A stretch of DNA of 64,000 bases. It comes from a virus. Location: positions 1 through 64,000 of IMG/VR virus record IMGVR_UViG_3300030450_002056; one strand, written 5' to 3'. Within the stretch, counting starts at the first letter, position 1. Every line of letters begins with the position of its first letter. The notes under the pieces were generated by a model. That model made no database searches. It saw only the letters and a list, made by a program, of their open reading frames with translations, and was not told the origin of the DNA. This document shows, piece by piece, positions 1 to 64,000 of this stretch. Made by a program: the position numbers and the translations under genes.

Positions 1-737
1 TTATACAAACAAGGTAGTATAGGTAATGATTTAACTGGCCTAACAATATCAACTTCTGTTTCTGATACTTCATCCATAGGTTTAACAGTAGGCCATTCAA
101 CTAATTTATTACCATACCTACTTAACACCATTCTTGGTGCTTTTGCTAATTCTAATATATAACTTAATCCGCGCACACTATGTAAGTCTTCTTTCAATAT
201 AGGAATACAAAAATATGCCTCACCGTTCTCATCTTCACTACTTAGATTAACAGTATTCGGAACTCTTCTTAATCTATTAATTTGAATACCGCTATTATCT
301 AATGTAGATAGCCCAGTGTTTTTTAAATCTCTAAACCACGATTGTATTTCACGAATTTCATTTGCTTTCTTTCCATAAACAATTACATGGAATCCCTTAC
401 CACTAAAGAACATATCAAACTTAATGTCTTTCTTTAATAAATCTACTACTACTATTTTGAAATCCCCATAGGCTTCTTCAATTGTAGTTGCGTTATGTGC
501 ATCAAAATCTAAAAAGGCTCTATCTAATATAACAGAAGTATCTACTTTCATACTTTTATTTTTGATGTCGCTGAATCTAAATTCTTCAAAATCATAAATG
601 GTATAATACACATTCATTTTACCATTATATAGATTAATAAAATTAGCCAATTCATTCTTGTTCTTCACTACTTCTCTTGGAACTTGTGGGGCGTGTCTTA
701 GATGACTTCCCGCCCAAACTTCCTTTGGAAACTTCAT
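1..737 (-). CDS. priS: Archaeo-eukaryotic primase (PriS-like), truncated by the window edge; probably fused to a PriL-like C-terminal domain
   Basis: Not in the ORF track. Manual translation from ATG at 737 gives MKFPKEVWAG...RAFLDFDAH...FFSGKGFHV...RLRRVPNTVN...ILPCLY, which contains AEP motif I (DxD), motif II (SGxxGxH) and the RxP motif. The frame stays open to position 1. Confidence 0.88.
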   Translation of the reverse strand, partial: MKFPKEVWAGSHLRHAPQVPREVVKNKNELANFINLYNGKMNVYYTIYDFEEFRFSDIKNKSMKVDTSVILDRAFLDFDAHNATTIEEAYGDFKIVVVDLLKKDIKFDMFFSGKGFHVIVYGKKANEIREIQSWFRDLKNTGLSTLDNSGIQINRLRRVPNTVNLSSEDENGEAYFCIPILKEDLHSVRGLSYILELAKAPRMVLSRYGNKLVEWPTVKPMDEVSETEVDIVRPVKSLPILPCLY

Positions 738-1035
738 TTTTATTATCCTCCTTAAACGATACTTTTGCTTCTTGTAATTCATTCTTTACAATTTCAGCAA
801 CCTTTTCTTTCAAAGTCTTTTGTATTACATTACTATATATTTGCCCAAACGGTGTTAATTCTTCTGCAAAAACATCAACATTCCATACCATATTTAATTT
901 ATCTTTTGTTGGTATATCATCGTAAATTGCTTCAGATATATTATCTATTGTAGAAGATACATTTGCTATTTCTGCAAAAGTCCACGCTTTCTTATTTAAT
1001 TCTTGTTTTACTAATTCTTTAATTTTATCACTCAT
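652..1035 (-). CDS. Hypothetical protein
   Basis: ORF track; likely start MSDKIK at 1035. Its 3' end overlaps the primase start. Confidence 0.6.
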   Translation of the reverse strand: MSDKIKELVKQELNKKAWTFAEIANVSSTIDNISEAIYDDIPTKDKLNMVWNVDVFAEELTPFGQIYSNVIQKTLKEKVAEIVKNELQEAKVSFKEDNKNEVSKGSLGGKSSKTRPTSSKRSSEEQE

Positions 1036-1244
1036 TAATATTCCCTCCTTTCTTCTATACAATCATCACAGATATGTTCGCCATTAAACCCTACTTGGTG
1101 TGCAGAATTCCATTTTCCACAAATATCACAATCCTTTTTCATTTGTTTTCTTTTTTTACCAAGTTTATCTGTTATTTCTTTCTGCTCTCTCTTTCTTCCC
1201 CTTTCATAATTATATTTTCTAGGTTTATTTTTTGTTCCACTCAT
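1035..1244 (-). CDS. Small Zn-finger protein
   Basis: CDIC...CDDC pairs and a basic N-terminus; translationally coupled to its neighbours. Confidence 0.55.
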   Translation of the reverse strand: MSGTKNKPRKYNYERGRKREQKEITDKLGKKRKQMKKDCDICGKWNSAHQVGFNGEHICDDCIEERREY

Positions 1245-2116
1245 TATATCCACCCATCATCTAATGCCGCAGGGCATATACTATAGAAATCGCAATATTG
1301 AGAACAGGTTTTAGCATAAAACTTAGCAGGGAAATTTTGACCGCCATCAATTCTATCTTCATATGCTTTTAATAATTTAGTTATTGCCCTTAATACAGCA
1401 TTTGTGCTACTCTTCTTAACTGGTTCAACATAGGTATAATTTGATTCTGGATAATACCAACCCCAATGAGTTATTTCATTATTAGGGTCTAGTCCTTTTT
1501 CAGTTAGAATTTCATTCGGGCAATTATCATAGAGCATCTTGTAGAAAGCCATTTCCTTTCTCATATTAGTTGTCTTATAATCTTTCCATATTCCTGTTTT
1601 TAACTCCATCGGTATATGTTGATTATTTTCAATATACATCCTATCAATAATACCCTGTAAATGCACAGTATAGTCTTGATGCAATTCAACCTTTGGATTT
1701 AAGTCTTTTGGAATATGTATTTCAGCATCTAACATTACCTCATTAACTACAGGTAGAAAACTATCCAATTTATCTTCTGCCTTTGCATTTAAAAATAATG
1801 ATGCAGAATTAGAAGCCATAACCTTATAAATATCTGTATATTCGTCTATAGGGTATAGGCTCATAAAATATACCTTTAATTCATCTCCCGTCATATCTTC
1901 TGCCTTTTTAATATCAACTTGATTAAACCAATCTTCTCTACTATTATGCACAGTGCTACCTTTTAGCATGGCTTCAGTTTGGTCTGTTTTTCTCCCTTCT
2001 ATATATGAGAATTGATATTTAATAGGACACCAATTAAATGAACCCATAGAAGATTTACTTATTTTCAATATCGGTTCGTCTTTCGTATAATCCCAATCAT
2101 ATGTAAATTCTTTCAT
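1244..2116 (-). CDS. Cas4-like PD-(D/E)XK exonuclease (stand-alone)
   Basis: N-terminal SxS...WCP, GSTVH, GIIDR and ELKTG catalytic motifs, and a C-terminal CSQYCDFYSIC Fe-S cysteine cluster. Confidence 0.85.
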   Translation of the reverse strand: MKEFTYDWDYTKDEPILKISKSSMGSFNWCPIKYQFSYIEGRKTDQTEAMLKGSTVHNSREDWFNQVDIKKAEDMTGDELKVYFMSLYPIDEYTDIYKVMASNSASLFLNAKAEDKLDSFLPVVNEVMLDAEIHIPKDLNPKVELHQDYTVHLQGIIDRMYIENNQHIPMELKTGIWKDYKTTNMRKEMAFYKMLYDNCPNEILTEKGLDPNNEITHWGWYYPESNYTYVEPVKKSSTNAVLRAITKLLKAYEDRIDGGQNFPAKFYAKTCSQYCDFYSICPAALDDGWI

Positions 2117-2403
2117 TCTTCTTCCTCCTTTATGGGAATCCATCTACAACTTCTACAATTGTAGCATTCTTCGCGGTTCTCATCTATATTCTTTAATTGT
2201 CTATCCGCTTCTTCTTTTGTAAAGGCACTATATCCCCATTCATCGGGTTCTCGAATAGCCGAATACAAGTTTGCTTTTATTACTCTTTTTGGAGTATTAT
2301 TCCTTCTGAATCTAGTATAGACTTTAGGCTTTCTGTTAAGAGGATTCACTATCGCATTTAAGTATTCAACTTCTTTTCTACAATGATATTTAAATTCTTT
2401 CAT
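2113..2403 (-). CDS. Hypothetical protein
   Basis: ORF track; coupled by ATGA overlaps; C-terminal CxxCxxC. Confidence 0.55.
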   Translation of the reverse strand: MKEFKYHCRKEVEYLNAIVNPLNRKPKVYTRFRRNNTPKRVIKANLYSAIREPDEWGYSAFTKEEADRQLKNIDENREECYNCRSCRWIPIKEEEE

Positions 2404-2681
2404 TTTATATTCCCCTGATTATTTTCTCTCTCTCTCCTTAATTTATGTTTTCCTATGCGGGTTAGTGCTTTTTCATAACATTCTTCACATTTTATTGTAA
2501 CAGTAGGGTGATAATCATCGTCTAAGTTTTTATAATCATAAGAAAGCATATGAAAATGCTTTTCTATTCTTCTTCTAATATCATCTAACTTATAAGACGA
2601 GTTTGTAGCAGACTTAGGATGATAGTTCATTTTTATCTTGCGTAAAGTTTCTTCTTCCAATAATTCTATTATATCTTCCAT
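2400..2681 (-). CDS. Hypothetical protein
   Basis: ORF track; likely start MEDII. Confidence 0.5.
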   Translation of the reverse strand: MEDIIELLEEETLRKIKMNYHPKSATNSSYKLDDIRRRIEKHFHMLSYDYKNLDDDYHPTVTIKCEECYEKALTRIGKHKLRRERENNQGNIK

Positions 2682-2916
2682 TTTACCACCACTCATCTAA
2701 TCGGCCAGTCCTCAATTATCATCGCGAGCAGTTGCTCCCTAGCCCATGTATGGTTACAATATCCATGATACCGACAATTCTCTTTCGGGTTTTCTAGTGT
2801 TTCTATACAGATAAGGGCCAAATCGTGAGGCGACACTTTCACCCATGAACTCCCGCGATAAGTAGTTAAATCTTTTATTTTTTCTTCTCTATTCATTTTA
2901 CCACCACTCATCTAAT
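2679..2916. repeat. Perfect 23-bp direct repeat CATTTTACCACCACTCATCTAAT at 2679-2701 and 2894-2916
   Basis: Read directly from the sequence. It duplicates the polB stop/RBS/start junction. Confidence 0.9.
2693..2896 (-). CDS. Hypothetical protein flanked by a 23-bp direct repeat
   Basis: ORF track; likely start MNREE. Confidence 0.5.
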   Translation of the reverse strand: MNREEKIKDLTTYRGSSWVKVSPHDLALICIETLENPKENCRYHGYCNHTWAREQLLAMIIEDWPIR

Positions 2917-3803
2917 GACCTTTGCTTCAAGTCTTTCTTAATATCGTTAATATCCCAATTCATTGCCTCAAATATAGGTGCGGCCTTTCTCACTACTACT
3001 TCTGAATAGTGTTCCCAATCAGGAGTATAATCTTCAAAATCTTCTTCCAAGATACCTGATATATAATCAGGCCTAATATAGTTCCCCGTTAGTGGGTGCA
3101 TTAGTAGATGGCGATGATTTTGATTAACTTTCATAAACAAGAAAGAATCTTTAATTTCATTTCCTGTAACATGGTTATAAAAATATGCTCCCATTAAACC
3201 CGAACCAAAAGAAACCCTTTTACCATTTGATTTCCAATATTTACCTGTCTTCATTGCGCCTGTATATTCATGTTTATGTTCTCCAACGGATAAGGGTTTA
3301 TCTTCAAATATATGAAATGCCTTCTTACAATTCTCACAATACACATGGAAGCGTTCTTCTTTATAACTACTTCGCTTGATGATTTGATTTAATTCAATAT
3401 CACCACTCAATACATCATTGTATCTCTCACGAAGATAATCTAGAATTTCTATTTTAGTGCATCCATTAACCCACATCTTTAATGTGGTTATCTGAATTTC
3501 TTTTGCTAACTTAGTTTCTGATATTCTTTTTGCAGTAAAGCCAGTCATGAAGAATTCTTCTTCTTCTAAATATCTTCCATCTTTCCAAGAAATTAAACCT
3601 GCATTTCTATTCTTAGTTGCACCTACACCAAGACTACTAAAATACTTTTCAAATTCAAGCACTACAGGGTGTTCTTTTAATCCTAATACATTAGGGAATA
3701 TTTTTCTAACTTCTTCATTTAATTTAACTACTATTTCTTCTGCTTGCTCAACAGAATCTACTTGGCAATAAATCGAATCAGTATGACCATAAACTACCTT
3801 CAT
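2898..3803 (-). CDS. polB: Family B DNA polymerase, C-terminal subunit of a split PolB (motif C, thumb, PIP-like tail)
   Basis: YGHTDS (motif C variant), LEFEKYF, KNRNAG, GFTAKR, and C-terminal QRSLDEWW PCNA-interacting peptide. Confidence 0.9.
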   Translation of the reverse strand: MKVVYGHTDSIYCQVDSVEQAEEIVVKLNEEVRKIFPNVLGLKEHPVVLEFEKYFSSLGVGATKNRNAGLISWKDGRYLEEEEFFMTGFTAKRISETKLAKEIQITTLKMWVNGCTKIEILDYLRERYNDVLSGDIELNQIIKRSSYKEERFHVYCENCKKAFHIFEDKPLSVGEHKHEYTGAMKTGKYWKSNGKRVSFGSGLMGAYFYNHVTGNEIKDSFLFMKVNQNHRHLLMHPLTGNYIRPDYISGILEEDFEDYTPDWEHYSEVVVRKAAPIFEAMNWDINDIKKDLKQRSLDEWW

Positions 3804-4006
3804 TCTTCCAATCCCCAATTAGTAGTTTGCCACGCTCTTTCATGGAAATAATAGAATACAAATTTAGTTAACACTTCAACTGTAATTATACTTGCGGCAA
3901 CTATAGAATCACCAGTAATAAACCATGCTATTACAAAAGTATCTAGCGTTGCTATTAATCTCCATGTTATCGCTTTCATTCCGCTTCTTTTCTTTGTTGC
4001 ACTCAT
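3800..4006 (-). CDS. DUF2061-like small membrane protein
   Basis: KRSxxKAITWRxxAT...FYYFHERAW signature with two hydrophobic segments. Confidence 0.75.
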   Translation of the reverse strand: MSATKKRSGMKAITWRLIATLDTFVIAWFITGDSIVAASIITVEVLTKFVFYYFHERAWQTTNWGLEE

Positions 4007-4101
4007 TCTTCTTCATCTCCATAAACAATATACATTCCTGTTTGCATACATTTGAATGTAGGATTATGTGGGAAATTTGTCGCTACTATTTTTTTACTCA
4101 T
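4003..4101 (-). CDS. Putative 32-aa microprotein
   Basis: Manual translation MSKKIVATNFPHNPTFKCMQTGMYIVYGDEEE; ATGA-coupled on both sides. Confidence 0.4.
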   Translation of the reverse strand: MSKKIVATNFPHNPTFKCMQTGMYIVYGDEEE

Positions 4102-4214
4102 TTATACAACCCCTCCATACAATCACACAGATGTCGCTTTTTATATGGCCCTCTGGAAGAATGAGGATTAAGAATTCCCCCACACTCCATACATTCTATA
4201 TCTTTCTCTATCAT
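4098..4214 (-). CDS. Putative 38-aa Zn-binding microprotein
   Basis: Manual translation MIEKDIECMECGG...HLCDCMEGLYK; ATGA-coupled to the stop of the polB N-terminal gene. Confidence 0.45.
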   Translation of the reverse strand: MIEKDIECMECGGILNPHSSRGPYKKRHLCDCMEGLYK

Positions 4215-5905
4215 AATTCTCTCACCCTAAATGCCGCCTCTCTAATTGCTTCTCTTGAACTAGCAGTAATGCTAGCGGCTAAATCAATATCACACCAACC
4301 GAATCCTTGATTACCAACAATGCCGTAGAAAGAGGCCATTAATCTTTTAACAGCCATTTGGTTATTATTCCACTTATTGTAATCTTCTTTAGTAGAAGAA
4401 TTTTTCATGTTAGTTTTATACTGATTCCTTAATGTTTTCAATTCCATAACAGAACGAGGAAGTAATCCTAATTTATCCGTTTTGTAATATAACATCTCAT
4501 GTTTTTCAACAGGAGAAAAATCTCTTGGAGTAGATATATTTACTGCAAACTCAGTTGGTTCGGTAGATTTAGTTTCCCATGAGATATTACGGGCAATCAT
4601 CATTGATGGGTATAGACCTGCAAAATCAAATGCCGCCACATTAAGATGCAATCCATTTGTTCCTTCAGATGTGGGGTCATAAATTAATGCCCCTTCATAA
4701 TCTTTACCATCTCTTTTACCACCTGTAGGGGCTTTCCAAGAAGCATTACGCATAAAGTATATAGAAGCCATGTGAGTTGCATGAAAACAAGCCTCAAACG
4801 GTGCTTTCAATATTCGTTGTAATGAAGTTATTGCATCAGTTAAGTTATTGTTATCATCAATCTTTCGTATTAAATCAACATCTATTAGTGCATATTCCAA
4901 ATATGTATCTGTATCTTCTTCCCATGCTCTTCTAAAGAATTCATTTTTTTCTGGGAATTTTTCACTAACAAGTTTCTTATTACCTAATATAGTTTCTGAA
5001 ACATAATCAAGTGATAAAGTTGGTAGTGTTCCTCTTTGGGAATCAATCCATTGTCGCTCAAATGCTAAATCTAAACTAACAACAATTCTACCTTTAATGG
5101 GCTGTTCTTTAGGGCCAAAAAAATCTCTATTGAATTTACTATCTCTAGAATTATATACATAATTAGAAACTTCTAATACAGGAGATAATAACCGAGCATC
5201 AATATTGTAAAATGCACATCTTTCTAATAATTTAGGTAGGTCGAATCTATTACCAAACCAAGCAATTAACATATCAGGGTCTTTTGCCGCACAATAATTT
5301 ACAAAAGTTCTTAACAACATTTCTTCATTCTGAGAAGTAATTAGAGTCACTTGAGAATCAGTATCAATTACAGGAGTATCTCTCTCATACAATTCATCAG
5401 TGGGAAACCAACAATAGAGTATGTATTCATCATCATAATTATCATAACAACTAATACAGGTAATTTTACCATCATGTTCTCCACCTTGTTGCCATTCCAT
5501 ATCCCAATACCACTTACGCATATCATATTCATGGTAAGGAACACCATCTATGAATCTATCAATTGATGCTCTGTAATGATACTGAACATCTGCTTCATAA
5601 GTTTGAGTATCATATAATTCCGTCATTTCTTTAGATACCACTTTTATTTCAGATGGATGATTACAAATTACTTTCGTCAGTTTTTCACCCTCTAAATTAT
5701 ACCACTCGCCTTCTTCATATCGCAGAGAATATACCTTACTGTTTTTCCATCTATCATTTTTATACATTTGGTCTGGCTTAAATGCAGTTTCTTTAACATA
5801 AAAATAAGGTGGGTAATCTGAAAATGGTATTATCTCAGATTCCCTTTCCTTATCTTCATTGCGCCATGCAAAATATATTCCTTTATTTGTATTTGATATT
5901 ATCAT
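4211..5905 (-). CDS. polB: Family B DNA polymerase, N-terminal subunit of a split PolB (3'-5' exonuclease, motifs A and B)
   Basis: ExoI WDMEW, ExoII FGNRFD, ExoIII YALID, motif A DFAGLYPS, motif B QMAVKRLMASFYG. The ORF ends before motif C. Confidence 0.92.
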   Translation of the reverse strand: MIISNTNKGIYFAWRNEDKERESEIIPFSDYPPYFYVKETAFKPDQMYKNDRWKNSKVYSLRYEEGEWYNLEGEKLTKVICNHPSEIKVVSKEMTELYDTQTYEADVQYHYRASIDRFIDGVPYHEYDMRKWYWDMEWQQGGEHDGKITCISCYDNYDDEYILYCWFPTDELYERDTPVIDTDSQVTLITSQNEEMLLRTFVNYCAAKDPDMLIAWFGNRFDLPKLLERCAFYNIDARLLSPVLEVSNYVYNSRDSKFNRDFFGPKEQPIKGRIVVSLDLAFERQWIDSQRGTLPTLSLDYVSETILGNKKLVSEKFPEKNEFFRRAWEEDTDTYLEYALIDVDLIRKIDDNNNLTDAITSLQRILKAPFEACFHATHMASIYFMRNASWKAPTGGKRDGKDYEGALIYDPTSEGTNGLHLNVAAFDFAGLYPSMMIARNISWETKSTEPTEFAVNISTPRDFSPVEKHEMLYYKTDKLGLLPRSVMELKTLRNQYKTNMKNSSTKEDYNKWNNNQMAVKRLMASFYGIVGNQGFGWCDIDLAASITASSREAIREAAFRVREL

Positions 5906-5912
5906 ATAATCA

Positions 5913-6677
5913 CTATCTTGGGCTAAATCTTGGTGCTTTTAATAGTAGTCTATTTGGGCTACGCATTAGTATTGGGAAATCATCTTTCATATAAATGATT
6001 ACAACTGAATTCATAAAGTTAGAAAATGGCCCTGCAATTGATACACCTGCCTCTTCTCCTTCTATCTGAATAGTATCAATACTCACTGATATGGTTTCAT
6101 TATTATCTGATGGGCTAGTAATATGTAATGCGTCTTCGGTAGCCTCTAAATTATAGATACCTGTATCAGTTACATCACAAGTATTAGTAGCATCTACCAG
6201 TAAGGCAGACTGCACTAATATTTTACATTCAAACGGGGTTTGGTTTTTACCAAATGTAGGCATAGTATCATCAGTAGGTAATTCTATCCCCTTGACCATG
6301 TTTATCATATCAAGATGGGGGTGTATTATTGTGAGAGGAATTGTTGCGCTTTTACCGCTACAATTAAACCGTATCACGTCACCAACTTCTATTGTGACTA
6401 CTCCCTTAAACGCCTTCAAATACTTTACCGTTTTAGGAATATCCAAAATACAATGACCTATATCTAATGCTAGAACCTCGTTATTAATAGGTATAGAATA
6501 GCAACACCCTGTTGTAGAGTCAGCATTGTATATTTCAATCCTATTATTTAGAACCTCTAATAAAGCATATTCTGAGATATTTTTATTTTTAGTGGAAGCA
6601 CCGCTTGGATATTTACCTTTTAATAATACTGCAGTTAATCCATCTATTAATATTTTATTGTTTATTGATATTTTCAT
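5913..6677 (-). CDS. pcna: DNA sliding clamp (PCNA-like)
   Basis: About 255 aa with a repeating beta/alpha pattern and C-terminal DFPI...LLKAPR (compare PCNA YLAPR); lies next to polB and near RFC. Confidence 0.72.
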   Translation of the reverse strand: MKISINNKILIDGLTAVLLKGKYPSGASTKNKNISEYALLEVLNNRIEIYNADSTTGCCYSIPINNEVLALDIGHCILDIPKTVKYLKAFKGVVTIEVGDVIRFNCSGKSATIPLTIIHPHLDMINMVKGIELPTDDTMPTFGKNQTPFECKILVQSALLVDATNTCDVTDTGIYNLEATEDALHITSPSDNNETISVSIDTIQIEGEEAGVSIAGPFSNFMNSVVIIYMKDDFPILMRSPNRLLLKAPRFSPR

Positions 6678-7543
6678 ATTTTCCCTTCCCGTAATTCGGG
6701 AACACCAAACCATTGATTTTCTCCATTAGTAGAAAATACAGTCCAACTAGTTCCAACTAATACAGAGTTAGTTTTACTCGCTTCTAATGTAGCATTATAT
6801 GTTGTTACACCTTTATCTTTTATTTTAACAATATGCAACATTTGATTAAACCTTGCAGGTGTGCTTTTGTGCCAATCTGGAACTTCCCCCACTGGAACGG
6901 GATTATAGATATCCCCATAGATAGGTTTCATGTGTGTAATAAAGAACCTATTGGTTTCTAAATTACAAGCCATATCTAAAATTCTATCATTAATCCTATT
7001 TCTAATTTTCCAATCTAACGGGTTAACTTTAATTGAATCAGTTTCAAGAATAATTTGTCCGGTTCTCTTATTTGATTTTGCTAGATGGCTTCTTAATAAG
7101 TCACCCGCTCCCTCATATAATTTATCTACCCCATCAAGAATAAATGCCTTTACCTTTTCACCAGATTCAATCATGTCTTCAACGAATGTTATAAATGCTA
7201 AAGCATTATTCATTGATTCTTCCCAATTAGTAGAACCATCACGGTTAAGTTCAACTGGTTCAAATATGATTATATTCTCATCTTTGCCCCAACATGAACT
7301 CCATGTAGGTTCAGCACCCTTATCAAAATCTAAGACTGCTATTTTATAGCCTTCTTCTATTTCTGCTTCTGTCCTACAATCTAAGGCTAACCCAGTCTTA
7401 CCGACTTTAGGATTACCCGTAATAGAACAACATAAAAAGTGAGAATCCCTTTGGTTTCTCTTCTGAACTTGATTTAGTATCAGTTGCTTTCTTTGCTCAA
7501 ATGTTATTTCTTCTTCTTTATTTTCACTTGTATTCCACGACAT
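6674..7543 (-). CDS. P-loop ATPase, RecA/RadA-Sak4 (AAA_24)-like recombinase
   Basis: Walker A GNPKVGKT, VLDFD, Walker B FILDG, FITH. Confidence 0.75.
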   Translation of the reverse strand: MSWNTSENKEEEITFEQRKQLILNQVQKRNQRDSHFLCCSITGNPKVGKTGLALDCRTEAEIEEGYKIAVLDFDKGAEPTWSSCWGKDENIIIFEPVELNRDGSTNWEESMNNALAFITFVEDMIESGEKVKAFILDGVDKLYEGAGDLLRSHLAKSNKRTGQIILETDSIKVNPLDWKIRNRINDRILDMACNLETNRFFITHMKPIYGDIYNPVPVGEVPDWHKSTPARFNQMLHIVKIKDKGVTTYNATLEASKTNSVLVGTSWTVFSTNGENQWFGVPELREGKI

Positions 7544-7844
7544 TTTTATCACCATTGTAATACGGAGGGTTATCTTCTGTTATTCCTCCAAATTTAAATT
7601 TTGACCACTCAGATAAGATAGTATTTAATTCAGGTAAACTTACTTTAACCCTAACTTCTTTATTAGAGTCAGTATGTAATTTAAGCCAGTATTGGCCGGT
7701 ATCATCGTTTAACCTCCATGTGATAAACTCCACCTGCGCAAAACCGACAGCAAAACTATTACCATGAATTATAGAACTAGTAATGCTAAATTGTATGTAA
7801 TCACCACCAATCTTCTGACTCAACAATCTCAATTGTCTGCTCAA
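7524..7844 (-). CDS. Hypothetical protein (true start probably downstream of 7844)
   Basis: ORF track; fills the gap between the SSB and the ATPase. Confidence 0.55.
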   Translation of the reverse strand: MSRQLRLLSQKIGGDYIQFSITSSIIHGNSFAVGFAQVEFITWRLNDDTGQYWLKLHTDSNKEVRVKVSLPELNTILSEWSKFKFGGITEDNPPYYNGDKNVVEYK

Positions 7845-9051
7845 CTATTTTTCCTCTATTGTTTTCAACATAGATACCGAATACATTTATGCTACATGAG
7901 CCTAATGTTCCATCATCCATTGTCTGTTGAGAAGTCCTACCGACTACGATAATATCAGAAGATATACCAAAATCAATATCAATATGTGGAGGAATCCAAC
8001 AAGTTGTCCCAAAGTATTCATTTGCATCTGGGTCAAATGAACTGTGTAAGTCTGAAATACTTAGCCTCTTGCGCTCCCCATTAAGATTCATATTACCAAC
8101 GTTACCATCAACAAATACAAACTTTTCATTATATTGTTTAGATGCGTTCATAGCATGGACTCTTTCTAAGTCTACAATAGGAGCATAGTGGTCTTCACAA
8201 TACTTCATTAATATCTGCTTCTTATTTACTTCCGACATATCTTTGTATTCTGCATCTTCTTCAGTAAGAGTATCATTATACACTAACGAATTAAGAGTAG
8301 TTTCTTTAACACCATGAATCTTGGAGGAATCTCCACTATTAATGATACATACAAAATGCACCCACTCAAAGGTCTTAGGAGCGAATGCCTGACTAGCCGT
8401 TCCTTTGTAATTAAAGAAGTATCTTCCGAATACTCCATCAACTTCACCAACAAACACTCCGCCTCGTCTATATTCTTCTTTGGCTAACGGCTTACCATAA
8501 TTAGAATTAGGCCCGCTACTATAACTAGCCATTGAATCAAGAGGAATAATCCATTGATTATCTTCTCTTTCAGTAGGCATTGCACTTTCTGGTAATGAGT
8601 CTACTTTCCTTTCTTGTCTTTCTGCGTTAAAATACCTAACAATTGTATATGTTTCATCATCATTCATTGTTGCTAGTGCGGCCTTTCCAGACTTAACTGT
8701 TCCTTCTGCATCCATCATAAATCCTTTCATTAATCTGTCGCGTTGTAGGGCCATCATATCTCTTGATTCCTCAAGATAGACAAACATTCCAAATGCCTTC
8801 TTATACCATGAAGCAGTTGTTGCTTGTTGTGGTGTTTCTGAGTCAGTATTTTTCTGAGCCATTTTTACGCTTGCGAAGTAGTGCCTCCACAAATTGAGAA
8901 TGACTAATGCATCATCATTATTAGACACATCTAAGCCATTTTGATTGCATATTTCAACAATCTTTTCTTTTGCCTCTTCAATGCTCAATCCGAGCATTTC
9001 GGCAGAAGCAGTCACTTCTTTATCCAGTCTTTCTATATTTTCATTTTCCAT
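7801..9051 (-). CDS. Putative ssDNA-binding protein (RPA-like, OB folds)
   Basis: C-terminal OB-like beta pattern (IIVVGRTS...SINVFGIY), acidic-aromatic tail SEDWW, and replisome context. Confidence 0.55.
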   Translation of the reverse strand: MENENIERLDKEVTASAEMLGLSIEEAKEKIVEICNQNGLDVSNNDDALVILNLWRHYFASVKMAQKNTDSETPQQATTASWYKKAFGMFVYLEESRDMMALQRDRLMKGFMMDAEGTVKSGKAALATMNDDETYTIVRYFNAERQERKVDSLPESAMPTEREDNQWIIPLDSMASYSSGPNSNYGKPLAKEEYRRGGVFVGEVDGVFGRYFFNYKGTASQAFAPKTFEWVHFVCIINSGDSSKIHGVKETTLNSLVYNDTLTEEDAEYKDMSEVNKKQILMKYCEDHYAPIVDLERVHAMNASKQYNEKFVFVDGNVGNMNLNGERKRLSISDLHSSFDPDANEYFGTTCWIPPHIDIDFGISSDIIVVGRTSQQTMDDGTLGSCSINVFGIYVENNRGKIVEQTIEIVESEDWW

Positions 9052-9073
9052 TTTTTTCACCTTTTTTTCTTTT

Positions 9074-9985
9074 TTACATTGTTTTTCCAATCAACCAACT
9101 GCATAATAATTTAGGGGTTGTTGAGCGGCTACGCCATTCTGCTTCTCCTATAATCTTTAACAATTGGAATTTTTTTGTTTGCGTCATATTAGTATCTAAA
9201 ACTGCATCGTGCAAATTAATACATACTGTGTTCATATCAGTCACTTGATATATTCTTGAGTGTAATTTATCCAGAGCATTCTCATATTTATTCTCTAATA
9301 TCATTTTTATTATTTCTGAATAAGGTTCAAGACTTTGTTTAGTGACCTTTGATAATGGGCTATTACTGGCGATTGACGCTTGTAGTTCAGTAATGCCTCT
9401 ACGAATATCACCATGCAGACCCCCTATAAATGCCTCGATATTTTCATTATTGGGTAGTTTATGGTTTTCTTGCTTTAATATCCTCTCTAAAATTAACCTG
9501 ATGTTTTCATCAGATAATCTTGTAAATTGATAATTAGCACACCTTGACTGCAATGGGTAGATAATTTTAGACCTATCATTACAAGTTAAGATAAATCTAC
9601 AGTTATCTGCATAGCGTTCCATAATGCGCTTCAATGCATTTTGTGCATCTTTAGTCATACCATCCATCTCATCTAAAAGGATAACTTTAAACGGCACATC
9701 GCCTACTTTAGATGTTGATGCTATTTCTTTAATTTTTGTTCTAACAGTTTCCAACTTTCTATCATCTGATGCATTTAACTCAACAAAGTTAGACTGTTTA
9801 AATTTACCTAACATCTCATTTGCTAATGCTCCTGCGGCGGCAGTTTTACCTGTTCCGGCTACACCAAACAATAAAACATTAGGCATTTCTTTACTAACAA
9901 CCCAATTTTCTGCATCCATAATAAAACTATATTGACCTATTACTTCACTTAAATAATAAGGCCTGTATTTTTCTGTCCATAACAT
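9074..9985 (-). CDS. rfcS: Replication factor C small subunit (clamp loader)
   Basis: LWTEKYRP, GVAGTGKT, ELNASDDR, ILLDEMD, AQNALKRIME, LQSRC. Confidence 0.95.
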   Translation of the reverse strand: MLWTEKYRPYYLSEVIGQYSFIMDAENWVVSKEMPNVLLFGVAGTGKTAAAGALANEMLGKFKQSNFVELNASDDRKLETVRTKIKEIASTSKVGDVPFKVILLDEMDGMTKDAQNALKRIMERYADNCRFILTCNDRSKIIYPLQSRCANYQFTRLSDENIRLILERILKQENHKLPNNENIEAFIGGLHGDIRRGITELQASIASNSPLSKVTKQSLEPYSEIIKMILENKYENALDKLHSRIYQVTDMNTVCINLHDAVLDTNMTQTKKFQLLKIIGEAEWRSRSTTPKLLCSWLIGKTM

Positions 9986-10245
9986 TACTCTTCCTCTCCT
10001 ACATAAACCCACTTTGAAGTTATATTTTTACCTGCGTTTGGGTTAGTTTGCAGATAATTTGAATCTGAGGACAGTATCGCCCCCAACTGTTGATGTGTTG
10101 TTTGGGTGTATCTATGAAGACCTACCCCATATTTACTTTTATATCTATTTAGAAAATCTACTGCTTCTTGAGTAGAAAACTCAATTTTAGTTTTATGGAA
10201 CTCTAACAGTGCTTTCTTTTTATGGTAATGTTTTCCTAATTTCAT
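9985..10245 (-). CDS. Small basic winged-helix-like protein
   Basis: FSTQEAVDFL...QQLGAIL pattern; resembles the adjacent ORF. Confidence 0.45.
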   Translation of the reverse strand: MKLGKHYHKKKALLEFHKTKIEFSTQEAVDFLNRYKSKYGVGLHRYTQTTHQQLGAILSSDSNYLQTNPNAGKNITSKWVYVGEEE

Positions 10246-10537
10246 TTTTATTCCTCTTATGTCTATATATATTATGATTTGCGGTAGATTTTCCAACAAT
10301 AATTACTTTACTATTGTATCTCAAAAAACGAGATACATGAGAATGGTGATAAGAATATTGCTTTCTAACGTTTCCATGTCTGTCTAATTCACCATCTGTT
10401 TCCCAATAATAGGAAAGCCAATTACGCATATCTCTTACAGTAAATGTGCCTTCCATCCTATCTAGAACATAGTCTAATTGTTTCCATCTTCTTGAATTGG
10501 TGTTTAATAGCCAAGGTTTCTTTTTCCCTCTAACCAT
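10220..10537 (-). CDS. Small basic winged-helix-like protein
   Basis: FTVRDMRNWL...SHVSRFL pattern. Confidence 0.45.
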   Translation of the reverse strand: MVRGKKKPWLLNTNSRRWKQLDYVLDRMEGTFTVRDMRNWLSYYWETDGELDRHGNVRKQYSYHHSHVSRFLRYNSKVIIVGKSTANHNIYRHKRNKNEIRKTLP

Positions 10538-11388
10538 TACAACCACCTGTCTAATGTAACAACCTCTTCTTTAGGTGCTTTGATTCTTCTTTGAGTTCTT
10601 TCACCCAAACCAAGAATCCTATATTGTTTATTATTTAATTTGTTTTTTGCGTATGTTTGAAAATTTGAATCTTCTAATAACAATTTTAACAAATGTTGTT
10701 CTTCTGTTCTTAATTTTAATTTCCTACAGATTGTAGGTAGTTCTGTCTTTACGTTCTTTTTAGGCATATTTAACCTTCCGGCTAATTTACCGTCATGAGC
10801 ATATGTTAACAGTTCATTGAAATATGAAGTGTCCCATTGATATTTAACCTTTGAATCAATAAAAATTAATTCATCTGTTTTGATATTCTTAGAAAGCCAA
10901 ACTAAAAACATTGATTGTTGATTACTCTTTAAGTTGTAATTTAATTTGGTTAGGACTTCTTCTCTATTTGAGTTCTTACAATAATCCATTAATAGTTTAA
11001 ATATATCTAAATCATATAATATAGGCGGGTCGCTTCTAGGCGCAATTTCTTCTATTGTAGAGAAATCCTCTCCACTAGCCCTTTTCAATTTTAACATATT
11101 GAATAAAGTCTTAGGAACATCTTTTTGATTAGAAGAAAGTAATACAACTTTCCCTCTATATTCAGAAAGAGTTTGGGTAATTAAATCAACCTTTGGTTTA
11201 TAGTTGGCTTCTTTAATTAGAATTCCCCTGCTAATAGGAATACTATAGTTATCTTCAATATCATATTCATTGGCATACTTAACAATAGGATTATTTGGTA
11301 AAAGTTCTAATGCCTTTTCCATGCATTTCTTTTCTGACTTGCCTACAATTATTATTGGTCTTTCATTATTATTATTAATAAGTCCCAT
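10537..11388 (-). CDS. Degenerate AAA+ protein, possibly an RFC large-subunit equivalent
   Basis: RPIIIVGK followed by a decayed Walker A, ILIKE in the Walker B position, C-terminal TLDRWL PIP-like tail; lies near rfcS. Confidence 0.5.
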   Translation of the reverse strand: MGLINNNNERPIIIVGKSEKKCMEKALELLPNNPIVKYANEYDIEDNYSIPISRGILIKEANYKPKVDLITQTLSEYRGKVVLLSSNQKDVPKTLFNMLKLKRASGEDFSTIEEIAPRSDPPILYDLDIFKLLMDYCKNSNREEVLTKLNYNLKSNQQSMFLVWLSKNIKTDELIFIDSKVKYQWDTSYFNELLTYAHDGKLAGRLNMPKKNVKTELPTICRKLKLRTEEQHLLKLLLEDSNFQTYAKNKLNNKQYRILGLGERTQRRIKAPKEEVVTLDRWL

Positions 11389-11397
11389 TAAATTACC

Positions 11398-11796
11398 TCA
11401 GATTAAACCTTTTAATTCAAGTATTCTATCTAACCCTTGTGAGTTTTGATGTCCCTTGACTTCGTGAACAATATTCCTTGCTTCTTTAAATACATTCCAA
11501 TTATTGTTATGTGGAATATTATCTGGAACAAGGTTGCACAACCCATATAATGCGGCCTTACCAGTTACAGTAAGAATCGGTCTGGGCCTTGATTTATGTT
11601 CTTGTGCCTTGAACTTCGCTATGATATTATGTTGTTTTAATGTCCTTCCTATTGCTAATAAATAATCTTCTTTTCCTCGAAAATTAACTCTTAACCTAAC
11701 TCTATAGCCAATACTGGCAGTTAAGTCCCTAGATACGTTTATCTCACATTTGGCTCCTGATATTAATATTCCTTCTAACTGTTCTTTGGTATACAT
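11398..11796 (-). CDS. LAGLIDADG-fold protein, apparently catalytically degenerate
   Basis: EQLEGILISGAKCEINVS helix-strand, GYRVRLRVNF, and C-terminal GHQNSQGLDRILELK typical of single-motif LAGLIDADG proteins. Confidence 0.6.
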   Translation of the reverse strand: MYTKEQLEGILISGAKCEINVSRDLTASIGYRVRLRVNFRGKEDYLLAIGRTLKQHNIIAKFKAQEHKSRPRPILTVTGKAALYGLCNLVPDNIPHNNNWNVFKEARNIVHEVKGHQNSQGLDRILELKGLI

Positions 11797-12266
11797 TATT
11801 CATACAACTCCTTACATAATGAGGCTTCAATGTTATGGTCAGGCCAAACCCCGCGACCTTGATTTGGTGAAAGTTGAACCCAATACCAATGACTCGGCAT
11901 TATTCTCCTTTTACCTTCTTGGATTGCATTTTGCTCAGCATAGGAGGCTAACTCTCTAACAAGCCCCTCAATCTGGTCTTTAACAAAATAAATCAAATCG
12001 TTAGATACCGACAACTCAGCAACTTCATCTTTGATTATCTTAGAGAGATTCAAAATTTTAGCCTTCCGTTTAGGGGTCTTTGGCTTGGTTGGAACGATAA
12101 TATCTCCTTTTTCATCAAAGTAAGGACACATTTCTACGCGATACTTTCGCAACCTACCCCTACTTTCCTCTGCGACCTTCTTCAAAAACGCATACCCATC
12201 TTCGATTTTTACACACTGATACGGCCAATTCTCTATTAGGGTCATTTTACCTACTTCAATCATCAT
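11796..12266 (-). CDS. Histone-fold protein with N-terminal extension
   Basis: LSKIIKDEVAELSVSNDLIYFVKDQIEGLVRELASYAEQNAIQEGKRRIMPSH aligns by eye with archaeal HMf (RIIK...RVSDDA...A...A...GRKTIK.ED). Confidence 0.72.
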   Translation of the reverse strand: MMIEVGKMTLIENWPYQCVKIEDGYAFLKKVAEESRGRLRKYRVEMCPYFDEKGDIIVPTKPKTPKRKAKILNLSKIIKDEVAELSVSNDLIYFVKDQIEGLVRELASYAEQNAIQEGKRRIMPSHWYWVQLSPNQGRGVWPDHNIEASLCKELYE

Positions 12267-13813
12267 ATCATCTCCATAACTGTGGTTAGTGTATCTATGT
12301 CTTTAGGGAACTTATCCTCTCGGATTCGTTTTACTCTCGGAAATCTTAGTCCGTAATTACCTTGCTCATCTTGGCTTACTAAATCAGCAGAAACTTCTAA
12401 TACTATTCTAGGTAAGAAATGGAATGTATCTCCTTCATATGAATCAACATTCTTTTTAAGGTTAGTAGTTAATAAAAACAATTGTGCCTCTGATAGTCCC
12501 GTTCCAACAGAACCTACTGGTATATACTCATCCCCGTCTAATACAGAAATTCCTAATGTCCCAAATACACCGCTTCTTTTACCTTCGCCATATTTTCCAG
12601 AAGTAATAACTACATCAAGAGATACTCTAGGAGGTTTATGTTTTAACCAACCTTTACTTCTCTTTCCAGATTGATAGGGCATATTACCATCTTTAATCAT
12701 TATACCCTCAAAGCCTAAATCAATTGCAGTTTGGTAAGCACTTGCTTCTGTAAAATCTCCATCTGAACCAAACACATAAGTTTGATATTCCTTTGGGACT
12801 ACTTTTTGTAGGGTTTCCATCCTTACACTTTGAGGTTGTTCTAAATATGATTTACCATCTAAAGACAATAAATCAAACACGGCTAATTTAACAGGGCATT
12901 GTTGAACAGCCTCCGCCTTATTTAGTTTGTGAACTCTCTTTGCTAACAGTTTATGTTCAGCAGGTGAACCATCTAAATTAATGGGGTATATTTCTGTGTC
13001 TAAAATTACATTTGTGCTTTCAAAATCTCTAACAATGTTAACAATGTCGGGATATTGGCTAGTTACAATATTGCCCTTCCGATTAAAAATAATTATAGAT
13101 ACAGCATTGGCAACCCATGATTTATGTATTTGATATCTATTACCATCATACTTAATATCAACTATAGCATTCCTAACAACATCTCTCGGTTTCTTTGCTT
13201 TAGCCAACATAGGCTTAACAAACTGCCCATGAACTAATTTACACTCTGGAACTTTTCCAGCATCTAACTCAGAACAAATCTTACTGGCTGTATTATATTT
13301 ATGGTATTCCATAACTTTAGAATCACTGTAATACTTTGATAAGACCTTTAATGGTATTTTATTATTAACACCATTTCTAGGCTTTCTAAGCCAATATCTA
13401 ACAAACCATTTTTTCTCTAAGCAATTCATTTGTTTTATTGCTTTAGAAAACCTAACGTAAGATGGGCCTGACTGTGATGCACAATCCATTTCAAGTAATG
13501 ATATAAATTCTGAAATAGTAATACCTGAAGAATCATTTTCACCTTCATACAATACATATAGACCCTCGCCCATATCTCCCCAACAATTTATTTCATATTC
13601 TAGTTCTTCTTCAAATAAACCTAATGCGCTAGAAACCCACTTTATAGATTTCTTAGAACCCATATTATTATTAGCATATTCTAAAGATAGAATCTTAATT
13701 ACAGATGGCTTATCTTCAAAAGAAGAAAGGTTCTCTGAAATTATTTTCACCTTTTCTGTGGGGGGTTTATCTTCAATTAGTTGGCACAAATTAGAAATCT
13801 GTTGAAGACTCAT
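12263..13813 (-). CDS. lig: ATP-dependent DNA ligase (archaeal type)
   Basis: KPMLA, KYDGNRYQIH, ILDTEI, VFDLL, EGIMIK, WLKHK, LRFPR. Confidence 0.95.
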   Translation of the reverse strand: MSLQQISNLCQLIEDKPPTEKVKIISENLSSFEDKPSVIKILSLEYANNNMGSKKSIKWVSSALGLFEEELEYEINCWGDMGEGLYVLYEGENDSSGITISEFISLLEMDCASQSGPSYVRFSKAIKQMNCLEKKWFVRYWLRKPRNGVNNKIPLKVLSKYYSDSKVMEYHKYNTASKICSELDAGKVPECKLVHGQFVKPMLAKAKKPRDVVRNAIVDIKYDGNRYQIHKSWVANAVSIIIFNRKGNIVTSQYPDIVNIVRDFESTNVILDTEIYPINLDGSPAEHKLLAKRVHKLNKAEAVQQCPVKLAVFDLLSLDGKSYLEQPQSVRMETLQKVVPKEYQTYVFGSDGDFTEASAYQTAIDLGFEGIMIKDGNMPYQSGKRSKGWLKHKPPRVSLDVVITSGKYGEGKRSGVFGTLGISVLDGDEYIPVGSVGTGLSEAQLFLLTTNLKKNVDSYEGDTFHFLPRIVLEVSADLVSQDEQGNYGLRFPRVKRIREDKFPKDIDTLTTVMEMI

Positions 13814-14039
13814 CTTGACCACCTCTATAGAATAAACTAATTACCGCCCTTTGAACGTGATGTTTATTTAATTTCTTATCGTCTGCATTATTAAATTCCC
13901 GTATAGTCATATTAATGACTTCCTCTAACCTATGGGCCATATATTTTTCTATTTCCACATAAGTATCGGAATTAACATAAGTTCCTCTTTCTAAATTATT
14001 CTTCATTTCTTTCTTCAATGTTCTCATAGATATTATCAT
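13791..14039 (-). CDS. Small histone-fold protein
   Basis: 82 aa with a helix-loop (YVNSDT)-long helix-loop (KKLNKHHV)-helix layout. Confidence 0.55.
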   Translation of the reverse strand: MIISMRTLKKEMKNNLERGTYVNSDTYVEIEKYMAHRLEEVINMTIREFNNADDKKLNKHHVQRAVISLFYRGGQDESSTDF

Positions 14040-14241
14040 TTAAAATCCTCTTTAATGCTTGAAGGACTTTCTGCCCTTCGTCTTTATTGAACCGCACACC
14101 TTTTCTAGTATGCTTTCCATTCTCATACCATCTAATATCAATTATAGGTATGTTCCAAAATTCTGCTTCAACAACCATTAATTCGGTTGTAGCATTTCTT
14201 GGTATTCTTAATACAATTCTTTCATTCTTCAATCCAACCAC
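13996..14241 (-). CDS. PC4/Sub1-like ssDNA-binding protein
   Basis: EFWNIPIIDIRWYENGKHTRKGVRF matches the PC4 signature (F.G...DIR.Y....PTKKGI). Confidence 0.8.
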   Translation of the reverse strand: MVGLKNERIVLRIPRNATTELMVVEAEFWNIPIIDIRWYENGKHTRKGVRFNKDEGQKVLQALKRILNDNIYENIEERNEE

Positions 14242-14641
14242 TCCTAAACATCTGTAATTCTTTATATGTTTTAAAGTATCTTGGACTTTCTAATTCATCT
14301 AACCTACTAACTAGCCAAACTACGCCACCCACACTACTTATTCTAACAATTTCATATTGGCCGTTGCTAACATCAACCACTTCTTCTGTTTCTATTTCAG
14401 GTATTAACCCATATTTTTCAGAAAGAGATTGTGCTACCTCACGCATATTTTCTGCAACATATTTAATTATAAGAAACCGTTGTATTGGAACCTTAGCATC
14501 TACAGTAATATGTAATTTCCCAGTCCAATCACATACCTTACATTTATTCCCTTCGCAAATAGGACAGGGAATTTCTGCGGGTAATGGAGCAGGGAATCTT
14601 ATTGTGACTGTAGGCTTCACACGCATTCCTTTCCGTCCCAC
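14222..14641 (-). CDS. Zn-finger protein
   Basis: CPICEGNKCKVCDWTG. Confidence 0.6.
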   Translation of the reverse strand: MGRKGMRVKPTVTIRFPAPLPAEIPCPICEGNKCKVCDWTGKLHITVDAKVPIQRFLIIKYVAENMREVAQSLSEKYGLIPEIETEEVVDVSNGQYEIVRISSVGGVVWLVSRLDELESPRYFKTYKELQMFRSGWIEE

Positions 14642-15150
14642 AACCTATACTCAACAGAATAAGTTACTGTTATATCATACTGGAAATCAGGAACATATAC
14701 CCCTGCTAACCCTAGTTGTGGAGCATGACCCATATTAAACAGTATTTTATCTACATCTACTATTGTATAATTATGCGTCATGTTATCGGTTTCATTTACA
14801 AGAATGGTAATTACATATTCTGAAGTTTCTTCTTGATACAAATACCCCATGTTGCCTTCTTGGAAAGTTAAATTGTTAAATATAACAGAATTATTATCTA
14901 CTGTAAAACTAAGATGAGTTGCAGTCATAGTTATTGATTGAATCTCCATCCACTTACTTTCATTACCAATGAATACAGGAACATAAGTTTCGTTTTCTAA
15001 AACGACAATTTCACCTGATTCTGTTTCCCAATCAGGATAACTACAATCACTAAATATCTCATCAGGGCTAGGTAGGCTATCAGCACAACCTGCCATAAAA
15101 CTACATACTATCATTAACGCTATCATTTTCTTTTTATTTGTTTTGCTCAT
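14617..15150 (-). CDS. Predicted lipoprotein
   Basis: Basic N-region, hydrophobic stretch, lipobox MAGC, beta-rich acidic mature domain. Confidence 0.65.
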   Translation of the reverse strand: MSKTNKKKMIALMIVCSFMAGCADSLPSPDEIFSDCSYPDWETESGEIVVLENETYVPVFIGNESKWMEIQSITMTATHLSFTVDNNSVIFNNLTFQEGNMGYLYQEETSEYVITILVNETDNMTHNYTIVDVDKILFNMGHAPQLGLAGVYVPDFQYDITVTYSVEYRLWDGKECV

Positions 15151-15361
15151 CTTCTTCACCTTTTATTATGCTTTGTTGCCATTCTGTTATTTTTCGATGC
15201 ATGGCTTCGTAATCATCTTCTAATCCATCTTCTCTAATCTGTTGTCCAATATCAAATAATACATTAATAAATTCCTCAACCCCAATCCCAACAGACTCGG
15301 CCCTCTCTTGTATCTCAAGCCATCGTTCTTTGGTTAAGTAGATTGTGGTAAAAGGGTTCAT
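15134..15361 (-). CDS. Ribbon-helix-helix-like small protein
   Basis: TTIYLTKERWLEIQERAESVGIGVEEFINVL. Confidence 0.45.
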   Translation of the reverse strand: MNPFTTIYLTKERWLEIQERAESVGIGVEEFINVLFDIGQQIREDGLEDDYEAMHRKITEWQQSIIKGEEDEQNK

Positions 15362-15552
15362 TCTGACCCCTCCGAGTAAAAATCTACTAGAGTGGCATCT
15401 GGTCTATCTTTAAAATAATCGACTCTCATAAGTTCAAGTATTAAATAGTCATCGAAAGAATAAAATCTAGGTAAATAACCTGTGGCCTTTGCCTTCTTGA
15501 AATATTCAACCATTGATTCTCTGTTTTTTACCATATCATCATATATACTCAT
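15358..15552 (-). CDS. Hypothetical protein
   Basis: ORF track; ATGA-coupled. Confidence 0.5.
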   Translation of the reverse strand: MSIYDDMVKNRESMVEYFKKAKATGYLPRFYSFDDYLILELMRVDYFKDRPDATLVDFYSEGSE

Positions 15553-15770
15553 TCTTCTTCACCTTGAATCTTGGCTATTTCAGTTCTAATTGCATCTACA
15601 TGATGAGTTACATCTTTTCCAACTGAGTTATAACAAAGGTTGGTTATAATATTGTTTAACCATTCTTCGTCATTTACATTATAAGACATAAGTAACTCTA
15701 ATATTTGAGCCATGCCTTCATCAATGCCATCTTTCTTAATTACTGCTTTTACTACTTCATTTGTATTCAT
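15549..15770 (-). CDS. Hypothetical protein
   Basis: ORF track; ATGA-coupled. Confidence 0.5.
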   Translation of the reverse strand: MNTNEVVKAVIKKDGIDEGMAQILELLMSYNVNDEEWLNNIITNLCYNSVGKDVTHHVDAIRTEIAKIQGEEE

Positions 15771-16057
15771 TCTTCTTCAACCCCTTTTATACTAAATTCT
15801 CCAACCAATGTAATATTGTAACGCTCTCTATCCATAAGTTCACCTGTGCTTCTTGCAATCCTAATATCATAACCAGTTGCGATATTATTACAAACATACC
15901 ATATTTTTTCCCAAAGCCTATCTTCGGTTATGGGTGGTTTTATTTTCTGGGTTTTGCTTATCATAGTATCAACTATGTATAAATCTTCAGTATAGCCCAA
16001 AAGAATCAGTGCTTCTCTTAATGACTCTATCTTTTTCTTGTTTAATTCTATGCTCAT
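15767..16057 (-). CDS. Hypothetical protein
   Basis: ORF track; ATGA-coupled. Confidence 0.5.
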   Translation of the reverse strand: MSIELNKKKIESLREALILLGYTEDLYIVDTMISKTQKIKPPITEDRLWEKIWYVCNNIATGYDIRIARSTGELMDRERYNITLVGEFSIKGVEEE

Positions 16058-16272
16058 TCTTCTTCACCTTCTAACACAAACCAACTAGAAATTAACCATT
16101 GTTTTGCTACTGCAATAGTAGTTGTTAACCCGTATTCCCAGTCTTCATGGTTTCTAAATTCAATATACCAATCAGGATTGGTCTTTTCCATGTCTTCAAT
16201 AATTTTTAGATACTTTATTGCGTTTTCTAAAGTTATTCTTGCTTCTCTATTTGATGGGCCAGTAAATCTCAT
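16054..16272 (-). CDS. Hypothetical protein
   Basis: ORF track; ATGA-coupled. Confidence 0.5.
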   Translation of the reverse strand: MRFTGPSNREARITLENAIKYLKIIEDMEKTNPDWYIEFRNHEDWEYGLTTTIAVAKQWLISSWFVLEGEEE

Positions 16273-16772
16273 TCTTCTTCCCCCGTATCAATAGTTTTAA
16301 TCGAAGAATCATAAAAGAATATATCTTTTGTATCTCCATTTTCATCAAAGTATATTTTCTTACCCATGTCCTCAGATATCTTATATGCGTAATATTGTAA
16401 ATTACCCAATACAACTGCATATTCCATTACGGTCTTCCAAGTATTAATAGTTCCCCAATCGGTGCTACTAAAATATGCTTCACCAAAAGGATGAGTATGA
16501 ATCCAACACTTAATAGGCAAGCACATCTTCTGCTCATTTAATTCTTCTTCGTGATTCATAAACGATACAAAGGAAGGAGTGCCGCTACTAATAAATATGT
16601 TATTATTTTTATCAATAACAACCTGCACTTCCATACCTTCTAAATCTTCACTAGAAGCCTTCCAAATAGAGGCAAGGAATAGTTCAGCATCAGCATTGGG
16701 GAAATCCCATTTAGCATCTTCCTTAACCATATCCCAATATTCTCTTATTTCAGTCTTCCATTCTGTTTCCAT
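16269..16772 (-). CDS. JAB/MPN+ (JAMM) metalloprotease, putative Ubl-processing/deconjugating enzyme
   Basis: Upstream Glu (GMEVQV) and an exact JAMM motif H-x-H-x7-S-x2-D (HTHPFGEAYFSSTD). Confidence 0.88.
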   Translation of the reverse strand: METEWKTEIREYWDMVKEDAKWDFPNADAELFLASIWKASSEDLEGMEVQVVIDKNNNIFISSGTPSFVSFMNHEEELNEQKMCLPIKCWIHTHPFGEAYFSSTDWGTINTWKTVMEYAVVLGNLQYYAYKISEDMGKKIYFDENGDTKDIFFYDSSIKTIDTGEEE

Positions 16773-16776
16773 ATAC

Positions 16777-17151
16777 TTAACTCCAATCAATGTAATTCCC
16801 TTCCGTTAATAAATACAATCCTACAACTGCTGCAATAGAGGCAACTATAAACCTTCTAATCTTTGCTTCATGTTCTAAAACTGTTACCCTGTTTGCGTGG
16901 TTTGTTATTTTATCTGCTAACTTTACATACTCAACTACTTCTTCTGTGGTTATGTCTTCTTTTACATAATGTTCCATATTGTCAACTATGTTCTTTTTAA
17001 TAAGTTGTCGCCTTTTAGAAGAGATAGCACCTTTAGTTCTTTTTGTGCCTTCAAACCTCTCAAGGGTTTCTTTTAATGTGCAACCGTCAGCCACACATTC
17101 TTTCATCACTGTTAATTCATCATCTGTCCATCTTAAATTATATTTTGCCAT
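16777..17151 (-). CDS. Myb/SANT-like HTH protein with C-terminal transmembrane helix
   Basis: RWTDDEL...RTKGAISSKR, then FIVASIAAVVGLYLL. Confidence 0.55.
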   Translation of the reverse strand: MAKYNLRWTDDELTVMKECVADGCTLKETLERFEGTKRTKGAISSKRRQLIKKNIVDNMEHYVKEDITTEEVVEYVKLADKITNHANRVTVLEHEAKIRRFIVASIAAVVGLYLLTEGNYIDWS

Positions 17152-17162
17152 GTTTAATCACC

Positions 17163-17447
17163 TCATAGTATGCAACCTTTATTGCATCTAAAATGATTTG
17201 GGTTATGTTTTGTTGACCCAAACCAAATTACTTTTCCATCACACTTAGGACAATCATCTTCAAGTTTTAAATCCTTGTAGATTACCCTATTGTGTTCTTT
17301 CATTATTTTCCGCATCATCATAATATCTACGCCGGGTTCTTCTTTAGAGTATCTTACTCCCTTATCCGATTTTCTTACATTTTTATCATTAGGATGCCTT
17401 TCTTTATGGTCTGCTACTCTTTCTATTATTGTTATTTTATCTTTCAT
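17163..17447 (-). CDS. Zn-ribbon protein
   Basis: CPKCDG...FRCNKGC. Confidence 0.55.
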   Translation of the reverse strand: MKDKITIIERVADHKERHPNDKNVRKSDKGVRYSKEEPGVDIMMMRKIMKEHNRVIYKDLKLEDDCPKCDGKVIWFGSTKHNPNHFRCNKGCIL

Positions 17448-18019
17448 ATACTCACCATCATGTATTCAATTACTTCATCACCGTTAAGATACCTATGCAA
17501 CCATTGCGCCCCCATACCTGCAATAATTGTATGTGTTAAATTAACCCCTTTCGCTTTACCTGCCCAATCCCCCGCTTGGCATGAATACGAACCATCTGGG
17601 CCTTCTAATAAAGAATCGGCCATTTTATCATTTATTTTACAAGAAATTAATGCGCCGTTTCTACCTTGCGCTCGCAAATCTAGCCACTCTATCCCATCAT
17701 CTCCACCTTGATTAGACATATAAATCAACCGTCTAACAGTTAAATTGTCTGCACAACACACTACCATATCATAACCTTTAATCTGATTTACTGTTAATAC
17801 AGGGTATGGTTGCCCAGAAACAGATGAATAGCGAGCCATCATTGCTTCTGCTTTATTTAAAGTAATTTCTTCTTCATTGTAATTTTGATACAGTAGATTT
17901 TTCTTTTCAATAGTATCATTATCAAATACTGTTATAGTGTAACAACCTAATCTATCTAATAGTGGAATTAAGTAACTACCTATTCCACCTGCCCCTATTA
18001 TTAATATTTTCTTTTTCAT
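17444..18019 (-). CDS. ThiF/MoeB/E1-family ubiquitin-like activating enzyme
   Basis: IIGAGGIGS, FDNDTIEKKNLLYQ, CCADNLTVR, and candidate catalytic Cys in SYSCQ. Confidence 0.9.
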   Translation of the reverse strand: MKKKILIIGAGGIGSYLIPLLDRLGCYTITVFDNDTIEKKNLLYQNYNEEEITLNKAEAMMARYSSVSGQPYPVLTVNQIKGYDMVVCCADNLTVRRLIYMSNQGGDDGIEWLDLRAQGRNGALISCKINDKMADSLLEGPDGSYSCQAGDWAGKAKGVNLTHTIIAGMGAQWLHRYLNGDEVIEYMMVSI

Positions 18020-18025
18020 TTATAT

Positions 18026-18889
18026 TCACCTCATTAATTCATTCATTGTTATATAATCCAAATTGGATTTCTTTATGTTAATTAGTTCTAATACAATCTT
18101 AACATGGTTCCTCAAGCCTACTTCTGATACTTGAGTGATTTCACTTATTCTTTCTTGTGTATAATGTTCTCTTCTAATCAGAGAAACAATATAAAAACAA
18201 GCGGCTAATGTGGCTCGGCTGAATCTTTTATCAACCAAGTTATATTTATTCTCTATATACTTAGAGAAATTTTGAACATCGCCAAGATATTCAGCAGAGG
18301 GGTTAATCAATCTCGCTCCTGCACCACTGACCATACCATTTACATTTAAATTACTAAACACATATGGCTTACCTAATGCACTCCCTAATCTTTTAGCAAA
18401 CCTTAACATATATTTTACTTCAACACCTGCTAATTTTGCGTGTTCTTGGGGGGAAACAGGTATATTTAGTTCCTTCAATATAAAATAAGTTATTCCTGCG
18501 GCTCTTATTTCCATAGAAATAGTTGCTATCTTCTGCTTAGAAAGAAAGGTCTTGTAATATTTAGTTATTCTTTTTCTTATGTCTGGCCTTACCGAATATT
18601 TACTTAAAAGTGCATTCGATAATCTTACCATCCTAACATAGTAGACAGAGTTTGGTTGACCAAATTTCTGTGCTCTATAAAGAGAGAATCCTTTTCTACC
18701 ATATTTAGAAGCATCAGAAGATTTTATCGTGCTACCTAATTCTATCCCTGTTATCTCATGGTTTAATGAAAAGGTTGTTTCTTCTAATAGTTGCTGAATC
18801 AATACAAGTCCACAAGAACCACAAACTATTTCGCCTAATCTTTCTGAATAATCTAAATCATTACTATTACATTCAAAACATTTTTCCAT
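18026..18889 (-). CDS. tfb: Transcription initiation factor IIB (TFB) homolog
   Basis: N-terminal CxxC...GEIVCGSCGLV Zn ribbon, two cyclin repeats, and C-terminal TQERISEITQVSEVGLRN HTH. Confidence 0.88.
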   Translation of the reverse strand: MEKCFECNSNDLDYSERLGEIVCGSCGLVLIQQLLEETTFSLNHEITGIELGSTIKSSDASKYGRKGFSLYRAQKFGQPNSVYYVRMVRLSNALLSKYSVRPDIRKRITKYYKTFLSKQKIATISMEIRAAGITYFILKELNIPVSPQEHAKLAGVEVKYMLRFAKRLGSALGKPYVFSNLNVNGMVSGAGARLINPSAEYLGDVQNFSKYIENKYNLVDKRFSRATLAACFYIVSLIRREHYTQERISEITQVSEVGLRNHVKIVLELINIKKSNLDYITMNELMR

Positions 18890-18891
18890 AT

Positions 18892-20286
18892 TTATCTCTC
18901 CGGGAAGTTCACTGTATTTTTAATTGTGTTATATGTTGCACCATATTCTTGCATATTTAAAAGAACATTGTCTGAAATTACATGGGTCTGTGAATCCATA
19001 TACGGTTTTAAGGTTTTTATATAATTACCAGTAACCTTATCATTCATTAAGGCTAATGCTCTTGATGCCATTTGGTCACCTTCACTTGAATTACCGTGTA
19101 GGGTATCTATACAAATAGGGCCGACTAGACCAATAATAGCATTGGGTATTTCTTGATACACAGATTCAAATATTGATATTGGTGTATATTTCTTCGGTAA
19201 TATTGTCCACTCATCAATCTGATACTCTCCTATTACTTTATAGGCGTTTACTTTCTGATGCATACTTCTACTATTATTTGGTATTAACATCCAATCAGAT
19301 ATAGTGCCTCTCACTAACAAGGAATTAGATGGTATTACGTGTTCTTCTCCTCTTTGCATTTGTGTAGTTCGGGTTATAAACTTGTAGATTTGATTAGGGT
19401 GTTCCTTAGTTAAGTCTACAAGTAATTGTTGTGCTCTTTCCTCTACTCTATCTTGAGTTCTATTTTGTTGAAGGAAAGAATACATTAGATTCTTTTGAGA
19501 ATATGAAGGCATGGTTCCAAATAAAGCACACCACAAGTTTTCAGGCATTAAGGCCCATTTCTTTGAACGCTGTTTATCAAACTTATGATAATTAATAAAC
19601 TGATTTAATTCCTTAATCGTAATGGTTGCCCAAATATTTTCAGAAATTTCTAATGCACATTCTGTTTCTGAAATAATTTGTGTGTTTAATGTGACAGAAT
19701 ACTTCTTACCCCTTACTGCCGTATGGCTTAAACTAGAAGGGCGAACATCCCAAAAGGAATAGGGCGTTCTGTTTTCTACACAATACATTACATTGGGAGG
19801 GACTACAATTAATTGATTAAGATATGTATACAATTCTTTACTGTTCCTAACGAAACAAGTTTTGTATATTACTTTAGATAGGATAGACATTATATCTACT
19901 TTATTTAGTTTCATACCATTAATATAAAATTGAGATTTTGTCTGTTGATAAACCATTGTGAAATTACCATCATTAAATTTCCAAGTAAAAATACTAGAAT
20001 AATTTACTGATGGGCTATTATCTCCATTCTGAGCATATCTATACCTACTCCTTGAGGTATTTTTCTGCAATATACGCCCGTCAATAATAGTTTGTAATGC
20101 ACTCAAAATGGGGTCAAGCGTTTTATCATTAGCCATTTGAGGTCGGCAACGGAAAACAATTTCACCAAATTTATTTCTTCCCTCAACTCTACGATTATAG
20201 TTAGGGACATTACTTCTAAATAGAAAACTAGTCGTATAGTTATCCGAACTATCGTCTGGAGATGATATTTTTATTTTTATCTTCAT
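18892..20286 (-). CDS. Large hypothetical protein with a C-terminal GPICIDTL motif (possible E2-like active-site Cys)
   Basis: ORF of about 465 aa; the resemblance to the E2 motif GxICLDIL is by eye only. Confidence 0.6.
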   Translation of the reverse strand: MKIKIKISSPDDSSDNYTTSFLFRSNVPNYNRRVEGRNKFGEIVFRCRPQMANDKTLDPILSALQTIIDGRILQKNTSRSRYRYAQNGDNSPSVNYSSIFTWKFNDGNFTMVYQQTKSQFYINGMKLNKVDIMSILSKVIYKTCFVRNSKELYTYLNQLIVVPPNVMYCVENRTPYSFWDVRPSSLSHTAVRGKKYSVTLNTQIISETECALEISENIWATITIKELNQFINYHKFDKQRSKKWALMPENLWCALFGTMPSYSQKNLMYSFLQQNRTQDRVEERAQQLLVDLTKEHPNQIYKFITRTTQMQRGEEHVIPSNSLLVRGTISDWMLIPNNSRSMHQKVNAYKVIGEYQIDEWTILPKKYTPISIFESVYQEIPNAIIGLVGPICIDTLHGNSSEGDQMASRALALMNDKVTGNYIKTLKPYMDSQTHVISDNVLLNMQEYGATYNTIKNTVNFPER

Positions 20287-20611
20287 ATTTTTCACCTATG
20301 TTATTTGTTTCTTTATATGTTTCAAATTTAACTAAATCGTCTAAAGCATTGAATGCGCTATCTTTCGATAGGCCAAGCATAGACATTAGACTACGCACTA
20401 AAAAATGCGTAAAAACTGCATTAGACATTCTATCTGTCTTCAACAATTCATATCTTTTATTAATTGAGGCTTTCACTTTGATATTATCAAAGGAATCATA
20501 AACACTCTGCTCTATTTTTAGCAGAGTTTTTTTAGTATATTTTTTATATTTCACACTGTCCACCTGCACAGGCAATTTCGCCTGTAAAATCGGTAAAGTC
20601 TTCTTCTTCAA
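20249..20611 (-). CDS. Hypothetical protein (start uncertain)
   Basis: ORF track; fills the gap downstream of the RNR. Confidence 0.45.
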   Translation of the reverse strand: MKKKTLPILQAKLPVQVDSVKYKKYTKKTLLKIEQSVYDSFDNIKVKASINKRYELLKTDRMSNAVFTHFLVRSLMSMLGLSKDSAFNALDDLVKFETYKETNNIGEKYEDKNKNIISRR

Positions 20612-22451
20612 TAATAGAGGTAAAATCTAAGTTAGGAAATCTATTTTCCATATCTATATACTCTTCTCTACTAATAGTTTCATGCGGTGATTGTCTATAT
20701 GAGCCTCCGGCAAAAGGAAACACTGATAATCCATTGTAATAATGCCTATTCATCCACATCCATTCTCCTACTCCATCCCATTCATTATCACGAATACTAA
20801 TGGTAGCAGATACATTATGTGTATTTGTTCCCTTTCTATGCCCTCGCTGAATCCAACGAATAGAAAATCTCTTAACTCTATTTAGAATATCTAATGCAGA
20901 TTCACTTCGGGTTATTGGTTTAAATTCCCCTTCTCCTTTTGGAGATTTAACAGGAATTGAAAATACCGCATCATTGATATTATCGTAATCGTCTTCAATA
21001 AACTCTGGAGCATTCTCTAATAGGAATTTATACACAGGTTCTAATTTAGAAATTCTTACTCTGCGAATGTAATACTCAGACCACCAAGCATGAATACCTG
21101 ATGATGTTCCCAAAACAAGACTTGTTGTTCCTGAAGGTTTAATACAAGTTGTTCTAGCGGCCTCATTTATTCCAATTAATTTAGCAACTCTAGTGTTTTC
21201 TCTCTTTACTTTTTCTGCGGCGTGTTCAATATCCATCATTGCTACTTTATTACTAGCAATACCAGTCATTGATACACCAATTAAGGCTTCTTTCTCAGTA
21301 GTTTTTGACCAAATCTCACGCAAATAGTGAAAATCAGTGTAGGCGGCTTGCAATGTTCCTAAGAAACTTGCCGCTTTTACTCTACTTTCCAAATCCTCTT
21401 GAGAAATAATATCGGAAACATTTACTTCGCATAGATTACAAAACTGAAAAGCCCGTAATCCTATCTCACAGCAGGGGTTCGTTCCCCATTCCTTATCGTT
21501 AGATAAATAAATTCCGGGTTCTCCTTGACCACCTATTTTTATTCTATCCCATAGTTCTTTAAAAAATGGCTTAGTTATTCGGTGTCTTAGGATTACTGCA
21601 GAGTTATTTGCTCTTGCTCTATATGGTGCTTTTTCATGCCATGCGCCAGATTTAGAAGTAATCATTGCCATATCATCTACACTAAATAAAGAAATCATTG
21701 CAGACCTTCTAATTCCTCCAGATATGACTGCATCCCCAATATGGCACATCATATCATGGCATTGTAATGGTGTTAATTGGCTTCCATCTTCTTTCTCTAA
21801 GAGCATATTCTCTATTTTAACTAAACACTCCCTTAACGGTGCAGGGCCGGGTGCTTTACCACCACTAGTCTTTAATCTAGCACCTTTTGGTCTAATATCA
21901 CCATAATCAAATCTTGGGGTTGATGTTCTTTTACCTGTATATGACTCAAATAATACTTTAATTGCATCTGCCCACCCTTCGATAGAATCGTTAATCAAAA
22001 TCCTTCTATATTTATTAGTCTTTGGTTTTGATATTTCTGGTAAACAATTAACATGATGCTTTTGCACTGAAAAACCTACACCTGTTCCACCTAATGATAG
22101 AAACATTGCTTCTGAAAAGGCATCAATTGAATCAATAGGCAAATAAGCACAATTATATAACCTATTAGGAGATAATTCTATTGGCTTACCTGCAAATTGC
22201 ATTGAGCGCATTGATGGTAATATCTTCATTGGTATAACAAACTTCTCATACACTTCTCTAATTTCATCTGCAAATGTAATTTCAGACTCTAATCTATCTA
22301 CTTCATCTACATACTTGAACTTCTTTAAATGCATTTCCATATTCCTATAGCACATTTCTTCCCATGTTTCTCTTCTGTTTTCTTTCTCTATCCACTTAGA
22401 ATATTTAGTGAATTTTACTAAATCTCCTAATGCTTTAATTCCCTTTTCCAT
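20544..22451 (-). CDS. nrdJ: Class II (B12-dependent) ribonucleotide reductase
   Basis: RRETWEE, YNCAY, GTGVGF, RRSAMI, TNPCCEI, FCNLCEV, IKPSGT, and C-terminal CAGGQCEI; no beta subunit gene in the window. Confidence 0.93.
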   Translation of the reverse strand: MEKGIKALGDLVKFTKYSKWIEKENRRETWEEMCYRNMEMHLKKFKYVDEVDRLESEITFADEIREVYEKFVIPMKILPSMRSMQFAGKPIELSPNRLYNCAYLPIDSIDAFSEAMFLSLGGTGVGFSVQKHHVNCLPEISKPKTNKYRRILINDSIEGWADAIKVLFESYTGKRTSTPRFDYGDIRPKGARLKTSGGKAPGPAPLRECLVKIENMLLEKEDGSQLTPLQCHDMMCHIGDAVISGGIRRSAMISLFSVDDMAMITSKSGAWHEKAPYRARANNSAVILRHRITKPFFKELWDRIKIGGQGEPGIYLSNDKEWGTNPCCEIGLRAFQFCNLCEVNVSDIISQEDLESRVKAASFLGTLQAAYTDFHYLREIWSKTTEKEALIGVSMTGIASNKVAMMDIEHAAEKVKRENTRVAKLIGINEAARTTCIKPSGTTSLVLGTSSGIHAWWSEYYIRRVRISKLEPVYKFLLENAPEFIEDDYDNINDAVFSIPVKSPKGEGEFKPITRSESALDILNRVKRFSIRWIQRGHRKGTNTHNVSATISIRDNEWDGVGEWMWMNRHYYNGLSVFPFAGGSYRQSPHETISREEYIDMENRFPNLDFTSIIEEEDFTDFTGEIACAGGQCEI

Positions 22452-22452
22452 T

Positions 22453-22845
22453 TTAACACCTTAATTTTTTTCTATGTCTTAGTTCGTTAAGTGAACTAAA
22501 TGAATGGACAAACTCTCCATTCTTCATTATTGTCCATTCCTTTTCAATAGTGAAAACCCACTCTGGGAATGTTTCTATTATTTGTATTCCAAATTCTCCA
22601 ATTATTTCTTGAATATCAGTATACTCTTTACCTCGATATTCAAAATGACTTTCGCCATCACAAATAATGACGGCTTTCTTACTAACGGCCAATACATGAC
22701 CATTAGGATAAAAGTCAGGTTTAACTACTGTGAGTGATTCCCCACTTATTGAATAGTTTTGCGATTCTGAATGCGTCCAACCAAACGCACTCATTACTAT
22801 ACCAATTGTATTTACTGGTATAAAATTAACATTGTCTAATAGCAT
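22453..22845 (-). CDS. Hypothetical protein
   Basis: ORF track; likely start MLLDNV, since the upstream extension falls in a terminator hairpin. Confidence 0.6.
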   Translation of the reverse strand: MLLDNVNFIPVNTIGIVMSAFGWTHSESQNYSISGESLTVVKPDFYPNGHVLAVSKKAVIICDGESHFEYRGKEYTDIQEIIGEFGIQIIETFPEWVFTIEKEWTIMKNGEFVHSFSSLNELRHRKKLRC

Positions 22846-22858
22846 TTTTATAACCCCC

Positions 22859-22904
22859 AAAAAAGGAAGGAGGGGGAACATGGGCAATGCCCCCCCAACC
22901 TTCC
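22859..22904 (-). terminator. GC-rich hairpin plus U-tract downstream of the Ubl gene
   Basis: Minus strand reads GGAAGGTTGGGGGG-CATTGCCCATG-TTCCCCCTCCTTCC-TTTTTT. Confidence 0.65.
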
Positions 22905-22917
22905 AATTTAATTAGTT

Positions 22918-23118
22918 TTAATAGCCACCGACAATAGCCTGTGTTAGTGTAACTACTTCTACTTCATCCCAAGAAACCTGTGTGATTTCTTGACGAGAAA
23001 CCATTTCACCATCTATAAATACCCAATGTGTAGGGTGTTCATTAATCTGGTCAATGACCTCTTTCTGCGTTACTTCTAATTCAGTATGTCCTGTTTCATT
23101 TAATATCTTTAACAACAT
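22918..23118 (-). CDS. Ubiquitin-like beta-grasp protein (SAMP/ThiS-like) ending in GG-Y
   Basis: 66 aa: beta-beta-alpha, WVFIDGEMV strand-turn, VVTLTQAIVGG-Y C-terminus. Confidence 0.82.
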   Translation of the reverse strand: MLLKILNETGHTELEVTQKEVIDQINEHPTHWVFIDGEMVSRQEITQVSWDEVEVVTLTQAIVGGY

Positions 23119-23376
23119 TTATTGCACCTCATTTTTTTGTTTTAACTCTTCTTCTAATCCAAGTAATCGCCCTGTTAGCACATTCATTGTCTTCTCATAA
23201 TGAGCGCACAATGCTTTATGTGCATTTACTTGACTAACTAAATCATTGATTATAGTTTGGGCATTCATTATCTGCCCGTTCAACTTCATCACTAATTCTG
23301 ATAATTCACCCTTAGTTAGTTTGGGTTCTACGTCTTTTTCTTCTGTTTTCTTTTTTGTTTTACTCATTTTACTCAT
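23119..23376 (-). CDS. Coiled-coil protein
   Basis: Heptad pattern; lies directly upstream of the Ubl gene. Confidence 0.55.
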   Translation of the reverse strand: MSKMSKTKKKTEEKDVEPKLTKGELSELVMKLNGQIMNAQTIINDLVSQVNAHKALCAHYEKTMNVLTGRLLGLEEELKQKNEVQ

Positions 23377-23454
23377 CTCCAAATAATCCGATGGGCCATA
23401 ATGTTGTTATTATTACAGCACCTACGGCAAATCTAGCAATACTACCTAATTTAC

Positions 23455-24621
23455 TCATGCATTTTCCTCCCTTTCTTTTAATAATCTATCAATTTCTGCT
23501 GATGCTTGTCTTTTGGATAATTTAGATAAATCACCATCAAAATTTAATCTCAGCAAAAAGGCACATTGTTTTTCAGTCGCACTAACGAAATCTCTTTCAC
23601 TATTGATTATTTTCTCAAGGGTAGCAACTTGCGCCGATGTTGGCTCTTTGCCGCTAAGAATCCATTTACGAACAGACCTTAAGAACTTTCGTTCCCAATC
23701 ATTAGTAGCACTTTCTTCACTAAAAGGCAACATACCATACATTTTACAATTCTCTACAAATTCAGCATCTTCTGTATTTGACTTCATTTCTTCAGCCAAT
23801 ACACGGTTCTCTGCTATTCTTCTTTGATTAGCCATATTCTGCTCTTTAAGTAAAGCAACCTGTTCTTGAACCTCAATAACTCTATTTTGATATTCCTTAT
23901 CCTCTGCTTCAGTCTTATCCTTATGACCTTGAAGTAATGCAAAGAACAAATTCAAATCATTCATTAACTTTTCAGTTGGATAACCTCTTGTATGAATTTG
24001 TGCTTTAGGGTTATCAGGATGATTCCATCTCCAAACAATTGAACCCATTTTATATGTTGCACTACCATATTGACCGGAACTAGTTTTTTTAATTGTCGTT
24101 TTAGGAACATATCTTTTAATTTTAGGGTCATAATATTTCCCCTTTGTTCTAACATTAACTCTCAAATCTAATTCTTTAATTTCATTAAACATTGACTCAA
24201 ATCGCTTACCGTTATTATTCCACCAAGCATTTTTCTTCATAGTGGCAACATTAACTTTAACCCATTCTTCAATCATTTCTTCAGTAATTGCTTCTCTGGA
24301 AATATTCTGTTCTTCCTCAATAGCCCTAATAATCAGATAAGAATTGATGTGGTCTGAACCAACACATTCTCTAATATGATTTTCAGTATTATGAATTTCA
24401 AAATGATATACAATGTTATGTGTGCATAAACATTGGTCTGGGTGTTCCATAGCCCAATGAGGCCTTGATTCACCACAACCCCTCCACCAAACATTACCTG
24501 TTGCTACCCATTCATGTTTAGCCTCATCATAATCGTCTGATACAGATAATTCTGTCATTTTTCTTTTTAGAATTTTATCCCATCTTCCATTTCCTAATTC
24601 TCTTTTCCATTCTTCATCCAT
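23455..24621 (-). CDS. Hypothetical protein with a CLC...H...VGSDH metal-binding motif and a small C-terminal helical domain
   Basis: QCLCTHNIVYHFEIHN...CVGSDHI; ATEKQ...LSKRQASAEID. Confidence 0.65.
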   Translation of the reverse strand: MDEEWKRELGNGRWDKILKRKMTELSVSDDYDEAKHEWVATGNVWWRGCGESRPHWAMEHPDQCLCTHNIVYHFEIHNTENHIRECVGSDHINSYLIIRAIEEEQNISREAITEEMIEEWVKVNVATMKKNAWWNNNGKRFESMFNEIKELDLRVNVRTKGKYYDPKIKRYVPKTTIKKTSSGQYGSATYKMGSIVWRWNHPDNPKAQIHTRGYPTEKLMNDLNLFFALLQGHKDKTEAEDKEYQNRVIEVQEQVALLKEQNMANQRRIAENRVLAEEMKSNTEDAEFVENCKMYGMLPFSEESATNDWERKFLRSVRKWILSGKEPTSAQVATLEKIINSERDFVSATEKQCAFLLRLNFDGDLSKLSKRQASAEIDRLLKEREENA

Positions 24622-24851
24622 TATTCTTCCTCCAATTTAAATATCCTATTTGAAAAAGCCTTAACGCGTTTCCGCCTATTATATATTTCGCGTTTACATT
24701 CATCACAATACATTTTTTGTGGCACATAAGCAAATACACCAAGACAATCAGCAGATTGACTCTTACAAAGTGTAATTAACTTCGTTGCTATAGCCTGACG
24801 CAAAATTCTTTCATAATAAGATATTTCCTCATCCACTATTCTTCCTCCCAT
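24621..24851 (-). CDS. Small Cys-containing hypothetical protein
   Basis: ORF track. Confidence 0.45.
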   Translation of the reverse strand: MGGRIVDEEISYYERILRQAIATKLITLCKSQSADCLGVFAYVPQKMYCDECKREIYNRRKRVKAFSNRIFKLEEE

Positions 24852-25088
24852 ACTGGAATAAGAGGTGCTTCTTTCATTTCATACACTTGTTCTCTTGTGT
24901 AGCCTAACGCTTCTAACACATCATACAGTTTGTTCAATTCGTCAAGTAAATGTCTTTCCATGCTTCCGTCCATCCAATCTTTTTCACTCATATTCTCACT
25001 CCATCTTTATTCCTCTTTCTACAGTGAGGACATGACCTTGCATTCTTTGCTAAACCATAACTACATACTTCACAATGTATTTTAGCCA

Positions 25089-25331
25089 TTATTGTTCCTC
25101 TCCTAAAAATCTTGCTTGGTGAACTTCTCCTATTGCTGCAATTAATGCACAATATGTCATTGGACTCATATGATTAATTACCTTTATCCAATAATCTTTT
25201 TCCATAGAAAATGCACTGTTATTTTGTTCTGTTATGGTATCATTAATTGTATTATGAAGTTGATTGAATTGTTCATGAATAGGACTATCCTCTGGTATTA
25301 AACCATCTCTAACATCATCATAATAACCCAT
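25089..25331 (-). CDS. Hypothetical protein
   Basis: ORF track. Confidence 0.5.
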   Translation of the reverse strand: MGYYDDVRDGLIPEDSPIHEQFNQLHNTINDTITEQNNSAFSMEKDYWIKVINHMSPMTYCALIAAIGEVHQARFLGEEQ

Positions 25332-25574
25332 TTACTCCAACCTCTCAAATGCTCTTGTTTCTTTCAAGGTAGCCAATAGAATCTCATCTATCTTTTCATA
25401 AATTACAGGTGATAATCCCCCAATTGTTTTCCTATGAATTGCTAACCAAGTCTTATGATTTTCATTTATCATAACCTTAATCTCATCATTCTCATCCATT
25501 GTAATTACAATGGGTGGTAATTCTTCATCTCTAACTATTCTTAATTCAATTTCTTTCTTTGGTAATTCCATCAT
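25332..25574 (-). CDS. Hypothetical protein
   Basis: ORF track. Confidence 0.55.
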   Translation of the reverse strand: MMELPKKEIELRIVRDEELPPIVITMDENDEIKVMINENHKTWLAIHRKTIGGLSPVIYEKIDEILLATLKETRAFERLE

Positions 25575-25930
25575 TTACATCACTATTCCATTACATCTTG
25601 TGCAGATTACATTGCCTCGCTTTGAGCGAGTAGTTACAACAACCTCTAAACAAGTCTTACATACTATTTTATTCATTCTTCTTCCTCCATTTTTTTACAT
25701 ACCCTACAATATGCTTCCCCAATAACCCTACCATGACTATGGGGCTTTTTACAATTACTATAAGGTCTATTAGTCATTATTGTTCCTCCAACATGAAACC
25801 CGTTGATGTGAGCATATGCCAAACTGCATCTGCTTTTGTCTTGAAGTATTTAGCCTCACACTCATCATCATCAATGTGAAGTAATTTCCACTTGTAGGTG
25901 CTATTCCCTTTTCCTAATTTATATTTCATA

Positions 25931-26188
25931 CTATTCTTCCTCCTGCTTTTGCTTATCCCAATACTTCTGCTCATAATACAATTCGATTACACCTTCAACT
26001 GTTAAACACAGCCCGGCCAAAGCCCAAAAGAAATCAGAATCAATATCAGTATAACCTAATACATTACCTAATGGTATAATGGTTAGTGCTAACCCAGTTA
26101 CCACAATCCATTCATATCTCATAAGCATATGTTTAAAGTCGTGGTGGTCTACTTTACCATCATTATTCATATCTAATATATCTCTCAT
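25931..26188 (-). CDS. EF-hand-like two-TM membrane protein
   Basis: DMNNDGKVDHHD loop followed by two hydrophobic helices. Confidence 0.6.
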   Translation of the reverse strand: MRDILDMNNDGKVDHHDFKHMLMRYEWIVVTGLALTIIPLGNVLGYTDIDSDFFWALAGLCLTVEGVIELYYEQKYWDKQKQEEE

Positions 26189-26424
26189 CTAAAATGACCT
26201 CCATCCCATTCTGTTACTTGCTGAATAGTCCCAATTGGATGTTCAATTTCATCCATATTAGCGGGAGAATCTTCAAGATTTTTTAAATGTTCTTCAAAAT
26301 CATTTGAAGCCAAAAACCTAAACAACCTTACTCTAAATATAAACTTAAAAAGCGGAGCAACATTATATTCAATAATCATTCCGACTAACATTCCTATCCA
26401 TAGTAACCCTATCTCATATAGCAT
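26185..26424 (-). CDS. Small membrane-anchored protein
   Basis: N-terminal hydrophobic helix. Confidence 0.5.
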   Translation of the reverse strand: MLYEIGLLWIGMLVGMIIEYNVAPLFKFIFRVRLFRFLASNDFEEHLKNLEDSPANMDEIEHPIGTIQQVTEWDGGHFR

Positions 26425-26644
26425 ATTTCCACGCCTCAGTCCATTTAGTTATAAGAGCCTCTTTATCTGTCTTATCCATTAAGCCAGTAAATATAGTCCC
26501 ACTAACTAAATGTATAGCAATCTTAAATCGCTCTTTCTTTAATACTCCACCAGAACCTTCTGTGGTTATGGCTGATATATCACTTAACCTAAGCGTTGTT
26601 AGGCCACTGTCTGTCTTCAATTCATAATATTCTTTACTCATCAT
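26414..26644 (-). CDS. Hypothetical protein
   Basis: ORF track. Confidence 0.5.
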   Translation of the reverse strand: MMSKEYYELKTDSGLTTLRLSDISAITTEGSGGVLKKERFKIAIHLVSGTIFTGLMDKTDKEALITKWTEAWKYAI

Positions 26645-26979
26645 TCTTCTTCATCTCCAATTTTTTTCATTAATGATTTAATCGCTCTAAGTTCCGCATC
26701 TAATAAAGCCCACGCTTCTTCTTTGTTACCAACAATATTTGCCATTTTGTTTATTCTATCAAATCTATTTTTAATCATTGTGGCTACAAATTCGATTAGA
26801 CTAATATCTTCTTCTTTTACCTTTTCTATCATATATTCTTGGTCTTTTTTATCCAATCCCCACTCAACGGCTATCATTGATTCACAATCCCAACATAAAT
26901 ACTCACCGTAATAAATATTTTTTCTATCTTCATATAAATTAATATTTGTTGACGCACCACATCTAATACATTTATTCAT
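26641..26979 (-). CDS. Zn-finger protein
   Basis: CIRC...LCWDC. Confidence 0.55.
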   Translation of the reverse strand: MNKCIRCGASTNINLYEDRKNIYYGEYLCWDCESMIAVEWGLDKKDQEYMIEKVKEEDISLIEFVATMIKNRFDRINKMANIVGNKEEAWALLDAELRAIKSLMKKIGDEEE

Positions 26980-27188
26980 TCTTCTTTCACCTCTACATCT
27001 ATAATTTCAATAACATCTAATATCTGTTGGTTAATTCCTTCAAATACTGCCCCTATTGTAGTCATTGCATCTTCTAGAACTACCCGTTGAACATTACTTG
27101 CTAACATAGGTAATTCCTCATATGCCTCCACCATTCTATTAAAGTGGAATTTTATTTCTTCAAATTTCTTAATTGTTTCTCTACTCAT
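26976..27188 (-). CDS. Hypothetical protein
   Basis: ORF track. Confidence 0.5.
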   Translation of the reverse strand: MSRETIKKFEEIKFHFNRMVEAYEELPMLASNVQRVVLEDAMTTIGAVFEGINQQILDVIEIIDVEVKEE

Positions 27189-27373
27189 TTTTTAATCCCC
27201 TTAAACCAATGGGCTATAGAACAATCACATTCTATTGGAGTAAATACATCAATACTAATTTGTTTCATTATTACTCCCCTAATACATTTCTTACATTTCA
27301 TTTGCAAGCCTCGCATTTTCTTGTTCTATCGTGGCCCCAATGAACTTTCGCTCCACACCATCTACATAACGTT

Positions 27374-27514
27374 TTATTCTTCATACTTAAACCTCCTATA
27401 CGGCACAACTTTTGTTGAATTACAATTATCACAACATCTTCCTATTGTGAATGGTGAGGCATTATTCCCATAACCCTCATATTTCTTTTTACATATTACA
27501 CATATTTTTAACAT
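27374..27514 (-). CDS. 46-aa Zn-finger microprotein
   Basis: Manual translation MLKICVICKKKYEGYGNNASPFTIGRCCDNCNSTKVVPYRR...; AGGAG RBS upstream. Confidence 0.55.
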   Translation of the reverse strand: MLKICVICKKKYEGYGNNASPFTIGRCCDNCNSTKVVPYRRFKYEE

Positions 27515-27533
27515 ACTTATTTCTCCTTTTGTC

Positions 27534-27639
27534 GGGATAGAGAAGGAAAGGGCGAAGAACCAAAAACTCCCTTGTTACTGGTCGCGCCAGCGAAGATGAC
27601 ATGAAATTTTTTCCTTTTTATTGTAACAAACTCTATCCC
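27534..27639 (-). ncRNA. Putative structured ncRNA downstream of tRNA-Lys
   Basis: 9-bp closing stem GGGATAGAG/CTCTATCCC and nested 7-bp stem TTGTTAC/GTAACAA in a non-coding gap. Confidence 0.4.
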
Positions 27640-27666
27640 AATTAACGCACAATTACTGTGCTTGAG

Positions 27667-27743
27667 TGGTAGGTCTGGCAGGATTTGAACCCGCGACCAA
27701 CGGGTTAAAAGCCCGTTGCGCTACCTGACTGCGCCACAGACCT
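27667..27743 (-). tRNA. tRNA-Lys (TTT), CCA encoded
   Basis: Acceptor stem AGGTCTG/CAGACCT, anticodon arm ACGGG-CTTTTAA-CCCGT, GGTTCAAATCC T-arm, ACCA end. Confidence 0.95.
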
Positions 27744-28367
27744 TTAACTTAATTTATTCTCTAATTCCTTAATTCTCTTTTCTAATTGAATATTGCGATT
27801 ATTAATAATGTTTATTTGATTAGCGAATCTCTTAGTGACTTCTGATTCTAATGAAAATGAATCTAACTTTTCATTTATTGTTTCATCAATTTCACTCTTT
27901 AACTCTCTAAACTCTGCTAAAGAATTAGAATGTTGTGTTTTTGTTCTTTTAACATAAGCATTATGTATTCTACCCATATCATCATAAAATTCCTTAACTT
28001 CTAATTTATAATTAGAAAGGTCTAAGGATAGTTCTGGTGAGTTATTAACAATATCTTCTATTTTAGGTAGTTTGATTTCATCCACTTTCTTAGTTAAGTT
28101 ATCTATTTCATGCATTGTTTCTACATATCTAACTAGAATATCTGGGATAATTTCACTTCGTAAGTCTTCCACATACTGCCTTAATTCAACTTTAGATTTT
28201 GCTAAGTTAGCCGCTACTAGTCTACTATTCCTCTTGGGGCCTCTACCTTTTAAATGCTCATCACACCTATATCTCCTATAGTTGTGAGATGTCACTTTAA
28301 ATGGCTTTCTACACTTAAATCCGGTTTGTTCATCTACATGGTTACATTCTCTCATCGACATATTCAT
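27744..28367 (-). CDS. Zn-finger plus coiled-coil protein
   Basis: C...C...CDEH N-terminus followed by a long heptad region. Confidence 0.6.
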   Translation of the reverse strand: MNMSMRECNHVDEQTGFKCRKPFKVTSHNYRRYRCDEHLKGRGPKRNSRLVAANLAKSKVELRQYVEDLRSEIIPDILVRYVETMHEIDNLTKKVDEIKLPKIEDIVNNSPELSLDLSNYKLEVKEFYDDMGRIHNAYVKRTKTQHSNSLAEFRELKSEIDETINEKLDSFSLESEVTKRFANQINIINNRNIQLEKRIKELENKLS

Positions 28368-28516
28368 ACCTCTATTTTATTTCTCTTCGTTTTATTATTG
28401 TTTAGCGGAATGGTTGATTATTACCTTCTCCGGTAAGTCTACATATTAGTGTTTACTTATATAAGTTCCTTTATCAGTATATTATCAGAAGCGTGTAAGG
28501 CTCCCTATTGAATGGG

Positions 28517-28594
28517 TGGTGCTGAATCCGGAATTTGAATCCGGGTCATCGGGATGAAAACCCGATATGATGGGCCTAACTACACCAATTCAGC
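28517..28594 (-). tRNA. tRNA-Glu (TTC), CCA encoded
   Basis: Acceptor stem GCTGAAT/ATTCAGC, anticodon arm TCGGG-TTTTCAT-CCCGA, T-arm CCGGA-TTCAAAT-TCCGG. Confidence 0.93.
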
Positions 28595-28605
28595 ATATAA
28601 ATTAT

Positions 28606-28780
28606 ATGTGGGCTTCCCACCCAACTCGATAGGTTTTCTCCCACTTCCTATTAAGTGACGAACAGGCGATACCACTAATATGCCTTTGGAGTTTAATGTG
28701 GGCCTCTCACCCAACTTGATAGGTATTCTCCTACACTTCCTATTAAGCGTGTGTAACCGTGACAAAACGGTTGGAGTTTA
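28606..28780 (-). ncRNA. Two tandem ~85-90-nt imperfect repeats with conserved secondary structure between tRNA-Leu and tRNA-Glu
   Basis: Units 28606-28695 and 28696-28780 share ATGTGGGC..CACCCAACTYGATAGG..TTCTCC..CACTTCCTATTAAG..TTGGAGTTTA. Confidence 0.6.
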
Positions 28781-28781
28781 A

Positions 28782-28868
28782 TGGTTGCGAGAGTGGGATT
28801 TGAACCCACGAAGCACTACGCACAGAATCTTAAGTCCTGCCCCTTTGACCAAACTCGGGTATCTCGCA
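28782..28868 (-). tRNA. tRNA-Leu (TAA), long variable arm, CCA encoded
   Basis: Acceptor stem TGCGAGA/TCTCGCA, anticodon loop CTTAAGA, GTGGGTTCAAATCCCAC T-arm. Confidence 0.93.
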
Positions 28869-29475
28869 TTATTAATAGAGAAGAATATTTAATCCTACAA
28901 AGAACATATATTTTGAAGATATGACTAGCATATCGTTCCTTGATAAGTTTTCATTTACTATGTATCGTTCAAGTATAACTAGAAACACCAATTACGCATA
29001 CGGCGGCAATGGAACGGGAAGATGTTTCTTACCGTATTCTCCCGTCTAATTACTATACAAGTAACTTGTTTTATTCTTTTTATTTGGCAAACTCTACTCA
29101 GTTGTAACAGTGAGTGTAAAGTGGAAAATGCATTGGTGAGAGAGTCCAACTATCATATATAAGAGAAATGATTGCATTTATTACTTGATAAAACCACGTT
29201 GAGTGTGTGTAGGAAGACAACAGGTTCTTTGCCCTTTTCTGGGTTAGAGAGTGGATGTTTTTTTAGTAAACCTATCTTAGCCATACCCTATTCAGGGGTT
29301 AGTTTATTCTTCAACTTTTTAATCCCTCAACGTTTTCACATTGAATCTACCGGCCGGTATTTACTCTCTTTTTTGATATCTTTGTGTCTTTTTATGTCGA
29401 AAACCTACGACTCCACATTTTCCAGCGTGTATCCCCATACACAAACTGTCTTGGCTTAGATAAACCATGTGAATA

Positions 29476-30801
29476 TTATTTCTTCATTTGAATCTTTAAT
29501 AAGATTAGATATCCGATTAAGTCATCAATTATATCTTCATCGGCTTCTAAGGAATCATCTCCCCTAACTAATCTACTAATCTTATCATCAATTCTAACTT
29601 TGATTTGTTCGCTACTGTCTGCTTTTGAAAATACTCTAATAGGATTCGATACAGAATCACCATATTGCTTATTCTTTGATAATAGCAAATCACAAATAAA
29701 TTGACATTGCGTTACAATATCCTGAGCAGTCTTATCTATTTGATTACCGTCATCATCTACAATTGTAGGATTACCTTGTTCAGTTCTCAAATTAGTATTG
29801 TGAATTTCTGTTGATGTTTCTTCTGTTTTCACCATCGCTTCTTCCAACGCTACTAATGCCTTCATAAGACTTTCATTTGTTTTCTTAAGTATTTTATTTT
29901 CTTTACTTAGATTGATTATAGATTTTGTTTTTACTTGAGTCACCTCATCAGGATAAGGGCCTTTTTGTTGGTCGTTGCTCCAATTCATTAAGTGACTCTT
30001 TCTTGGTTGTCCAATTGTTCCAACAGAAGTTTGCCATGTTCCTGTTTCCAATCCATCTGTATTATCATCCTTTACTGTTGCTGATGAATTAATTGACTTA
30101 AACGAATTTACCAATTTCATTCTTTTTGGTGGAGATAATGCCTCGACTTTCTTTTTTCTTATGTTTCTAATATCTAGAGATTCCATTTTTAACAATTTAC
30201 TTCCTGAATAAACACCATCACCCTTCCTCTTAAGACTAGAAATTTTGCCCGATATTTGTCTATAAGTCCTATTAATAATACCCGTCATGTATTTCTGGGG
30301 TATTCCAGCATTCCACATCCCAATAAGTGTAGCAGTTTCTTTTGTAGACCATTTTCCAAATGTAGGGTTAATAGGGTCATTTTCACTGTATTTAGCATTA
30401 TAGTAGCGGTTCTGTATCATTTGTGTAGTCATAATATATCCATGCTCATATGAGTAAAACATATTATCTCTAATAGTAGACCAAGTTTTACCTTCGTCTA
30501 ATAATTGCTTTATCTGTTCTAGTTCGTCTATTGTTAATTCTCTTACTTTCGTCATATCAATCATACTCTTTTCTTTCTGTCTTTTTTCTCGGTAATAGTT
30601 GTTTAGTTTGTTACGATATTCAGGGTCTTCTTTCAATCTCTTAGTGCGCTTCTTTAGCCACTTAGCAGTAGTAGCCTTAGCCCTAATTTTCTTACATTCA
30701 TCAGAACATAATTCGCTCAAGTGATGTTTTCTAACATACTGCTTATTACATTGTAAACAATTAGCCATTCCATATACATAGTTATGTTTTTTATCCGTCA
30801 T
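29476..30801 (-). CDS. Multidomain protein: Zn finger, HTH/Myb-like repeats, C-terminal DUF1599/Nmad1-like helical domain
   Basis: CLQC...CSDEC; KWSTKE...RTYRQISGK; KNKQYGDS...IKVRIDDKISRL...DLIGYLIL. GAGGTGA RBS before MTDKK. Confidence 0.7.
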   Translation of the reverse strand: MTDKKHNYVYGMANCLQCNKQYVRKHHLSELCSDECKKIRAKATTAKWLKKRTKRLKEDPEYRNKLNNYYREKRQKEKSMIDMTKVRELTIDELEQIKQLLDEGKTWSTIRDNMFYSYEHGYIMTTQMIQNRYYNAKYSENDPINPTFGKWSTKETATLIGMWNAGIPQKYMTGIINRTYRQISGKISSLKRKGDGVYSGSKLLKMESLDIRNIRKKKVEALSPPKRMKLVNSFKSINSSATVKDDNTDGLETGTWQTSVGTIGQPRKSHLMNWSNDQQKGPYPDEVTQVKTKSIINLSKENKILKKTNESLMKALVALEEAMVKTEETSTEIHNTNLRTEQGNPTIVDDDGNQIDKTAQDIVTQCQFICDLLLSKNKQYGDSVSNPIRVFSKADSSEQIKVRIDDKISRLVRGDDSLEADEDIIDDLIGYLILLKIQMKK

Positions 30802-31579
30802 TTTAATCACCTCGTCTTTTCTACCATCTTTCCAATTGGTTAGAATTTTCATTTTGTTATAGATATTGTTAATTATGTGGTTCATATTGAACATGATTCC
30901 TGTCTATTCCACTATTCCGACTTTTCCAGCCCATCCCATAGAGAATAGGGAGAGAGAAGGGAGAGAGAGAAGAGGGGGTAAATAGTATTGTAATAATTGG
31001 AAATTAGAATAATGATTATATTGTATAACATATCTTTTATATGTGGTTCATTTTGCTTCACTTTGTCTTTTCCACTCATACTGGAAAATTGGAAGTGTTG
31101 CATATTGACCCACATTTGATGTTTCTTATAGTATAATATATAGGATATTCTATATTGGATATTGGTATACATATTGATATCTTATAGATATTCATTTGTT
31201 AATGAAGGTGTTAGAAATACCTGTTAATTTGGAAGAGAAATTTAGTAACGTAATTAAGTTACTTTATAAGATACGTTCTGATTAAACCTTCTCTTGGAAT
31301 TGGTTGGTATTGATTAACAATACAGGGTTCGCGGAGGGGGTTATAAACAAACGACCCGCGACTCCGACCTAATGTTAATTTTAAGCAAATACAATCATAT
31401 GGTGTTATATTGCTTTGAAATATAAATACCCCATAATTTGATTGTGATGATTAGGGAGTAAAAGAAAGGGTGATATTACCTATTATTTTATAAGAACCTT
31501 AAAATTACTAATTACTTAACTAAGTTAAAACCTAATCACACAACCAAAGGAGGTAGTCGTGAATTGAATAAAAGAGTAG

Positions 31580-32154
31580 TTGTCCCGTTAAGCACAACAA
31601 AATCACTCTTGTTCGTCATCCTCCATGATAGCGGAGGATAGACCGTCTAGGGTTCCATCCCATGTTCCTGCTTTATACAGGCTAGTTGCAGTCTTCTTGA
31701 TTGAAGATGCAATATATGCTCCATAGTCAGCACCATCCGAATAGGACTGCTTGCTGCTACGGCCGTGTGGTGTAAGGAAAGCACGAATACCCTCCCCACA
31801 CTCATCGAATGCCCTTCCAAATGAATTGGATGCATCCTTGCTTAGTGAGTCTACAACGCTAAGTGCGGTTGCTGGTAATACGCCGCCACCGCCTTTTCTC
31901 CAAGGATATCCGGGATAACTCCTTAGAGTTTCCTTTATTGCCTTCTGTATAGATTCAGGTGTTTCTCCTGATGCTTCATACTGTTGATTACCAACATTAC
32001 TTAGCATTTCAAAAGCCTGTCTTACATCATGTGTGATGTTTCCAGCCTCATCTGCGTCAATCATCTGTTGTGCCTTTAATAGTGTATCATTCCAACTTTC
32101 TGCCATAATAATTACCTCTGATTACTTAGTAATCTTGTCGTCTTAACGGGACAA
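31580..32154. repeat. Perfect 13-bp inverted repeat TTGTCCCGTTAAG (31580-31592 / 32142-32154) enclosing the gene
   Basis: Read directly from the sequence. Confidence 0.85.
31603..32106 (-). CDS. Hypothetical protein, paralog of the divergent gene at 32567
   Basis: Shared motifs GxP[WF]RKG, LPA, TxHGRS, YxDxxxYG, WDGxL. Confidence 0.8.
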   Translation of the reverse strand: MAESWNDTLLKAQQMIDADEAGNITHDVRQAFEMLSNVGNQQYEASGETPESIQKAIKETLRSYPGYPWRKGGGGVLPATALSVVDSLSKDASNSFGRAFDECGEGIRAFLTPHGRSSKQSYSDGADYGAYIASSIKKTATSLYKAGTWDGTLDGLSSAIMEDDEQE

Positions 32155-32169
32155 TATATCCCACCGAGC

Positions 32170-32211
32170 AAGCATATATGAAGGGTTCGGAACAAAGTCG
32201 AACCATATGGT
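32170..32211 (-). promoter_or_regulatory. Putative leftward promoter: ACCATATGGT palindrome, ACTTTG, TATA-like TTCATATAT
   Basis: The motif recurs at 31394, 32464, 33173 and 35520. Confidence 0.5.
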
Positions 32212-32463
32212 AGGGTTGGAAACATTGGAAAACTGGAAAGGTGGTGTTCAAAAGAAAGTAGGGTTTTTCATTGATGATTGTTGCTAACACATTGAAAATC
32301 CAAGTTATTATTCTTAGTGTAAATTTTACACCAAAAGAAATACCAATACTGCTTCATAACCAATAGCAATATTGTAATCTCCTGTTGTTATGCTCCCACT
32401 GCTCGCTGACCGACAGCGAAAGTTAGACGCAATAATTAAATTAATCTAATTAAACCAATTACT

Positions 32464-32510
32464 ACCATATGGTGTGAAACTTTGAGTAATCACCCTATAA
32501 CCCCTATACT
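32464..32510 (+). promoter_or_regulatory. Putative rightward promoter: ACCATATGGT, ACTTTG, CCCTATAACCCCTAT
   Basis: Nearly identical architecture at 33173-33215. Confidence 0.55.
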
Positions 32511-32520
32511 CAACCCAATA

Positions 32521-33114
32521 GTGTAGGCAGGGAAAAACACCTACGGGAGTAATGGAGAGAGAAAATATGACTGATATACGAGTGAAATTTGATAACAAAG
32601 CAGAAGAAGTCGAAGCGTGGATGAATGTTAATCCCGACTATTCGACAGACTACCCGCAACTTGCAGTATTATCGCAGTTGCTAACTATTGGCCGTTCAAG
32701 CGATGAATCGGCACAGTCCATGTATGACGCAATTAGAGCGTGTTTCGTGGGTATTGAGGGCGCACCCTTCCGAAAGGGCAAGACTTCAAGCCTACCTGCT
32801 CAAGTTGTGGCTAACGCAGACAGTGCAACATCTGACCTTAACGCGCTATACACCACATTGATGGCTGATAACGATATAGTCGCCCAACTGATGACCCGAC
32901 ATGGGCGCAGTGGTGGCGGTCTTTATGATGATGCTTCGGAATATGGCGAAGCAGTTTCAAAGCCAGTAAATGCAAGACTCAAGAAGGCCTATTCATCTAT
33001 GGTCGCAAATGATACAGAAGCCGAGTATTGGTGGGATGGAGAACTACCCGTTAATCTAACCCAACCATCGGTAAATTCGGAGGAATCCGAGTAAGCGTAA
33101 TTCCCTGCCTACGC
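32521..33114. repeat. 14-bp inverted repeat GTGTAGGCAGGGAA / TTCCCTGCCTACGC enclosing the gene
   Basis: 32521-32534 versus 33101-33114, with one G-T pair. Confidence 0.8.
32567..33094 (+). CDS. Hypothetical protein, paralog of 31603-32106
   Basis: Shared motifs; GC content above the genome background. Confidence 0.8.
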   Translation: MTDIRVKFDNKAEEVEAWMNVNPDYSTDYPQLAVLSQLLTIGRSSDESAQSMYDAIRACFVGIEGAPFRKGKTSSLPAQVVANADSATSDLNALYTTLMADNDIVAQLMTRHGRSGGGLYDDASEYGEAVSKPVNARLKKAYSSMVANDTEAEYWWDGELPVNLTQPSVNSEESE

Positions 33115-33172
33115 CCTAAACGGCCCTTCTGGGCCATTTGGGGTTATATATTTACAAAGTGCCATTTATACA

Positions 33173-33215
33173 ACCATATGGTAATGCTTTGCTATTGCCC
33201 CATATAACCCCTATC
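33173..33215 (+). promoter_or_regulatory. Putative promoter: ACCATATGGT, GCTTTG, CCCCATATAACCCCTAT
   Basis: Repeat of the 32464 element, about 20 nt upstream of ATG 33232. Confidence 0.55.
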
Positions 33216-33231
33216 TCTGTTGGTGTATTGT

Positions 33232-33933
33232 ATGAGTTTGAGATATGAAAGAACTGTTGAGATAGAATTGCCTGTAAATGATAGAGAGAAATTAAGAAAT
33301 TTCTTTATTGATATGCAGAATAAGGATTTCTTTTTGGGTGAGTATAAGAATACTAATGAAGAAGATTATTATGTTCCCTATACTGAGGTGAAGCAATCTA
33401 ATAAGTTTGTTTTTACTGCGGAGAATGGTAAGATAATGTTTGAGTCAGATTTAGAATACCACTCCACTAAACTATCAGACCAATTGACTAAAAATGGCTT
33501 TCCGCACACAAAGACTGAGGTTATTGTTGAAGAGGTAAAAGAGAAGGAAAATGAAATCCCTTCAATAGCCTCACTATACCTTACAGATGAAGAGGTTATT
33601 CCACTATATACAGTTGAAGGGGAGGATATGAGGCTTGATGTGTCTTTCTATACTTACAGTTGGCAAGATACTGTTCGTATTAGATATGTAATTACTTGGG
33701 ACACAGATTCTAAACAATCCCCAAAGGAAATAGAGATGAGAATGAATGATTATTTCATAGCAGAAATGGCTCACATACAAAAGGTAATGGTTGAGGGACT
33801 ATTGACTTATGATATAGTAATAAATGAACCTACATTGGATTGTAAGTTTGAATGTATAAGTCATACTTCCCAAACCTGTTCTAATGAAATTGCAGATGCT
33901 ACACTAAATAGATTAAAGGAGAGTATAGAATGA
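33232..33933 (+). CDS. Acidic hypothetical protein (likely early gene)
   Basis: ORF track. Confidence 0.65.
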   Translation: MSLRYERTVEIELPVNDREKLRNFFIDMQNKDFFLGEYKNTNEEDYYVPYTEVKQSNKFVFTAENGKIMFESDLEYHSTKLSDQLTKNGFPHTKTEVIVEEVKEKENEIPSIASLYLTDEEVIPLYTVEGEDMRLDVSFYTYSWQDTVRIRYVITWDTDSKQSPKEIEMRMNDYFIAEMAHIQKVMVEGLLTYDIVINEPTLDCKFECISHTSQTCSNEIADATLNRLKESIE

Positions 33934-34133
33934 ATAACATAGAAGTTAAAGAAGATAATTTTAGATACACCGTTGAATTCGGACAATCAAAGTCTGGCTC
34001 TTATCATGTTTGGATTGTTAAGAGTGTTAAAATAAGAGCAGATTGCACCGATGAGTTAAATGATGCAACTCTTATTGTAATGAATGATATCGAGCCAATC
34101 ATAAAACAACTAAATTCTCCGGAGATGCTTTAA
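33930..34133 (+). CDS. Hypothetical protein
   Basis: ORF track; coupled to its neighbours. Confidence 0.55.
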   Translation: MNNIEVKEDNFRYTVEFGQSKSGSYHVWIVKSVKIRADCTDELNDATLIVMNDIEPIIKQLNSPEML

Positions 34134-34471
34134 TGGCTAAATATGGAATGTTTGAGTTGATGGAGAAAAATGACCTTGGTAGTTATGAAGTAGGTATGTA
34201 TCTTTTGAAAGTTTTTAACGATACTGAGCGAGGTTATACTTTAGTTGATGTTAGGGATTATCAACCTGCTACGTTTTATGTTAATCAGTGTTTAACAATT
34301 ATGAAGGATAGAGTTAGGTTTAGATGTGGTGATTGTAATAAGTTGATTTATGTTAGTAATTGGGAGGCCGCTAATCCGGCATATCCTAAGTTTGATACTC
34401 CTATATGCGATGAGTGTTTTACTGCTAATTTTTTGGGGAGAGTTATTGATGTGCCTAAAACCCAAGTGTGA
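34133..34471 (+). CDS. Zn-finger protein
   Basis: CGDC...ICDEC. Confidence 0.55.
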   Translation: MAKYGMFELMEKNDLGSYEVGMYLLKVFNDTERGYTLVDVRDYQPATFYVNQCLTIMKDRVRFRCGDCNKLIYVSNWEAANPAYPKFDTPICDECFTANFLGRVIDVPKTQV

Positions 34472-34725
34472 TAATAAGATTTATTACAGAGGATTGTGTG
34501 TTAACCATTATTGGCAGGAATTGTTGAATGAGTATTATGAGCATCTTCATTATATAGAATTAAGAGGTGAATAGAATGAAATGTGAAAATTGTGGAATGG
34601 AAATAACAGAATTAAGAATTAAAACAGATGATTGTTGCCAATGGGTAGTGATGAGATGAGTATTCATAATGAAATTGCTATCTGGAGAGAACACTTAAAA
34701 CAATGTAGAAAGGAGGAAGAAAAGA

Positions 34726-34914
34726 ATGAGAGAATACAAGAGTAATTTATTTACAAGAAGACATTATGAATGGTTAGTTGATATGTGCATTAAATTGGAT
34801 TTAAATAATATACAGGTGCATAAGTTATCTAATTTATTAGAATCTACAAATCCTAATTATGACGCAAATAAGTTTGTATATGCTTGGGGGAAGAAAAGCA
34901 ATGAAAGAATATAA
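34726..34914 (+). CDS. Hypothetical protein
   Basis: FTRRHYE...NPNYDANKF pattern; AGGAGG RBS. Confidence 0.55.
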   Translation: MREYKSNLFTRRHYEWLVDMCIKLDLNNIQVHKLSNLLESTNPNYDANKFVYAWGKKSNERI

Positions 34915-35152
34915 AATAATATGTAGAGAATGTAATGCAGAAGATAGTATTCTTTCAGATGAAAGAATAAAATGCACCTACAAAGTATATCCTACTGGTT
35001 CTGAGGATATAGATTTCGATGGGTCATCAATGAATACCTATGATTCAACCATTGAGAGATATTTCTGTAAAGAATGTAATCACGGTTTTACTTATAGTCA
35101 GGTATTAGAGATGATATACACAGTAGCAGAATCTTTGGGGGGAGAAGAATGA
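34901..35152 (+). CDS. Zn-ribbon protein
   Basis: CREC...FCKEC. Confidence 0.55.
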   Translation: MKEYKIICRECNAEDSILSDERIKCTYKVYPTGSEDIDFDGSSMNTYDSTIERYFCKECNHGFTYSQVLEMIYTVAESLGGEE

Positions 35153-35361
35153 AAGAATATAACTTAACTTTTTGGGAAAAGCAGATAATATGGAATAAGC
35201 GGCTTGTAGTTGTAAAGACAGATAAAGACCCTCTCAAATTAACTATTGAAGATTTAGAACAGTCTGACTTTGATATTAAATGGATAGATGTGTTAGATAC
35301 TATGTATGATGAGGTTCAAGAGATTGACGATATAGAGATAGTTGAGAAAGAAGAAGAATAA
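35149..35361 (+). CDS. Acidic hypothetical protein
   Basis: ORF track. Confidence 0.5.
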   Translation: MKEYNLTFWEKQIIWNKRLVVVKTDKDPLKLTIEDLEQSDFDIKWIDVLDTMYDEVQEIDDIEIVEKEEE

Positions 35362-36046
35362 GATTCCCACAATGATGTATCATTGACCCTATGTGAGAAT
35401 GACTGAGTAAGACGGTAAACGAACAAGTGCGAAATAGGCCTTTAGTAGCATTTTAGTAAGTTATATCGCCCCTGCTCACGAATTCTCATATAATTAAATT
35501 GGGTGGTGGCAAAGCACCTACCATATGGTGTGATAATACAAAAGTCCTATCATATGGGAGTAACTGGGGAATGGGTGCATAGCAGGGAACAAATTTTTTT
35601 TATTTGATTTAATAGTTTAATTAAACGAATTTTTCTTTTATCTTTTATGTGTATAAAATTTAATCCTTTCATCAATTAGGTTTATGTTCTTCTGCTATAT
35701 CCACAGGACAGACGGCTGTAGTTTGGTATTATTGGCTAATATGAACCATATAAATATAACAATTTAATAATAACAAGCCAAAGAAAAAAACTTGTTTTTT
35801 TCGATGATATGATTCTATTATTGTTCTAATACATAATGAAACACAATAAAGTTATTTTTATTCTGGTAATGCAATTAAATTAAAATAAAAAAAATCGCAA
35901 GTGCCAAATAAATTACAGCCCATTTTTTGAGATTTTTTCTTTAAATTCAACAATAAAAATTATATGGGGTATTTTTATGATAAGTCGGGCATTTCTCCTA
36001 ATGTTACCTAAACCATTAATTTTCTTGGTTAGGGGAATTGGGAAGA

Positions 36047-36196
36047 ATGACTAGCCAAATGGACGAATACTGGGAAGCGCAAGTAGAAGGATTTAAATCA
36101 TTAGAAAAGAAAAAGAAGATTTGGCGTGATTATAGGAATGAAACTAAAGAAATTATTGATGCGCTTTATGAATGGTATTGGGATAGTGGCGAGTGA
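36047..36196 (+). CDS. 49-aa hypothetical protein
   Basis: Manual translation MTSQMDEYWEAQVEGFKSLEKKKKIWRDY...WYWDSGE. Confidence 0.45.
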   Translation: MTSQMDEYWEAQVEGFKSLEKKKKIWRDYRNETKEIIDALYEWYWDSGE

Positions 36197-36238
36197 TTAT
36201 TTAAATTGGTGGATTTACATTTATATGGGGGATTAAGT

Positions 36239-36646
36239 ATGAAGTGGTTTAATGTTTTTAAAGAAGATGTTGATGCACTTCCATTTGAGGAATTAGTAGC
36301 CCGTAGCAAATTGATGAATCAATATACAGTAAGTTTAGAAAAGAAATTAATAGCCCATATTCATGAACAATTAGATATTCATAAAAAATACTTAATTAAA
36401 TTAGTTGAAAAGTATAATGAAGAATTACCGGACACTTTAGAACCAATTAAAATACCAGACGGGTATCAAGTAATAGAATTGCCGAGCAATAAATATATGG
36501 ACAGAACCTTAAACAGAGAACAATATTATCAAATAGCAAACACTGAAACTATGGTTAATAGGATTGCAATGTATAATGTGCAAGTAATAATATTCAAAAA
36601 AATGATTGAGAATAAAGATATTCAAAGACAGGCAGGGTTAATATGA
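36239..36646 (+). CDS. Hypothetical protein with N-terminal W-tag (MKWFNVFK)
   Basis: ORF track. Confidence 0.6.
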   Translation: MKWFNVFKEDVDALPFEELVARSKLMNQYTVSLEKKLIAHIHEQLDIHKKYLIKLVEKYNEELPDTLEPIKIPDGYQVIELPSNKYMDRTLNREQYYQIANTETMVNRIAMYNVQVIIFKKMIENKDIQRQAGLI

Positions 36647-36906
36647 AACAATGGTTAATTAAAAAACTAATTGCTTTCATGGGCAATGCTTATGTTTGGC
36701 TCGATAAAAGAATAGAGCATGAAACAGGCCCAATTTTAGGATTAAAAATAGATGATGATTTTGAGGCTATGAGCCGATATGAATTATGTAATCACATTGA
36801 GGATAAATTTGGATTAGAAAGGGATTCATTTTGGTTATTACAATCAACTCAAAAAATTAGATTTTGCTGTCAGACGGCTAGGAATATATTGAATAAGGAT
36901 GATTAG
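36643..36906 (+). CDS. Hypothetical protein
   Basis: ORF track. Confidence 0.55.
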   Translation: MKQWLIKKLIAFMGNAYVWLDKRIEHETGPILGLKIDDDFEAMSRYELCNHIEDKFGLERDSFWLLQSTQKIRFCCQTARNILNKDD

Positions 36907-36957
36907 ATTTATTAGAGATTTACTATATGGAATATGGTGCTTAGGGAGATTTAGACC

Positions 36958-37356
36958 ATGAATTTAGTTAGTTGGGTAAAACGACAAATTAAGGAATTGC
37001 CTGATAATCTTACTATGTATGCTATTCCTTTTATGAGAGAAGAATTAACACCCGCAGTAATAGCACATCGAGATGAAAATAGAGAAAAATTATTAGATAT
37101 GTCTGAAAAGGAAAGAATAAAGTTTCTTAAGTTATTTGCTAGGAAATATATATTATCAGAATTGCCTAAATATAATTTAATGAGAACAAAAAATCGTCTT
37201 ATGAATAAAAGCAGTTGGTTTGACCAATTAAAAATGTCTGGTGCAGTAACAACAACTTCAGCAGGAACAAGTAATCTATTTAATAATCAATCAGTAATGG
37301 GGAGGTGTATTTGTGGCAAAGAAAGATGCAAAAAGTGTAACAAAAAAACAACCTAA
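36958..37356 (+). CDS. Hypothetical protein with an internal SWFDQLK tag and C-terminal Cys cluster
   Basis: ORF track. Confidence 0.55.
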   Translation: MNLVSWVKRQIKELPDNLTMYAIPFMREELTPAVIAHRDENREKLLDMSEKERIKFLKLFARKYILSELPKYNLMRTKNRLMNKSSWFDQLKMSGAVTTTSAGTSNLFNNQSVMGRCICGKERCKKCNKKTT

Positions 37357-38437
37357 GATTACAATGGGTAAAGGGACTTCCCGCGTTGAATACAAAGGAG
37401 AATCATTTGCCCAATTATGGAAAGAATGGGAAGATACTGCTAAAAGTATTAATGCAACTGATATGGGAATTAGTAGGTTTACAGGGAGTTTATATGAAAT
37501 GTTAGTTAAACATGGAATAGTGGGAAGAATAATGAAGAATTCTGGCCCTAAAGAAACTCCCGGAATTGGGAAGGAATTAAAGTTCTTAGCGAGTTTAGCA
37601 AAGAAGCCCAAATTTAAACCATCAGAGATGAAACAATTAGAAAGTATTGTTCAAACATTACAAACCTATGGTGGACAACAAAGCGATTTAAACCCAAGAA
37701 ATATAGCATTTGAAGGTGTTGTTAAAGTAAGGGGCAATAAAGCAATTAAGAAACCTATTTTCGGTCATTATCGAACAGATGCTTATGTTAAGTTCAGAGA
37801 AGCCGTTAAAGAAAAAGATGAATTAGATTCTGTGGATAGTTCATGGTGGTCAACTAACAAAGGAGAATCCACCCCTCCTATGTGGCAAGCAATTTATGGA
37901 GATGGAACTAAGGAACCGTTTACAACTAAGGGGTTAACTACTGTAGTTACAGAAGCGGTCAAAGGATTATTAAATGCAAAACACCATATTATTCAAAGTG
38001 ACCCTGTAGCAATAGAAAGTGCAGGTGCTGCTAAATTCGCATATGAAGGATTGTCCGAAGTAAAGACTGCTATGGATAGAATGGTAAATGACCCTCGCTA
38101 TACTACTAGAGCGGGCAATTTCTCATCAAAAGCCGCAAGGACTAGATTAATGAAGATACCATATAATGTCCGGAATAATAAAGAAAGTGAAAATGTTAAA
38201 ACATTATTGGCCGCAAAAGGAACTCCGGGTCAAATAGAAGACTTTTATATTTACATCTCAAGAAGACAACTCAATCATATGGCTAAATTAGCAGGTTGGA
38301 AACCCCATCCCGAATCTACATATATGAAAAATAAAGAGGCAGAAAAAGAAAAGCCTAAAGAAGATAAGGATGAGAAGTTAACAAGTGCTAATAGGGATGT
38401 TAAAGATTGGAGAACTGTAATGAAGGTGGTTGTTTAA
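37313..38437 (+). CDS. Basic hypothetical protein with C-terminal W-tag (DWRTVMK), putative virion protein
   Basis: 374-aa ORF; GGAGG RBS and GTG start. Confidence 0.7.
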   Translation: MAKKDAKSVTKKQPKITMGKGTSRVEYKGESFAQLWKEWEDTAKSINATDMGISRFTGSLYEMLVKHGIVGRIMKNSGPKETPGIGKELKFLASLAKKPKFKPSEMKQLESIVQTLQTYGGQQSDLNPRNIAFEGVVKVRGNKAIKKPIFGHYRTDAYVKFREAVKEKDELDSVDSSWWSTNKGESTPPMWQAIYGDGTKEPFTTKGLTTVVTEAVKGLLNAKHHIIQSDPVAIESAGAAKFAYEGLSEVKTAMDRMVNDPRYTTRAGNFSSKAARTRLMKIPYNVRNNKESENVKTLLAAKGTPGQIEDFYIYISRRQLNHMAKLAGWKPHPESTYMKNKEAEKEKPKEDKDEKLTSANRDVKDWRTVMKVVV

Positions 38438-39093
38438 TGGTAACGAGAAAAAGATGCGTAGTTTGTAACCACGATGATAGAGAGGGCATAGAAGATATGC
38501 TTGAAAATATGCAAATGGATGCAGATAACATTGATAGAGAGAATAATTGGCCCAGTGGCACTACATCTAGGCATCAAAGAAATCATATGGGTGATTATCA
38601 CAATTCTTCCAACCCAAAATGCGCTTTTTGCATAAGCCCTGCACGAATAGACCTTGAGCGGGAGATACATGAAGGTAGATTAGACACAAAAATGGTATCA
38701 GAAATGTTATTATGCTCAGAAGACCAAGTTTTACGGCACATAAGCAGACATTTACAGCCTTTAGTCCAAAAATCAGCCGCAAATATTATTGCACAAAAGC
38801 AAGTGGACGAAATTGCCACATTAGAACATAGCATTAACCGTTTAGACACCAAATTGGACGAATTATTTAACGAAGGTGGAACTGACCCTAAATATATTGA
38901 TAGTTTAACTAAGTTAGCAAGAGAAGTTAGGGAATCATTAAAATATGTTATGGAATTTAAGGGTAAATTGGTGCATCGAAGACAAGATACTGTTATTGTT
39001 GCCCAAATGCAAATTGTTCAAGAAGTATTAGCACAAAATCATCCACAAGTGTGGTTAGATGTTAAAAGTAAAATGGAGGAGAAGTTACAATGA
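38437..39093 (+). CDS. Putative terminase small subunit (duplicated CxxC...RH HTH/Zn units plus coiled coil)
   Basis: CVVCNH...SRHQRNH and CAFC...LRHISRH repeats, a helical oligomerisation segment, and position upstream of terL. Confidence 0.55.
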   Translation: MVTRKRCVVCNHDDREGIEDMLENMQMDADNIDRENNWPSGTTSRHQRNHMGDYHNSSNPKCAFCISPARIDLEREIHEGRLDTKMVSEMLLCSEDQVLRHISRHLQPLVQKSAANIIAQKQVDEIATLEHSINRLDTKLDELFNEGGTDPKYIDSLTKLAREVRESLKYVMEFKGKLVHRRQDTVIVAQMQIVQEVLAQNHPQVWLDVKSKMEEKLQ

Positions 39094-40208
39094 GTTGGGA
39101 AGATACAATAAAGATGCCAAAGCATCTAAAAAGAATTAAGCGCAAAATAGACCAAATGCCAGATTACGAAGTAGTTGAAATAGATGCACAAAGTAGTCAT
39201 GGTGGTAAAGTAGATTTTACAGAAACTGAAGAACATGAGAAACATGAAGATGAACCACATACTATTTATCCCCCTTCTACTCCCAAAGATAAAACCTATG
39301 GTAACTATATGAGGAAATTACCATCTATTATGCGTAGAGCGGCACAGGGTAGAAAGAGGTTTATGAATCAAAGTGGAAGACCGTTAGTAACAAAAGGTGA
39401 AAAAATGAATAATATAAGAAAGATGGCTGAGAGATTTGATTATCAATCTTTACCAGCAGACCTAAGAGAGCAAGTAGATGAATTTTATAGAGATGAAGCA
39501 ATAAAAGATGTTAAAGCAGAAGTTAAAAGAAGAGGAGTAAAGAAACTACAAGAAGGAACTGAAAGGACTTTAATCAGAATGTTAAATACGAGGAAATTTG
39601 AAAATGTATATTTAACTAGTAATAATTTAGAATTTAAAGGCCCATATTTAATTGGTGGTTATGATTTAACTAATCCTGTTGAAATGGCAGCATTTAACAA
39701 AGCACCAAGAAATGCTAAGTATTGGGCTAGTAAAGGGAAACCAATGCCAAAAAGAAAAGTGGAAGATGAAGAATTACCTGAATCATTTTATGATAAGATA
39801 TTTGCACAAGCAAAAATTATTGGTCATCCTATGCCATTTCCAAAAAGACGGCAATCAATAGAGAAATTAATTCAAGTTATTACTGACCATCAGAAAAATA
39901 AAATAAACGAATTAGACCAAACAGATGTTGAAGCAGTAGAAAAAGTAATAGAGATTTTGAGTAAAGATTATGAAGAATATGATTACACAGATGATTCAGG
40001 GCAAATGCAACAGGGCAGGGGTTCAAGCACTACAGGTATGAAAGGTAGACATCTTGATGAATTAAAATCATTATTAGGATTTCTCAAAGATAATGTTAAT
40101 GCAAAGAAATCTTGGAAGAAAACCCTAAAGTCTAATAAAAGTCTTGCTCAACATATTAAAGACATATTAGATGAAATGGGATATGATTCTTCTACAGTTA
40201 AAGTTTAG
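39090..40208 (+). CDS. Hypothetical protein with N- and C-terminal W-tags
   Basis: MSWEDTIK...SWKKTLK. Confidence 0.7.
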   Translation: MSWEDTIKMPKHLKRIKRKIDQMPDYEVVEIDAQSSHGGKVDFTETEEHEKHEDEPHTIYPPSTPKDKTYGNYMRKLPSIMRRAAQGRKRFMNQSGRPLVTKGEKMNNIRKMAERFDYQSLPADLREQVDEFYRDEAIKDVKAEVKRRGVKKLQEGTERTLIRMLNTRKFENVYLTSNNLEFKGPYLIGGYDLTNPVEMAAFNKAPRNAKYWASKGKPMPKRKVEDEELPESFYDKIFAQAKIIGHPMPFPKRRQSIEKLIQVITDHQKNKINELDQTDVEAVEKVIEILSKDYEEYDYTDDSGQMQQGRGSSTTGMKGRHLDELKSLLGFLKDNVNAKKSWKKTLKSNKSLAQHIKDILDEMGYDSSTVKV

Positions 40209-40218
40209 GTGAATTAAA

Positions 40219-41847
40219 ATGAATTGGTTTTCTGCGCTTAAGTCTGTTGAACCGCAGCCAGCGCAGCCTATCAAAAAAGGAGTCGAAGATTACTTAAACA
40301 GAATTATTACTGATGAGGGCCGAGATAATTTTATTGAAGAAATTAAACAAATTGAGAACACCCAATCTCTAGCATTAAAAAGAAATAATACTAAAAAAGC
40401 ACTTGAAGAGTTTATGGATAATAAAGACAAATATCCTCTATCTCAAGTTCCGGGATTTGAAGAGAGAGTTGTAGAAACTCTTGATATGTTGGAAGAGATG
40501 GGAACTACTAGTGCTAAATATGAACCTAGCATGGAAGCCGCAATAAAAGATTTGAATAGCGGTAAGGTAGATAAAATGTTAGGATTGCTTACTAAAGAAG
40601 TCGTCACAAGGAATAAAGAATATATTACAGCCGTAGTCAAGAAAAATAAGAACAAAATATTAAATGGTCTTAAGAAATTAAATGATACAGATAGAGAAAA
40701 GTTATCCGCAGTTCTCCAAGAGGAATACGGGTTTGGCGAACCAACAGAACCTAAGTATATGATGAGAAGTAATGTTAGTGCGAATAATATAAATGAATAT
40801 ATTAGATATGTTATTTTTGGTAATGTCCCAAGAGGATATAGAAAAGAATTACTTCCAGATTTAGGTGGTGTATTTGGTTCTAATTATACAGTATACCCAA
40901 GAGCACTTGAGTATATTTTAAAAGAATCTGAATTAAAATATGATGGTGGTGATTTTGAAATTCCACCTGCTAATGAATCTCTTGCTAAAATAAAAGCACT
41001 ACGCCTATTAAGGGATAATAAACAAGGCCAAGAACATTCTAATTTACAAACTAAAATGGCTAAAGCGCAAAAATATTACGCATCAAAAGAAAGGAAAGAT
41101 GTAAAGAATAAATTAAATAAAATAGAACTTCGATTTTTGAACGATTTAGATAATGAAGAAAAAAGACAGTTTGCTATTATGATTTCTAAACTTGATATTA
41201 GAGTGTATAATTTACCAATAGAAGATTATCACGCGTTAAATTATAAAGAGGATTATGCACACCTTACTGATAGTGTTGCCCAAGAATATGGATTTAAAGA
41301 CGGTCAAGATTTTGAAGAGTGGTTAGAGGATTCTCCAGAAAGAGAAGACGCGTGGGATAATATGTTAAAGAAATGGAAATCTGATGGTGGGGATGCTGGA
41401 GTTGTTAAACCTATGGTTCCAAGTGATGTTCCATTGTTATCTAAATTATTTAGTATATCTGATAGTGATATTAAACAGACGTTATTAGACCTTTATTCTT
41501 CTGGCCCAAATAAAACTACTGAAACGATTGATGCAAAACATAGACAATTCAAAGATATATTGTTAGTGTTGGATGATTTAGACGGAGATGAACCAACTAA
41601 GTTTTCAAGATTATGGAATAAGTTTCAAAGGCGAAACGCTAATGATGATAAATCTGAACTATTCAATGAAATGATGGAAGAACTAATAAATAATCATCAT
41701 TATCAGAAAATTAGAAATGATGTGCGTAAAGAAATTAATGATACAATTAAACATTTAGTTGAAACAAACTACTCCATTGGGAAGAAAGGGGTAATAGAAC
41801 CACTTGCCAAATTACAAAGTATAGGAGCACTACAGGTGATAACATGA
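40219..41847 (+). CDS. Large helical hypothetical protein (MNWFSALK), putative internal virion protein
   Basis: 542-aa ORF; AGGTGA RBS. Confidence 0.7.
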   Translation: MNWFSALKSVEPQPAQPIKKGVEDYLNRIITDEGRDNFIEEIKQIENTQSLALKRNNTKKALEEFMDNKDKYPLSQVPGFEERVVETLDMLEEMGTTSAKYEPSMEAAIKDLNSGKVDKMLGLLTKEVVTRNKEYITAVVKKNKNKILNGLKKLNDTDREKLSAVLQEEYGFGEPTEPKYMMRSNVSANNINEYIRYVIFGNVPRGYRKELLPDLGGVFGSNYTVYPRALEYILKESELKYDGGDFEIPPANESLAKIKALRLLRDNKQGQEHSNLQTKMAKAQKYYASKERKDVKNKLNKIELRFLNDLDNEEKRQFAIMISKLDIRVYNLPIEDYHALNYKEDYAHLTDSVAQEYGFKDGQDFEEWLEDSPEREDAWDNMLKKWKSDGGDAGVVKPMVPSDVPLLSKLFSISDSDIKQTLLDLYSSGPNKTTETIDAKHRQFKDILLVLDDLDGDEPTKFSRLWNKFQRRNANDDKSELFNEMMEELINNHHYQKIRNDVRKEINDTIKHLVETNYSIGKKGVIEPLAKLQSIGALQVIT

Positions 41848-44582
41848 CCCAAGAAATATATAATCAAATAAAAACTGACCAAGATGCGGTAGATGATATA
41901 TTGGATATGCATTTTGGAGGAAATAGAAATATCAATCGGTATTTACAAGAAACTTACCCAGAGATATTAGAGGGGAGTTTTAGACAAAATAAAAGGGAAT
42001 TGTTATCTGCTATATTTCAAGATAAATCTGCTAAGTATCTAAGCGTATCTATTGCTTTAGCAGAAGAAGCAAAGTCAGATGGTTTAGTTCAAGAAAGTGG
42101 CTCTAAGTTAATTATTACCCCTCAAGTGCTTGCTAAGATATTAGAAGGTAAATCAAGTATTGAAGAGGCAGACATAAATAAATATAAGGCTATGGTTAGG
42201 GAAATGTTAGATAGTTATAACCTAACACTCATGCCGATATCAAAGAAAAGAGAAATACAAGTTATATTCTATAATTTATTATCAGATTCTTATAAGGATA
42301 TAGGCCCAGTTACGTCTTCGCAGGTTCAAAAAGATGCAATTAAAGATGTGCTTAAAAGATTCAAAGTAAATGGTAAGGCAATTGCATATGAAAGTCTAAT
42401 GAAACGCCCTCCTTTTGCAGTTAATGATATAACTCTTAGTGATGCAGGTAAATCAGAATATTCAAATAGTAACAATGTTAATTTAGATATTAGTGTTTTA
42501 GCAGAAACTATAAACCAATACACTACCCTTTCAAGTAGACTTAAACCGTTCATTGCTAAATTAAAATATATTATGGAAGCAAATAGATATGAAATAAAAA
42601 CAAGTGAAGTTGATTTATTAGTGGGTTCTTTATCTTTGAAATCTTTAGATAGGAGAAATAAAATTTATGAATATTGGAAAGGTAAGCATGATACTTTTGA
42701 TGATTTTATTGCAATTCAAGATGAAGTAATAGAGAATCTAATGAAGATATTTTCAGAAGCAGAAGGGACTGAATTCATTACTGAAATACTCAAAGAAATT
42801 AATAAAAACAAATTAACAGAAGCAGATAATTATATTGTTAGTGTTCCAAAACAAAAGGTGGATAAAGATAATCTGAATTATACTGCAGCACTTTTATTAG
42901 AAGACTTTTTATCATTTGATTCTAATGATGTTGAGTTTGTTTTTGATAGTCCTGATGATGATGATTTTGGTGAGGATGCGCCATATAGAGGTGAAGACCC
43001 TGATGCCGACCCTGAATCAATTACAATGAGAGGTCGGGGTGAAGATGAAACACGAACTGAAACAGAAAGAGCAGAAATGGCGATTACTCAAGAAGCAGTA
43101 AAATCAATATTAGATGGAATAAATAACATTAAAACAACAAAGGAAACTGACCCACTGTTTTATTATGCTTGGTCACAAGGGGCATTTAATAGAGTTCCCA
43201 TGTTCAAAAAAGATGTATCTAAAATACAAAGAAGAGTAAAGGCGGCAGGTAAAAGATTAACTGTTGTATTAGATGAAAAAGAATTAGAAGAGTTAGATAG
43301 GTATATTGAAGGATTATCTAGGGAAGCATTTGAAGAAACAGATTCAAATTATTATTTACCTTTAACCGATAAAGTTATGGATGAATTTAAAATACCAAGG
43401 GAAAAACAACTTGAAGAGAAACTAACAGCATATTTTAAGTCAATTACGCAATTATATGATTTAGGTGGAAGGAGCAGAAGTCAACTTGCTACTGATATAT
43501 CAACTGGTAAAGTAGGACATAAAGATGTTAAGCGAACTACTTATCAATCATTTGTAGCCAGAAGACAGGGAGAAGGCATAGCAGATATTTTTGATAGAGG
43601 TAGAATAGAAGAGGCTAATGAAGGGATTGATGAACTTATAAATGACTTAACTAAACTAATTGACCATTTATATTCTTCTGTTATTAGACCATTACAAAGT
43701 GAATATATGCCTTTTGATGAAACTGAATTTTCTTTTATTACTAGCAAACAAATGAAGGTTTTAACTGAAAATGCAGAATCTACTGGTGATGCTTTATCTA
43801 CTTTAGTCCATAGAATGAATAATATGGGAACAGCAATTTTCCCAAGAAAAGCATTAAGTCAAGTGGGTAATTTATTAGTTAATTTAGGGGAAATTAAAGT
43901 TGGAGAAAATCTACAAGGCATTAAAACTGCAATGGAAAATCTAGCAAAGCAATTAGATAGGATATATGATTTCCAACATACACATGATATTGCTGAAGAA
44001 TTTGGAGCATCACTTTATGAGATTCGTTCTAAAAATAATCTTGATATTGCTTTGGAATTTAATGGTGTAGATATAGATAAGTTATATGAAAACTATCAAA
44101 GTAAGAGAAGAATGCAAATTTATCCCCTTGCTGCCCTAATTAAAGTTATAAGGAAAGAAGAAGCCTTATTCCGAACTGATACCTTTTTAGTTGGGAGAAA
44201 ACAAGATAGAGGGTTATCTCAGCCAAAAGGAAAAGGAACGGCTGATGGGCAAAGAGATGTAATAAGTAAAATCCTTCAAGCCTATGATAATCTTATTAGA
44301 AAAAAATTATTGGTTAAGGGAGATTTAGAATATAAAATCCTTGAAGCCCATGATTCAATACGAAAGATGATGAATAAGCCTGTGTATTATGGGTTAGGGA
44401 ATATTGATAATTTTGATGACGTAGTTAAAACAATTGACGTTGCTAAAGAGGATTATGATATTAATTTAACTGCTTTAGATGTAGAAAATATTAATTCTGA
44501 ATTTGGAGCATACAGAGAGATTGGTAGAAAACACGGTGTTTCTGCTGAAGTGGTATATTTTATTAAGGCAAACTTTAGGTGA
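41844..44582 (+). CDS. Very large acidic helical hypothetical protein, putative internal/ejection protein
   Basis: 912-aa ORF in the head module with a C-terminal HTH-like segment. Confidence 0.7.
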   Translation: MTQEIYNQIKTDQDAVDDILDMHFGGNRNINRYLQETYPEILEGSFRQNKRELLSAIFQDKSAKYLSVSIALAEEAKSDGLVQESGSKLIITPQVLAKILEGKSSIEEADINKYKAMVREMLDSYNLTLMPISKKREIQVIFYNLLSDSYKDIGPVTSSQVQKDAIKDVLKRFKVNGKAIAYESLMKRPPFAVNDITLSDAGKSEYSNSNNVNLDISVLAETINQYTTLSSRLKPFIAKLKYIMEANRYEIKTSEVDLLVGSLSLKSLDRRNKIYEYWKGKHDTFDDFIAIQDEVIENLMKIFSEAEGTEFITEILKEINKNKLTEADNYIVSVPKQKVDKDNLNYTAALLLEDFLSFDSNDVEFVFDSPDDDDFGEDAPYRGEDPDADPESITMRGRGEDETRTETERAEMAITQEAVKSILDGINNIKTTKETDPLFYYAWSQGAFNRVPMFKKDVSKIQRRVKAAGKRLTVVLDEKELEELDRYIEGLSREAFEETDSNYYLPLTDKVMDEFKIPREKQLEEKLTAYFKSITQLYDLGGRSRSQLATDISTGKVGHKDVKRTTYQSFVARRQGEGIADIFDRGRIEEANEGIDELINDLTKLIDHLYSSVIRPLQSEYMPFDETEFSFITSKQMKVLTENAESTGDALSTLVHRMNNMGTAIFPRKALSQVGNLLVNLGEIKVGENLQGIKTAMENLAKQLDRIYDFQHTHDIAEEFGASLYEIRSKNNLDIALEFNGVDIDKLYENYQSKRRMQIYPLAALIKVIRKEEALFRTDTFLVGRKQDRGLSQPKGKGTADGQRDVISKILQAYDNLIRKKLLVKGDLEYKILEAHDSIRKMMNKPVYYGLGNIDNFDDVVKTIDVAKEDYDINLTALDVENINSEFGAYREIGRKHGVSAEVVYFIKANFR

Positions 44583-44586
44583 TTAA

Positions 44587-45138
44587 ATGAAACTTACTCA
44601 AGAAGACATATATTTTGAAGATATGTCTGAAGAAAATGCCGTTAAGGTGTTTCAGGATGATGGGTATAGTGAATACAAGACTAGGATAAATAGATACAAA
44701 AAGTTACCTACAGATGGAATATTTGCTAATTCACCTGAAACACAATTTGTTGCGTTTTTAACAAAAACGGAACAACCAATTGGCGTAGTAGGTTTTTCTA
44801 AGTTTCAAAATTTCTTATTAGGTTCTGGCGTTCATGTTAGAAGGGGATATAGAAAAAGCGATGGATATGATGGAGTATTCGATTTGCTTCTTAATGAACT
44901 ATTAAAACAAAAAGGAAGTAAAACAATGGTGGTAGCCTTTTCACACCCTAAAGCAATGGAAAAATATAGGCAGTATGGTTTTAAAGAAATCAATGAAGAA
45001 AAATTGCCAGAAGATATTTTAGATGAATTAGAAGAAGCAAAGGCAAACGGCACTATTGGTGCATTACAAAAGTTGAAACTTAATAATTGGTGGATGACTC
45101 TTAAGCATGGCAATAAAGTATTAATATACAGGAGGTGA
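44587..45138 (+). CDS. GNAT-family acetyltransferase
   Basis: PIGVVG strand, VHVRRGYRKS...G motif A, and AMEKYRQYGFK motif B. Confidence 0.72.
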   Translation: MKLTQEDIYFEDMSEENAVKVFQDDGYSEYKTRINRYKKLPTDGIFANSPETQFVAFLTKTEQPIGVVGFSKFQNFLLGSGVHVRRGYRKSDGYDGVFDLLLNELLKQKGSKTMVVAFSHPKAMEKYRQYGFKEINEEKLPEDILDELEEAKANGTIGALQKLKLNNWWMTLKHGNKVLIYRR

Positions 45139-45142
45139 TTAT

Positions 45143-46582
45143 ATGGCTGAAGTAGAACAACTAGATTTTATGTCTGCAATGGACATGGAGTTATCTAAAA
45201 ACTCTTTTCCATATTTCTTCCAAAATGTATTAGGAATGCAATATCCTGACTATATGCAAGAGTGGAAAGAATTAATGGAAACCACTGATAGAACTGTAAT
45301 TGTATGTAGTCGTGACCACGGAAAATCAGTATTTATGCATTCATGGGTAGTTTGGAAGTTAGTATTTGAAGAACCACCATTTCAGATGCTTTACATTTCT
45401 TCTAACCAAAAGCAGACACTTGTGCATATGAGAGAGATTGATAGATATTTCAACTTACCAGCACTTAAAAAGTATAGACCCAGTAGGGGTTGGGCTATTG
45501 GTAATATTCAATTAACTAATGGTAATGCTATATTAGAGCGTTCTGTTGGTTCTCAGATTCGTGGTCTTCACCCTCAAGAAATTATTATTGACGACCCTTT
45601 GAAGGAATTTAGTTTATCAGGTATTAATAGAGTAACAGATTGGTTCTTTGGAGATATGATACCTACCCTTCACCACACCGCCAGTCTTAGAATGATTGGA
45701 ACTCCTTTTACATATACAGATATATTTACACAGTTAGAAGAAAACGAAGCATATACTGTAAGGAAATATCCTTGTCTAAATTCCCTTAATGAACCACTAT
45801 GGCCTGACCGTTGGGACTATGATGCACTTATGCAAAGAAAATCTGAAATTGGTTCTTTGAAGTTTACAAGAGAATATTTATGTATTCCAGTATCAACTGG
45901 GACTGCATTATTCGACCCTGATTATGTTAATGCTTGTAAGAATAAAGAATACATACTTAAGTTAGGTAATAGAAGGGATAAGGGATATAAATATTATGTT
46001 GGAGTAGACCCCGCTATATCTACTGATGGTGACTACAATGTAATTATGGTTTTAGAAGTAGATGAAGATATGAATAAAGCAATTGTTCATGTTGATAGGT
46101 CTAAGAATGTAGAGTTTAGAGAAAACATAGAAAAAATTAGATTAATTGGGAAACTCTATCAACCTGAAGCAGTGTTATATGAAACTAATACCTTCGCTAA
46201 GGCATTTACTCAAGAATTAAGAAGTATATCTGATTTGAATGTTAAGGATTTTAATACAACTAGAAAAAAGAAACAGGAGATAATTCTCAACTTACAAATG
46301 AACATTGAGAACGGTAAGTTAATCTTCCCTTATGGGGATAATAACAGTAAAAAAATGACGAGAGCATTAATAGAAGAACTCTCAATGTTCTCTATTACTG
46401 AGTCGGGAAGATTTGAAGGAGTGGGAGCGCATGACGATTTAGTGATGGGATTAGCACTTGCTAACGCCGCTTCCCAAGTGGCTACAGACACCTTCATACT
46501 CCTTGATGATATAGGCATATTCGATAGTCCCACTAGCCAACAAACTGCCCCAAATGCAGGGTTATTAGGTTTAAATTTTTAG
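45143..46582 (+). CDS. terL: Terminase large subunit
   Basis: Walker A SRDHGKS, IRGLHP, Walker B IIIDD, IGTP coupling motif, RNase H domain GVDPA...HDDLVM. Confidence 0.93.
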   Translation: MAEVEQLDFMSAMDMELSKNSFPYFFQNVLGMQYPDYMQEWKELMETTDRTVIVCSRDHGKSVFMHSWVVWKLVFEEPPFQMLYISSNQKQTLVHMREIDRYFNLPALKKYRPSRGWAIGNIQLTNGNAILERSVGSQIRGLHPQEIIIDDPLKEFSLSGINRVTDWFFGDMIPTLHHTASLRMIGTPFTYTDIFTQLEENEAYTVRKYPCLNSLNEPLWPDRWDYDALMQRKSEIGSLKFTREYLCIPVSTGTALFDPDYVNACKNKEYILKLGNRRDKGYKYYVGVDPAISTDGDYNVIMVLEVDEDMNKAIVHVDRSKNVEFRENIEKIRLIGKLYQPEAVLYETNTFAKAFTQELRSISDLNVKDFNTTRKKKQEIILNLQMNIENGKLIFPYGDNNSKKMTRALIEELSMFSITESGRFEGVGAHDDLVMGLALANAASQVATDTFILLDDIGIFDSPTSQQTAPNAGLLGLNF

Positions 46583-46599
46583 AGCGAAAGGTGAATAAG

Positions 46600-47961
46600 A
46601 TGGTCGGAGAAAAGTCGCAGAAATTAAGAGAATTAGCAGATAAGGTTGAAGAAGTCGAAAGACTTACTGTGGAGCAAAAGGACATTGAAGACGATTTGAA
46701 GCGTAGTGAGTGGTTATTAGAGCAACCCCTTATTGACCATGCTTCTATTGTTAAGGACTATGCTAAGGAGTTTAAATTATCTTATACTGATGCCAACAAC
46801 ATATTAAAGAACCCAATAAAAGAATATATAATTGAGGATAAGAATATACCTGATGTGGTTAAAGATATGCGTATGTTTAGGAGAACATTAAAGGGCGACA
46901 CAAAAATAAACATAACAAATTCGATTGATAATTTAATAGATGCCTATACTGACCATTTAGATAAAAGCATTGGTAGTATTTATTGGCTACATAACTATAA
47001 ACCTCTTATTAAGGAAATGGTTTGTAGTGAAAAAGATATTATTAAATTAGCAAACGTTTATGATGAATCTACAAGAAGGGAAATTATAGATAACTTATGT
47101 AAATATTGGGAGTGTAAATTAGAACAAAAAGATTTACCATTTAATAGTGAATATGCTAAATTAAATAAGGAAATGTCGCAAAGCAAAAAAGATTTCAAAT
47201 CTCTCATTAGAAAACAAAGCACCACAACTGGTATGAAAGTTAAAATAAAAGAATCAATATTAAAATCTGTTTGTGATAATCCCGGAATTTCTGCAAGAGA
47301 AATGCATGAAGCATTGCCTACTAATTTACAATCTAAAAGCACACCTAATATGATTGCTAAGTTAGCAAAAACTCAACATATTACAAATGTTAATGGTGCA
47401 TACTATAAATTAGATAATTCAATTAAGAAAAACATTTGGGCATATACAGCAGCATTCATTGATTCTGATGGTTTTATTACTATAGATAAAAACTTTAATC
47501 CTAGAGTTGGTTTAGTAGCAACAGGTGATAGAGGAAAGGCATTCATGTTAGAGATGCATAAATCATTAGGTATGGGTAGATTACATTTAGACCAAAAATC
47601 CCCTCAAGATACTAGACCAGTTAATAGATTAAATTTCTATTCTCAAGGAGATATACATGATTTATTGACTAAATGCGCCCCTCACTTTAAACTTAAATCT
47701 AAAAATGCACAAGCATTATTAGAATTGGTAAGAATAAAAAAGCACTTTAAAAAGGAAGAATGGTCTAAGAATAGATTGCGAGAGTTGTATAAATTAATGA
47801 AGTATTACAATCACAGTGATAATACTAGATTTGATTTTAGCCAATATGATATTGATGTAGATAGTATCCATAAGTTAGAAGAAAATAATAAGATGGGTAT
47901 TATGGATGAATTGGAACAATCAGGCGTAATTGTTAAGGAAAATAGGGATGAAGAAATATGA
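46600..47961 (+). CDS. Protein with a helical N-terminus, wHTH, and C-terminal LAGLIDADG endonuclease domain
   Basis: NPGISAREM wHTH; WAYTAAFIDSDGFI motif; PHFKLK. Confidence 0.8.
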   Translation: MVGEKSQKLRELADKVEEVERLTVEQKDIEDDLKRSEWLLEQPLIDHASIVKDYAKEFKLSYTDANNILKNPIKEYIIEDKNIPDVVKDMRMFRRTLKGDTKINITNSIDNLIDAYTDHLDKSIGSIYWLHNYKPLIKEMVCSEKDIIKLANVYDESTRREIIDNLCKYWECKLEQKDLPFNSEYAKLNKEMSQSKKDFKSLIRKQSTTTGMKVKIKESILKSVCDNPGISAREMHEALPTNLQSKSTPNMIAKLAKTQHITNVNGAYYKLDNSIKKNIWAYTAAFIDSDGFITIDKNFNPRVGLVATGDRGKAFMLEMHKSLGMGRLHLDQKSPQDTRPVNRLNFYSQGDIHDLLTKCAPHFKLKSKNAQALLELVRIKKHFKKEEWSKNRLRELYKLMKYYNHSDNTRFDFSQYDIDVDSIHKLEENNKMGIMDELEQSGVIVKENRDEEI

Positions 47962-48016
47962 ATCCAAACATTGATATGCAATTGCCCTATCGTCTTGATA
48001 AGGGAGAGTGAACACT

Positions 48017-49663
48017 ATGGTAGAAGAAAAGCGCAGGTTTAGTATTACCAATTTATTCAGAAGAAGCACCCCTACACCAGTAGATAGAAAGGTGTTTAAT
48101 CCGGGCATTCAAGAGAAAGATAACTCTTATATGTTAACTTCTCCGGTTATTTATCATATAGCAAATCAATCTGTTGTTGTTAGAACTTGTGTGACTCAAC
48201 TTAAGAATGAAGTATTTAGACGGGGTTATCTTTGGGAAGAAAAATTCGTAGTTAAATGTGATAGTTGTTGTAAAGAACATCAAGCCCCTACTGTAGAATG
48301 TGTGGAATGTGGTTCAACTGATTTAAGTAAGCCTGACCCTAAGCAACTTAAATATGCTCTAAAATTATTAGACGGGTATGTAAATAGTGCAGAACAAATG
48401 TTTATTGATGTTCTCAAAGAAATGGAAGATGATTTAAATATAATGGATGATGCTTATTTAGTATTAGTAAAAGAATATTTCTTAGATAATGATTCAGAAA
48501 TCGCAATGCATCGCATTAATGAAGTGTATCGGGGCGACCCTGTAACAATGCATATTTACGCTGACGAAAAAGGAGAAAGGGGGAATAAAGGGTTCACTTG
48601 TTTGAACCATAGAGATTTCATTTCAGAAGACCCTGTGGGGCGTTGCCAGTATTGTGATACTAGTGCTCTTTATCCTATTCATTATGTTAATAGAGTAAAT
48701 GGAGAAGAACAATATTTCTTAGAGGGAGAAGTATTACACTTTAGTAAATATACACCAAGTCGATTATATGGTTTATCACCTATAATTACATTATGGAATA
48801 GTGTTACTACTTTAATTGCTATGGATAACTATATCAATTCATCATATACTAAGGCAAGAATGCCGAGAGGATTATTAGCAGTCCAAACTAGAAATATTGA
48901 ATCTATGAAATCATTTTGGCGTGGAGTCAAAGAGAAGATGGAACAAGACCCTCACTTTATCCCTGTTATGGGAATAGAATCAGAAGGTGGAAAAGGGTCT
49001 ATTGAGTGGATTAAGTTCATGGATAGCCTAAAGGAAATGGATTATGTATCTGTGAAGGATGACTTAAGAGATAGAGTTTCTGGTTTTTATGGTGTAAGTA
49101 AAATTTTCATGGCAGATAACTCTGCTAGTGGTGGACTCAATAATGAAGGAATGCAGATACTTGTTACTAATCGAGCAGTAGAAATGGCTCAAACTATTTG
49201 GAATAACTATGTGTTCCCATTTGTAACTAAAGAATTTGGAGTTACTGATTGGAAATTAAAACTTCCACCATCAGAAGAAGAAGATGAAATTGCTAAATTA
49301 AGGAAAAGAGAAATAGAAGTTAATATTGCTGCATCAATAAAGAATTTAGGATTTGAAATAGATATGGATGATGAAGGTAGATTTTCTTATACTAAACCTG
49401 AACCTGAAATGCAGGGGCCAAACGAAGAAGGAGGGGGAGATGTGGAATTAGACCCTTATGCGGGAACAGACATTGATGCTTCTCAATTGGGACAACTTCA
49501 AGAAGAAGCCCTATCCGGAAATAAAAGTAAGCCCCAAGAGAACCCGCCAGCCACAAGGAATAAACCCTCTATGAATGTAGGGCCAGACAAGAGATTTAGC
49601 GGTTTACCTAAAGACGCTGGAAATGAGAATGTAGATAAAAGAACTGAAAGGAGAGTAGGTTAA
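48017..49663 (+). CDS. Portal protein with Zn-ribbon insertions
   Basis: Follows terL; DDAYL, LYGLSPI, MPRGLL and FYGVSKIF portal-like motifs; CxxC insertions. Confidence 0.88.
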   Translation: MVEEKRRFSITNLFRRSTPTPVDRKVFNPGIQEKDNSYMLTSPVIYHIANQSVVVRTCVTQLKNEVFRRGYLWEEKFVVKCDSCCKEHQAPTVECVECGSTDLSKPDPKQLKYALKLLDGYVNSAEQMFIDVLKEMEDDLNIMDDAYLVLVKEYFLDNDSEIAMHRINEVYRGDPVTMHIYADEKGERGNKGFTCLNHRDFISEDPVGRCQYCDTSALYPIHYVNRVNGEEQYFLEGEVLHFSKYTPSRLYGLSPIITLWNSVTTLIAMDNYINSSYTKARMPRGLLAVQTRNIESMKSFWRGVKEKMEQDPHFIPVMGIESEGGKGSIEWIKFMDSLKEMDYVSVKDDLRDRVSGFYGVSKIFMADNSASGGLNNEGMQILVTNRAVEMAQTIWNNYVFPFVTKEFGVTDWKLKLPPSEEEDEIAKLRKREIEVNIAASIKNLGFEIDMDDEGRFSYTKPEPEMQGPNEEGGGDVELDPYAGTDIDASQLGQLQEEALSGNKSKPQENPPATRNKPSMNVGPDKRFSGLPKDAGNENVDKRTERRVG

Positions 49664-49664
49664 T

Positions 49665-50051
49665 ATGAGTTGGAAGGATATATTGAAGAAAGAAACAGTG
49701 AATCTGACTGATTTAACTAATAAGATAATCAACCCATTAAATGACTTTTTGAATGAACAGTTAGTTATTCGTGGTGAATATGACGAAGAATTAGATGGTT
49801 ATAGAGATGCAGGAGAAGATGAATATCGTATTGGTCGCGGTAGAATAAAAATAATTCCTGATATGACCCATGATGAACATGATGATGTAACTACTGAATT
49901 TGATATAGAATATTATGGTGAAGATGATTACTATAACGGAGTAAGACTTGGCTCTTATACAGGTGGAGAAGGACATTATCTTGCTAGTGAAGATTGGTCT
50001 GAACATGATTTAGAAGTTCTCTTATCTTTATACCGTGATTTATCGAGGTAA
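49665..50051 (+). CDS. Acidic W-tag protein (MSWKDILK)
   Basis: ORF track. Confidence 0.65.
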   Translation: MSWKDILKKETVNLTDLTNKIINPLNDFLNEQLVIRGEYDEELDGYRDAGEDEYRIGRGRIKIIPDMTHDEHDDVTTEFDIEYYGEDDYYNGVRLGSYTGGEGHYLASEDWSEHDLEVLLSLYRDLSR

Positions 50052-50056
50052 TTAAA

Positions 50057-50323
50057 ATGAGTTGGGAAGATACAATTAAAAGATTACCGGATGCTAGTTA
50101 TGTTAGCAATTTCCCTAAACCAAAGCAAAGTTTAATTGATAGGGCAAAAACAAATTTAGACCAAGAAAAAGCAGCAAGGCATCTTAGTGGTAGTTATGGT
50201 CAATGTAAAGTTAAAAGATGTGGTGCTACCACTTGTCGTTCAAACAAAGATATGCGATGTATGTTAGATGAAATTTATATTGATGATAACGGACATTGCC
50301 AACAATTTGTAAGGAAGGAATAA
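50057..50323 (+). CDS. W-tag protein (MSWEDTIK) with a Cys-rich DUF1540-like domain
   Basis: CGATTCRSNKDMRC...I.IDDNGHC. Confidence 0.6.
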   Translation: MSWEDTIKRLPDASYVSNFPKPKQSLIDRAKTNLDQEKAARHLSGSYGQCKVKRCGATTCRSNKDMRCMLDEIYIDDNGHCQQFVRKE

Positions 50324-50325
50324 CT

Positions 50326-50538
50326 ATGGATGAAACAAAAGTAAAAGAATTAGAAAAACAATTAGCAGACGCAAGAGCAGAAATGCACAATAATAACAGA
50401 GTAGAAATAAATCGGAATTTAGACGCAGTGGGTATTGATTTATCTACAACCGTTGAGAAAAAGATTCCAGATTCAAATGATATTCCTGATGTTATATTAA
50501 TGCCTAAGAAAAAAAGGCGACCTGAAAATAAGTGGTAA
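50326..50538 (+). CDS. Hypothetical protein
   Basis: ORF track; likely start MDETK. Confidence 0.55.
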   Translation: MDETKVKELEKQLADARAEMHNNNRVEINRNLDAVGIDLSTTVEKKIPDSNDIPDVILMPKKKRRPENKW

Positions 50539-50540
50539 AT

Positions 50541-51863
50541 ATGCCAGTTTTATCTAAAGCAGACCTCTTTAGGGAGATTTCCCTACCTGCTTCAGATGAA
50601 ATCAAAAAACAATTTAGCCCCAATGTTAAGAATATCTTAAGGAATGATTTAGGTATAGAACCACATTTTATTCGTAATTTAGAAAGGGCAGTAAATAACA
50701 CCCCAAATTCTTTTAAGGAGAAACTTAGAAGACAATTCAAAGATAGCGATTTAATGGTTGTTCCTTCTAAAAAAGGAAAATATATGCATTTCCCTGAGAA
50801 GTATGGAAAAAACCACCCTACTCATGCGGGTGAATACAAACCTAAAGTTATGGATAATGATAGTCTTATTGTTGCTATTAATGGGTATATTGATGTATTT
50901 GAAGGAATATTAGAAGAAGTAAGTAAGATTCCATTAGAAATGAAACTTAGAGTTTTAGAAGGTCAATTAGAAAACCCAGATAGTATTCGTGAATATGTTA
51001 GTGATGGTGTAGCAGATTTATTAATTGAAAGCCCTAGAACATATGACCAAATAGATACAGCAACAAGAACATTAAAGGTATTTTTGAAGCGCATTAAGAG
51101 AAATATAAAACCTGAAAAGGAATCTTTTGTTGGTTTTAATAAAGCCTTAAAAAAAGCAATTAAGGAATATTCCATAAGTGACTTAAAAGAAAATTGGCAT
51201 GGTTCTTATTCAGAATTTGCAAATGCATTTGGATTTTCTTCACAAAAAACCGTTAATGTGTTTTTAAAGAATTATGAAGATGGTAAATTAGCAGTAGAAA
51301 CTCTTGCTATTTTGAATGAAGAATTCGATGGGAAAGAAGGAATAGAGATATTTAAAGAAATGTTAAAAGAAGTAGGTATGAAAACAAGAAGTTTCAAATT
51401 TACAGAAGAAACTAAAGTTCAGGATTACTTTAATATTAGTTTATCTAAGTTATTGAAAGAAATAGAAAAGGCCTCAAACCCTAGTGCTGGATTTGGAGAA
51501 ATTAAATATTTTTTTAGATTAAAAGAAAATACCTTTTTGGATTATGGAGAAACAGTCGAAATGAGATTACTTGATTTATTAGATGATAAAGAAGAAGTAG
51601 AATACTATTACAATGTTACTCCTGATACAAATGAAGAGGATAAACAAGGCATTGCTGATTTAAAAGATGAAACATATCAGGCTGAAATAAAGGTAACAAC
51701 AAGGCAATATGCTTTCATGTATTACATTGGTAAGTTAAGGGATTTAAAATTGGATAGTTCTTTATTGACTAATGATATTTCTGATGATTATTCAGAAGAT
51801 AAATTAGAAGAGAAATTTAAATATGTTAAAGAGGCATTTGAAGAAATGGGGGAAAAAGAATGA
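50541..51863 (+). CDS. Large hypothetical protein in the head module
   Basis: About 440-aa ORF. Confidence 0.65.
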   Translation: MPVLSKADLFREISLPASDEIKKQFSPNVKNILRNDLGIEPHFIRNLERAVNNTPNSFKEKLRRQFKDSDLMVVPSKKGKYMHFPEKYGKNHPTHAGEYKPKVMDNDSLIVAINGYIDVFEGILEEVSKIPLEMKLRVLEGQLENPDSIREYVSDGVADLLIESPRTYDQIDTATRTLKVFLKRIKRNIKPEKESFVGFNKALKKAIKEYSISDLKENWHGSYSEFANAFGFSSQKTVNVFLKNYEDGKLAVETLAILNEEFDGKEGIEIFKEMLKEVGMKTRSFKFTEETKVQDYFNISLSKLLKEIEKASNPSAGFGEIKYFFRLKENTFLDYGETVEMRLLDLLDDKEEVEYYYNVTPDTNEEDKQGIADLKDETYQAEIKVTTRQYAFMYYIGKLRDLKLDSSLLTNDISDDYSEDKLEEKFKYVKEAFEEMGEKE

Positions 51864-52405
51864 GTTGGAAAGAGATATTAAAAGCAGATGAATTTTGCGA
51901 TGAATGTGGAGATAGAATTAAAGATGGAGAATCTTATACTGTTGAGTCTATGCCCAAAGATTTTCATTCGGGCAAGAAAGGAGAAAGTGCAACCCTTTGT
52001 GAGAATTGTTATAATGAATTAGATTTGCCTACTAAAGATTGGACTAAAGACCTTGACCCTTTCTTATTTATGCCAGATAAAAAGAAAACACTCGAAAAGG
52101 CAGATATTGGTCTTCTTTCTAAATTAGAAGGTAAAGAGAAAAAGAGATTAAAGAAAGTATTACAGTCTGCTCAACCAACTGAATACTTTGGGCAGGATTT
52201 AACTAAACTATCTAATTTAATAGATGAAATGCAAAAGTTAGATTTGATTAAGTCTGATGAAAAATTATCTAAGAAGATGAAAGGCTTTGAAGAAACTAAT
52301 TTAGATATTGTAGCATCTGCCGCAGAATTAAGAAAGGACTATGAAACTCTATACAATCAATTGAGAGGGATTGTATATCCAAAAAGTAAAGGTGATATGA
52401 AATGA
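51860..52405 (+). CDS. W-tag protein (MSWKEILK) with Zn finger and helical C-terminal domain
   Basis: CDEC...LCENC. Confidence 0.65.
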   Translation: MSWKEILKADEFCDECGDRIKDGESYTVESMPKDFHSGKKGESATLCENCYNELDLPTKDWTKDLDPFLFMPDKKKTLEKADIGLLSKLEGKEKKRLKKVLQSAQPTEYFGQDLTKLSNLIDEMQKLDLIKSDEKLSKKMKGFEETNLDIVASAAELRKDYETLYNQLRGIVYPKSKGDMK

Positions 52406-52626
52406 GTTGGAAAGATAATTTAAAGAAGTATTCAATACCATCAATGATGTTGGTAGATTTCATGAGATATACTCAAGATTTAGCAAAGTATTCAACTAGT
52501 CTGTCAAAAAATACACTAGAGAAGGGGATGGATAACATGACAGAGGAAAAATTAGAACGACTAGGAGAGTTTGCAAAAAAGGTTCTAGATGAAATAGAGT
52601 TACTAAAAAGAAGTGGTCTGAAATGA
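52402..52626 (+). CDS. W-tag protein (MSWKDNLK)
   Basis: ORF track. Confidence 0.6.
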   Translation: MSWKDNLKKYSIPSMMLVDFMRYTQDLAKYSTSLSKNTLEKGMDNMTEEKLERLGEFAKKVLDEIELLKRSGLK

Positions 52627-52919
52627 GTTGGGAAGATGTTGTCAAAAGGGTTGGGCCTACTAGGGTAAGAATGTTCTATAATGCGAAGAGAAGACAATCT
52701 AGCACTAATGAACATCTTAAGAGAATTGAAAGAAAACTTGATGAGTTGTATAAGGAACTAGAGGTGTTAGATGGCAAGGATGTTGCTGATATTTCTGCTG
52801 AATATTTAACAGACGAAATGTTAGAGAAACTTAACCTTCTAGGTTATGCTGAAGTTGAATTACAGTCGATATCTAATGCTTTGGAGATAGGTAAAACTCC
52901 ACAGGAATTTGGTGAGTAA
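52623..52919 (+). CDS. W-tag protein (MSWEDVVK)
   Basis: ORF track. Confidence 0.6.
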   Translation: MSWEDVVKRVGPTRVRMFYNAKRRQSSTNEHLKRIERKLDELYKELEVLDGKDVADISAEYLTDEMLEKLNLLGYAEVELQSISNALEIGKTPQEFGE

Positions 52920-52920
52920 A

Positions 52921-53349
52921 ATGAGTTGGAAAGAAATATTAAAAGATGTTAAAAGTGAACTTAAGGAAATGTTTAATGACGAAAAGGTAATAGAAAGGTA
53001 TGATGCAGTGGGTGATGCTGAGAAAGAAATGGTAGAATCACTAATGTTTGTTCCTTCTAAATTTCCTGACAGGGATAAAAGAGTCAGACAGGCTATTTAC
53101 GCTGTGCTTGGTTTAGACTCATACAAAGAATATCCCGAAACTAAATCAGCACCAGATTACCTTGAAGAAAAAGATAAAGAATTTCTTGCGCTAGACTCAT
53201 TATATGAAGAGTATCAAGAGAAAGGAAGAAAAATACTTGAAAAAATTTGGGATGAAAACCCATTTGATGAGAATTCAAGAGAATTTCGTGATTTAGAAGG
53301 AATGTTGGATAGAGAATACGAAGCACATGGAATAAAGCCGCAATACTAA
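52921..53349 (+). CDS. W-tag protein (MSWKEILK)
   Basis: ORF track; GGTGAG RBS. Confidence 0.6.
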   Translation: MSWKEILKDVKSELKEMFNDEKVIERYDAVGDAEKEMVESLMFVPSKFPDRDKRVRQAIYAVLGLDSYKEYPETKSAPDYLEEKDKEFLALDSLYEEYQEKGRKILEKIWDENPFDENSREFRDLEGMLDREYEAHGIKPQY

Positions 53350-53359
53350 GGTGATTAAA

Positions 53360-53560
53360 ATGAGTTGGAAAGAAATATTAAAAGAAATGTCAGATGATGA
53401 CTTAAAAGAACAGTATGATGAAATGCTAGATGAAATATATCCGGAGATTAAAATAGGCACACTTACCTTTTCTCCATCTAGGGTGCTTAGGGAATTAGAC
53501 CCTACAGCATATAGAATAGGATTAAGTGAATATGAAGATTCCTTAATGGAGGATGAATAA
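53360..53560 (+). CDS. W-tag protein (MSWKEILK), acidic
   Basis: YDEMLDEIYPEIKIGTLTFSPSRVLRELDPTAYR; AGGTGA RBS. Confidence 0.65.
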   Translation: MSWKEILKEMSDDDLKEQYDEMLDEIYPEIKIGTLTFSPSRVLRELDPTAYRIGLSEYEDSLMEDE

Positions 53561-53561
53561 A

Positions 53562-53792
53562 ATGACGGAAGAAAATGAAATGTTAATGCTCTTGAAAGAG
53601 TTAGTTGAAAAAGTGAAAAGTTTAGAAGAAACGGTGTATAACCAAGATAACCTATTAATGAAATCAGGTTATGTTAAAGTCAATACTCCTAAACCAATGA
53701 TGGGCAATAATACTGCACCAACGGGTGATATAATTTCTAAGATGGAATGGGACGATATACATAAAATCGTTGAGCAAATAGGAGGCAATTGA
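53562..53792 (+). CDS. Small coiled-coil protein whose C-terminus (MEWDDIH) resembles the scaffold C-terminus
   Basis: Compare MSWGDIH at the end of 57117-58307. Confidence 0.6.
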   Translation: MTEENEMLMLLKELVEKVKSLEETVYNQDNLLMKSGYVKVNTPKPMMGNNTAPTGDIISKMEWDDIHKIVEQIGGN

Positions 53793-53793
53793 A

Positions 53794-54531
53794 ATGCCAG
53801 AAAAAGTAACAAAAGAAGAGAAATTAATTGAAGTAGCAATAATGAAAGCCAAAGAAGTTTTACAGGAGTTTCAAGATGGAACTACTGTTATGTTAGATGA
53901 AGATGTAATGGGTGAAGATATTAAATTAAAAAGGCCCAAGAAAAATCCATCTGAAGAAAAGATAAAAAATCCAACAGGTGATGAAGGATATGGCTATATT
54001 GGTAAGGCAATAATGAAAGAGAGTAATCCCTTTTTAGATGATGAAAGGGATAGGAATCTAAAATTACGCATAGAGAGAATTCAAGGTGATATAGAAGAAG
54101 TAGAAGTTGAACTAGATGAAATGGATATTTCTGGTGCTAAGGATAATCCCTCACTATTTACTCGTCAAAGTAAATTGCAGAATAAACTAAAAAATCTACA
54201 GGGGCAATTGGGAGATGCTTATGATGCATTAGGTAAAGCAGTTATGCTTAAAAGAATGTTAAAAGCAGCAGAAGCGATTGATTTAGTATCTAAGATGGAA
54301 TTAGATTCTATTGTTAAGAGTAAAATGGATGATTTGAAATTATCTATTCAAGCCGCATTTGAGAAGTTTATGGCTAGTCCTATGAAAGATGCCGACCAAA
54401 AAGCATATGAAAGGGAATATCTTAGATTAAAGAAATTAATTGATAGGTTTGATGGTCATGCTGAAACTGAAATGGATGCAGAACATTCACCTGCCGCCCA
54501 TGTGAAAAGAAAATATGGATATAGATTATAG
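53794..54531 (+). CDS. Coiled-coil hypothetical protein with multiple K-A/K-S motifs
   Basis: ORF track. Confidence 0.65.
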   Translation: MPEKVTKEEKLIEVAIMKAKEVLQEFQDGTTVMLDEDVMGEDIKLKRPKKNPSEEKIKNPTGDEGYGYIGKAIMKESNPFLDDERDRNLKLRIERIQGDIEEVEVELDEMDISGAKDNPSLFTRQSKLQNKLKNLQGQLGDAYDALGKAVMLKRMLKAAEAIDLVSKMELDSIVKSKMDDLKLSIQAAFEKFMASPMKDADQKAYEREYLRLKKLIDRFDGHAETEMDAEHSPAAHVKRKYGYRL

Positions 54532-54540
54532 AGTGATATT

Positions 54541-57087
54541 GTGGCTATATCTGGCGTTTCCTTTGAAAAAGAAAAAAATGCGCTATCCAAGCGTGTTTTA
54601 GATTTCTTTGAGAGGACTCGCTATTCTTATTTATCTGCGAAAGAAGACCCAAATAAATATGGTAAAAAATGGAGAGCAACAGTTAAGTCTATTCGTGAGT
54701 CATTTGATGGCTTAGATTCTTTTACTAGAGTATTGAAGAAATACATTGATGAAGACGCAGTATTTGATGATAATGTAGAAGACCCTAATTCAACTCAAGC
54801 CAAGCGACTATATGATGCGATTAAAGAAATGAGGTTTCAATCTGAAGAAGTTTCTGACCCATTCGCTAATCAGTTGGGTGAAGAAGTAATTGATGTATTA
54901 CTCAATAATTCTAGTGTCTTTGCGGCCTTTATTCACTATGCCCTTCGCAAACATTCCCTCCCTATCCCTGCATCGGCATGGAAAAAACACGGCCTTAAGC
55001 CCGATGAAATAACTCAAAATGCCAACGGATTAGATTTAGAGATGAAAGATATACCCTTATACATTTCAGAACACTATGGGGAAGATAAAGACACTAAGCG
55101 TATCAAAACCAAATTTAAAAGCGTTTTGTCTATCCTAAAGAAAGTGTTTCTTGAGGAATATAGCGAAAAAGAATGGGATGCTCTAATTGATATAGATATT
55201 AAAAAGTCTGAAAAGAGTTCAGATGAGAAGTCTGAGATTAATTTCCTAACCCCTAATAAACCAATGTATCGAATATTTGAATTAAAAGACTTAGAGCAAT
55301 TGAAAGGTTTTTCTGGTGAATATGTAGTTCAAGAAAAATATGATGGTATGAGAGTGCAAATCCATAAAAATGGTAAAACCATTAAAATTCTTTCTTATAA
55401 CCAAAAAGATATTTCTGATAAATGTCCAGAGCAAATAGAAAGATTGCGTGGAAAGGAAATAGGGAACTGTATCTTAGATGGAGAGTTAATGATATTTAAG
55501 AACGGTAAAGCATTACATAGGGCCGCTACAATTTCACACATTTTTAAGAAGCCTATTGAAGATAGCCAATTAAGACTTCATGTTTTTGATATTATGGAAC
55601 ATGATGATAAAGATTTAATAGATGAACCTTTGAGGGAAAGAATTAATATTCTGTTATATCAATATGCTCAACATTCATCTGAAGAATTAGCATATCCTTC
55701 AAAGAAAGACACTAGAATTGCAGATTCTATAAAAGAAGTAGGGGATTATTCTGAAGAAATAATGAATCTACCCGCTTCTGAAGGTGTGGTTATTAAAGAT
55801 ATTGAATCTACATATCAATTAGGTTCAAGGAAAAATCCTAAGTGGGTTAAATGGAAGAAATTTGTTGATTTAGATGTTATTGTCTTGGATGATAAAACAA
55901 CAAAGAGTGGTCTTCATTCATATACTTTAGGTATTGGCCCATTATCCGCAGAACAAGCCCGTTCTTATAAGACTGTAGAATTGAAAGATAAAGCATATCT
56001 TTCTGTAGGTAAAGCACTAAACACTAAGCAATCCGTTAAGGTGGGTAGTATTGTTAGAGTTAAGGTGGATGAGGTAAAGAAGACTAAAGAGGGTTTTAGT
56101 TTATTCTCAGCGAAAGTTATTGAAATTCCTGAAGTGACTCAATCAGATAAATTAGAAACTTTAGAGTTATTATCAGACAAAGCCAAAAAATCAATTTGGG
56201 AAGATTTAGATAAGCCGTTTAAATATAAATTAAAAGGCGTAAAGAAAATGTATATTACTGATGAAATACATGGGGAAGCAGAAATTCTTATGAAATCTAA
56301 TTTAGATGGATTTACTATTTACGGTTTTAATGGTGATAGTTTAATGGAGAAACAAGCCCTATACGATATAGATGTTTGGAAAGAAGATTTACAAATTGCA
56401 CTTAAAAGTGTTCGTTCTGAGTTAAGAATGGCTATTAAAAATAAATTAATTGAGTGGGAAGAACCTGTAGAATTTGATAAAATACAAGAGTTTGTGTTAG
56501 AAAATTATATTGACCATTTTAAAGGGCCGGCATTTAATAGTGATGTAAAGAAATTAAAGAAGTGGTTAATTAGGCAAGAAGATATTGTTTATCATCGCAC
56601 TAATGATATATTTTCAGTGAACCCTACTGATATAGCAAAGGATGAAAAGGTTAATCCAAAAGAAGGTAAATTTACAATTACAACTACTGAAGATGATAAC
56701 TTATTATTAATTTATGTTGTAAATGATAAAAGGTTAGCGTGGTTAATAGATATTGAAGATTCTTCTGATATTTATAACTTATTTGGTAAATCTAATAAAT
56801 TTCCTGCTAAAATTGTTTTGGGTAATGCTAGAGAAAGTAAAATATTAGATAAAGGAATTATTACTCTTGGTGTTCAAAGGGACGGTTATCACGAATTTAA
56901 ATTAGCAGGTGATAAATTTGATACTAGATTGCATATTAGGGTTGTTCCTTTAAATGATGAAAAACATTGGGTAGTTTGGACAGGAAAGAAACAAACTATG
57001 CTAGAATCAAAGGATGACGATGGTTTGTGGGATATTACCGAAGATAGATATAAAAATTTACCCCTGCCCGAAGGCAATCCCGCTTAG
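54541..57087 (+). CDS. Second ATP-dependent DNA ligase-domain protein within the head module, with long N- and C-terminal extensions
   Basis: QEKYDGMRVQIH, ILDGEL, VFDIM, EGVVIK, WVKWK, OB domain; located immediately upstream of the prohead protease. Confidence 0.85.
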   Translation: MAISGVSFEKEKNALSKRVLDFFERTRYSYLSAKEDPNKYGKKWRATVKSIRESFDGLDSFTRVLKKYIDEDAVFDDNVEDPNSTQAKRLYDAIKEMRFQSEEVSDPFANQLGEEVIDVLLNNSSVFAAFIHYALRKHSLPIPASAWKKHGLKPDEITQNANGLDLEMKDIPLYISEHYGEDKDTKRIKTKFKSVLSILKKVFLEEYSEKEWDALIDIDIKKSEKSSDEKSEINFLTPNKPMYRIFELKDLEQLKGFSGEYVVQEKYDGMRVQIHKNGKTIKILSYNQKDISDKCPEQIERLRGKEIGNCILDGELMIFKNGKALHRAATISHIFKKPIEDSQLRLHVFDIMEHDDKDLIDEPLRERINILLYQYAQHSSEELAYPSKKDTRIADSIKEVGDYSEEIMNLPASEGVVIKDIESTYQLGSRKNPKWVKWKKFVDLDVIVLDDKTTKSGLHSYTLGIGPLSAEQARSYKTVELKDKAYLSVGKALNTKQSVKVGSIVRVKVDEVKKTKEGFSLFSAKVIEIPEVTQSDKLETLELLSDKAKKSIWEDLDKPFKYKLKGVKKMYITDEIHGEAEILMKSNLDGFTIYGFNGDSLMEKQALYDIDVWKEDLQIALKSVRSELRMAIKNKLIEWEEPVEFDKIQEFVLENYIDHFKGPAFNSDVKKLKKWLIRQEDIVYHRTNDIFSVNPTDIAKDEKVNPKEGKFTITTTEDDNLLLIYVVNDKRLAWLIDIEDSSDIYNLFGKSNKFPAKIVLGNARESKILDKGIITLGVQRDGYHEFKLAGDKFDTRLHIRVVPLNDEKHWVVWTGKKQTMLESKDDDGLWDITEDRYKNLPLPEGNPA

Positions 57088-57116
57088 TTCATATAGTGAA
57101 AGGTGAAGTGTAGTTT

Positions 57117-58307
57117 ATGTTAGAGCGGCCAGTTCTAATGAAGCAAGAAACTAAAGACTTCACAATACTAAAGTCAGATGATTTAATTATAGGTGGATAT
57201 GCTTCAATAGAAATGGTAGATAAGCAGAACGATTTAATTACTTTACAAGCATTACAAAAAGCAGTTAAAGATTACATGGGAGAAAAGAAATTCAGAAATG
57301 TAATGTCTAATCATTCAAATGTTCAAGTAGGAGAAGTAGTAGATTCTTATAGAGATAAGAACGGAGTAGTCCATAAATCTCAAGTTGATGATGTAGGATT
57401 TTATGTTGTTATTAAATTAAGAGATGATATTGAAAAAGCCAAAGAAATATCAAGAGGAATTAGAAAAGGCACATTACGTTCATTTAGTATAGGAGGACAA
57501 GCGATTTCAAAACGCAAAAGAAAATCAAATGATTTTGGCGAATATAATGAAATTGATGAGTTAGAGTTGCATGAAGTCACAATTTGTGAAAAAGGAATAA
57601 ACCCAGAAGCAAAGTTTGATATATTAAAAGAAGAAAAAAACAAAGGTGAAAAAATGACTGAAAAATTGGAAAAAGCCCTTGAGGAGTTAAATGACCTGAT
57701 GAAACAGGTTAATGAACTCCAAAAGGAAGAAGAAACGCCACTTGAGGCAGACATGGAATACATGGCTACTGAAGGTGAAGCCGAAGAAGAGTTGGAATTA
57801 TCCGATGACTCTTTAGGCGAAGATGAAGCAGAAAAAGCACTGGATGAAGATAGCACCCGTGATTATGAAGCCGGAGAAGAAGTAGTAAGTGGCGGAACGC
57901 CAACTGCAACACCTGCTCCACTAAAGGTTTCAAAAGAGTGGGATTCGTCTGAATTCACTACGCTTGACTTATCTGTTGAGAATGTCGAAAAGGCATATGA
58001 ACAGTTTAAGGCAGAACAACTAGAAAAGATTGCTTATGATAGTATGAATAAGCACTTTGAGAGCAGGTTTGCTACAGAGCAATCCATTAGAAAGGCATCT
58101 GTTGAGCGAAATGAATATGACGCTCGTTCAGAAGTAGCCGAACTAAAAGAACAGTTCGCAGACCTACGCAAATCATTAACAACAGAAAATTCGCAAATAG
58201 TAAAAGAGGAATCAACAGTTTCTCTACCGGATGGTTTTCCAACCACATCTGAAGAATTATCTTCGATGAGTTGGGGAGATATTCACAACTTAGCGAGGAA
58301 ATTTTAA
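57117..58307 (+). CDS. HK97-type prohead protease fused to an acidic scaffold domain
   Basis: IGGYAS, VDKQND, catalytic H (SNH), SFSIGG, ELHEVT, GINPEA; acidic coiled-coil C-terminal half. Confidence 0.9.
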   Translation: MLERPVLMKQETKDFTILKSDDLIIGGYASIEMVDKQNDLITLQALQKAVKDYMGEKKFRNVMSNHSNVQVGEVVDSYRDKNGVVHKSQVDDVGFYVVIKLRDDIEKAKEISRGIRKGTLRSFSIGGQAISKRKRKSNDFGEYNEIDELELHEVTICEKGINPEAKFDILKEEKNKGEKMTEKLEKALEELNDLMKQVNELQKEEETPLEADMEYMATEGEAEEELELSDDSLGEDEAEKALDEDSTRDYEAGEEVVSGGTPTATPAPLKVSKEWDSSEFTTLDLSVENVEKAYEQFKAEQLEKIAYDSMNKHFESRFATEQSIRKASVERNEYDARSEVAELKEQFADLRKSLTTENSQIVKEESTVSLPDGFPTTSEELSSMSWGDIHNLARKF

Positions 58308-58319
58308 GGAGATGAAAAA

Positions 58320-59696
58320 ATGACTGGATATACAAACACATTAAAAGACTTAGAAGCCGCAACATACGGATTAACTGGCCCTGCTGGTAATGCTCTACTA
58401 AAGAGTTCTGGTGTTGTTGGTGGATTCGGAACGCCCCATGATGCGGCATCAAACCCGTTTAGTGCCGCTAGTGGATTAGGCGACTTATACAACGTTCTTT
58501 ATGGACAGAAAGTATGGTCTATGTTAAATCAAGAGGTTAACCCTCTTTCTATCTTAGCAAAGAGGCCTTACACTTCAAGCGGTTGGAGGGTTCTAAAGAG
58601 CCGACCTACTGGTGGTAGTGGTTCTTCGTTTACAACAGGTTCAACTGCTGTAGCCGCAAATACTGCTGATTTATCTACTCCACGACCAGACCAAATTGGT
58701 GGTGTTGAGGAAAATGCTTCATTAGACGGTGCAAATGGATTTAGGCCATTATCACCCGAATACGCTAAACTATATGTTAGCCCTAAGACTGTTGCACATC
58801 TATTTGAGTTCTCAGAACTTGGAATGGAATTAGCAGCCATTGATGACGGAGTAGGCGATATTCGTGCTATTATCCGTGAGGACATGGGTAAGCATCACGC
58901 AGAAACACAGAGCAAGATGTTAGTAATGCCGTTTGAAAACTATGATGACGGAACTGCAACAGACATTGAGAGAAACTACACTTCTCTACTAAAGATTGTA
59001 TCTTCAGCAGCAGAAATCGCTGCAATGTATAATGCTAACTTACTAAACACAGGCGCAAACAACGGAGATAACTCCGCAGTAGTTGCTGATGTAAAGAATA
59101 TCTTTGGAACATCAAGAACAGTAACTATTTCGTCTAACGCTGCAACAGGAACTGCATCTTACTTAGATGCTGAAGTTGACTTCGGTGATGGATATGCGGC
59201 TGGTGATGCTAGGGTTCTAACTCTAAGTATGCTAAATAGCATGATTCGCAGAATCCGCCAGAACGGTGGAAACCCGAAGTGCATCCTAACAGGCTATGAT
59301 ACAATTCAGCACATTGCTGACTTGCTACAGAGTCAAGAGCGATTTATGGATAGGAAAGAGATTGTTCCTACTCATAATGGTGTAAAAGGCGTAAAGGGAA
59401 CTGAGGCTGGATTTAGAGTAGCAACTTACTTTGATATACCATTAATCCCTGCAAAGGACATGGGTTCAACGGGTGCTAACACTACAAACACCCTAAGTGA
59501 CTTATTGTTCTTAGACACAGACCATATGTGGCTATCTGTTATGAAGCCTACTCAATACTTTGAGGATGGTATTAGCAACGGAAACCCATTTGGTGTTGGA
59601 AAACTAGGGAATCAGGGTATGTATCGCACAATGGGCGAAACTTGCTGCTCTTTCTTCAAGGGACAGGGTAAAATAACCAACATTAAGAGTGCGTGA
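58320..59696 (+). CDS. Major capsid protein (HK97 fold)
   Basis: Follows the protease; Gly/Ala-rich 458 aa; codon usage suggests high expression; LYGQKVW, GGNPKCILTG and DIPLIP motifs as in archaeal tailed-virus MCPs. Confidence 0.88.
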   Translation: MTGYTNTLKDLEAATYGLTGPAGNALLKSSGVVGGFGTPHDAASNPFSAASGLGDLYNVLYGQKVWSMLNQEVNPLSILAKRPYTSSGWRVLKSRPTGGSGSSFTTGSTAVAANTADLSTPRPDQIGGVEENASLDGANGFRPLSPEYAKLYVSPKTVAHLFEFSELGMELAAIDDGVGDIRAIIREDMGKHHAETQSKMLVMPFENYDDGTATDIERNYTSLLKIVSSAAEIAAMYNANLLNTGANNGDNSAVVADVKNIFGTSRTVTISSNAATGTASYLDAEVDFGDGYAAGDARVLTLSMLNSMIRRIRQNGGNPKCILTGYDTIQHIADLLQSQERFMDRKEIVPTHNGVKGVKGTEAGFRVATYFDIPLIPAKDMGSTGANTTNTLSDLLFLDTDHMWLSVMKPTQYFEDGISNGNPFGVGKLGNQGMYRTMGETCCSFFKGQGKITNIKSA

Positions 59697-59707
59697 GGTG
59701 ATTAAGA

Positions 59708-60061
59708 ATGGCTTTAGCATATACAGTAACATTGCTTGCTGACCATAAGGGTGTAACAACCCCAAAGGTCATGGGTGATGAATACATGGTGGATGCATTA
59801 ATTGATGTAACGTCTATTGTAGCGGCAGGTTCAGTAATACCTGCCTCTGCATTAGGCCTATCATCAGTTCACGCTGTTTCGATAACTGGCTCTGACAATG
59901 CTAATGCAGTATTGCCTTTAGTAGAGATTAGTGCCGCAGGTGCTTATGAGAGTGGAACATCTTTTGCTCTCATGTTTACAGCATTAGACGGAACTAACGC
60001 TACTTTGGCTAATGACGCTAATGGCGGCTCTGTTAGAGTAAGAGTTTGGGGAAACCTTTGA
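59708..60061 (+). CDS. Putative capsid decoration/minor structural protein
   Basis: Beta-rich, Ala/Gly/Thr-rich; lies between the MCP and a terminator. Confidence 0.55.
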   Translation: MALAYTVTLLADHKGVTTPKVMGDEYMVDALIDVTSIVAAGSVIPASALGLSSVHAVSITGSDNANAVLPLVEISAAGAYESGTSFALMFTALDGTNATLANDANGGSVRVRVWGNL

Positions 60062-60094
60062 CTCTGATAACTGAAAATTAAACCATAATAATAC

Positions 60095-60141
60095 GCGGCT
60101 TCATTCCCCCCTTAATTGGGGGGAGTGGGTCGCACTTTTTT
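60095..60141 (+). terminator. Hairpin plus U-tract after the capsid operon
   Basis: GCGGCTTCATTCCCCCC-TTAATT-GGGGGGAGTGGGTCGC-ACTTTTTT. Confidence 0.7.
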
Positions 60142-60156
60142 ATCAAGGTGAAAAAA

Positions 60157-60435
60157 ATGAACTGGAAAACTATATTAAAAATAAGTGAAGGTGAAACATC
60201 TGACTTTAGTCGATTTGGGCAACCTGAATGGGATGAAGGTTTAGAAGAAATAAAGGGTAATAAAGAAAGAGAAGCCCTTAAATGGGTATTAGAACAACGC
60301 CCTAAATATGCAGCCAAGTTGAAAGAGTCTGAGCATAAGCAATTGATTGCTCAATTAGCACTTATGGCAAGAAGTTTAGAAGGTAAACATCAAAAAAAGA
60401 TGTTAGCAACTATTCATGGTGTTCTAAAAAATTAG
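60157..60435 (+). CDS. W-tag protein (MNWKTILK)
   Basis: ORF track; AGGTGA RBS. Confidence 0.6.
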   Translation: MNWKTILKISEGETSDFSRFGQPEWDEGLEEIKGNKEREALKWVLEQRPKYAAKLKESEHKQLIAQLALMARSLEGKHQKKMLATIHGVLKN

Positions 60436-60443
60436 GTGAAAAA

Positions 60444-60848
60444 ATGAGTAAAGTAAAATTATCAAAACCAAAACATGACGGCCCTCTTTTCTTAAGAAGA
60501 GGCGGAGTAGTTTATGAGATTAAATATGATGTAGATGTAGATATACCTGCTAATATTGCAGTAGGTATGTTAGGTGATGCAGGGTTAATAGTAAAATTTA
60601 TCGAAGAAGATAAGAAAACCGTATTAACTATGTCTGATTATGAACTAAAACTATTACGAAGAGAATTTAATTTAGAAGGAACTGCTAAGGATATAGCAGA
60701 AGTAATGTTTCCTTCAAAGAAAGTATTAATTCCTAAGAAACCTAAGCCAATAAAGGCTGAAAAAAAGGTAGTAAAAGAAACACCTAAAAAGGAATTAAAA
60801 CCAAAGGTGGAGGCCAAAACCCCTGTTGAATCTTCTGATTCAGCATAA
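60444..60848 (+). CDS. Hypothetical protein with Lys/Pro-rich tail
   Basis: ORF track. Confidence 0.6.
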   Translation: MSKVKLSKPKHDGPLFLRRGGVVYEIKYDVDVDIPANIAVGMLGDAGLIVKFIEEDKKTVLTMSDYELKLLRREFNLEGTAKDIAEVMFPSKKVLIPKKPKPIKAEKKVVKETPKKELKPKVEAKTPVESSDSA

Positions 60849-60889
60849 GGTTGATAAGGCAAATCTACTTTGACGGGATGAGGGTTGAA

Positions 60890-61189
60890 ATGGGTAGTCC
60901 ATCGTGTAGCACAAGTGGGGTAATATCCGCTTCAAAAGTAGTATCAACTGCTAGAACTAAGTTAGTTAGTATTTATGTTACTTCGACCACAAATGCGTTA
61001 TTTACCGTTAAAATATGGGATAGCGCAAATAGCACCACAACAAGTAAGAAAGAAGTAGCCCGCTTAAATCTTCATGCGGGTGGAACTGCTCAAACAGTTG
61101 AGTATGACTTTCATGGGGCAATCTTGGCTCAGGGACTATATGTTCAGTTTTCAACTGGTTCCGGTTCAGTGACTGTTAATTATGCATAG
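60890..61189 (+). CDS. Small beta-rich putative structural protein
   Basis: Ser/Thr-rich beta strands; VKIWD...HGAILAQGLYV pattern. Confidence 0.55.
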   Translation: MGSPSCSTSGVISASKVVSTARTKLVSIYVTSTTNALFTVKIWDSANSTTTSKKEVARLNLHAGGTAQTVEYDFHGAILAQGLYVQFSTGSGSVTVNYA

Positions 61190-61198
61190 GTGATTAAG

Positions 61199-61618
61199 AT
61201 GCCAAGTTTAGAAGACGATACAAGATTAGTAATGACGATTTTATTTGTAGGGGCAGTTAGTGGAGTAAATATATACTTCTATACCCAATATGGGTTTTTG
61301 TTCCCATATGCAGGATATAGCCATGCTTTATTATTCGGCATCCTAACCATAGGTGGGATAATGATTTTGAAGGCAATATTTGATTTGGCTCTATTCGATA
61401 GAATTGAAGATGCATTGCTTCAAAGAAAAATAGACGCTTATTGGGCAAGGAAACAAAGAGAAGAGGAAAATAGAAAGAGAGTTAGAGATACTATGCGCCA
61501 ATACGAGCAACAGTATAATCCTACTTTTGGTGTTCCTAATCCCCCTCCCCCTGCTACTTACTATGGGGCTGAGAATGAGAACACTATTAGCCCAACATTT
61601 TTAACTATGAATGAGTGA
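61199..61618 (+). CDS. Two-TM membrane protein with coiled coil and Pro-rich tail
   Basis: Two hydrophobic helices, RKQREEENRKR, PNPPPPATYY. Confidence 0.7.
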   Translation: MPSLEDDTRLVMTILFVGAVSGVNIYFYTQYGFLFPYAGYSHALLFGILTIGGIMILKAIFDLALFDRIEDALLQRKIDAYWARKQREEENRKRVRDTMRQYEQQYNPTFGVPNPPPPATYYGAENENTISPTFLTMNE

Positions 61619-61623
61619 GGTAT

Positions 61624-61848
61624 ATGGTATCAGAAATACTAATGGGTTTTGATGAATCAACATTAGCATATGACCTACAACGTGCGCATTCAGCAGATGT
61701 ATGGTTTCTAAGGGCTAGATTTTTTCTTTGGGGAACTATTGCATCGGTTAGTAGTTTTCTGTTGGGTCATGCTTTACCCTTTTGGGGGGTAAATATTTAT
61801 GGCTCAGTTTGGGGAGGATTGGTTGATTTTTGGACACATTTATGGTGA
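61624..61848 (+). CDS. Small membrane protein
   Basis: FFLWGTIASVSSFLLG TM segment plus a Trp-rich amphipathic tail. Confidence 0.65.
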   Translation: MVSEILMGFDESTLAYDLQRAHSADVWFLRARFFLWGTIASVSSFLLGHALPFWGVNIYGSVWGGLVDFWTHLW

Positions 61849-61866
61849 ATATAATGGTGATGTATA

Positions 61867-62538
61867 ATGTCGCTAATGGCTGGATTCATTGTAGTAATAG
61901 CGGAAAGTTTAGGGAGGCTTTGGAATAAAGTTCATTCAGTGCCTTTTGGAGTATATGGAGCAACTCAAGTAGGAAAAACAACACTACACCATCAATTAAG
62001 AACAAGAGGGGAAGTTCCTGATATAACAAATAGAACAGTTGGAAAAGAAAGAGCCACTAGAAAAGCAATCAAATTAGATGGAGATGTTAGAACAATAAAA
62101 ACAGCAGATGTTGGTGGAGAAACAATTTATTGGACTGAATGGCTTAAGGATATGCATGATAGAAAAGTGAAATATGTTATCTTTATGATTGATGATAGAC
62201 ACATGAATAAACATTATGATATTGAGCAACAATTATGCTGGACATTTTTAGTAGATACAATATGCTCTCCTTATTGGGATAAAGATAACAAAAAAGATAA
62301 AAAGAAATCACATGACTATCCATTAGCAGTAGGAGTATGGGCAAATAAATATGATATATGGAAAGACCGATACAATCACAACGGAGAAATAAAAGACCAC
62401 CCAATATTTGAACCTTTTAAAAGTGGAATGTCTAAATTAAATGATGCAGGAATACCATGTTTCAAATATATAGTAAGTGCAAAATCAGATTCAGAAATGG
62501 TGTATAGAGGAATACTAACCATGATTAAAGATTATTAG
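61867..62538 (+). CDS. Arf/Sar-like small GTPase (Ras superfamily)
   Basis: G1 GATQVGKT, G2 RTVG, G3 DVGGE, VIFMID, G4 ANKYD, G5 SAK; N-terminal hydrophobic/amphipathic helix. Confidence 0.88.
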   Translation: MSLMAGFIVVIAESLGRLWNKVHSVPFGVYGATQVGKTTLHHQLRTRGEVPDITNRTVGKERATRKAIKLDGDVRTIKTADVGGETIYWTEWLKDMHDRKVKYVIFMIDDRHMNKHYDIEQQLCWTFLVDTICSPYWDKDNKKDKKKSHDYPLAVGVWANKYDIWKDRYNHNGEIKDHPIFEPFKSGMSKLNDAGIPCFKYIVSAKSDSEMVYRGILTMIKDY

Positions 62539-62617
62539 GTGATTTTATGTTTGATGAGTTAATTGAGTTTCATAATCACTCCGGCGGAGTGTTTTATTAT
62601 TTATATGAGGTGAAGAC

Positions 62618-63277
62618 ATGAGTATGCAATATAACCCCCCATCATTAATTGGTGCTTCTAATGCTTATGTGGAACCAAATGCTTTTTTACCACAAAAGCA
62701 AATGGCTAGGGCCGCAGGAAGTGTAATGAAGTATGAGTTTAAATCATTAAAACCAAAGAAACAACTCAAAGAAATAATTAAGGTATTAATGCCGGAAAAG
62801 AAAAAATTTCTAAAAATTCCATATAAATTTGCTTTTAACATAAAAGATAGATGTGTTGTATGTGGGACTCAAAAGATATGGGAAGGAAACGACCCTATGA
62901 GGCCACCAATACCTTTACACAAAGTAAGAAAGGGTTATCCAATGAGGGGAAATTATTGTGAAAAACATTCCCACCTTCATAGGCAATATGAAATGTTAGA
63001 ACAACAAATGTTAGCAGAAGAACATGGGCTTTCTTTTAGTGCATATATCCCTACTGCTAGAAGCCTGAACCCATTAGCATCAGGCCCATTAACTTCTCTT
63101 AAGGAAGAAGATATAAGTAGTTTATCTTCATTAGGTTGGTCAATTAAACCCCCATCAGGGTTATCAGAATCTAAAGAAGAAGAACTATTTAGAATAATCA
63201 TAGAAGCAAATTCCATTAATGATAGAGTTAAAACTTTATTGAGAGAAGGAACTAAACTAATAGAAGTGGAGGAATAG
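62618..63277 (+). CDS. Zn-finger protein (CVVC...CEKH) downstream of the GTPase
   Basis: ORF track; GAGGTGA RBS. Confidence 0.65.
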   Translation: MSMQYNPPSLIGASNAYVEPNAFLPQKQMARAAGSVMKYEFKSLKPKKQLKEIIKVLMPEKKKFLKIPYKFAFNIKDRCVVCGTQKIWEGNDPMRPPIPLHKVRKGYPMRGNYCEKHSHLHRQYEMLEQQMLAEEHGLSFSAYIPTARSLNPLASGPLTSLKEEDISSLSSLGWSIKPPSGLSESKEEELFRIIIEANSINDRVKTLLREGTKLIEVEE

Positions 63278-63279
63278 AT

Positions 63280-63969
63280 ATGTGGGGAACAAGTAATAGT
63301 GCATTAGCAAAACAAATGACTGCCAGTAATCAAGAACAATTTAAGTCAATGAATAATTTATTGACTTTACAAGAAAACCATGTAGAAGAATTCTTCTATT
63401 ATCATGGTGAAGCATTTTTAACTTCTTTTGAGCAACTATTTGAAGATATAATTGAAAGAGTATTAGGACAAATGCTTCCTAAATTAAAATTTGTGCAAAA
63501 TACTTCTGGAGAATTAGAAATGCATCCTGATGCGTTAAGGGAATATGAAGGAATTACCTCTGCTAATATTCAACTAGATTTGCAAAATTTATTACAATCT
63601 GCAATTAATTCTGAAGTTGTTATGCAAAGGAAAATGGCTAAAGAACAATATTTACAATCTCAAGGATTTAATACGGGAGGGGCGGCACAAGCGGCTCAAG
63701 CCCAATTACCAGCACCACAAGGAATGTCGCCTAATAATATACAAGGCGCACCTGCTATGGGTGGGATGAACCAACAAATGATGCAACAGCAGATGGCTAT
63801 GAATAATGGTAGTGGTTATCCTATCCCTCCAAGTGGGTATGACCAATATAACAACCCATACTGGGTAGACCCCGCTACAGGTCAAATGACGTATACACCT
63901 CCACAAAGCGGTTTAGGATTAGGTGGAGCAATTAGTAAAGGAATTGCATGGGCTAAATGGTTGGCGTGA
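63280..63969 (+). CDS. Protein with Gln/Met/Gly low-complexity region, Tyr-rich hairpin and C-terminal amphipathic helix
   Basis: MNQQMMQQQMAM, YDQYNNPYWVDPATGQ, GLGGAISKGIAWAKWLA. Confidence 0.7.
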   Translation: MWGTSNSALAKQMTASNQEQFKSMNNLLTLQENHVEEFFYYHGEAFLTSFEQLFEDIIERVLGQMLPKLKFVQNTSGELEMHPDALREYEGITSANIQLDLQNLLQSAINSEVVMQRKMAKEQYLQSQGFNTGGAAQAAQAQLPAPQGMSPNNIQGAPAMGGMNQQMMQQQMAMNNGSGYPIPPSGYDQYNNPYWVDPATGQMTYTPPQSGLGLGGAISKGIAWAKWLA

Positions 63970-64000
63970 TAATAACATGGGGGTTATTATATGGTTAATA

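Follow-up and report, generated by a model that had tools for sequence, protein, structure and literature searches.

The locus studied here raises the question of whether two small genes on either side of a viral DNA ligase gene encode histone-fold proteins, as a first-pass annotation had proposed, and what such proteins would do for the virus. The window is a stretch of 64,000 nucleotides (positions 1 to 64,000) of the IMG/VR virus record IMGVR_UViG_3300030450_002056, which is a complete 95,498-bp (95.5-kb) genome. The genome carries a head-tail gene set (terminase, portal, prohead protease, and an SU10-type capsid protein), which assigns it to Caudoviricetes, and it looks like that of a group-B magrovirus, an ocean virus of archaea. 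Magroviruses were described as an abundant group in surface ocean waters (PMC5434244). The presumed host is Poseidoniales, on the basis of gene-content likeness to published magroviruses. The sequencing runs with the stretch were marine DNA metagenomes only, with no RNA run listed. A genome-contig search resulted in a single match, a 24-kb contig of a bacterial MAG, which was taken as a mis-binned viral contig.

The two genes, designated ORF-A and ORF-B, are listed with their neighbors in Table 1. Both are real open reading frames on the minus strand, conserved across many IMG/VR loci with low dN/dS (0.18-0.25 for ORF-A and 0.07-0.17 for ORF-B), and both are under purifying selection. They flank the ligase, as had been noted, and are co-oriented and translationally coupled around it. 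The PC4-like gene, ORF-B, the ligase, and ORF-A follow one another in a single tightly coupled operon: the ligase stop and the ORF-A start overlap in ATGA, the likely ligase ATG at 13813 lies within the 3' end of ORF-B, and a GAGGA Shine-Dalgarno-like site is found 8 nt before the ORF-B ATG. RFC, ligase, and split PolB genes surround ORF-A and ORF-B.

Table 1. Features of the histone-fold locus, with positions in the window.
Feature	Position	Strand	Details and basis
Conserved 132-aa protein, directly downstream of ORF-A	11398..11796	-	Present after ORF-A in other loci
ORF-A, 156 aa, KOW-like barrel + basic linker + histone fold + C-terminal helix	11796..12266	-	ORF list, AlphaFold2, family profile, dN/dS
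ORF-A residues 132-156, conserved G-x-W-P loop + C-terminal helix 143-155	11796..11873	-	AlphaFold2
ORF-A residues 73-131, histone fold	11874..12050	-	α1 74-81, α2 89-116, short α3 from 124
ORF-A residues 59-72, basic Pro/Lys/Arg linker directly before helix α1	12051..12092	-	PTKPKTPKRKAKIL, net +6
ORF-A residues 1-58, SH3-like beta-barrel of KOW/Tudor type	12093..12266	-	Strands 8-11, 14-22, 25-30, 40-43 (AlphaFold2)
Replicative ATP-dependent DNA ligase, between ORF-A and ORF-B	12263..13822	-	Pfam DNA_ligase_A_N, _M, _C (M domain 5.8e-33)
ORF-B, 82 aa, single minimal histone fold (residues 1-72) with an acidic tail (73-82)	13791..14039	-	ORF list, AlphaFold2, Foldseek, VIA, PDB profiles
PC4-like 81-aa protein, directly upstream of ORF-B	13996..14241	-	Pfam PC4 E 0.018, below cut-off
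TFIIB/TFB-like gene, 4 kb from the histone-fold genes	18026-18889		

A six-frame scan of the 95,498 bp found only two PF00808 sites in the genome, one in ORF-B (13842-14021, E 5.3e-4) and one in ORF-A (11889-12050, E 1.4e-3). Against the Pfam cut-off of 21.4 bits, ORF-A scored 14.6 bits and ORF-B 17.7 bits, and relatives of ORF-A reached up to 24.3 bits, above the cut-off. The ORF-A family comprises at least 79 clusters. In the alignment of 79 sequences, 28 members matched PF00808 and 10 matched PF00125, and the best sequence match of the family profile in the PDB was the archaeal histone HmvA (8bdk), with an E-value of 1.8e-5, covering the whole fold. The first, shallow alignments (A1 and A2) had resulted in no mutual similarity and no significant PDB match, and deeper ones were required; a scan with the A12 alignment returned no matches. 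The ORF-B alignment consists of 48 rows, namely the 21 rows of A6, five of which came from the 12 representative clusters that a search of 1.84 billion proteins yielded, and unique homologues from viral loci. The four best PDB profile matches of the ORF-B family were all histone-fold proteins (E 0.3-0.8; E 0.09-0.8 across the PDB profile searches), and its sequence E-value against solved histones was never significant.

AlphaFold2 models of both proteins carry the histone fold, with a pLDDT of 86.7 for ORF-A and 85.5 for ORF-B. The ORF-B model has helices at residues 5-15 (α1), 24-50 (α2), and 59-72 (α3, 14 residues), and its block-mean pLDDT is 92-97 across residues 11-70. The best 50 Foldseek matches of ORF-B were histone folds throughout, with a probability of 0.99-1.00 and a TM-score of about 0.7. 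From weak sequence support and a clear model, ORF-B is predicted to be a cryptic stand-alone histone fold of three helices.

The first-pass annotation had described an N-terminal part of about 70 aa in ORF-A with a tail-like linker. The extra domain and the tail-like basic linker were both recovered; however, the region is not a single long tail, as residues 1-58 form a folded barrel, followed by a linker of 14 residues. In VIA comparisons, in which small domains can match at Z 5-8 through a common arrangement alone, the barrel aligned with Spt5 KOW5 (Z 6.9, 53 aligned, rmsd 2.5), human DSIF KOW6-7 (5ohq, Z 6.1), and Tudor and chromo domains (Z 5.2-5.4), and ORF-B gave Z 7.3-7.9 over 70-78 residues. 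The barrel residue C18 is conserved in 73 of the 79 sequences, with gaps in the other 6, G37 and R38 in 77/79, and P48 is invariant. The linker includes KPKTPKRKAK as residues 61-70. Among the 79 relatives, it is 13-15 aa long and contains 34% K+R, 25% P, and 3% D+E, with a net charge of +2 to +8. This basic charge is kept, whereas no single lysine is conserved, with Arg or Pro frequently found instead in other family members. The proposed modification of the linker by the viral GNAT or Ubl system is speculation.

The fold region of ORF-A superposes on HMfB (5t5k_A) with an rmsd of 1.2 over 50 columns at 34% identity, and its Foldseek matches include HMfB, CENP-W, NF-YB, and H2A. The α2 helix is full length (28 residues), and DSSP assigns α3 as helical for 3 residues only (124-126). 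Residues K79, S88, R121, and H126 are conserved, and the fold is acidic, with a net charge of -2 here and a family median of -4. In the loop that follows, G139 is invariant and W141 is present in 76/79 sequences. The model range 72-156, with the C-terminal helix included, aligned in VIA with NF-YB3, CHRAC, H2B, and Dpb4 (Z 4.9-5.4, rmsd about 4 Å), scores that call for the same caution.

No close cellular homologue was found, and the BFVD viral structures gave no match to ORF-A over its full length. For both proteins, the GenBank phage collection gave 0 matches and PHROGs were uninformative. The magrovirus literature searched did not mention histones, and no published description of the ORF-B family was found in the literature.

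For the DNA-contact positions, both families were mapped to HMfB (residues R10, K13, and T54 and the R-K-T...D signature) by HMMER and hhalign alignments. The R10 and K13 positions are occupied by K76 and K79 in ORF-A and by K10 and K13 in ORF-B. At the T54 position, ORF-A has R121 (R/K in 78/79 sequences) and ORF-B has K56 (K/R in 36/48). The nucleosomal signature differs in both families, in which the L2 Arg, the Thr, and the α3 Asp are replaced; His stands in place of the α3 Asp in 78/79 ORF-A and 39/48 ORF-B sequences. The L1 Arg is also lost, with P/Q/S at that position in ORF-A and H/Y/F in ORF-B. The L2/α3 sequence reads G-(D/K)-x-R-I-T-A-A-H in ORF-A and D-(K/R)-(K/R)-(L/I)-x-x-x-H in ORF-B, and an unusual (K/R)-h-x-x-x-H-h motif at the L2/α3 junction is common to both families. 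On these sequence grounds, both proteins are read as putative small DNA-binding proteins of the replication module rather than nucleosome builders.

The order PC4-like/ORF-B/ligase/ORF-A is retained in 38 loci, in which ORF-B identity falls to 19-25%, and none of the 38 carries ORF-B without ORF-A. The PC4-like protein is strongly conserved in relatives and holds an identical position in all ORF-B loci examined; a PDB profile search did not confirm its PC4 identity. The 132-aa protein follows ORF-A in loci L005-L013 and L139-L142, with an inserted 110-112-aa ORF between them in some lineages, and had no match in Pfam and PHROG searches. A sister lineage (53 loci, plus 5 complete genomes each about 95 kb long) harbors ORF-A without ORF-B, and ORF-A is its only detectable histone fold. 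There, the ORF-B slot is occupied by a 117-aa protein (A9) with no histone-fold signal in PDB profiles, hhalign comparisons with both families, or Pfam. ORF-A is 146-149 aa long in the lineage without ORF-B and 150-166 aa where ORF-B is present, a difference that counts as a single event because it follows one split between two clades. Among four genes of the operon, the ORF-A and ORF-B pair had the weakest correlation of pairwise distances (r 0.40, partial -0.22), and the evolutionary rate of ORF-B is about three times higher. The mirror-tree test gave no co-evolution signal for the two genes, and it is a weak test because ORF-B distances are near saturation.

We interpret ORF-A and ORF-B as authentic histone-fold proteins, specific to the virus and constant members of a replication operon, which would serve as architectural or accessory DNA binders of a magrovirus-like virus; for this reading as a whole, our belief is evenly balanced. 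Each protein would form a handshake dimer on viral dsDNA without sequence specificity, contacting DNA through the conserved α1 Lys pair and the conserved Arg/Lys of loop L2. The basic Pro/Lys/Arg linker of ORF-A may add further DNA contacts, and its KOW/Tudor-like barrel may bind nucleic acid or a protein of the replisome or of transcription. The proteins would then act as small architectural or accessory factors in replication and nick sealing, without nucleosome-like wrapping. ORF-A would be the core component and ORF-B a lineage-specific accessory, which may form mixed dimers and is presumably dispensable to ORF-A. DNA binding is not assured, given the acidic fold of ORF-A and the overall neutral charge of ORF-B. 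The operon position suggests a role in replication and does not prove it.

The observation of the first-pass annotation, that both are histone-fold proteins, was confirmed. Its interpretation was supported in part, for the folds, the extra N-terminal domain with its basic linker, and the coupled gene arrangement, whereas the viral heterodimer is a hypothesis. The stronger form of that hypothesis is an obligate H2B/H2A-like pair of ORF-A with ORF-B, in the manner of NF-YB/NF-YC, NC2, or Dpb3-Dpb4, which would chromatinise viral DNA or act as a replisome cofactor. We consider it possible but rather unlikely. The genome has just these two histone-fold genes, in one coupled operon, and ORF-B is always accompanied by ORF-A. 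The alignment of the longer ORF-A range with NF-YB, CHRAC, H2B, and Dpb4, next to the minimal fold of ORF-B, would suit unlike partners, and the shared junction motif fits as well. However, the sister lineage has ORF-A alone, and the two genes show the worst distance correlation in the operon with a faster ORF-B. The greater length of ORF-A where ORF-B is present is also consistent with pairing, although it counts as one event. A more specific version, in which a KOW-tethered H2B-like protein and a minimal H2A-like protein form a magrovirus two-component system that travels with the viral replisome and covers newly made viral DNA, would be unlikely.

The proteins may instead be transcription factors of the NC2/TAF/NF-Y kind, which together with the viral TFB-like protein would bind TBP/TFB-promoter complexes, or RNA polymerase via the barrel, and redirect host transcription. 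TAF11/TAFII28 and NC2 beta are among the best neighbors of ORF-B in sequence and structure, ORF-A also matches NC2 beta and NF-YB, and the barrel is nearest to Spt5 KOW domains. However, these matches are generic to the histone fold, as neither E-values nor Z-scores set TAF or NC2 apart from true histones, and the KOW-like barrel is a common small fold (Z under 8). The PC4-like gene adjoins; even so, the histone-fold genes lie in the ligase/RFC/PolB block and not beside the TFB gene. The virus-encoded TFB-like gene, 4 kb away, would allow a role in transcription, which we judge improbable.

A 2026 survey found Poseidoniales with only acidic four-fold histone-fold proteins (cluster-5), which may not bind DNA (PMC13260811). 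This result weakens the earlier suggestion that the viral proteins remodel host chromatin. It is also in line with a protein scaffold, in which the viral folds would not bind DNA and would serve as dimerisation or adaptor modules, for instance by tethering the ligase, the clamp, or other replisome parts, much as many non-chromatin histone-fold proteins do and as is suspected for the acidic ones of the host. The charge of the two folds and the lost nucleosomal signature agree with such a role. Against it stand the conserved α1 lysines and L2 Arg/Lys and the strong basic charge of the linker, and a basic DNA-binding ridge can persist in acidic archaeal histones (PMC13260811); we regard a pure scaffold as quite doubtful. 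Finally, it is scarcely credible that one or both proteins are helical mimics of the histone fold or not genes at all: the scores below the Pfam gathering cut-off and the E-values of ORF-B would allow it, but the many IMG/VR loci, the low dN/dS, the confident models, the fold-search lists with histone folds only, and the significant ORF-A profile match all speak against it.

The preferred reading, of virus-specific accessory DNA binders, was compared with known systems. The viral KOW histone-fold proteins (VKHFP) were described by computation only, in Caudoviricetes of IMG/VR (Liu et al., hLife 2025; PMC13681535). As in ORF-A, a long loop connects a histone fold with a KOW-like barrel, for which Spt5 KOW domains are nearest and 5OHQ is a common match. 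The architecture of ORF-A fits VKHFP and is therefore not new as a kind. However, that paper gives only a monomeric model without genomic context, host, or partner (PMC13681535), whereas here the protein is placed in a replication operon, adjoining the ligase and with a second histone-fold gene nearby.

Archaeal nucleosomal histones (HMfB and the HmvA/MJ1647 type, 8bdk) share the three-helix fold, and their α1 Lys/Arg positions are retained in ORF-A; ORF-A differs in its extra domains, its acidic fold, the replaced Arg/Thr/Asp of the signature, and the lost L1 Arg. The H2A/H2B-type pairs NF-YB/NF-YC, NC2 alpha/beta, Dpb3/Dpb4, and CHRAC-14/16 likewise combine two unlike histone folds, one of which is extended by a C-terminal helix. 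Dpb3/Dpb4 is a dsDNA-binding replisome accessory, and both models have structural matches to proteins of these pairs; however, ORF-A stands alone in the sister lineage, and other histone folds are at least as similar.

The alpha3-truncated histones have an α3 of 3-4 residues and an α2 shortened by 4-5 (Schwab et al., Nat Commun 2024; PMC11390915). These truncated or 'phage' histones also come from tailed-virus metagenomes, with a short α3, no nucleosomal motif, and added domains (PMC11390915). The α3 of ORF-A is similarly short (3 residues by DSSP), but its fold is C-terminal, with an α2 of 28 residues and an N-terminal barrel, and the α3 of ORF-B is full (14 residues). Giant viruses (Marseilleviridae and Medusavirus) also encode histone folds. 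Their doublets and multiplets are H2A/H2B/H3/H4 homologues of eukaryote-like type, which form nucleosomes and package the virion DNA, whereas their signatures and multiplicity are absent here. In the literature consulted, the experimentally characterised virus histones are those of giant viruses of eukaryotes, and the histone folds of tailed viruses that infect archaea and bacteria are described by computation only (Liu et al. 2025; Schwab et al. 2024).

The analysis assigns a KOW-histone-fold protein, together with a cryptic second family of histone folds, to a conserved magrovirus replication operon and gives the distribution of ORF-B relative to ORF-A. The locus provides a concrete pair of small proteins for work on dimer type and DNA binding. 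If they are only accessory DNA binders, the result is a useful annotation and little more. If a viral heterodimer proved true, in a host seemingly without conventional DNA-binding histones, it would be an old virus-borne pair, separate from the chromatin of the host, and would bear on the origin of heterodimeric histones.

The first-pass annotation had placed two histone-fold genes on either side of a DNA ligase, and both open reading frames, ORF-A and ORF-B, are present as described. The AlphaFold2 models and fold searches support a histone fold in each. The observation is confirmed, and its interpretation is partly supported. When all six frames of the complete genome were scanned with PF00808, these two genes were the sole matches; scored singly, each protein falls below the Pfam cut-off. 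The features are summarized in the table.

Features of the replication and head-tail modules, of the sister lineage and of the protein models
Feature	Position	Strand	Remark
ORF-A	11796-12266	-	156 aa
ORF-B	13791-14039	-	82 aa
ATP-dependent ligase	12263-13822	-	between ORF-B and ORF-A
PC4-like protein	13996-14241	-	81 aa; Pfam PC4 E 0.018 (weak)
PolB, split over two genes	4211-5905 and 2898-3818	-	replication module
RFC-like AAA+ ATPase		-	replication module
Ribonucleotide reductase		-	replication module
PD-(D/E)XK nuclease		-	replication module
JAB-domain protein and ThiF-type E1	16269-16790 and 17444-18019	-	replication module
TFIIB/TFB-like protein	18026-18889	-	replication module; 287 aa
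Small proteins with acidic ends	15134-16790 and 9985-10299	-	replication module
Second ATP-dependent DNA ligase	54541-57087	+	848 aa; head-morphogenesis block, directly before prohead protease
A9, conserved protein	L016-L094, e.g. L020:2622-2972	+	117 aa; ORF-B slot, sister lineage
ORF-A four-stranded barrel	residues 8-43		AlphaFold2 model
ORF-A linker	residues 59-72		AlphaFold2 model
ORF-A helix a1	residues 74-81		AlphaFold2 model
ORF-A helix a2	residues 89-116		AlphaFold2 model
ORF-A helix a3	residues 124-126		AlphaFold2 model; only these 3 residues helical by DSSP
ORF-A further helix	residues 143-155		AlphaFold2 model
ORF-B helices a1, a2, a3	residues 5-15, 24-50, 59-72		AlphaFold2 model

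Direct searches with ORF-A and ORF-B returned close relatives only. The ORF-A family comprises 86 protein clusters and more than 120 IMG/VR loci; the ORF-B family has 12 representative clusters among 1.84 billion proteins and is present in 38 fetched loci. Among close relatives, dN/dS was 0.18-0.25 for ORF-A and 0.07-0.17 for ORF-B, and both are genuine genes under selection. No cellular homologues were found, save on one likely mis-binned contig, and the distribution is virus-only. This 24-kb contig (NZMJ01000151.1), from a MAG labelled 'Maricaulis sp.', encodes an ORF-A relative with 68% identity, the only one in a genome collection of 185,579 species, and is most likely a magrovirus contig mis-binned into a bacterial genome.

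The IMG/VR record of 95,498 bp is complete according to CheckV, and the window covers its first 64 kb, with a G+C content of 31-42%, mostly near 33% (2-kb windows). The minus-strand half of the window forms the replication module, and the plus-strand half a head-tail morphogenesis module with terminase, portal, prohead protease, capsid protein and the second ligase. Magrovirus groups A and B are characterized by a second ligase within the structural block. One PolB gene carries the exonuclease domain and polymerase positions 37-195, the other polymerase positions 221-363, with small ORFs between them; this split matches magrovirus group B (Philosof et al. 2017, PMC5434244). Further traits in common with the published magroviruses (PMC5434244) are the presence of two ligases, of which one lies in the structural block, an archaeal-type replisome that is nearly complete, a length of 94-96 kb for complete genomes (this record and five relatives) and a marine metagenome origin. 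The nearest PolB relatives, with about 25% identity, are those of haloarchaeal tailed viruses. From the likeness to published magroviruses, the host is presumably a member of Poseidoniales. With a TFIIB zinc ribbon (E 6e-6) and a TFIIB cyclin repeat (E 7.4e-6), the TFB-like protein is probably a transcription factor encoded by the virus; its gene adjoins that of the ThiF-type E1.

Using the ligase as an anchor, we collected diverged viral loci, in which the gene order is kept: Zn-ribbon protein, PC4-like protein, ORF-B, ligase, ORF-A and a 132-aa protein, with an extra ORF of 110-112 aa before the last gene in some lineages. The junctions are compact. A GAGGA site lies 8 nt ahead of the ORF-B ATG, the probable ligase ATG at 13813 falls inside the final codons of ORF-B, and the stop codon of the ligase gene shares the sequence ATGA with the start codon of ORF-A, which is preceded by GGAG. 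The stretch from the PC4-like gene to ORF-A is one translationally coupled operon. All ORF-B loci examined have the PC4-like gene immediately upstream of ORF-B; the PC4-like product has 20 invariant columns over six aligned relatives (including W29, N30, I31, D35, R37, W38, Y39, T45, R46, K47 and G48), and a PDB profile search did not confirm the PC4 identity. Many small proteins of the replication module terminate in GEEE or EEE. The one junction examined, at 16054-16057, reads GGTGAAGAAGAATGA, where the coding end contains a Shine-Dalgarno-like GGTGA and the ATG of the next gene (ATGA overlap). If other junctions are built likewise, translational coupling would produce the acidic tails as a side effect.

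The ORF-A family profile matched the archaeal histone HmvA (8bdk) over the whole fold (E 1.8e-5), followed by many H2A, H2B, HMf, NF-YB and NC2 chains. Pfam matches among 79 members were to PF00808 (28), PF00125 (10), TAFII28 (7) and DUF1931 (6). In each of the five complete relatives, PF00808 matched only the homologue of ORF-A, above the cut-off in three. The model (pLDDT 86.7) was divided by an exhaustive structural search into two domains. Residues 1-60 are similar in structure to KOW domains of Spt5 (Z 6.9, 53 residues, rmsd 2.5; 5ohq, Z 6.1), with further matches among Tudor, chromo and PWWP barrels. Residues 72-156, a range that includes the last helix, resemble NF-YB, CHRAC, H2B and Dpb4 (Z 4.9-5.4), and Foldseek superposed ORF-A on HMfB with an rmsd of 1.2 over 50 columns. 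The linker occurs in all 79 relatives, with 13-15 residues, 34% K+R, 25% P and a net charge of +2 to +8. The term 'tail-like' in the first-pass annotation applies to this linker alone; the remainder of the N-terminal part is a folded domain.

By mining IMG/VR, Liu et al. (hLife 2025, PMC13681535) named a cluster of 'viral KOW histone-fold proteins' in Caudoviricetes, in which a long loop joins the histone fold to a KOW domain structurally close to Spt5 KOW6 (5OHQ). ORF-A shows all features of this cluster that were compared, as described in the paper, and is probably an additional member of a class known by computation. The layout differs from that of the 'phage histones' of Schwab et al. 2024.

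For ORF-B, sequence evidence by itself does not reach significance (Pfam E 0.0044). All of the best matches in the PDB profile searches, TAF11/TAFII28, ORP2 and NC2 beta (E 0.09-0.8), are histone-fold proteins, and 5 of 21 members match PF00808 and 3 TAFII28. The predicted structure (pLDDT 85.5) provides clear evidence of a histone fold: all top 50 Foldseek matches were histone folds (probability 0.99-1.00), and the structural search VIA gave Z 7.3-7.9 across 70-78 residues. Histones are mentioned neither by Philosof et al. 2017 (PMC5434244) nor in a 2025 paper on Poseidoniales viruses, and we found no paper in which magroviruses are said to encode histone folds, in which such genes flank the ligase, or in which relatives of ORF-B are described. 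ORF-B represents a cryptic family of histone folds that, to our knowledge, is undescribed.

Aligned to HmvA by HMMER, ORF-A has another residue, usually D, in place of the L2 Arg of the G-R-K-T-I-K-A-x-D motif; an Arg stands at the Thr position (R121; R/K in 78/79) and a His at the a3 Asp position (H126; 78/79). A weak hhalign match (E 0.004) sets ORF-B in the same register, with K56 (K/R in 36/48) and H61 (39/48) at these two positions. Both families keep Lys at two a1 positions matching HMfB R10 and K13, and both lack the L1 Arg. With these motif replacements and the loss of the L1 Arg, the two proteins do not have the signature of nucleosomal-type histones. That both carry a (K/R)-h-x-x-x-H-h motif hints at common ancestry or a common constraint. 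The ORF-A fold is acidic (net -2; family median -4), and that of ORF-B mildly basic (net +3; median +2).

The two proteins had been proposed to act as a viral heterodimer. In favour of pairing, they are the sole two histone folds of the genome, share one operon and the His motif, ORF-B never occurs without ORF-A (0/38 loci), and in loci with ORF-B the ORF-A protein is longer (150-166 aa). What speaks against an obligate pair is that 53 loci with sufficient flanking sequence carry A9 ahead of the ligase, an unrelated protein without Pfam, PDB or histone-fold signal, beside an ORF-A of 146-149 aa, and that five complete 94-96-kb genomes of this sister lineage have zero ORF-B matches and ORF-A as the sole histone fold. 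ORF-B and A9 are mutually exclusive, with no locus carrying both or neither (34 and 53 loci, respectively); since this split follows two clades, it counts as one evolutionary event. The pairwise distances gave no support for co-evolution: ORF-A and ORF-B had the worst correlation of the four operon genes (r 0.40, partial -0.22), against 0.80 for ORF-A and the ligase, although the test is weak because the distances of ORF-B, which evolves about three times faster, are near saturation. We regard an obligate heterodimer as less likely than not. The dependence is one-way, as ORF-B always lies beside ORF-A and the reverse does not hold, and ORF-B is absent from the whole sister lineage, with A9 in its place. 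We read ORF-A as the core protein, able to work without ORF-B, and ORF-B as a lineage-specific accessory, with mixed dimers possible.

The two histone folds, the KOW-like barrel and the basic linker are established, as is the fixed position of both genes in the replication operon, near ligase, RFC and PolB. Rival readings are that the proteins act in transcription alongside the TFB-like protein of the virus, or that they serve as a scaffold and do not bind DNA. Remodelling of host chromatin, as suggested in the first-pass annotation, is less likely, since a 2026 survey reported only acidic four-fold histone-fold proteins in Poseidoniales, which may not bind DNA (PMC13260811). The genes for the ThiF-family E1 (E 1.6e-20) and for the JAB-domain protein, whose Pfam match is below the cut-off (E 9.8e-4), agree with the Ubl system that had been suggested to modify the linker; we found no evidence linking these two to the histone-fold proteins. 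In the role that we propose, handshake dimers would bind dsDNA via the a1 lysines, the L2 Arg/Lys and the linker, and the ORF-A barrel would contact nucleic acid or a partner protein. ORF-A and ORF-B would then be architectural or accessory proteins in replication and nick sealing, rather than agents of nucleosome-like wrapping.

Follow-up and report, generated by a model that had tools for sequence, protein, structure and literature searches.

Unrelated proteins encoded among the head genes of a marine magrovirus carry at their N-termini a common tag, M-S-W-[EQKF]-[DEN]-[ITV]-[LIV]-K, which is a short amphipathic-helix motif. Sequence comparison supports the view that the tag is a portable terminal label of otherwise unrelated proteins, working at the protein level. 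It resembles the conserved C-terminal tail of the viral scaffold, and is therefore most likely a capsid-loading label; we consider it reasonably probable that it mimics the scaffold tail and targets cargo to the procapsid, by analogy with the capsid-targeting sequence (CTS) of phage T4.

In the surface ocean, magroviruses belong to the most abundant archaeal viruses, and no function is known for the majority of their genes. The genome of about 95 kb analysed here, of which the window is a stretch of 64,000 nucleotides, has the features of this group (Magrovirales): replication genes of archaeal type (PolB, ATP-dependent ligase), a second ligase and a homing-endonuclease position in the structural module, and a halovirus-like prohead protease (description used for comparison, PMC5434244). 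The endonuclease position is occupied by ORF 46591-47961, which has no Pfam match. The published magrovirus papers examined do not mention the tag.

Occurrence of the tag in the genome and in related loci

Over the whole genome (95,498 bp) M-x-W-x-x-x-[LIVF]-K is found at the N-terminus of 11 ORFs, all on the + strand, which is the late one, and spanning positions 36239 to 60157 (Table 1), each start being preceded by a Shine-Dalgarno sequence of the GGTGA/GGAGG type. No further N-terminal tag is present in the 95,498 bp, the minus (replication) strand included, and the tagged ORFs are restricted to the head module. With automatic gene calls, W...[LIVMF][KR] within the first 12 residues was found in 10 ORFs, the eleventh (36239) being missed because its call began at an upstream TTG; 2000 residue shuffles gave a chance expectation of 0.27 tagged ORFs on average and 3 at most.

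Table 1. Copies of the tag, related peptides and the probable nested scaffold gene (positions in the window)
Feature	Position	Strand	Context
Tag MKWFNVFK	36239..36262	+	135-aa ORF 36239-36646; weaker variant, position 7 is F
Internal SWFDQLK	37213..37233	+	ORF 36958-37356; next come MSGAVTTTS...LFNN, Cys-rich sequence and a basic tail
C-terminal tag DWRTVMK	38405..38425	+	Conserved 374-aa protein (37313-38437), 4 residues from its end
Tag MSWEDTIK	39090..39113	+	372-aa ORF 39090-40208
Second, near-C-terminal SWKKTLK	40110..40130	+	39090 protein; candidate copy
Tag MNWFSALK	40219..40242	+	542-aa ORF 40219-41847
C-terminal tag NWWMTLK	45085..45105	+	GNAT-like protein adjoining terminase (44587-45138)
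Tag MSWKDILK	49665..49688	+	Acidic 128-aa ORF 49665-50051
Tag MSWEDTIK	50057..50080	+	Cys-rich 88-aa ORF 50057-50323
Tag MSWKEILK	51860..51883	+	Zinc-ribbon-like 181-aa ORF 51860-52405
Tag MSWKDNLK	52402..52425	+	74-aa ORF 52402-52626; ATGA overlap of start with upstream stop
Tag MSWEDVVK	52623..52646	+	98-aa ORF 52623-52919; ATGA overlap of start with upstream stop
Tag MSWKEILK	52921..52944	+	Acidic 142-aa ORF 52921-53349
Tag MSWKEILK	53360..53383	+	66-aa ORF 53360-53560
MEWDDIHKIV	53742..53771	+	Near C-terminus of conserved 76-79-aa "mini-scaffold" (53553/53562-53792)
WRATVK	54670..54687	+	Residues 44-49 of structural-module DNA ligase; possible internal tag, low confidence
Probable nested scaffold gene	57654..58307	+	Within protease-scaffold ORF; ATG 57654, GGTGA 57645
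C-terminal tail MSWGDIHNLARKF	58266..58304	+	S78 protease-scaffold fusion (57117-58307)
MTGYTNTLK	58320..58346	+	MCP N-terminus; tag-like, Y for W and one extra residue
Tag MNWKTILK	60157..60180	+	92-aa ORF 60157-60435

The comparison set consisted of 160 related IMG/VR loci. In two counts, the tag was found on 170 + strand ORFs out of 1431 and on 439 out of about 1700, falling into 63 and 156 BLAST-unrelated clusters respectively, and the other strand carries none. At least 150 families of soluble proteins without BLAST relationship to each other begin with the tag in these loci, ranging from 52 to 870 aa with a median of about 105 aa. Tagged genes occupy two variable zones, one upstream of the terminase and one between the portal and the ligase, and their sets differ even between genomes with 93% MCP identity. 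Within the window, the 49665-50051 gene has no nucleotide match in the nearest relatives, and at the 60157 ORF the relatives show neither a nucleotide match nor a tagged gene downstream of the MCP; the zinc-ribbon-like family of ORF 51860 is widespread in relatives, its N-termini being the tag or near variants. Almost all tagged families lack a Pfam domain: Pfam and PHROGs searches yielded almost nothing for the 11 tagged proteins of the window and almost no functional annotation for 150 tagged representatives.

A preliminary description of this DNA, made from the sequence alone, had listed 11 N-terminal positions and about 15 tagged proteins in total, with unrelated sequences behind the tag and no copy in the replication arm, and had proposed a motif scan over related genomes. 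All 11 positions were recovered, the total is a fair count, the whole-genome scan found no copy on the minus strand, and the scan of the 160 loci shows the terminal tag recurring on + strand ORFs in front of at least 150 clusters without BLAST link.

Tandem gene arrays, in which many of the products are of similar small size, could also reflect a single fast-evolving paralogous family, the N-terminus being a homotypic oligomerisation helix or the best-kept piece of a common fold; the near-exclusive use of AGT for Ser2 is consistent with copying by descent. The spread of lengths and the number of clusters without BLAST link make such a family quite unlikely, as does the presence of the motif at the C-termini of a GNAT-like protein, a 374-aa protein and the scaffold. 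The 53360 protein argues in the same direction. Its residues 9-62 are homologous to small untagged proteins of many bacterial phages, the similarity beginning at residue 9, directly past K8. The body is 61% identical to proteins of rV5-like phages, which lie in a block of small unnamed genes, and it also matches gene 2 of the T7-like Proteus phage PM16, located just behind annotated early promoters. The domain occurs in three forms, untagged, tagged, and tagged with a linker. Structure prediction models the tag as a short helix set apart from the body, this being the one fold behind a tag in hand; for this domain, Protein Atlas and fold searches returned uncharacterised phage proteins only and no PDB fold.

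Since W, I and L lie on one helical face with Lys flanking, the peptide might instead bind a membrane or surface and bring late proteins to a membrane site of assembly or egress. Genes for membrane proteins are indeed found just downstream of the MCP, and 132 of the 1023 untagged ORFs there have TM-like segments. Eight residues are however very short for stable binding, membrane affinity would be unexpected in the scaffold of a tailed virus, and TM segments were found in only 1 of 529 tagged proteins; we regard membrane binding as very unlikely.

Conservation of the tag at the protein level

Among 170 ORFs starting with M.W, K8 is kept in 146 and [LIV]7 in 159. The K8 codons are AAA (100) and AAG (47), in the same proportion as the background, all six Leu codons are in use at position 7, and synonymous change within the tag is as frequent as in the codons downstream. 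This comparison indicates that selection is on the peptide, W3, the hydrophobic residue 7 and K8 being kept while synonymous sites drift. Of 116 Ser2 codons, 115 are AGT, a nucleotide bias that weighs against the capsid-loading reading; AT-rich 5' codons and ATGA stop-start overlaps account for only part of it.

The preliminary description had named purely DNA-level conservation as one of the findings that would speak against it. Conservation mainly of DNA or RNA, as a translation-start context and/or a recombination handle for cassette swaps with an incidental peptide, has several observations on its side: ATGAGTTGG recurs, A begins codon 2 in 94% of tags, Ser2 has the bias just described, ATGA stop-start overlaps occur at four tags of the window, and in-frame fusions are found exactly at tags, where gene content turns over. 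Nevertheless the synonymous sites of codons 4-8 vary ordinarily while the amino acids are held or conservatively replaced, and the motif is also found at C-termini and in the scaffold. The codon analysis largely refutes this as the sole explanation and leaves it highly improbable as the main one, though a role in recombination could coexist with a function of the peptide.

The near invariance of Lys8 in N-terminal tags (146 K vs 2 R) would also suit a site recognised by some modifying or regulatory machinery, be it acetylation of Lys8 by the tagged GNAT, a ubiquitin-like conjugation or a host factor, which would steer the stability or timing of late accessory proteins and have no role in encapsidation. 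With a hydrophobic residue in front of it and, in many tags, E/D at the second position behind it, the Lys loosely recalls psi-K-x-E sites, and the GNAT-like gene, consistently found next to the terminase, itself bears the motif. We consider modification unlikely, given that the Lys is missing in the scaffold tail, that Arg is frequent in C-terminal copies, and that modification would explain neither why the tag is confined to the head module nor how it is linked to the scaffold.

C-terminal copies and the scaffold tails

Four near-C-terminal copies, in ORFs 36958, 37313, 39090 and 44587, had been given in the preliminary description, together with the endings of the protease-scaffold and of ORF 53553/53562. 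All of these are present, and the two endings read as quoted and are kept in all relatives. Diverged orthologues validate two of the four copies: those of the 374-aa protein hold [SDN]W.x[IVM][LIVM]K in their last ~10 residues, and those of the GNAT-like protein end with [SKN]W[WFMK]..[LIVM][KR] plus 0-10 residues, both copies surviving the divergence of the flanking sequence. Some GNAT orthologues are fused in frame with the next tagged ORF, the junction being at the tag. The Pfam GNAT match of the 44587-45138 protein is weak. The copy in ORF 36958-37356 corresponds in relatives to the N-terminal tag of a separate ORF of ~48 aa, and for the copy in the 39090 protein a family of only 4 members was found.

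Two further peptides were considered. In the structural-module ligase W[KRS].[TI][VI]K is kept in nearly all orthologues; one match of the WRATVK kind in a protein of the size of a ligase is not improbable by chance. The MCP N-terminus is conserved as M[ST]GY[IT].T[IVLM]K and was set aside as probably not a tag because some lineages have A, T or R instead of K.

The scaffold tail, [ED]MSW[GDES]D[IVL]H, is found in every relative and persists to ~37% identity, with W386 and H390 invariant in 33 sequences. Residues 386-395 are predicted by AlphaFold2 to form a terminal helix, in a model of the protease-scaffold that is poor (pLDDT 49.5) and usable for the C-terminal helices only. The mini-scaffold clusters with the C-terminal part of the scaffold, and its tail, M[DSE]W[DE][DE]I[HR]K, is kept throughout the relatives as well as in the sister group. 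Stand-alone scaffold proteins of the library start at residues 180-184 of the protease-scaffold query. Among the matches listed, homologues of the protease are close relatives only, and the most distant scaffold homologue tried, P0177, had no relatives in IMG/VR.

The tag and the tails of the protease-scaffold and the mini-scaffold have the core M-S-W-x-D-I in common. Positions 7-8 are H-N/A in the scaffold version vs L-K in the cargo version, and because of this difference the scaffold tail and the cargo tag may not share one site. No covariation between scaffold tail and tag variants was seen across lineages, both being too conserved. In the sister magrovirus group the scaffold tails are kept, and tagged ORFs number 12 of 969 and 3 of 188, vs 244 of 1431 in the present group. 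Since that group has the tail without tagged genes, the motif seems to have resided in the scaffold tail first. Halovirus HVTV-1, the nearest cultured relative, has neither the tag nor an MSW tail.

Proposed capsid loading and comparison with known systems

In the capsid-loading reading that we favour, the scaffold tail would dock within the procapsid during assembly, the MCP being the likeliest partner and the scaffold core or the portal less likely ones. Late-expressed soluble proteins bearing the peptide at a free terminus would co-assemble into the head, the payload being a large and quickly exchanged set of mostly small orphan proteins together with the C-terminally tagged GNAT-like enzyme and 374-aa protein, and the packed proteins would enter the next host cell along with the DNA. 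Loading may even be open-ended: acquiring an eight-residue version of the scaffold tail, at one end or the other, would suffice for any soluble protein to be packaged and to travel with the DNA, and the clade would thereby have gathered at least 150 unrelated cargo families, among them enzymes and proteins found in early-type gene blocks of bacterial phages. To this wider form we give slightly less than even credence; it would be the first capsid-targeting code recognised in archaeal viruses, and no broader one is known. The load would be heavy, with 11 cargo species per genome, some of them 370-540 aa long in this virus and as long as 870 aa in relatives, and this was counted against loading.

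The preliminary description had proposed an address label that loads a variable payload, is clipped after Lys and delivers effectors. Its portability, confinement to the head module, likeness to the scaffold tail and fast turnover are borne out by the sequences; the other two elements fared less well. Removal of the tag after Lys8 by the S78 prohead protease is doubtful. The Lys at position 8 is absent from the scaffold tail and is K or R in the C-terminal copies, where cutting would achieve little because only 1-13 residues follow. I-L-K also occurs at residues 17-19 and 169-171 of the protease; these were set aside as cleavage sites since the S78 domain (Pfam match, residues 24-174) includes or borders them and they may be conserved for structural reasons. 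No S78 relative for comparison came out of a sequence search of the PDB. The effector role is a guess, because the 150 representatives yielded so little annotation.

The CTS of T4 has about 10 residues, the last of which form the gp21 site L/I-x-E, and its presumed target is the scaffolding core of gp22. It is a short, portable N-terminal peptide common to unrelated proteins encoded with the head genes (IPI-III, Alt), whose payload is diverse between related phages (PMC3012670). The magrovirus tag is likewise short and N-terminal, on unrelated proteins encoded with head genes, with a polymorphic payload. The two peptides however have no sequence similarity and the magrovirus protease is of the S78/HK97 type, so that the tag is an analogue and not a member of the T4 system; moreover the magrovirus peptide resembles the scaffold's own tail, occurs at C-termini too and is found on at least 150 families in the clade and 11 proteins per genome.

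Coat-binding C-terminal tails are present in P22 gp8, HSV-1 UL26/UL26.5, lambda C/Nu3 and HK97 gp4. The magrovirus protease-scaffold fusion, with its probable nested scaffold gene and conserved terminal helix, is of the same design, but there only the scaffold or protease bears the tail, whereas in the magrovirus its core is found on dozens of accessory proteins. Encapsulins offer a third parallel, in that a short N- or C-terminal peptide loads unrelated cargo into an HK97-fold shell, as the magrovirus tag would; the cargo peptides are unrelated in sequence. Encapsulins are cellular compartments, with one type of cargo in nearly all cases (PMC8229669).

Should the tag prove to be a capsid address, a first functional label, as virion-delivered, would fall to about a tenth of the genome and to at least a quarter of the ORFs near the head genes. 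The scaffold-coat contact would have been copied into a cargo system, and the eight residues of the tag would make a minimal label for loading an HK97-fold shell. The tagged proteins would then also be a candidate list of host-takeover or counter-defence factors for the uncultured Poseidoniales.

Genomic context and occurrence of the tag

The window makes up the first 64 kb of one 95,498-bp contig, in which a minus-strand arm (1-31 kb) carries a family-B DNA polymerase, an archaeal-type ATP-dependent ligase and a ribonucleotide reductase. Magroviruses, whose hosts are Marine Group II (Poseidoniales) archaea, are described as having two ligases, one of them within the structural module, and halovirus-like head genes (PMC5434244); the ligase pair and the head genes of the window fit this description. 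By protease, the closest cultured relatives are the haloarchaeal siphoviruses HVTV-1 and HCTV-1/5 (28-29% identity). The GNAT-like gene occupies the position expected for a small terminase, and its label derives from a Pfam score of 21.1 bits (E 3e-4) against a curated cut-off of 23.6. Upstream of it lies a conserved orphan without Pfam match, which has V-Y-[FHY]-[LVI]-K-A-x-[FY]-R at its C-terminus in all relatives; this end is possibly a further terminal motif, or the protein may be an ejection or internal protein.

Features of the window discussed in the text
Feature	Position	Strand
Basic-tail peptide family member	37213-37356	
374-aa protein	37313-38437	
912-aa orphan protein	41844-44582	
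GNAT-like protein	44587-45138	
Large terminase	45143-46582	+
Portal	48008-49663	+
66-aa tagged protein (53360)	53360-53560	
Mini-scaffold	53553/53562-53792	
Second ATP-dependent ligase (structural module)	54541-57087	+
Internal ligase motif	54670-54687	
S78/HK97-type prohead protease fused to scaffold	57117-58307	+
GGTGA and ATG within protease-scaffold	57645-57656	
SU10-like major capsid protein (MCP)	58320-59696	+

A peptide of the form M-x-W-x-x-x-[LIVMF]-K, here called the tag, opens 11 ORFs, all on the plus strand from 36239 to 60157; a six-frame scan of the whole genome found none outside this interval or on the other strand. Since a Shine-Dalgarno sequence (GGTGA/GGAGG) precedes each of the 11, these starts are regarded as true N-termini. 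Among the automatic gene calls, W...[LIVMF][KR] falls within the first 12 residues of 10 ORFs, 36239 being absent as its call began at an upstream TTG, and residue shuffling gave a mean of 0.27 tagged ORFs and a maximum of 3 (2000 trials). Every peptide and protein ending quoted in the preliminary description was found in place.

Tagged genes in related viruses

The 80 IMG/VR loci centred on MCP (72-98% identity) contain 142 tag-starting ORFs, every one of them on the MCP strand, and a further set of 80 loci centred on the terminase contains 439. Clustered with the first ten residues cut off, these ORFs fall into 63 (MCP loci) and 156 (terminase loci) clusters without mutual BLAST link. A rival reading, descent from a diverged paralogous family, would account for part of the data. 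The exact pattern occurs in at least 120 IMG/VR stretches, with magrovirus-like core genes wherever these are present in the fetched piece, about a dozen short pieces having no recognisable gene. The tag is a hallmark of the clade. It was not found in HVTV-1, and the published magrovirus descriptions examined do not mention an N-terminal motif.

Lengths of the tagged proteins run from 52 to 870 aa, with a median of about 105, and the proteins range from acidic to basic. A membrane-like segment is present in 1 of 529 tagged ORFs versus 132 of 1023 untagged ORFs near MCP, figures to be set beside the proposal that the tag is a membrane-binding helix, which also covers part of the data. None of 150 tagged representatives has a convincing Pfam domain, and a handful match PHROGs, of unknown function in nearly all cases. 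Tagged genes are found in two zones, the portal-to-ligase interval and the stretch 1-10 kb upstream of the terminase, where they make up close to half of the ORFs in places. ORF 60157 of the window is unusual, since no tagged gene lies downstream of MCP in the relatives. Gene content of the zones varies even among genomes with 93% identical MCPs, and nucleotide matches to window genes 49665-50323, 52402-53549 and 60157 are absent from the closest loci.

Of 170 ORFs chosen merely for an M-x-W start, 146 have K at position 8, 159 have L/I/V at position 7 and 162 have I/T/V/A at position 6; positions 4-5 are chiefly E/Q/K/F and D/E/N, and there is no conservation from position 9 onward. Part of the data could be explained by a start or recombination element acting at the DNA level. 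The AAA:AAG ratio of Lys8 equals the background, Leu7 uses all six codons, and in orthologous pairs synonymous change is as common in codons 7 and 8 as in the next codons. The target of selection is the peptide, not the DNA. Codon 2 is biased: its first base is A in 94% of tags, and 115 of 116 Ser2 codons are AGT. ATGA stop-start overlaps, seen at four of the window's tags, account for this first A. A general preference for A/T-rich codons near starts accounts for part of the remaining bias, and copying of the tag through descent or recombination may contribute as well. The third residue is not always W (variants include MWFEELK, MTDWFSTIK and MISDWFVTLK), and the core can therefore be written as W-x-x-x-hydrophobic-K close to a free end.

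Behind its tag, the 66-aa protein at 53360 has a body that matches PHROG 9294 (E 2e-19), and residues 9-62 of this protein share 61% identity with small hypothetical proteins of E. coli rV5-like phages, with weaker matches in Pseudomonas, Vibrio, Campylobacter and T7-like Proteus phages. The homologue in Proteus phage PM16 is gene 2, directly behind annotated early promoters, and in phage slur16 it is one of a series of small hypothetical genes. When metagenomic homologues are aligned, those of magrovirus type open with the tag and others directly with the conserved domain, and three members have the tag, a 20-30-residue linker and then the domain. In the AlphaFold2 model (pLDDT 88), residues 12-64 form a compact body, from which the tag stands apart as a short helix modelled with lower confidence; the model matches no solved fold. 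Judged from these sequences, the tag is portable. The family also spans Clavibacter and Gordonia phages, and the similarity of its 57-residue body across host domains is unusually high for a protein of unknown function. In three loci (L129:7360, L153:8168, L155:6323) the GNAT-like gene and the next tagged zinc-ribbon ORF are fused in frame exactly at the tag, and thus tags are also points of gene fusion or fission.

The scaffold tail and other terminal copies

All relatives end the protease-scaffold in [E/D]-M-S-W-[GDES]-D-[IVL]-H-x-[LIF]-x-R, with W386 and H390 invariant, and this tail is retained in homologues down to about 37% identity. It is modelled, in a poor model overall, as a terminal helix behind a long coiled-coil-like helix. 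The conserved mini-scaffold (76-79 aa) clusters with the C-terminal part of the scaffold, and its end, M-[DSE]-W-[DE]-[DE]-I-[HR]-K-[IML]-V, is intermediate between scaffold and cargo forms. The conserved 374-aa protein keeps [SDN]-W-x-x-[IVM]-[LIVM]-K in its last ten residues despite an otherwise diverged tail, and the GNAT-like protein adjoining the terminase has retained [SKN]-W-x-x-x-[LIVM]-[KR] at its extreme end. Relatives have the apparently internal copy of ORF 36958 as the tag at the N-terminus of a small ORF of its own, which encodes a basic-tailed peptide. This family (e.g. L084:2549) consists of the tag, M[ST]G[AT]V[ST]TTS...LFNN and a highly basic KRRGKKKK-like tail and looks like a DNA-binding internal peptide; the window member is Cys-rich and in frame with ORF 36958.

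Within the protease-scaffold ORF, GGTGA precedes an ATG at residue 180, a methionine conserved or replaced by L/I in relatives, and stand-alone scaffold proteins in the protein library start at this point. The arrangement suggests that a scaffold gene is nested in the ORF, like those of lambda C/Nu3 and HSV UL26/UL26.5.

The sister magrovirus group, with a protease-scaffold 42% identical to that of the window, keeps M-[ST]-W-[DEA]-[DE]-[IV]-H on scaffold and mini-scaffold alike, and the variable tagged genes are absent from it. Around its protease the relaxed tag pattern matches 12 of 969 plus-strand ORFs versus 4.4 by shuffling, eight of the 12 being one family (MSDFFEVLK); upstream of the terminase-position gene beside the portal it matches 3 of 188, compared with 244 of 1431 in the window's group. 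The scaffold tail is therefore more widespread than the tags, and the simplest reading would be that the tail came first and the N-terminal tags are a later, lineage-specific copy. Between mini-scaffold region and protease the sister group has a giant ORF of ~1800 aa (L352:4548-9965, L306:4516-9930, L285:4389-9941), in the slot of the 848-aa ligase of the window's group.

A possible procapsid signal

In well-studied tailed phages (P22, lambda, HK97) and the herpesvirus HSV-1, the scaffold or prohead protease grips the coat protein by its C-terminal tail. Polymorphic internal proteins of T4 are loaded via a short common N-terminal capsid-targeting sequence (PMC3012670). The most economical reading, towards which we lean slightly, is that the magrovirus lineage copied its own scaffold tail onto many late-expressed soluble proteins, which would thereby be incorporated into the procapsid; we infer the binding and its partner as well as packaging, delivery and the function of the cargo. 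If true, this reading would explain the terminal position of the tag, its restriction to the head module and the strand of that module, its presence on unrelated, fast-exchanged genes, and the fact that a family which bacterial phages encode in early-type gene blocks is here a tagged late gene.

The preliminary description proposed that the shared terminal W-x-x-x-[LIV]-K is a capsid cargo-loading label clipped after Lys, and the clipping is the weakest part. Lys8 is strongly retained in N-terminal tags, and I-L-K occurs at protease residues 17-19 and 169-171, both within the S78 domain or bordering it, the second directly ahead of the probable nested scaffold start. The scaffold tail lacks Lys at the position equivalent to Lys8, and the C-terminal copies have Lys or Arg followed by only 1-13 residues. 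Lys8 as a site of modification or regulation would explain part of the data; this and the paralogous family, the membrane-binding helix and the DNA-level element each fail to accommodate the link to the scaffold, the copies at C-termini or the synonymous variation.

Residues 44-49 of the structural-module ligase match W-[KRS]-x-[TI]-[VI]-K, a conserved motif. Should it be a working tag, the ligase itself could be a packaged enzyme, which would account for its odd location among the head genes.

What the first reader, a model, noticed from the sequence alone, without database searches (positions are those of the whole stretch)
61199..63969. Arf-like small GTPase operon with membrane proteins: possible viral membrane-remodelling or egress machine
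Seen: a complete G1-G5 GTPase with Arf/Sar-type details (RTVG, DVGG, switch-II Trp, IFMID, ANKxD, N-terminal amphipathic helix). It is preceded by two membrane proteins, one with a coiled coil and PPPPxxY tail. It is followed by a Zn-finger protein and a Q/M-rich low-complexity protein with a C-terminal amphipathic helix. Known: Arf/Sar GTPases insert an N-terminal helix in a GTP-dependent way to recruit coats and bend membranes; they are typical of eukaryotes and Asgard archaea, not tailed viruses. No recognisable holin/endolysin is present in the window, and the operon lies in the late region. Inference: a GTP-timed lysis/egress or membrane-compartment system. Glu replaces the catalytic Gln (DVGGE), suggesting a GAP-dependent or slow switch.
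Basis: partly seen in the sequence, partly recalled or inferred. Interest (0 to 1): 0.85.

Follow-up and report, generated by a model that had tools for sequence, protein, structure and literature searches.

The report
Magrovirus Arf-like GTPase membrane cassette
A 95-kb tailed virus of the kind linked to abundant ocean archaea (Marine Group II) carries its own very divergent Arf/Sar-type GTP switch in a deeply conserved gene block with two small membrane proteins and two orphan proteins; no paper I could search describes it, and it is an untested candidate for how such viruses act on, or leave through, the host membrane.

Summary
Five co-oriented genes lie at 61199-63969. The middle one (61867-62538) is a complete small GTPase with G1-G5 motifs and an N-terminal hydrophobic helix. 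Pfam does not call it Arf. A profile built from viral sequences alone finds the Asgard Arf GerdArfR1 (8OUN) first (E 1.6e-7). Fold comparison puts Arf6, SRbeta, Arl2, Sar1, G-alpha and a Rag-like GTPase above Ras, Rab and Rho. Three distant relatives pass the Pfam Arf threshold.

The family is almost confined to viruses: over 570 IMG/VR contigs, against two contigs among 185,579 species genomes. The block (2-TM protein, 75-aa protein, GTPase, Cys/His protein, Gln/Met-rich protein) recurs in four deep clades with different neighbours, so it is an autonomous module. Only the GTPase and the two downstream proteins are detectably homologous between clades.

I add three points. A micro-ORF (62547-62621) was missed. 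The "catalytic" position varies (Q/E/D/H). The PPxY tail and the zinc ligands are not conserved.

The window matches magrovirus group B. Function is inferred: a membrane-targeted switch acting late, most likely in egress. This scan has already found the same cassette on other genomes (95 notes, at least 72 genomes).

The parts
61199..61618 (+). TM1: about 139-aa hairpin membrane protein (a GTG start at 61190 is also open). Two hydrophobic segments, a Lys/Arg/Glu-rich cytoplasmic coiled-coil-like stretch and a Pro-rich tail.
   Evidence: Present at position -2 in 76 of 77 clade-1 loci with a TM-grade segment. Same architecture but no significant sequence similarity in clade 2 (hhalign E 0.028) and in clades 3-4. 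PPxY in only 5 of 56 copies; FL[TS] near the C-end in 42 of 56. No Pfam or PHROG family.
61615..61848 (+). TM2: 74-77-aa Trp-rich small protein with one moderately hydrophobic Gly/Ser/Thr-rich segment. Its start overlaps the TM1 stop.
   Evidence: Present at position -1 in 76 of 77 clade-1 loci. Median 5 Trp. Best Kyte-Doolittle window 1.26 here, against family medians of 1.66 and 1.94. Analogous 70-85-aa proteins in clades 2-4, not significant by hhalign (E 0.045).
61867..62538 (+). Small GTPase, 223 aa, of the Arf/Sar/SRbeta side of the Ras superfamily. It has an N-terminal hydrophobic amphipathic helix (2-22), G1-G5 motifs, E85 at the Gln position, W92, and a polybasic insert at 134-152.
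   Evidence: Viral-only PDB profile search: GerdArfR1 8oun_A E 1.6e-7. VIA Z 14.4 Arf6, 14.2 SRbeta, 13.2 Sar1, against 11.3-12.6 for Ras/Rab/Rho. Pfam matches sub-threshold only. 355 homologues. Over 570 IMG/VR contigs.
62547..62621 (+). Micro-ORF of 24 aa. It starts 9 nt after the GTPase stop, and its TGA overlaps the ATG of the next gene. In most relatives that have it, it is a Cys4 knuckle peptide; the cysteines are lost in this window.
   Evidence: a micro-ORF of 20-33 aa was recovered at the same place and phase in 21 of the 22 gap-bearing clade-1 loci printed; one search counts 26 of 45 distinct loci with a gap of at least 30 nt. Core [ED]N[CSTH]S[MGI][SGI] is kept; most read NCSMxxxCxCxxC. 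Coding status is inferred from conservation only.
62577..62591 (+). GC-rich hairpin (6 bp, 3-nt loop) followed by a T-run. It looks like a terminator, but it lies inside the micro-ORF.
   Evidence: Not conserved as a structure in relatives. Function undecided.
62618..63277 (+). +1 protein, 219 aa. A conserved basic helix (46-57), then a small beta/Cys-His unit (C79, C82, C114, H117) and a long helix. The fold is unassigned.
   Evidence: core pLDDT 82-90. Homologous between clades 1 and 2 (hhalign 93.9%, E 1.6e-7). 1107 relatives, all unnamed. No fold match (Foldseek E > 2, VIA Z <= 4.4). No PDB sequence match. Cys/His ligands lost in clade 4 and partly lost in L167.
63280..63969 (+). +2 protein, 229 aa. 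A helical N-terminal domain, a Gln/Met/Asn/Gly/Pro-rich low-complexity stretch and a Gly/Ala/Trp amphipathic C-terminus.
   Evidence: Homologous between clades 1 and 2 (hhalign 85.6%, E 5.6e-6). Median Q+M+N+G fraction 0.35 and 0.39. No PDB, Pfam or Atlas relative.

Best explanation
This is the magrovirus 'Arf-like GTPase membrane cassette': a virus-specific block of five genes plus a micro-ORF, transcribed with the late (virion) genes.

Shown: the central protein is an intact small GTPase whose nearest known relatives are Arf, Sar, SRbeta and Asgard ArfR. It carries an N-terminal hydrophobic amphipathic helix and a polybasic loop. It always follows a 2-TM hairpin protein and a ~75-aa Trp-rich hydrophobic protein. 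It always precedes two orphan proteins that co-evolve with it.

Inferred mechanism: as in Arf and Sar1, GTP binding frees the N-terminal helix, which inserts into the host cytoplasmic membrane. TM1 and TM2 mark the site, acting as receptor or exchange factor, or as the pore- or curvature-forming effector. The +1 and +2 proteins are recruited as regulator and scaffold; the +2 protein has a low-complexity region and its own amphipathic end. GTP hydrolysis sets the timing.

The output I favour is a late membrane step, namely breaching or reshaping the membrane for virion release. These viruses show no recognisable holin or endolysin among the proteins scanned here.
For: GTPase identity:
- Motifs are complete and invariant.
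- Arf-side affinity comes from several routes: a viral-only profile against PDB, the wider-family profile, Pfam Arf passed by relatives P0154, P0181 and P0189, VIA fold ranking with and without Foldseek, and ESM Atlas neighbours.
- The alignment to GerdArfR1 starts in the N-terminal helix and matches DxGGQ...W. That helix is needed for membrane binding of the Asgard ArfRs (bioRxiv 10.1101/2024.02.28.582541).

Module:
- Gene order is strict in 80 of 80 close loci.
- The same architecture occurs in three more clades at 33-36% GTPase identity or less. The flanks differ: head/neck genes, a giant ORF, a chaperonin, or glycosyltransferases.
- The GTPase, +1 and +2 proteins are homologous across clades.

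Virus-specific and under selection.

Late context: same strand as, and contiguous with, protease, MCP, tail tube and tape measure.

TM1 is the only small multi-TM protein in the late region.

Weak sign of expression: a 166-nt contig from an RNA library lies on 61882-62045 with 3 mismatches.
Against: - No experiment exists, and no partner has a known fold or family.
- The window protein misses the Pfam Arf cut-off.
- It has Ala, not an aromatic residue, before the G3 Asp, and a Ras-like SAK G5.
- The N-terminal helix is modelled at low confidence (pLDDT 48-58).
- TM1 and TM2 are not detectably homologous between clades.
- TM2 of this window is only weakly hydrophobic.
- In clade 1 the block sits where head-completion or internal virion proteins could lie.
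- The RNA contig could be DNA carry-over.
- The absence of lysis genes was tested on only part of the proteome.
Confidence: 0.45

Rival explanations
1. Membrane-bound assembly or targeting platform. The GTPase works like SRbeta or Sar1 to bring viral proteins or nascent capsids to a membrane site, or to insert viral membrane proteins. Its role is to organise replication or assembly, not release.
For: SRbeta is among the top fold matches (Z 14.2 and 13.6) and among the sub-threshold Pfam matches. In clade 3 the block follows a GroEL-like chaperonin, and in clade 4 it follows glycosyltransferases and further TM proteins. The Met/Gln-rich partner could act as a scaffold.
Against: No SRalpha/SRX, longin or coat-like partner was detected. 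The N-terminal helix is too short for a true SRbeta-type TM anchor. Tailed viruses are not known to need membranes for assembly (general knowledge).
Confidence: 0.2
2. Virion-carried entry proteins. TM1, TM2, the low-complexity protein and perhaps the GTPase are packaged in the head, like the ejection or pilot proteins of some phages, and form or regulate a channel through the host membrane during DNA delivery.
For: In clade 1 the block lies between capsid/decoration genes and neck/tail genes on the late strand. It contains small TM proteins and a Gly/Gln/Met-rich protein, which recalls ejection proteins (general knowledge).
Against: In clades 2-4 the block sits away from the head genes. A nucleotide switch with intact G motifs inside a capsid has no precedent that I know of. 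The virus has a tape-measure protein with its own TM segments for membrane penetration.
Confidence: 0.12
3. Host take-over or superinfection exclusion. The GTPase and membrane proteins change the host envelope or signalling to block secondary infection or a host defence.
For: Membrane location and a switch protein would suit a sensor or blocker. In clade 4 the block neighbours glycosyltransferases.
Against: No PADLOC match. The genes lie with the late virion genes rather than the early genes. The deep, near-universal conservation seen here looks more like a core function than an accessory function that turns over quickly.
Confidence: 0.08
4. There is no joint function. A stray, decaying host-derived P-loop NTPase happens to sit beside unrelated small ORFs.
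For: Pfam and NCBIfam give only sub-threshold matches.
Against: 70 invariant columns, including all G motifs, across 22 sequences at 62-96% identity. GTPase identity (70-95%) is in the same range as MCP identity (55-98%) across the 80 close loci. The block is conserved in four deep clades. It is almost absent from cellular genomes.
Confidence: 0.02

Closest known systems
Asgard archaeal Arf-related GTPases (GerdArfR1, PDB 8OUN/8OUM; bioRxiv 10.1101/2024.02.28.582541)
   Same: Best sequence match among solved structures for a profile built only from viral sequences (E 1.6e-7). The alignment starts in the N-terminal amphipathic helix and runs through G1, DxGGQ and the switch-II Trp. Fold Z 13.8. 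Both are prokaryote-side proteins with no myristoylation.
   Different: About 13% identity. The viral protein has a polybasic insert before G4 and an HPIF motif, Ala instead of Phe before the G3 Asp, SAK at G5, and E/Q/D/H at the Gln position. It is virus-encoded and fixed in a cassette with membrane proteins. No nucleotide-dependent helix switch has been shown.
Eukaryotic Arf/Arl/Sar1 and SRbeta (Pfam PF00025, PF09439)
   Same: Top fold matches are Arf6 (Z 14.4), SRbeta (14.2), Arl2 (14.0) and Sar1 (13.2). It shares the DxGG[QH] motif with Trp 11 residues on, and an N-terminal membrane helix. Relatives P0154, P0181 and P0189 pass the Pfam Arf cut-off.
   Different: The window protein itself does not reach the Pfam Arf or SRPRB cut-offs. 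No Sec7, Sec12, ArfGAP, coat or SRalpha partner is recognisable. G-alpha and a Rag-like GTPase score within one Z unit, so the fold alone does not single out Arf.
Phage holin-type lysis cassettes
   Same: A small hairpin membrane protein with a charged cytoplasmic C-terminus (TM1) and a second small hydrophobic protein, both encoded among late genes. The virus has no other obvious lysis gene among those scanned.
   Different: No holin family match. No adjacent endolysin. TM1 carries a long coiled coil. A GTPase and two soluble partners have no counterpart in known lysis cassettes.
Small GTPases encoded by other viruses (e.g. mimivirus Rab, PDB 5XC5)
   Same: A virus-encoded Ras-superfamily GTPase (Z 12.6).
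   Different: Giant-virus Rabs are close copies of eukaryotic host genes. This family is a deep, virus-specific lineage in archaeal-type tailed viruses, with its own conserved partners.

Membership tests
Ras-superfamily (TRAFAC) small GTPase | G1 P-loop GxxxxGK[ST] | tested here: met
   GATQVGKT at 31-38. G31, G36, K37, T38 and T39 are invariant in 22 relatives. G31, G36 and K37 are invariant across the wider family.
Ras-superfamily (TRAFAC) small GTPase | Switch-I Thr (G2), G3 DxxG, G4 NKxD, G5 SA[KL] | tested here: met
   T57, D81/G84, N160/K161/D163 and S204/A205/K206 are all invariant in clade 1. NKxD is present in all 130 distinct sequences of clades 1 and 2.
Ras-superfamily (TRAFAC) small GTPase | G-domain fold | tested here: met
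   AF2 model (pLDDT 68, pTM 0.71). At least 500 Foldseek matches at E <= 0.001, all listed rows being small GTPases or G-alpha. VIA Z up to 14.4 over about 160 residues at rmsd 3.0.
Arf family (Arf/Arl/Sar/SRbeta) | Match to Pfam PF00025 above the gathering score | tested here: not met
   The window protein has no Arf hit. Best matches are MMR_HSR1 18.9, Roc 18.0 and SRPRB 16.8 bits, all under their cut-offs. The genome-level search finds nothing. Distant relatives P0154 (27.2), P0181 (36.5) and P0189 (26.8) do pass the 22.3-bit cut-off.
Arf family (Arf/Arl/Sar/SRbeta) | N-terminal amphipathic helix directly before beta-1 | tested here: met
   Predicted helix at 2-22. An N-terminal segment of 23-27 aa is present in all 19 sequences tested, with hydrophobic moment 0.23-0.51. 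It aligns to the helix of GerdArfR1. This is prediction only.
Arf family (Arf/Arl/Sar/SRbeta) | Nucleotide-dependent interswitch toggle that releases the helix | not testable with these tools
   It needs GDP- and GTP-state structures or membrane-binding assays.
Arf family (Arf/Arl/Sar/SRbeta) | G3 of the type DxGG[QH], with Trp 11 residues after the Asp | tested here: inconclusive
   DVGG and W92 are present and align with DLGGQ...W of GerdArfR1. The Q/H position is E here and varies Q/E/D/H in the family. The residue before the Asp is Ala or Ser, not aromatic.
Arf family (Arf/Arl/Sar/SRbeta) | Arf-type proteins are the nearest solved relatives | tested here: met
   Sequence profile: GerdArfR1 E 1.6e-7, Arl8 2e-4, then Rab33 and KRas at about 1e-3. 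Fold: Arf6, SRbeta, Arl2 and Sar1 at Z 13.2-14.4, against 11.3-12.6 for Ras/Rab/Rho. G-alpha and LokiRagO are tied with the top group.
Holin (for TM1/TM2) | Small late protein with at least one TM and a charged C-terminus, next to an endolysin; match to a holin family | tested here: inconclusive
   The topology features are present. There is no Pfam or PHROG holin match, and no endolysin among the proteins scanned. Holins are too diverse for a negative call.
ArfGAP zinc finger (for the +1 protein) | CxxC-x16-17-CxxC finger with a catalytic Arg; ArfGAP fold | tested here: inconclusive
   The spacing here is C-x2-C-x31-C-x2-H. No Arg is invariant. There is no fold match at all (Foldseek E > 2, VIA Z <= 4.4). 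The ligands are lost in clade 4.
Magrovirus group B (Philosof et al. 2017, PMC5434244) | Genome of about 65-100 kb; head-tail module; archaeal-type replisome; split DNAP; RNR; two ATP ligases, one inside the structural module; tRNAs | tested here: met
   95,498 b, CheckV 100%. PolB in two pieces at 2898-3818 and 4211-5905, RFC-like ATPase, ligase at 12263, RNR at 20544. Second ligase at 54541, terminase and portal. Protease and MCP. Three tRNAs. The hallmarks are as described in the paper. No named magrovirus sequence was compared directly.

The most novel reading that the evidence does not exclude
The cassette is a self-contained, virus-encoded Arf/Sar-like membrane machine. A GTP-loaded, helix-inserting GTPase is nucleated by two viral membrane proteins. 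With its two partners it assembles a coat-like or rupturing structure that releases tailed virions from a wall-less archaeon. This would be the first GTPase-driven egress system of a prokaryotic virus. It would also be a large virus-borne reservoir of Arf-type switches outside Asgard archaea and eukaryotes.
Probability: 0.22. Interest if true: 0.9.

Novelty: new variant of a known kind. Interest (0 to 1): 0.72.

Why it matters
Magroviruses are reported to be among the most abundant archaeal viruses of the surface ocean (PMC5434244). How any tailed archaeal virus leaves its host is not known. The one Poseidoniales-virus paper that discusses egress proposes holins for a different order (PMC11706807).

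A deeply conserved, virus-specific Arf-type switch tied to membrane proteins gives a concrete, testable candidate for that step. It also widens the known range of Arf-like GTPases, which are usually discussed as eukaryote and Asgard signatures, to viruses of a euryarchaeal lineage. That bears on how helix-inserting GTPases arose and spread.

All proteins are small and could be expressed and assayed on archaeal-type liposomes.

Tried and rejected
The genomic context of P0154, P0181, P0189 and P0138 therefore stays unknown. Pattern scans for P0154 and P0138 found nothing.
- The alignment of distant GTPases was too variable for a locus scan.
- P0129 is absent from viral contigs but was found in metagenome contigs.
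- ArfGAP or other known fold for the +1 protein: no match.
- Known relatives of the +2 protein: PDB E >= 0.05. ESM Atlas scores of 0.77 are within noise.
- PADLOC and NCBIfam: nothing for any of the five proteins.
- Fused or longer forms of the GTPase: none, which is weak evidence.
- INPHARED phages: no tblastn match to the GTPase.
- PPxY 'late domain' idea for TM1: present in 5 of 56 copies, so dropped.
- The sigma-70 promoter scan gave fewer sites than shuffles and does not apply to an archaeal virus.
- The terminator-like hairpin after the GTPase gene is not conserved and lies in the micro-ORF.
- RNA-library contigs cover mostly protease and MCP. Parts of the cassette without cover allow no inference.
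- The first Foldseek list (Rho/Rab/Ras/G-alpha) did not discriminate subfamilies.
- A phylogeny against reference Arf, Ras, Rag and G-alpha sequences was not made, because no tool handed me the reference sequences.
Full report
**What is there.**
The window is the first 64 kb of a 95,498-base virus record rated 100% complete. It has these features:
- a replication arm on the minus strand: PolB in two pieces, an RFC-like ATPase, an ATP-dependent ligase, a class II RNR and a PD-(D/E)XK nuclease;
- three tRNAs;
- a late arm on the plus strand: terminase, portal, a second ligase, prohead protease and an HK97-type MCP.

Beyond the window come neck-size genes, a tail tube protein, a tail assembly chaperone, a 733-aa tape-measure-like protein and giant tail proteins. 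Split DNAP, RNR, tRNAs and a second ligase inside the structural module are the published hallmarks of group B magroviruses (PMC5434244). The best annotated PolB matches are haloarchaeal tailed viruses at about 25% identity.

**The observation.**
All five ORFs are real and co-oriented. The GTPase carries every G motif, and these are invariant in relatives. TM1 has two hydrophobic segments with a positively charged C-terminal coiled-coil-like region, so an N-in/C-in hairpin is the likely topology. TM2 is Trp-rich. Its hydrophobic segment is weak in this copy but of TM grade in most relatives. The +1 protein has a C-x2-C ... C-x2-H set, and the +2 protein is rich in Gln, Gly, Ala, Pro, Asn and Met.

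The genes run on from their neighbours with gaps of 0-79 nt, so "operon of five" is a functional label, not a transcriptional one. In the 79-nt gap I found a 24-aa micro-ORF (62547-62621). It starts 9 nt after the GTPase stop and ends in an ATGA overlap with the next gene. A micro-ORF of 20-33 aa was recovered at the same place and phase in 21 of the 22 gap-bearing clade-1 loci printed (one search counts 26 of 45 distinct loci with a gap of at least 30 nt). Most of these are Cys4 knuckle peptides; the cysteines are lost in this lineage.

**What kind of GTPase.**
Pfam gives only sub-threshold hits (MMR_HSR1, Roc, SRPRB, Ras), and the Arf model finds nothing in the genome. A search of 1.84 billion representatives with the family profile returns only 79 proteins at E <= 1e-3, so the family is isolated.

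Even so, five lines point to the Arf side:
- A profile built only from two viral clades finds the Asgard Arf GerdArfR1 (8OUN) first at E 1.6e-7. Arl8 follows at 2e-4, and Rab33 and KRas near 1e-3. The alignment runs from the N-terminal helix through DxGGQ and the switch-II Trp (identity of 8OUN).
- A wider family profile is dominated by Sar1, Arl3, Arf1/6 and Arl8.
- Distant relatives P0154, P0181 and P0189 pass the Pfam Arf cut-off.
- VIA-align ranks Arf6, LokiRagO, SRbeta, Arl2, G-alpha and Sar1 at Z 13.2-14.4, above Ras/Rab/Rho at 11.3-12.6. This holds as a re-ranking of Foldseek hits and as an independent search.
- ESM Atlas neighbours beyond the viral clusters are Arf-annotated.

Departures from Arf are Ala before the G3 Asp, SAK at G5, a conserved polybasic insert before G4, and an HPIF motif. 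I therefore call it Arf-like and do not file it as a member of PF00025. The residue after DxGG is E in this window, but across 130 distinct sequences it is Q, E, D or H. The Glu is a family-wide variable, not a special feature of this virus.

**Is the neighbourhood meaningful?**
More than 570 IMG/VR contigs encode close relatives. In all 80 fetched loci the order is protease, MCP, three small genes, TM1, TM2, GTPase, +1, +2.

A second clade (127 contigs, 33-36% GTPase identity) shares no BLAST-detectable neighbour yet has the same architecture. There a 2-TM protein with a Met/Gln-rich coiled coil and Pro-rich tail is followed by an ~80-aa hydrophobic protein, the GTPase, a Cys/His protein and a Gln/Met/Gly-rich protein. 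The block lies between a 2,282-aa ORF and an HTH protein.

Profile-profile comparison between the two clades:

| Protein | hhalign probability | E-value |
|---|---|---|
| GTPase | 99.9% | 1.7e-37 |
| +1 | 93.9% | 1.6e-7 |
| +2 | 85.6% | 5.6e-6 |
| TM1 | 1.8% | 0.028 |
| TM2 | 1.2% | 0.045 |

Two further clades repeat the pattern. One sits behind a GroEL-like chaperonin. The other sits behind glycosyltransferases and has an extra acidic protein; there the Cys/His ligands of the +1 protein are lost.

So the block moves as a unit, and it is not simply part of the head-neck structure. Cellular genomes almost lack it: two contigs in one MAG among 185,579 species, probably mis-binned virus.

**Partners.**
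None of the four has a Pfam, PHROG, NCBIfam, PADLOC or PDB relative. The +1 protein folds with a confident core (pLDDT 82-90 over about residues 40-140) that matches nothing solved. The ArfGAP idea is unsupported. Its best-conserved piece is a basic helix (K/R-x-x-I-K-x-x-x-K-x-L-x-P) found in all four clades.

**Mechanism.**
Shown: an intact, strongly constrained GTP switch with a hydrophobic N-terminal helix, fixed next to membrane proteins, on the late strand.

Inferred: an Arf/Sar-style GTP-dependent insertion of the helix at sites defined by TM1 and TM2, recruitment of +1 and +2, and a late membrane event.

I favour egress for three reasons. TM1 is the only small multi-TM protein in the late region. 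No lysis gene was recognised among those scanned. The host lineage is not expected to have a murein wall (general knowledge).

The rivals are a membrane assembly or targeting platform, virion-carried entry proteins, and exclusion or take-over. The sequence data do not exclude them.

One 166-nt contig from a metatranscriptome library lies on the GTPase gene with 3 mismatches. This is a weak hint of transcription.

**Literature and earlier notes.**
Four magrovirus or archaeal tailed-virus papers do not mention a GTPase in their main text. A search for "magrovirus" plus "GTPase" finds no paper. Supplements of the 2017 paper were not held.

This scan has noted the same cassette many times on other genomes (95 notes, at least 72 genomes). 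Those notes reach the same reading. I looked them up after my own tests, and they did not change my conclusions.

Noticed in passing
window 62547-62621 (+): A 24-aa micro-ORF between the GTPase and +1 genes, with an ATGA overlap with the next start. A 20-33-aa micro-ORF was recovered at the same place in 21 of the 22 gap-bearing clade-1 loci printed (26 of 45 distinct loci have a gap of at least 30 nt). Most are Cys4 knuckle peptides (NCSMxxxCxCxxC); the cysteines are lost in this window.
   Followed up: partly
window 62577-62591 (+): The best terminator-like hairpin of the region (6 bp, then a T-run). It lies inside the micro-ORF and is not conserved in relatives, so it may be coding sequence rather than a terminator.
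   Followed up: partly
G000 64896-64905 (just beyond the window): A run of 10 N splits the gene after the cassette into 308-aa and 159-aa ORFs. Relative L001 has one 491-aa ORF. This is an assembly gap, not a frameshift.
   Followed up: yes
L162, L163 (NZMJ01000101.1, NZMJ01000024.1): The only two hits in the species-genome collection are contigs of one MAG labelled Maricaulis sp. They carry the magrovirus-type GTPase at 74% and 63% identity, so viral contigs were probably binned into a bacterial MAG.
   Followed up: no
L167 2820-4478; L164 3250-4782: In a third clade the cassette directly follows a GroEL-like chaperonin gene (PHROG 5725, E 4e-49 and 6e-42).
   Followed up: partly
L177 14-3114 and 5217-5996; L168 5229-5999: In a fourth clade the cassette follows two glycosyltransferase genes. 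It holds an extra ~250-aa protein with a long Asp/Glu run between TM2 and the GTPase, and the +1 protein has lost its Cys/His ligands.
   Followed up: partly
window 2898-3818 and 4211-5905 (-); 12263-13822 (-); 54541-57087 (+): A split family B DNA polymerase and two ATP-dependent ligases, one inside the structural module. These match published group B magrovirus hallmarks.
   Followed up: partly
clade consensus of the +2 protein (L080 7359-8066 and others): The +2 proteins of clades 1-3 begin with a conserved MG(L)FG(T/N)(S/N)N. The window copy starts MWGTSN. The meaning is unknown.
   Followed up: no
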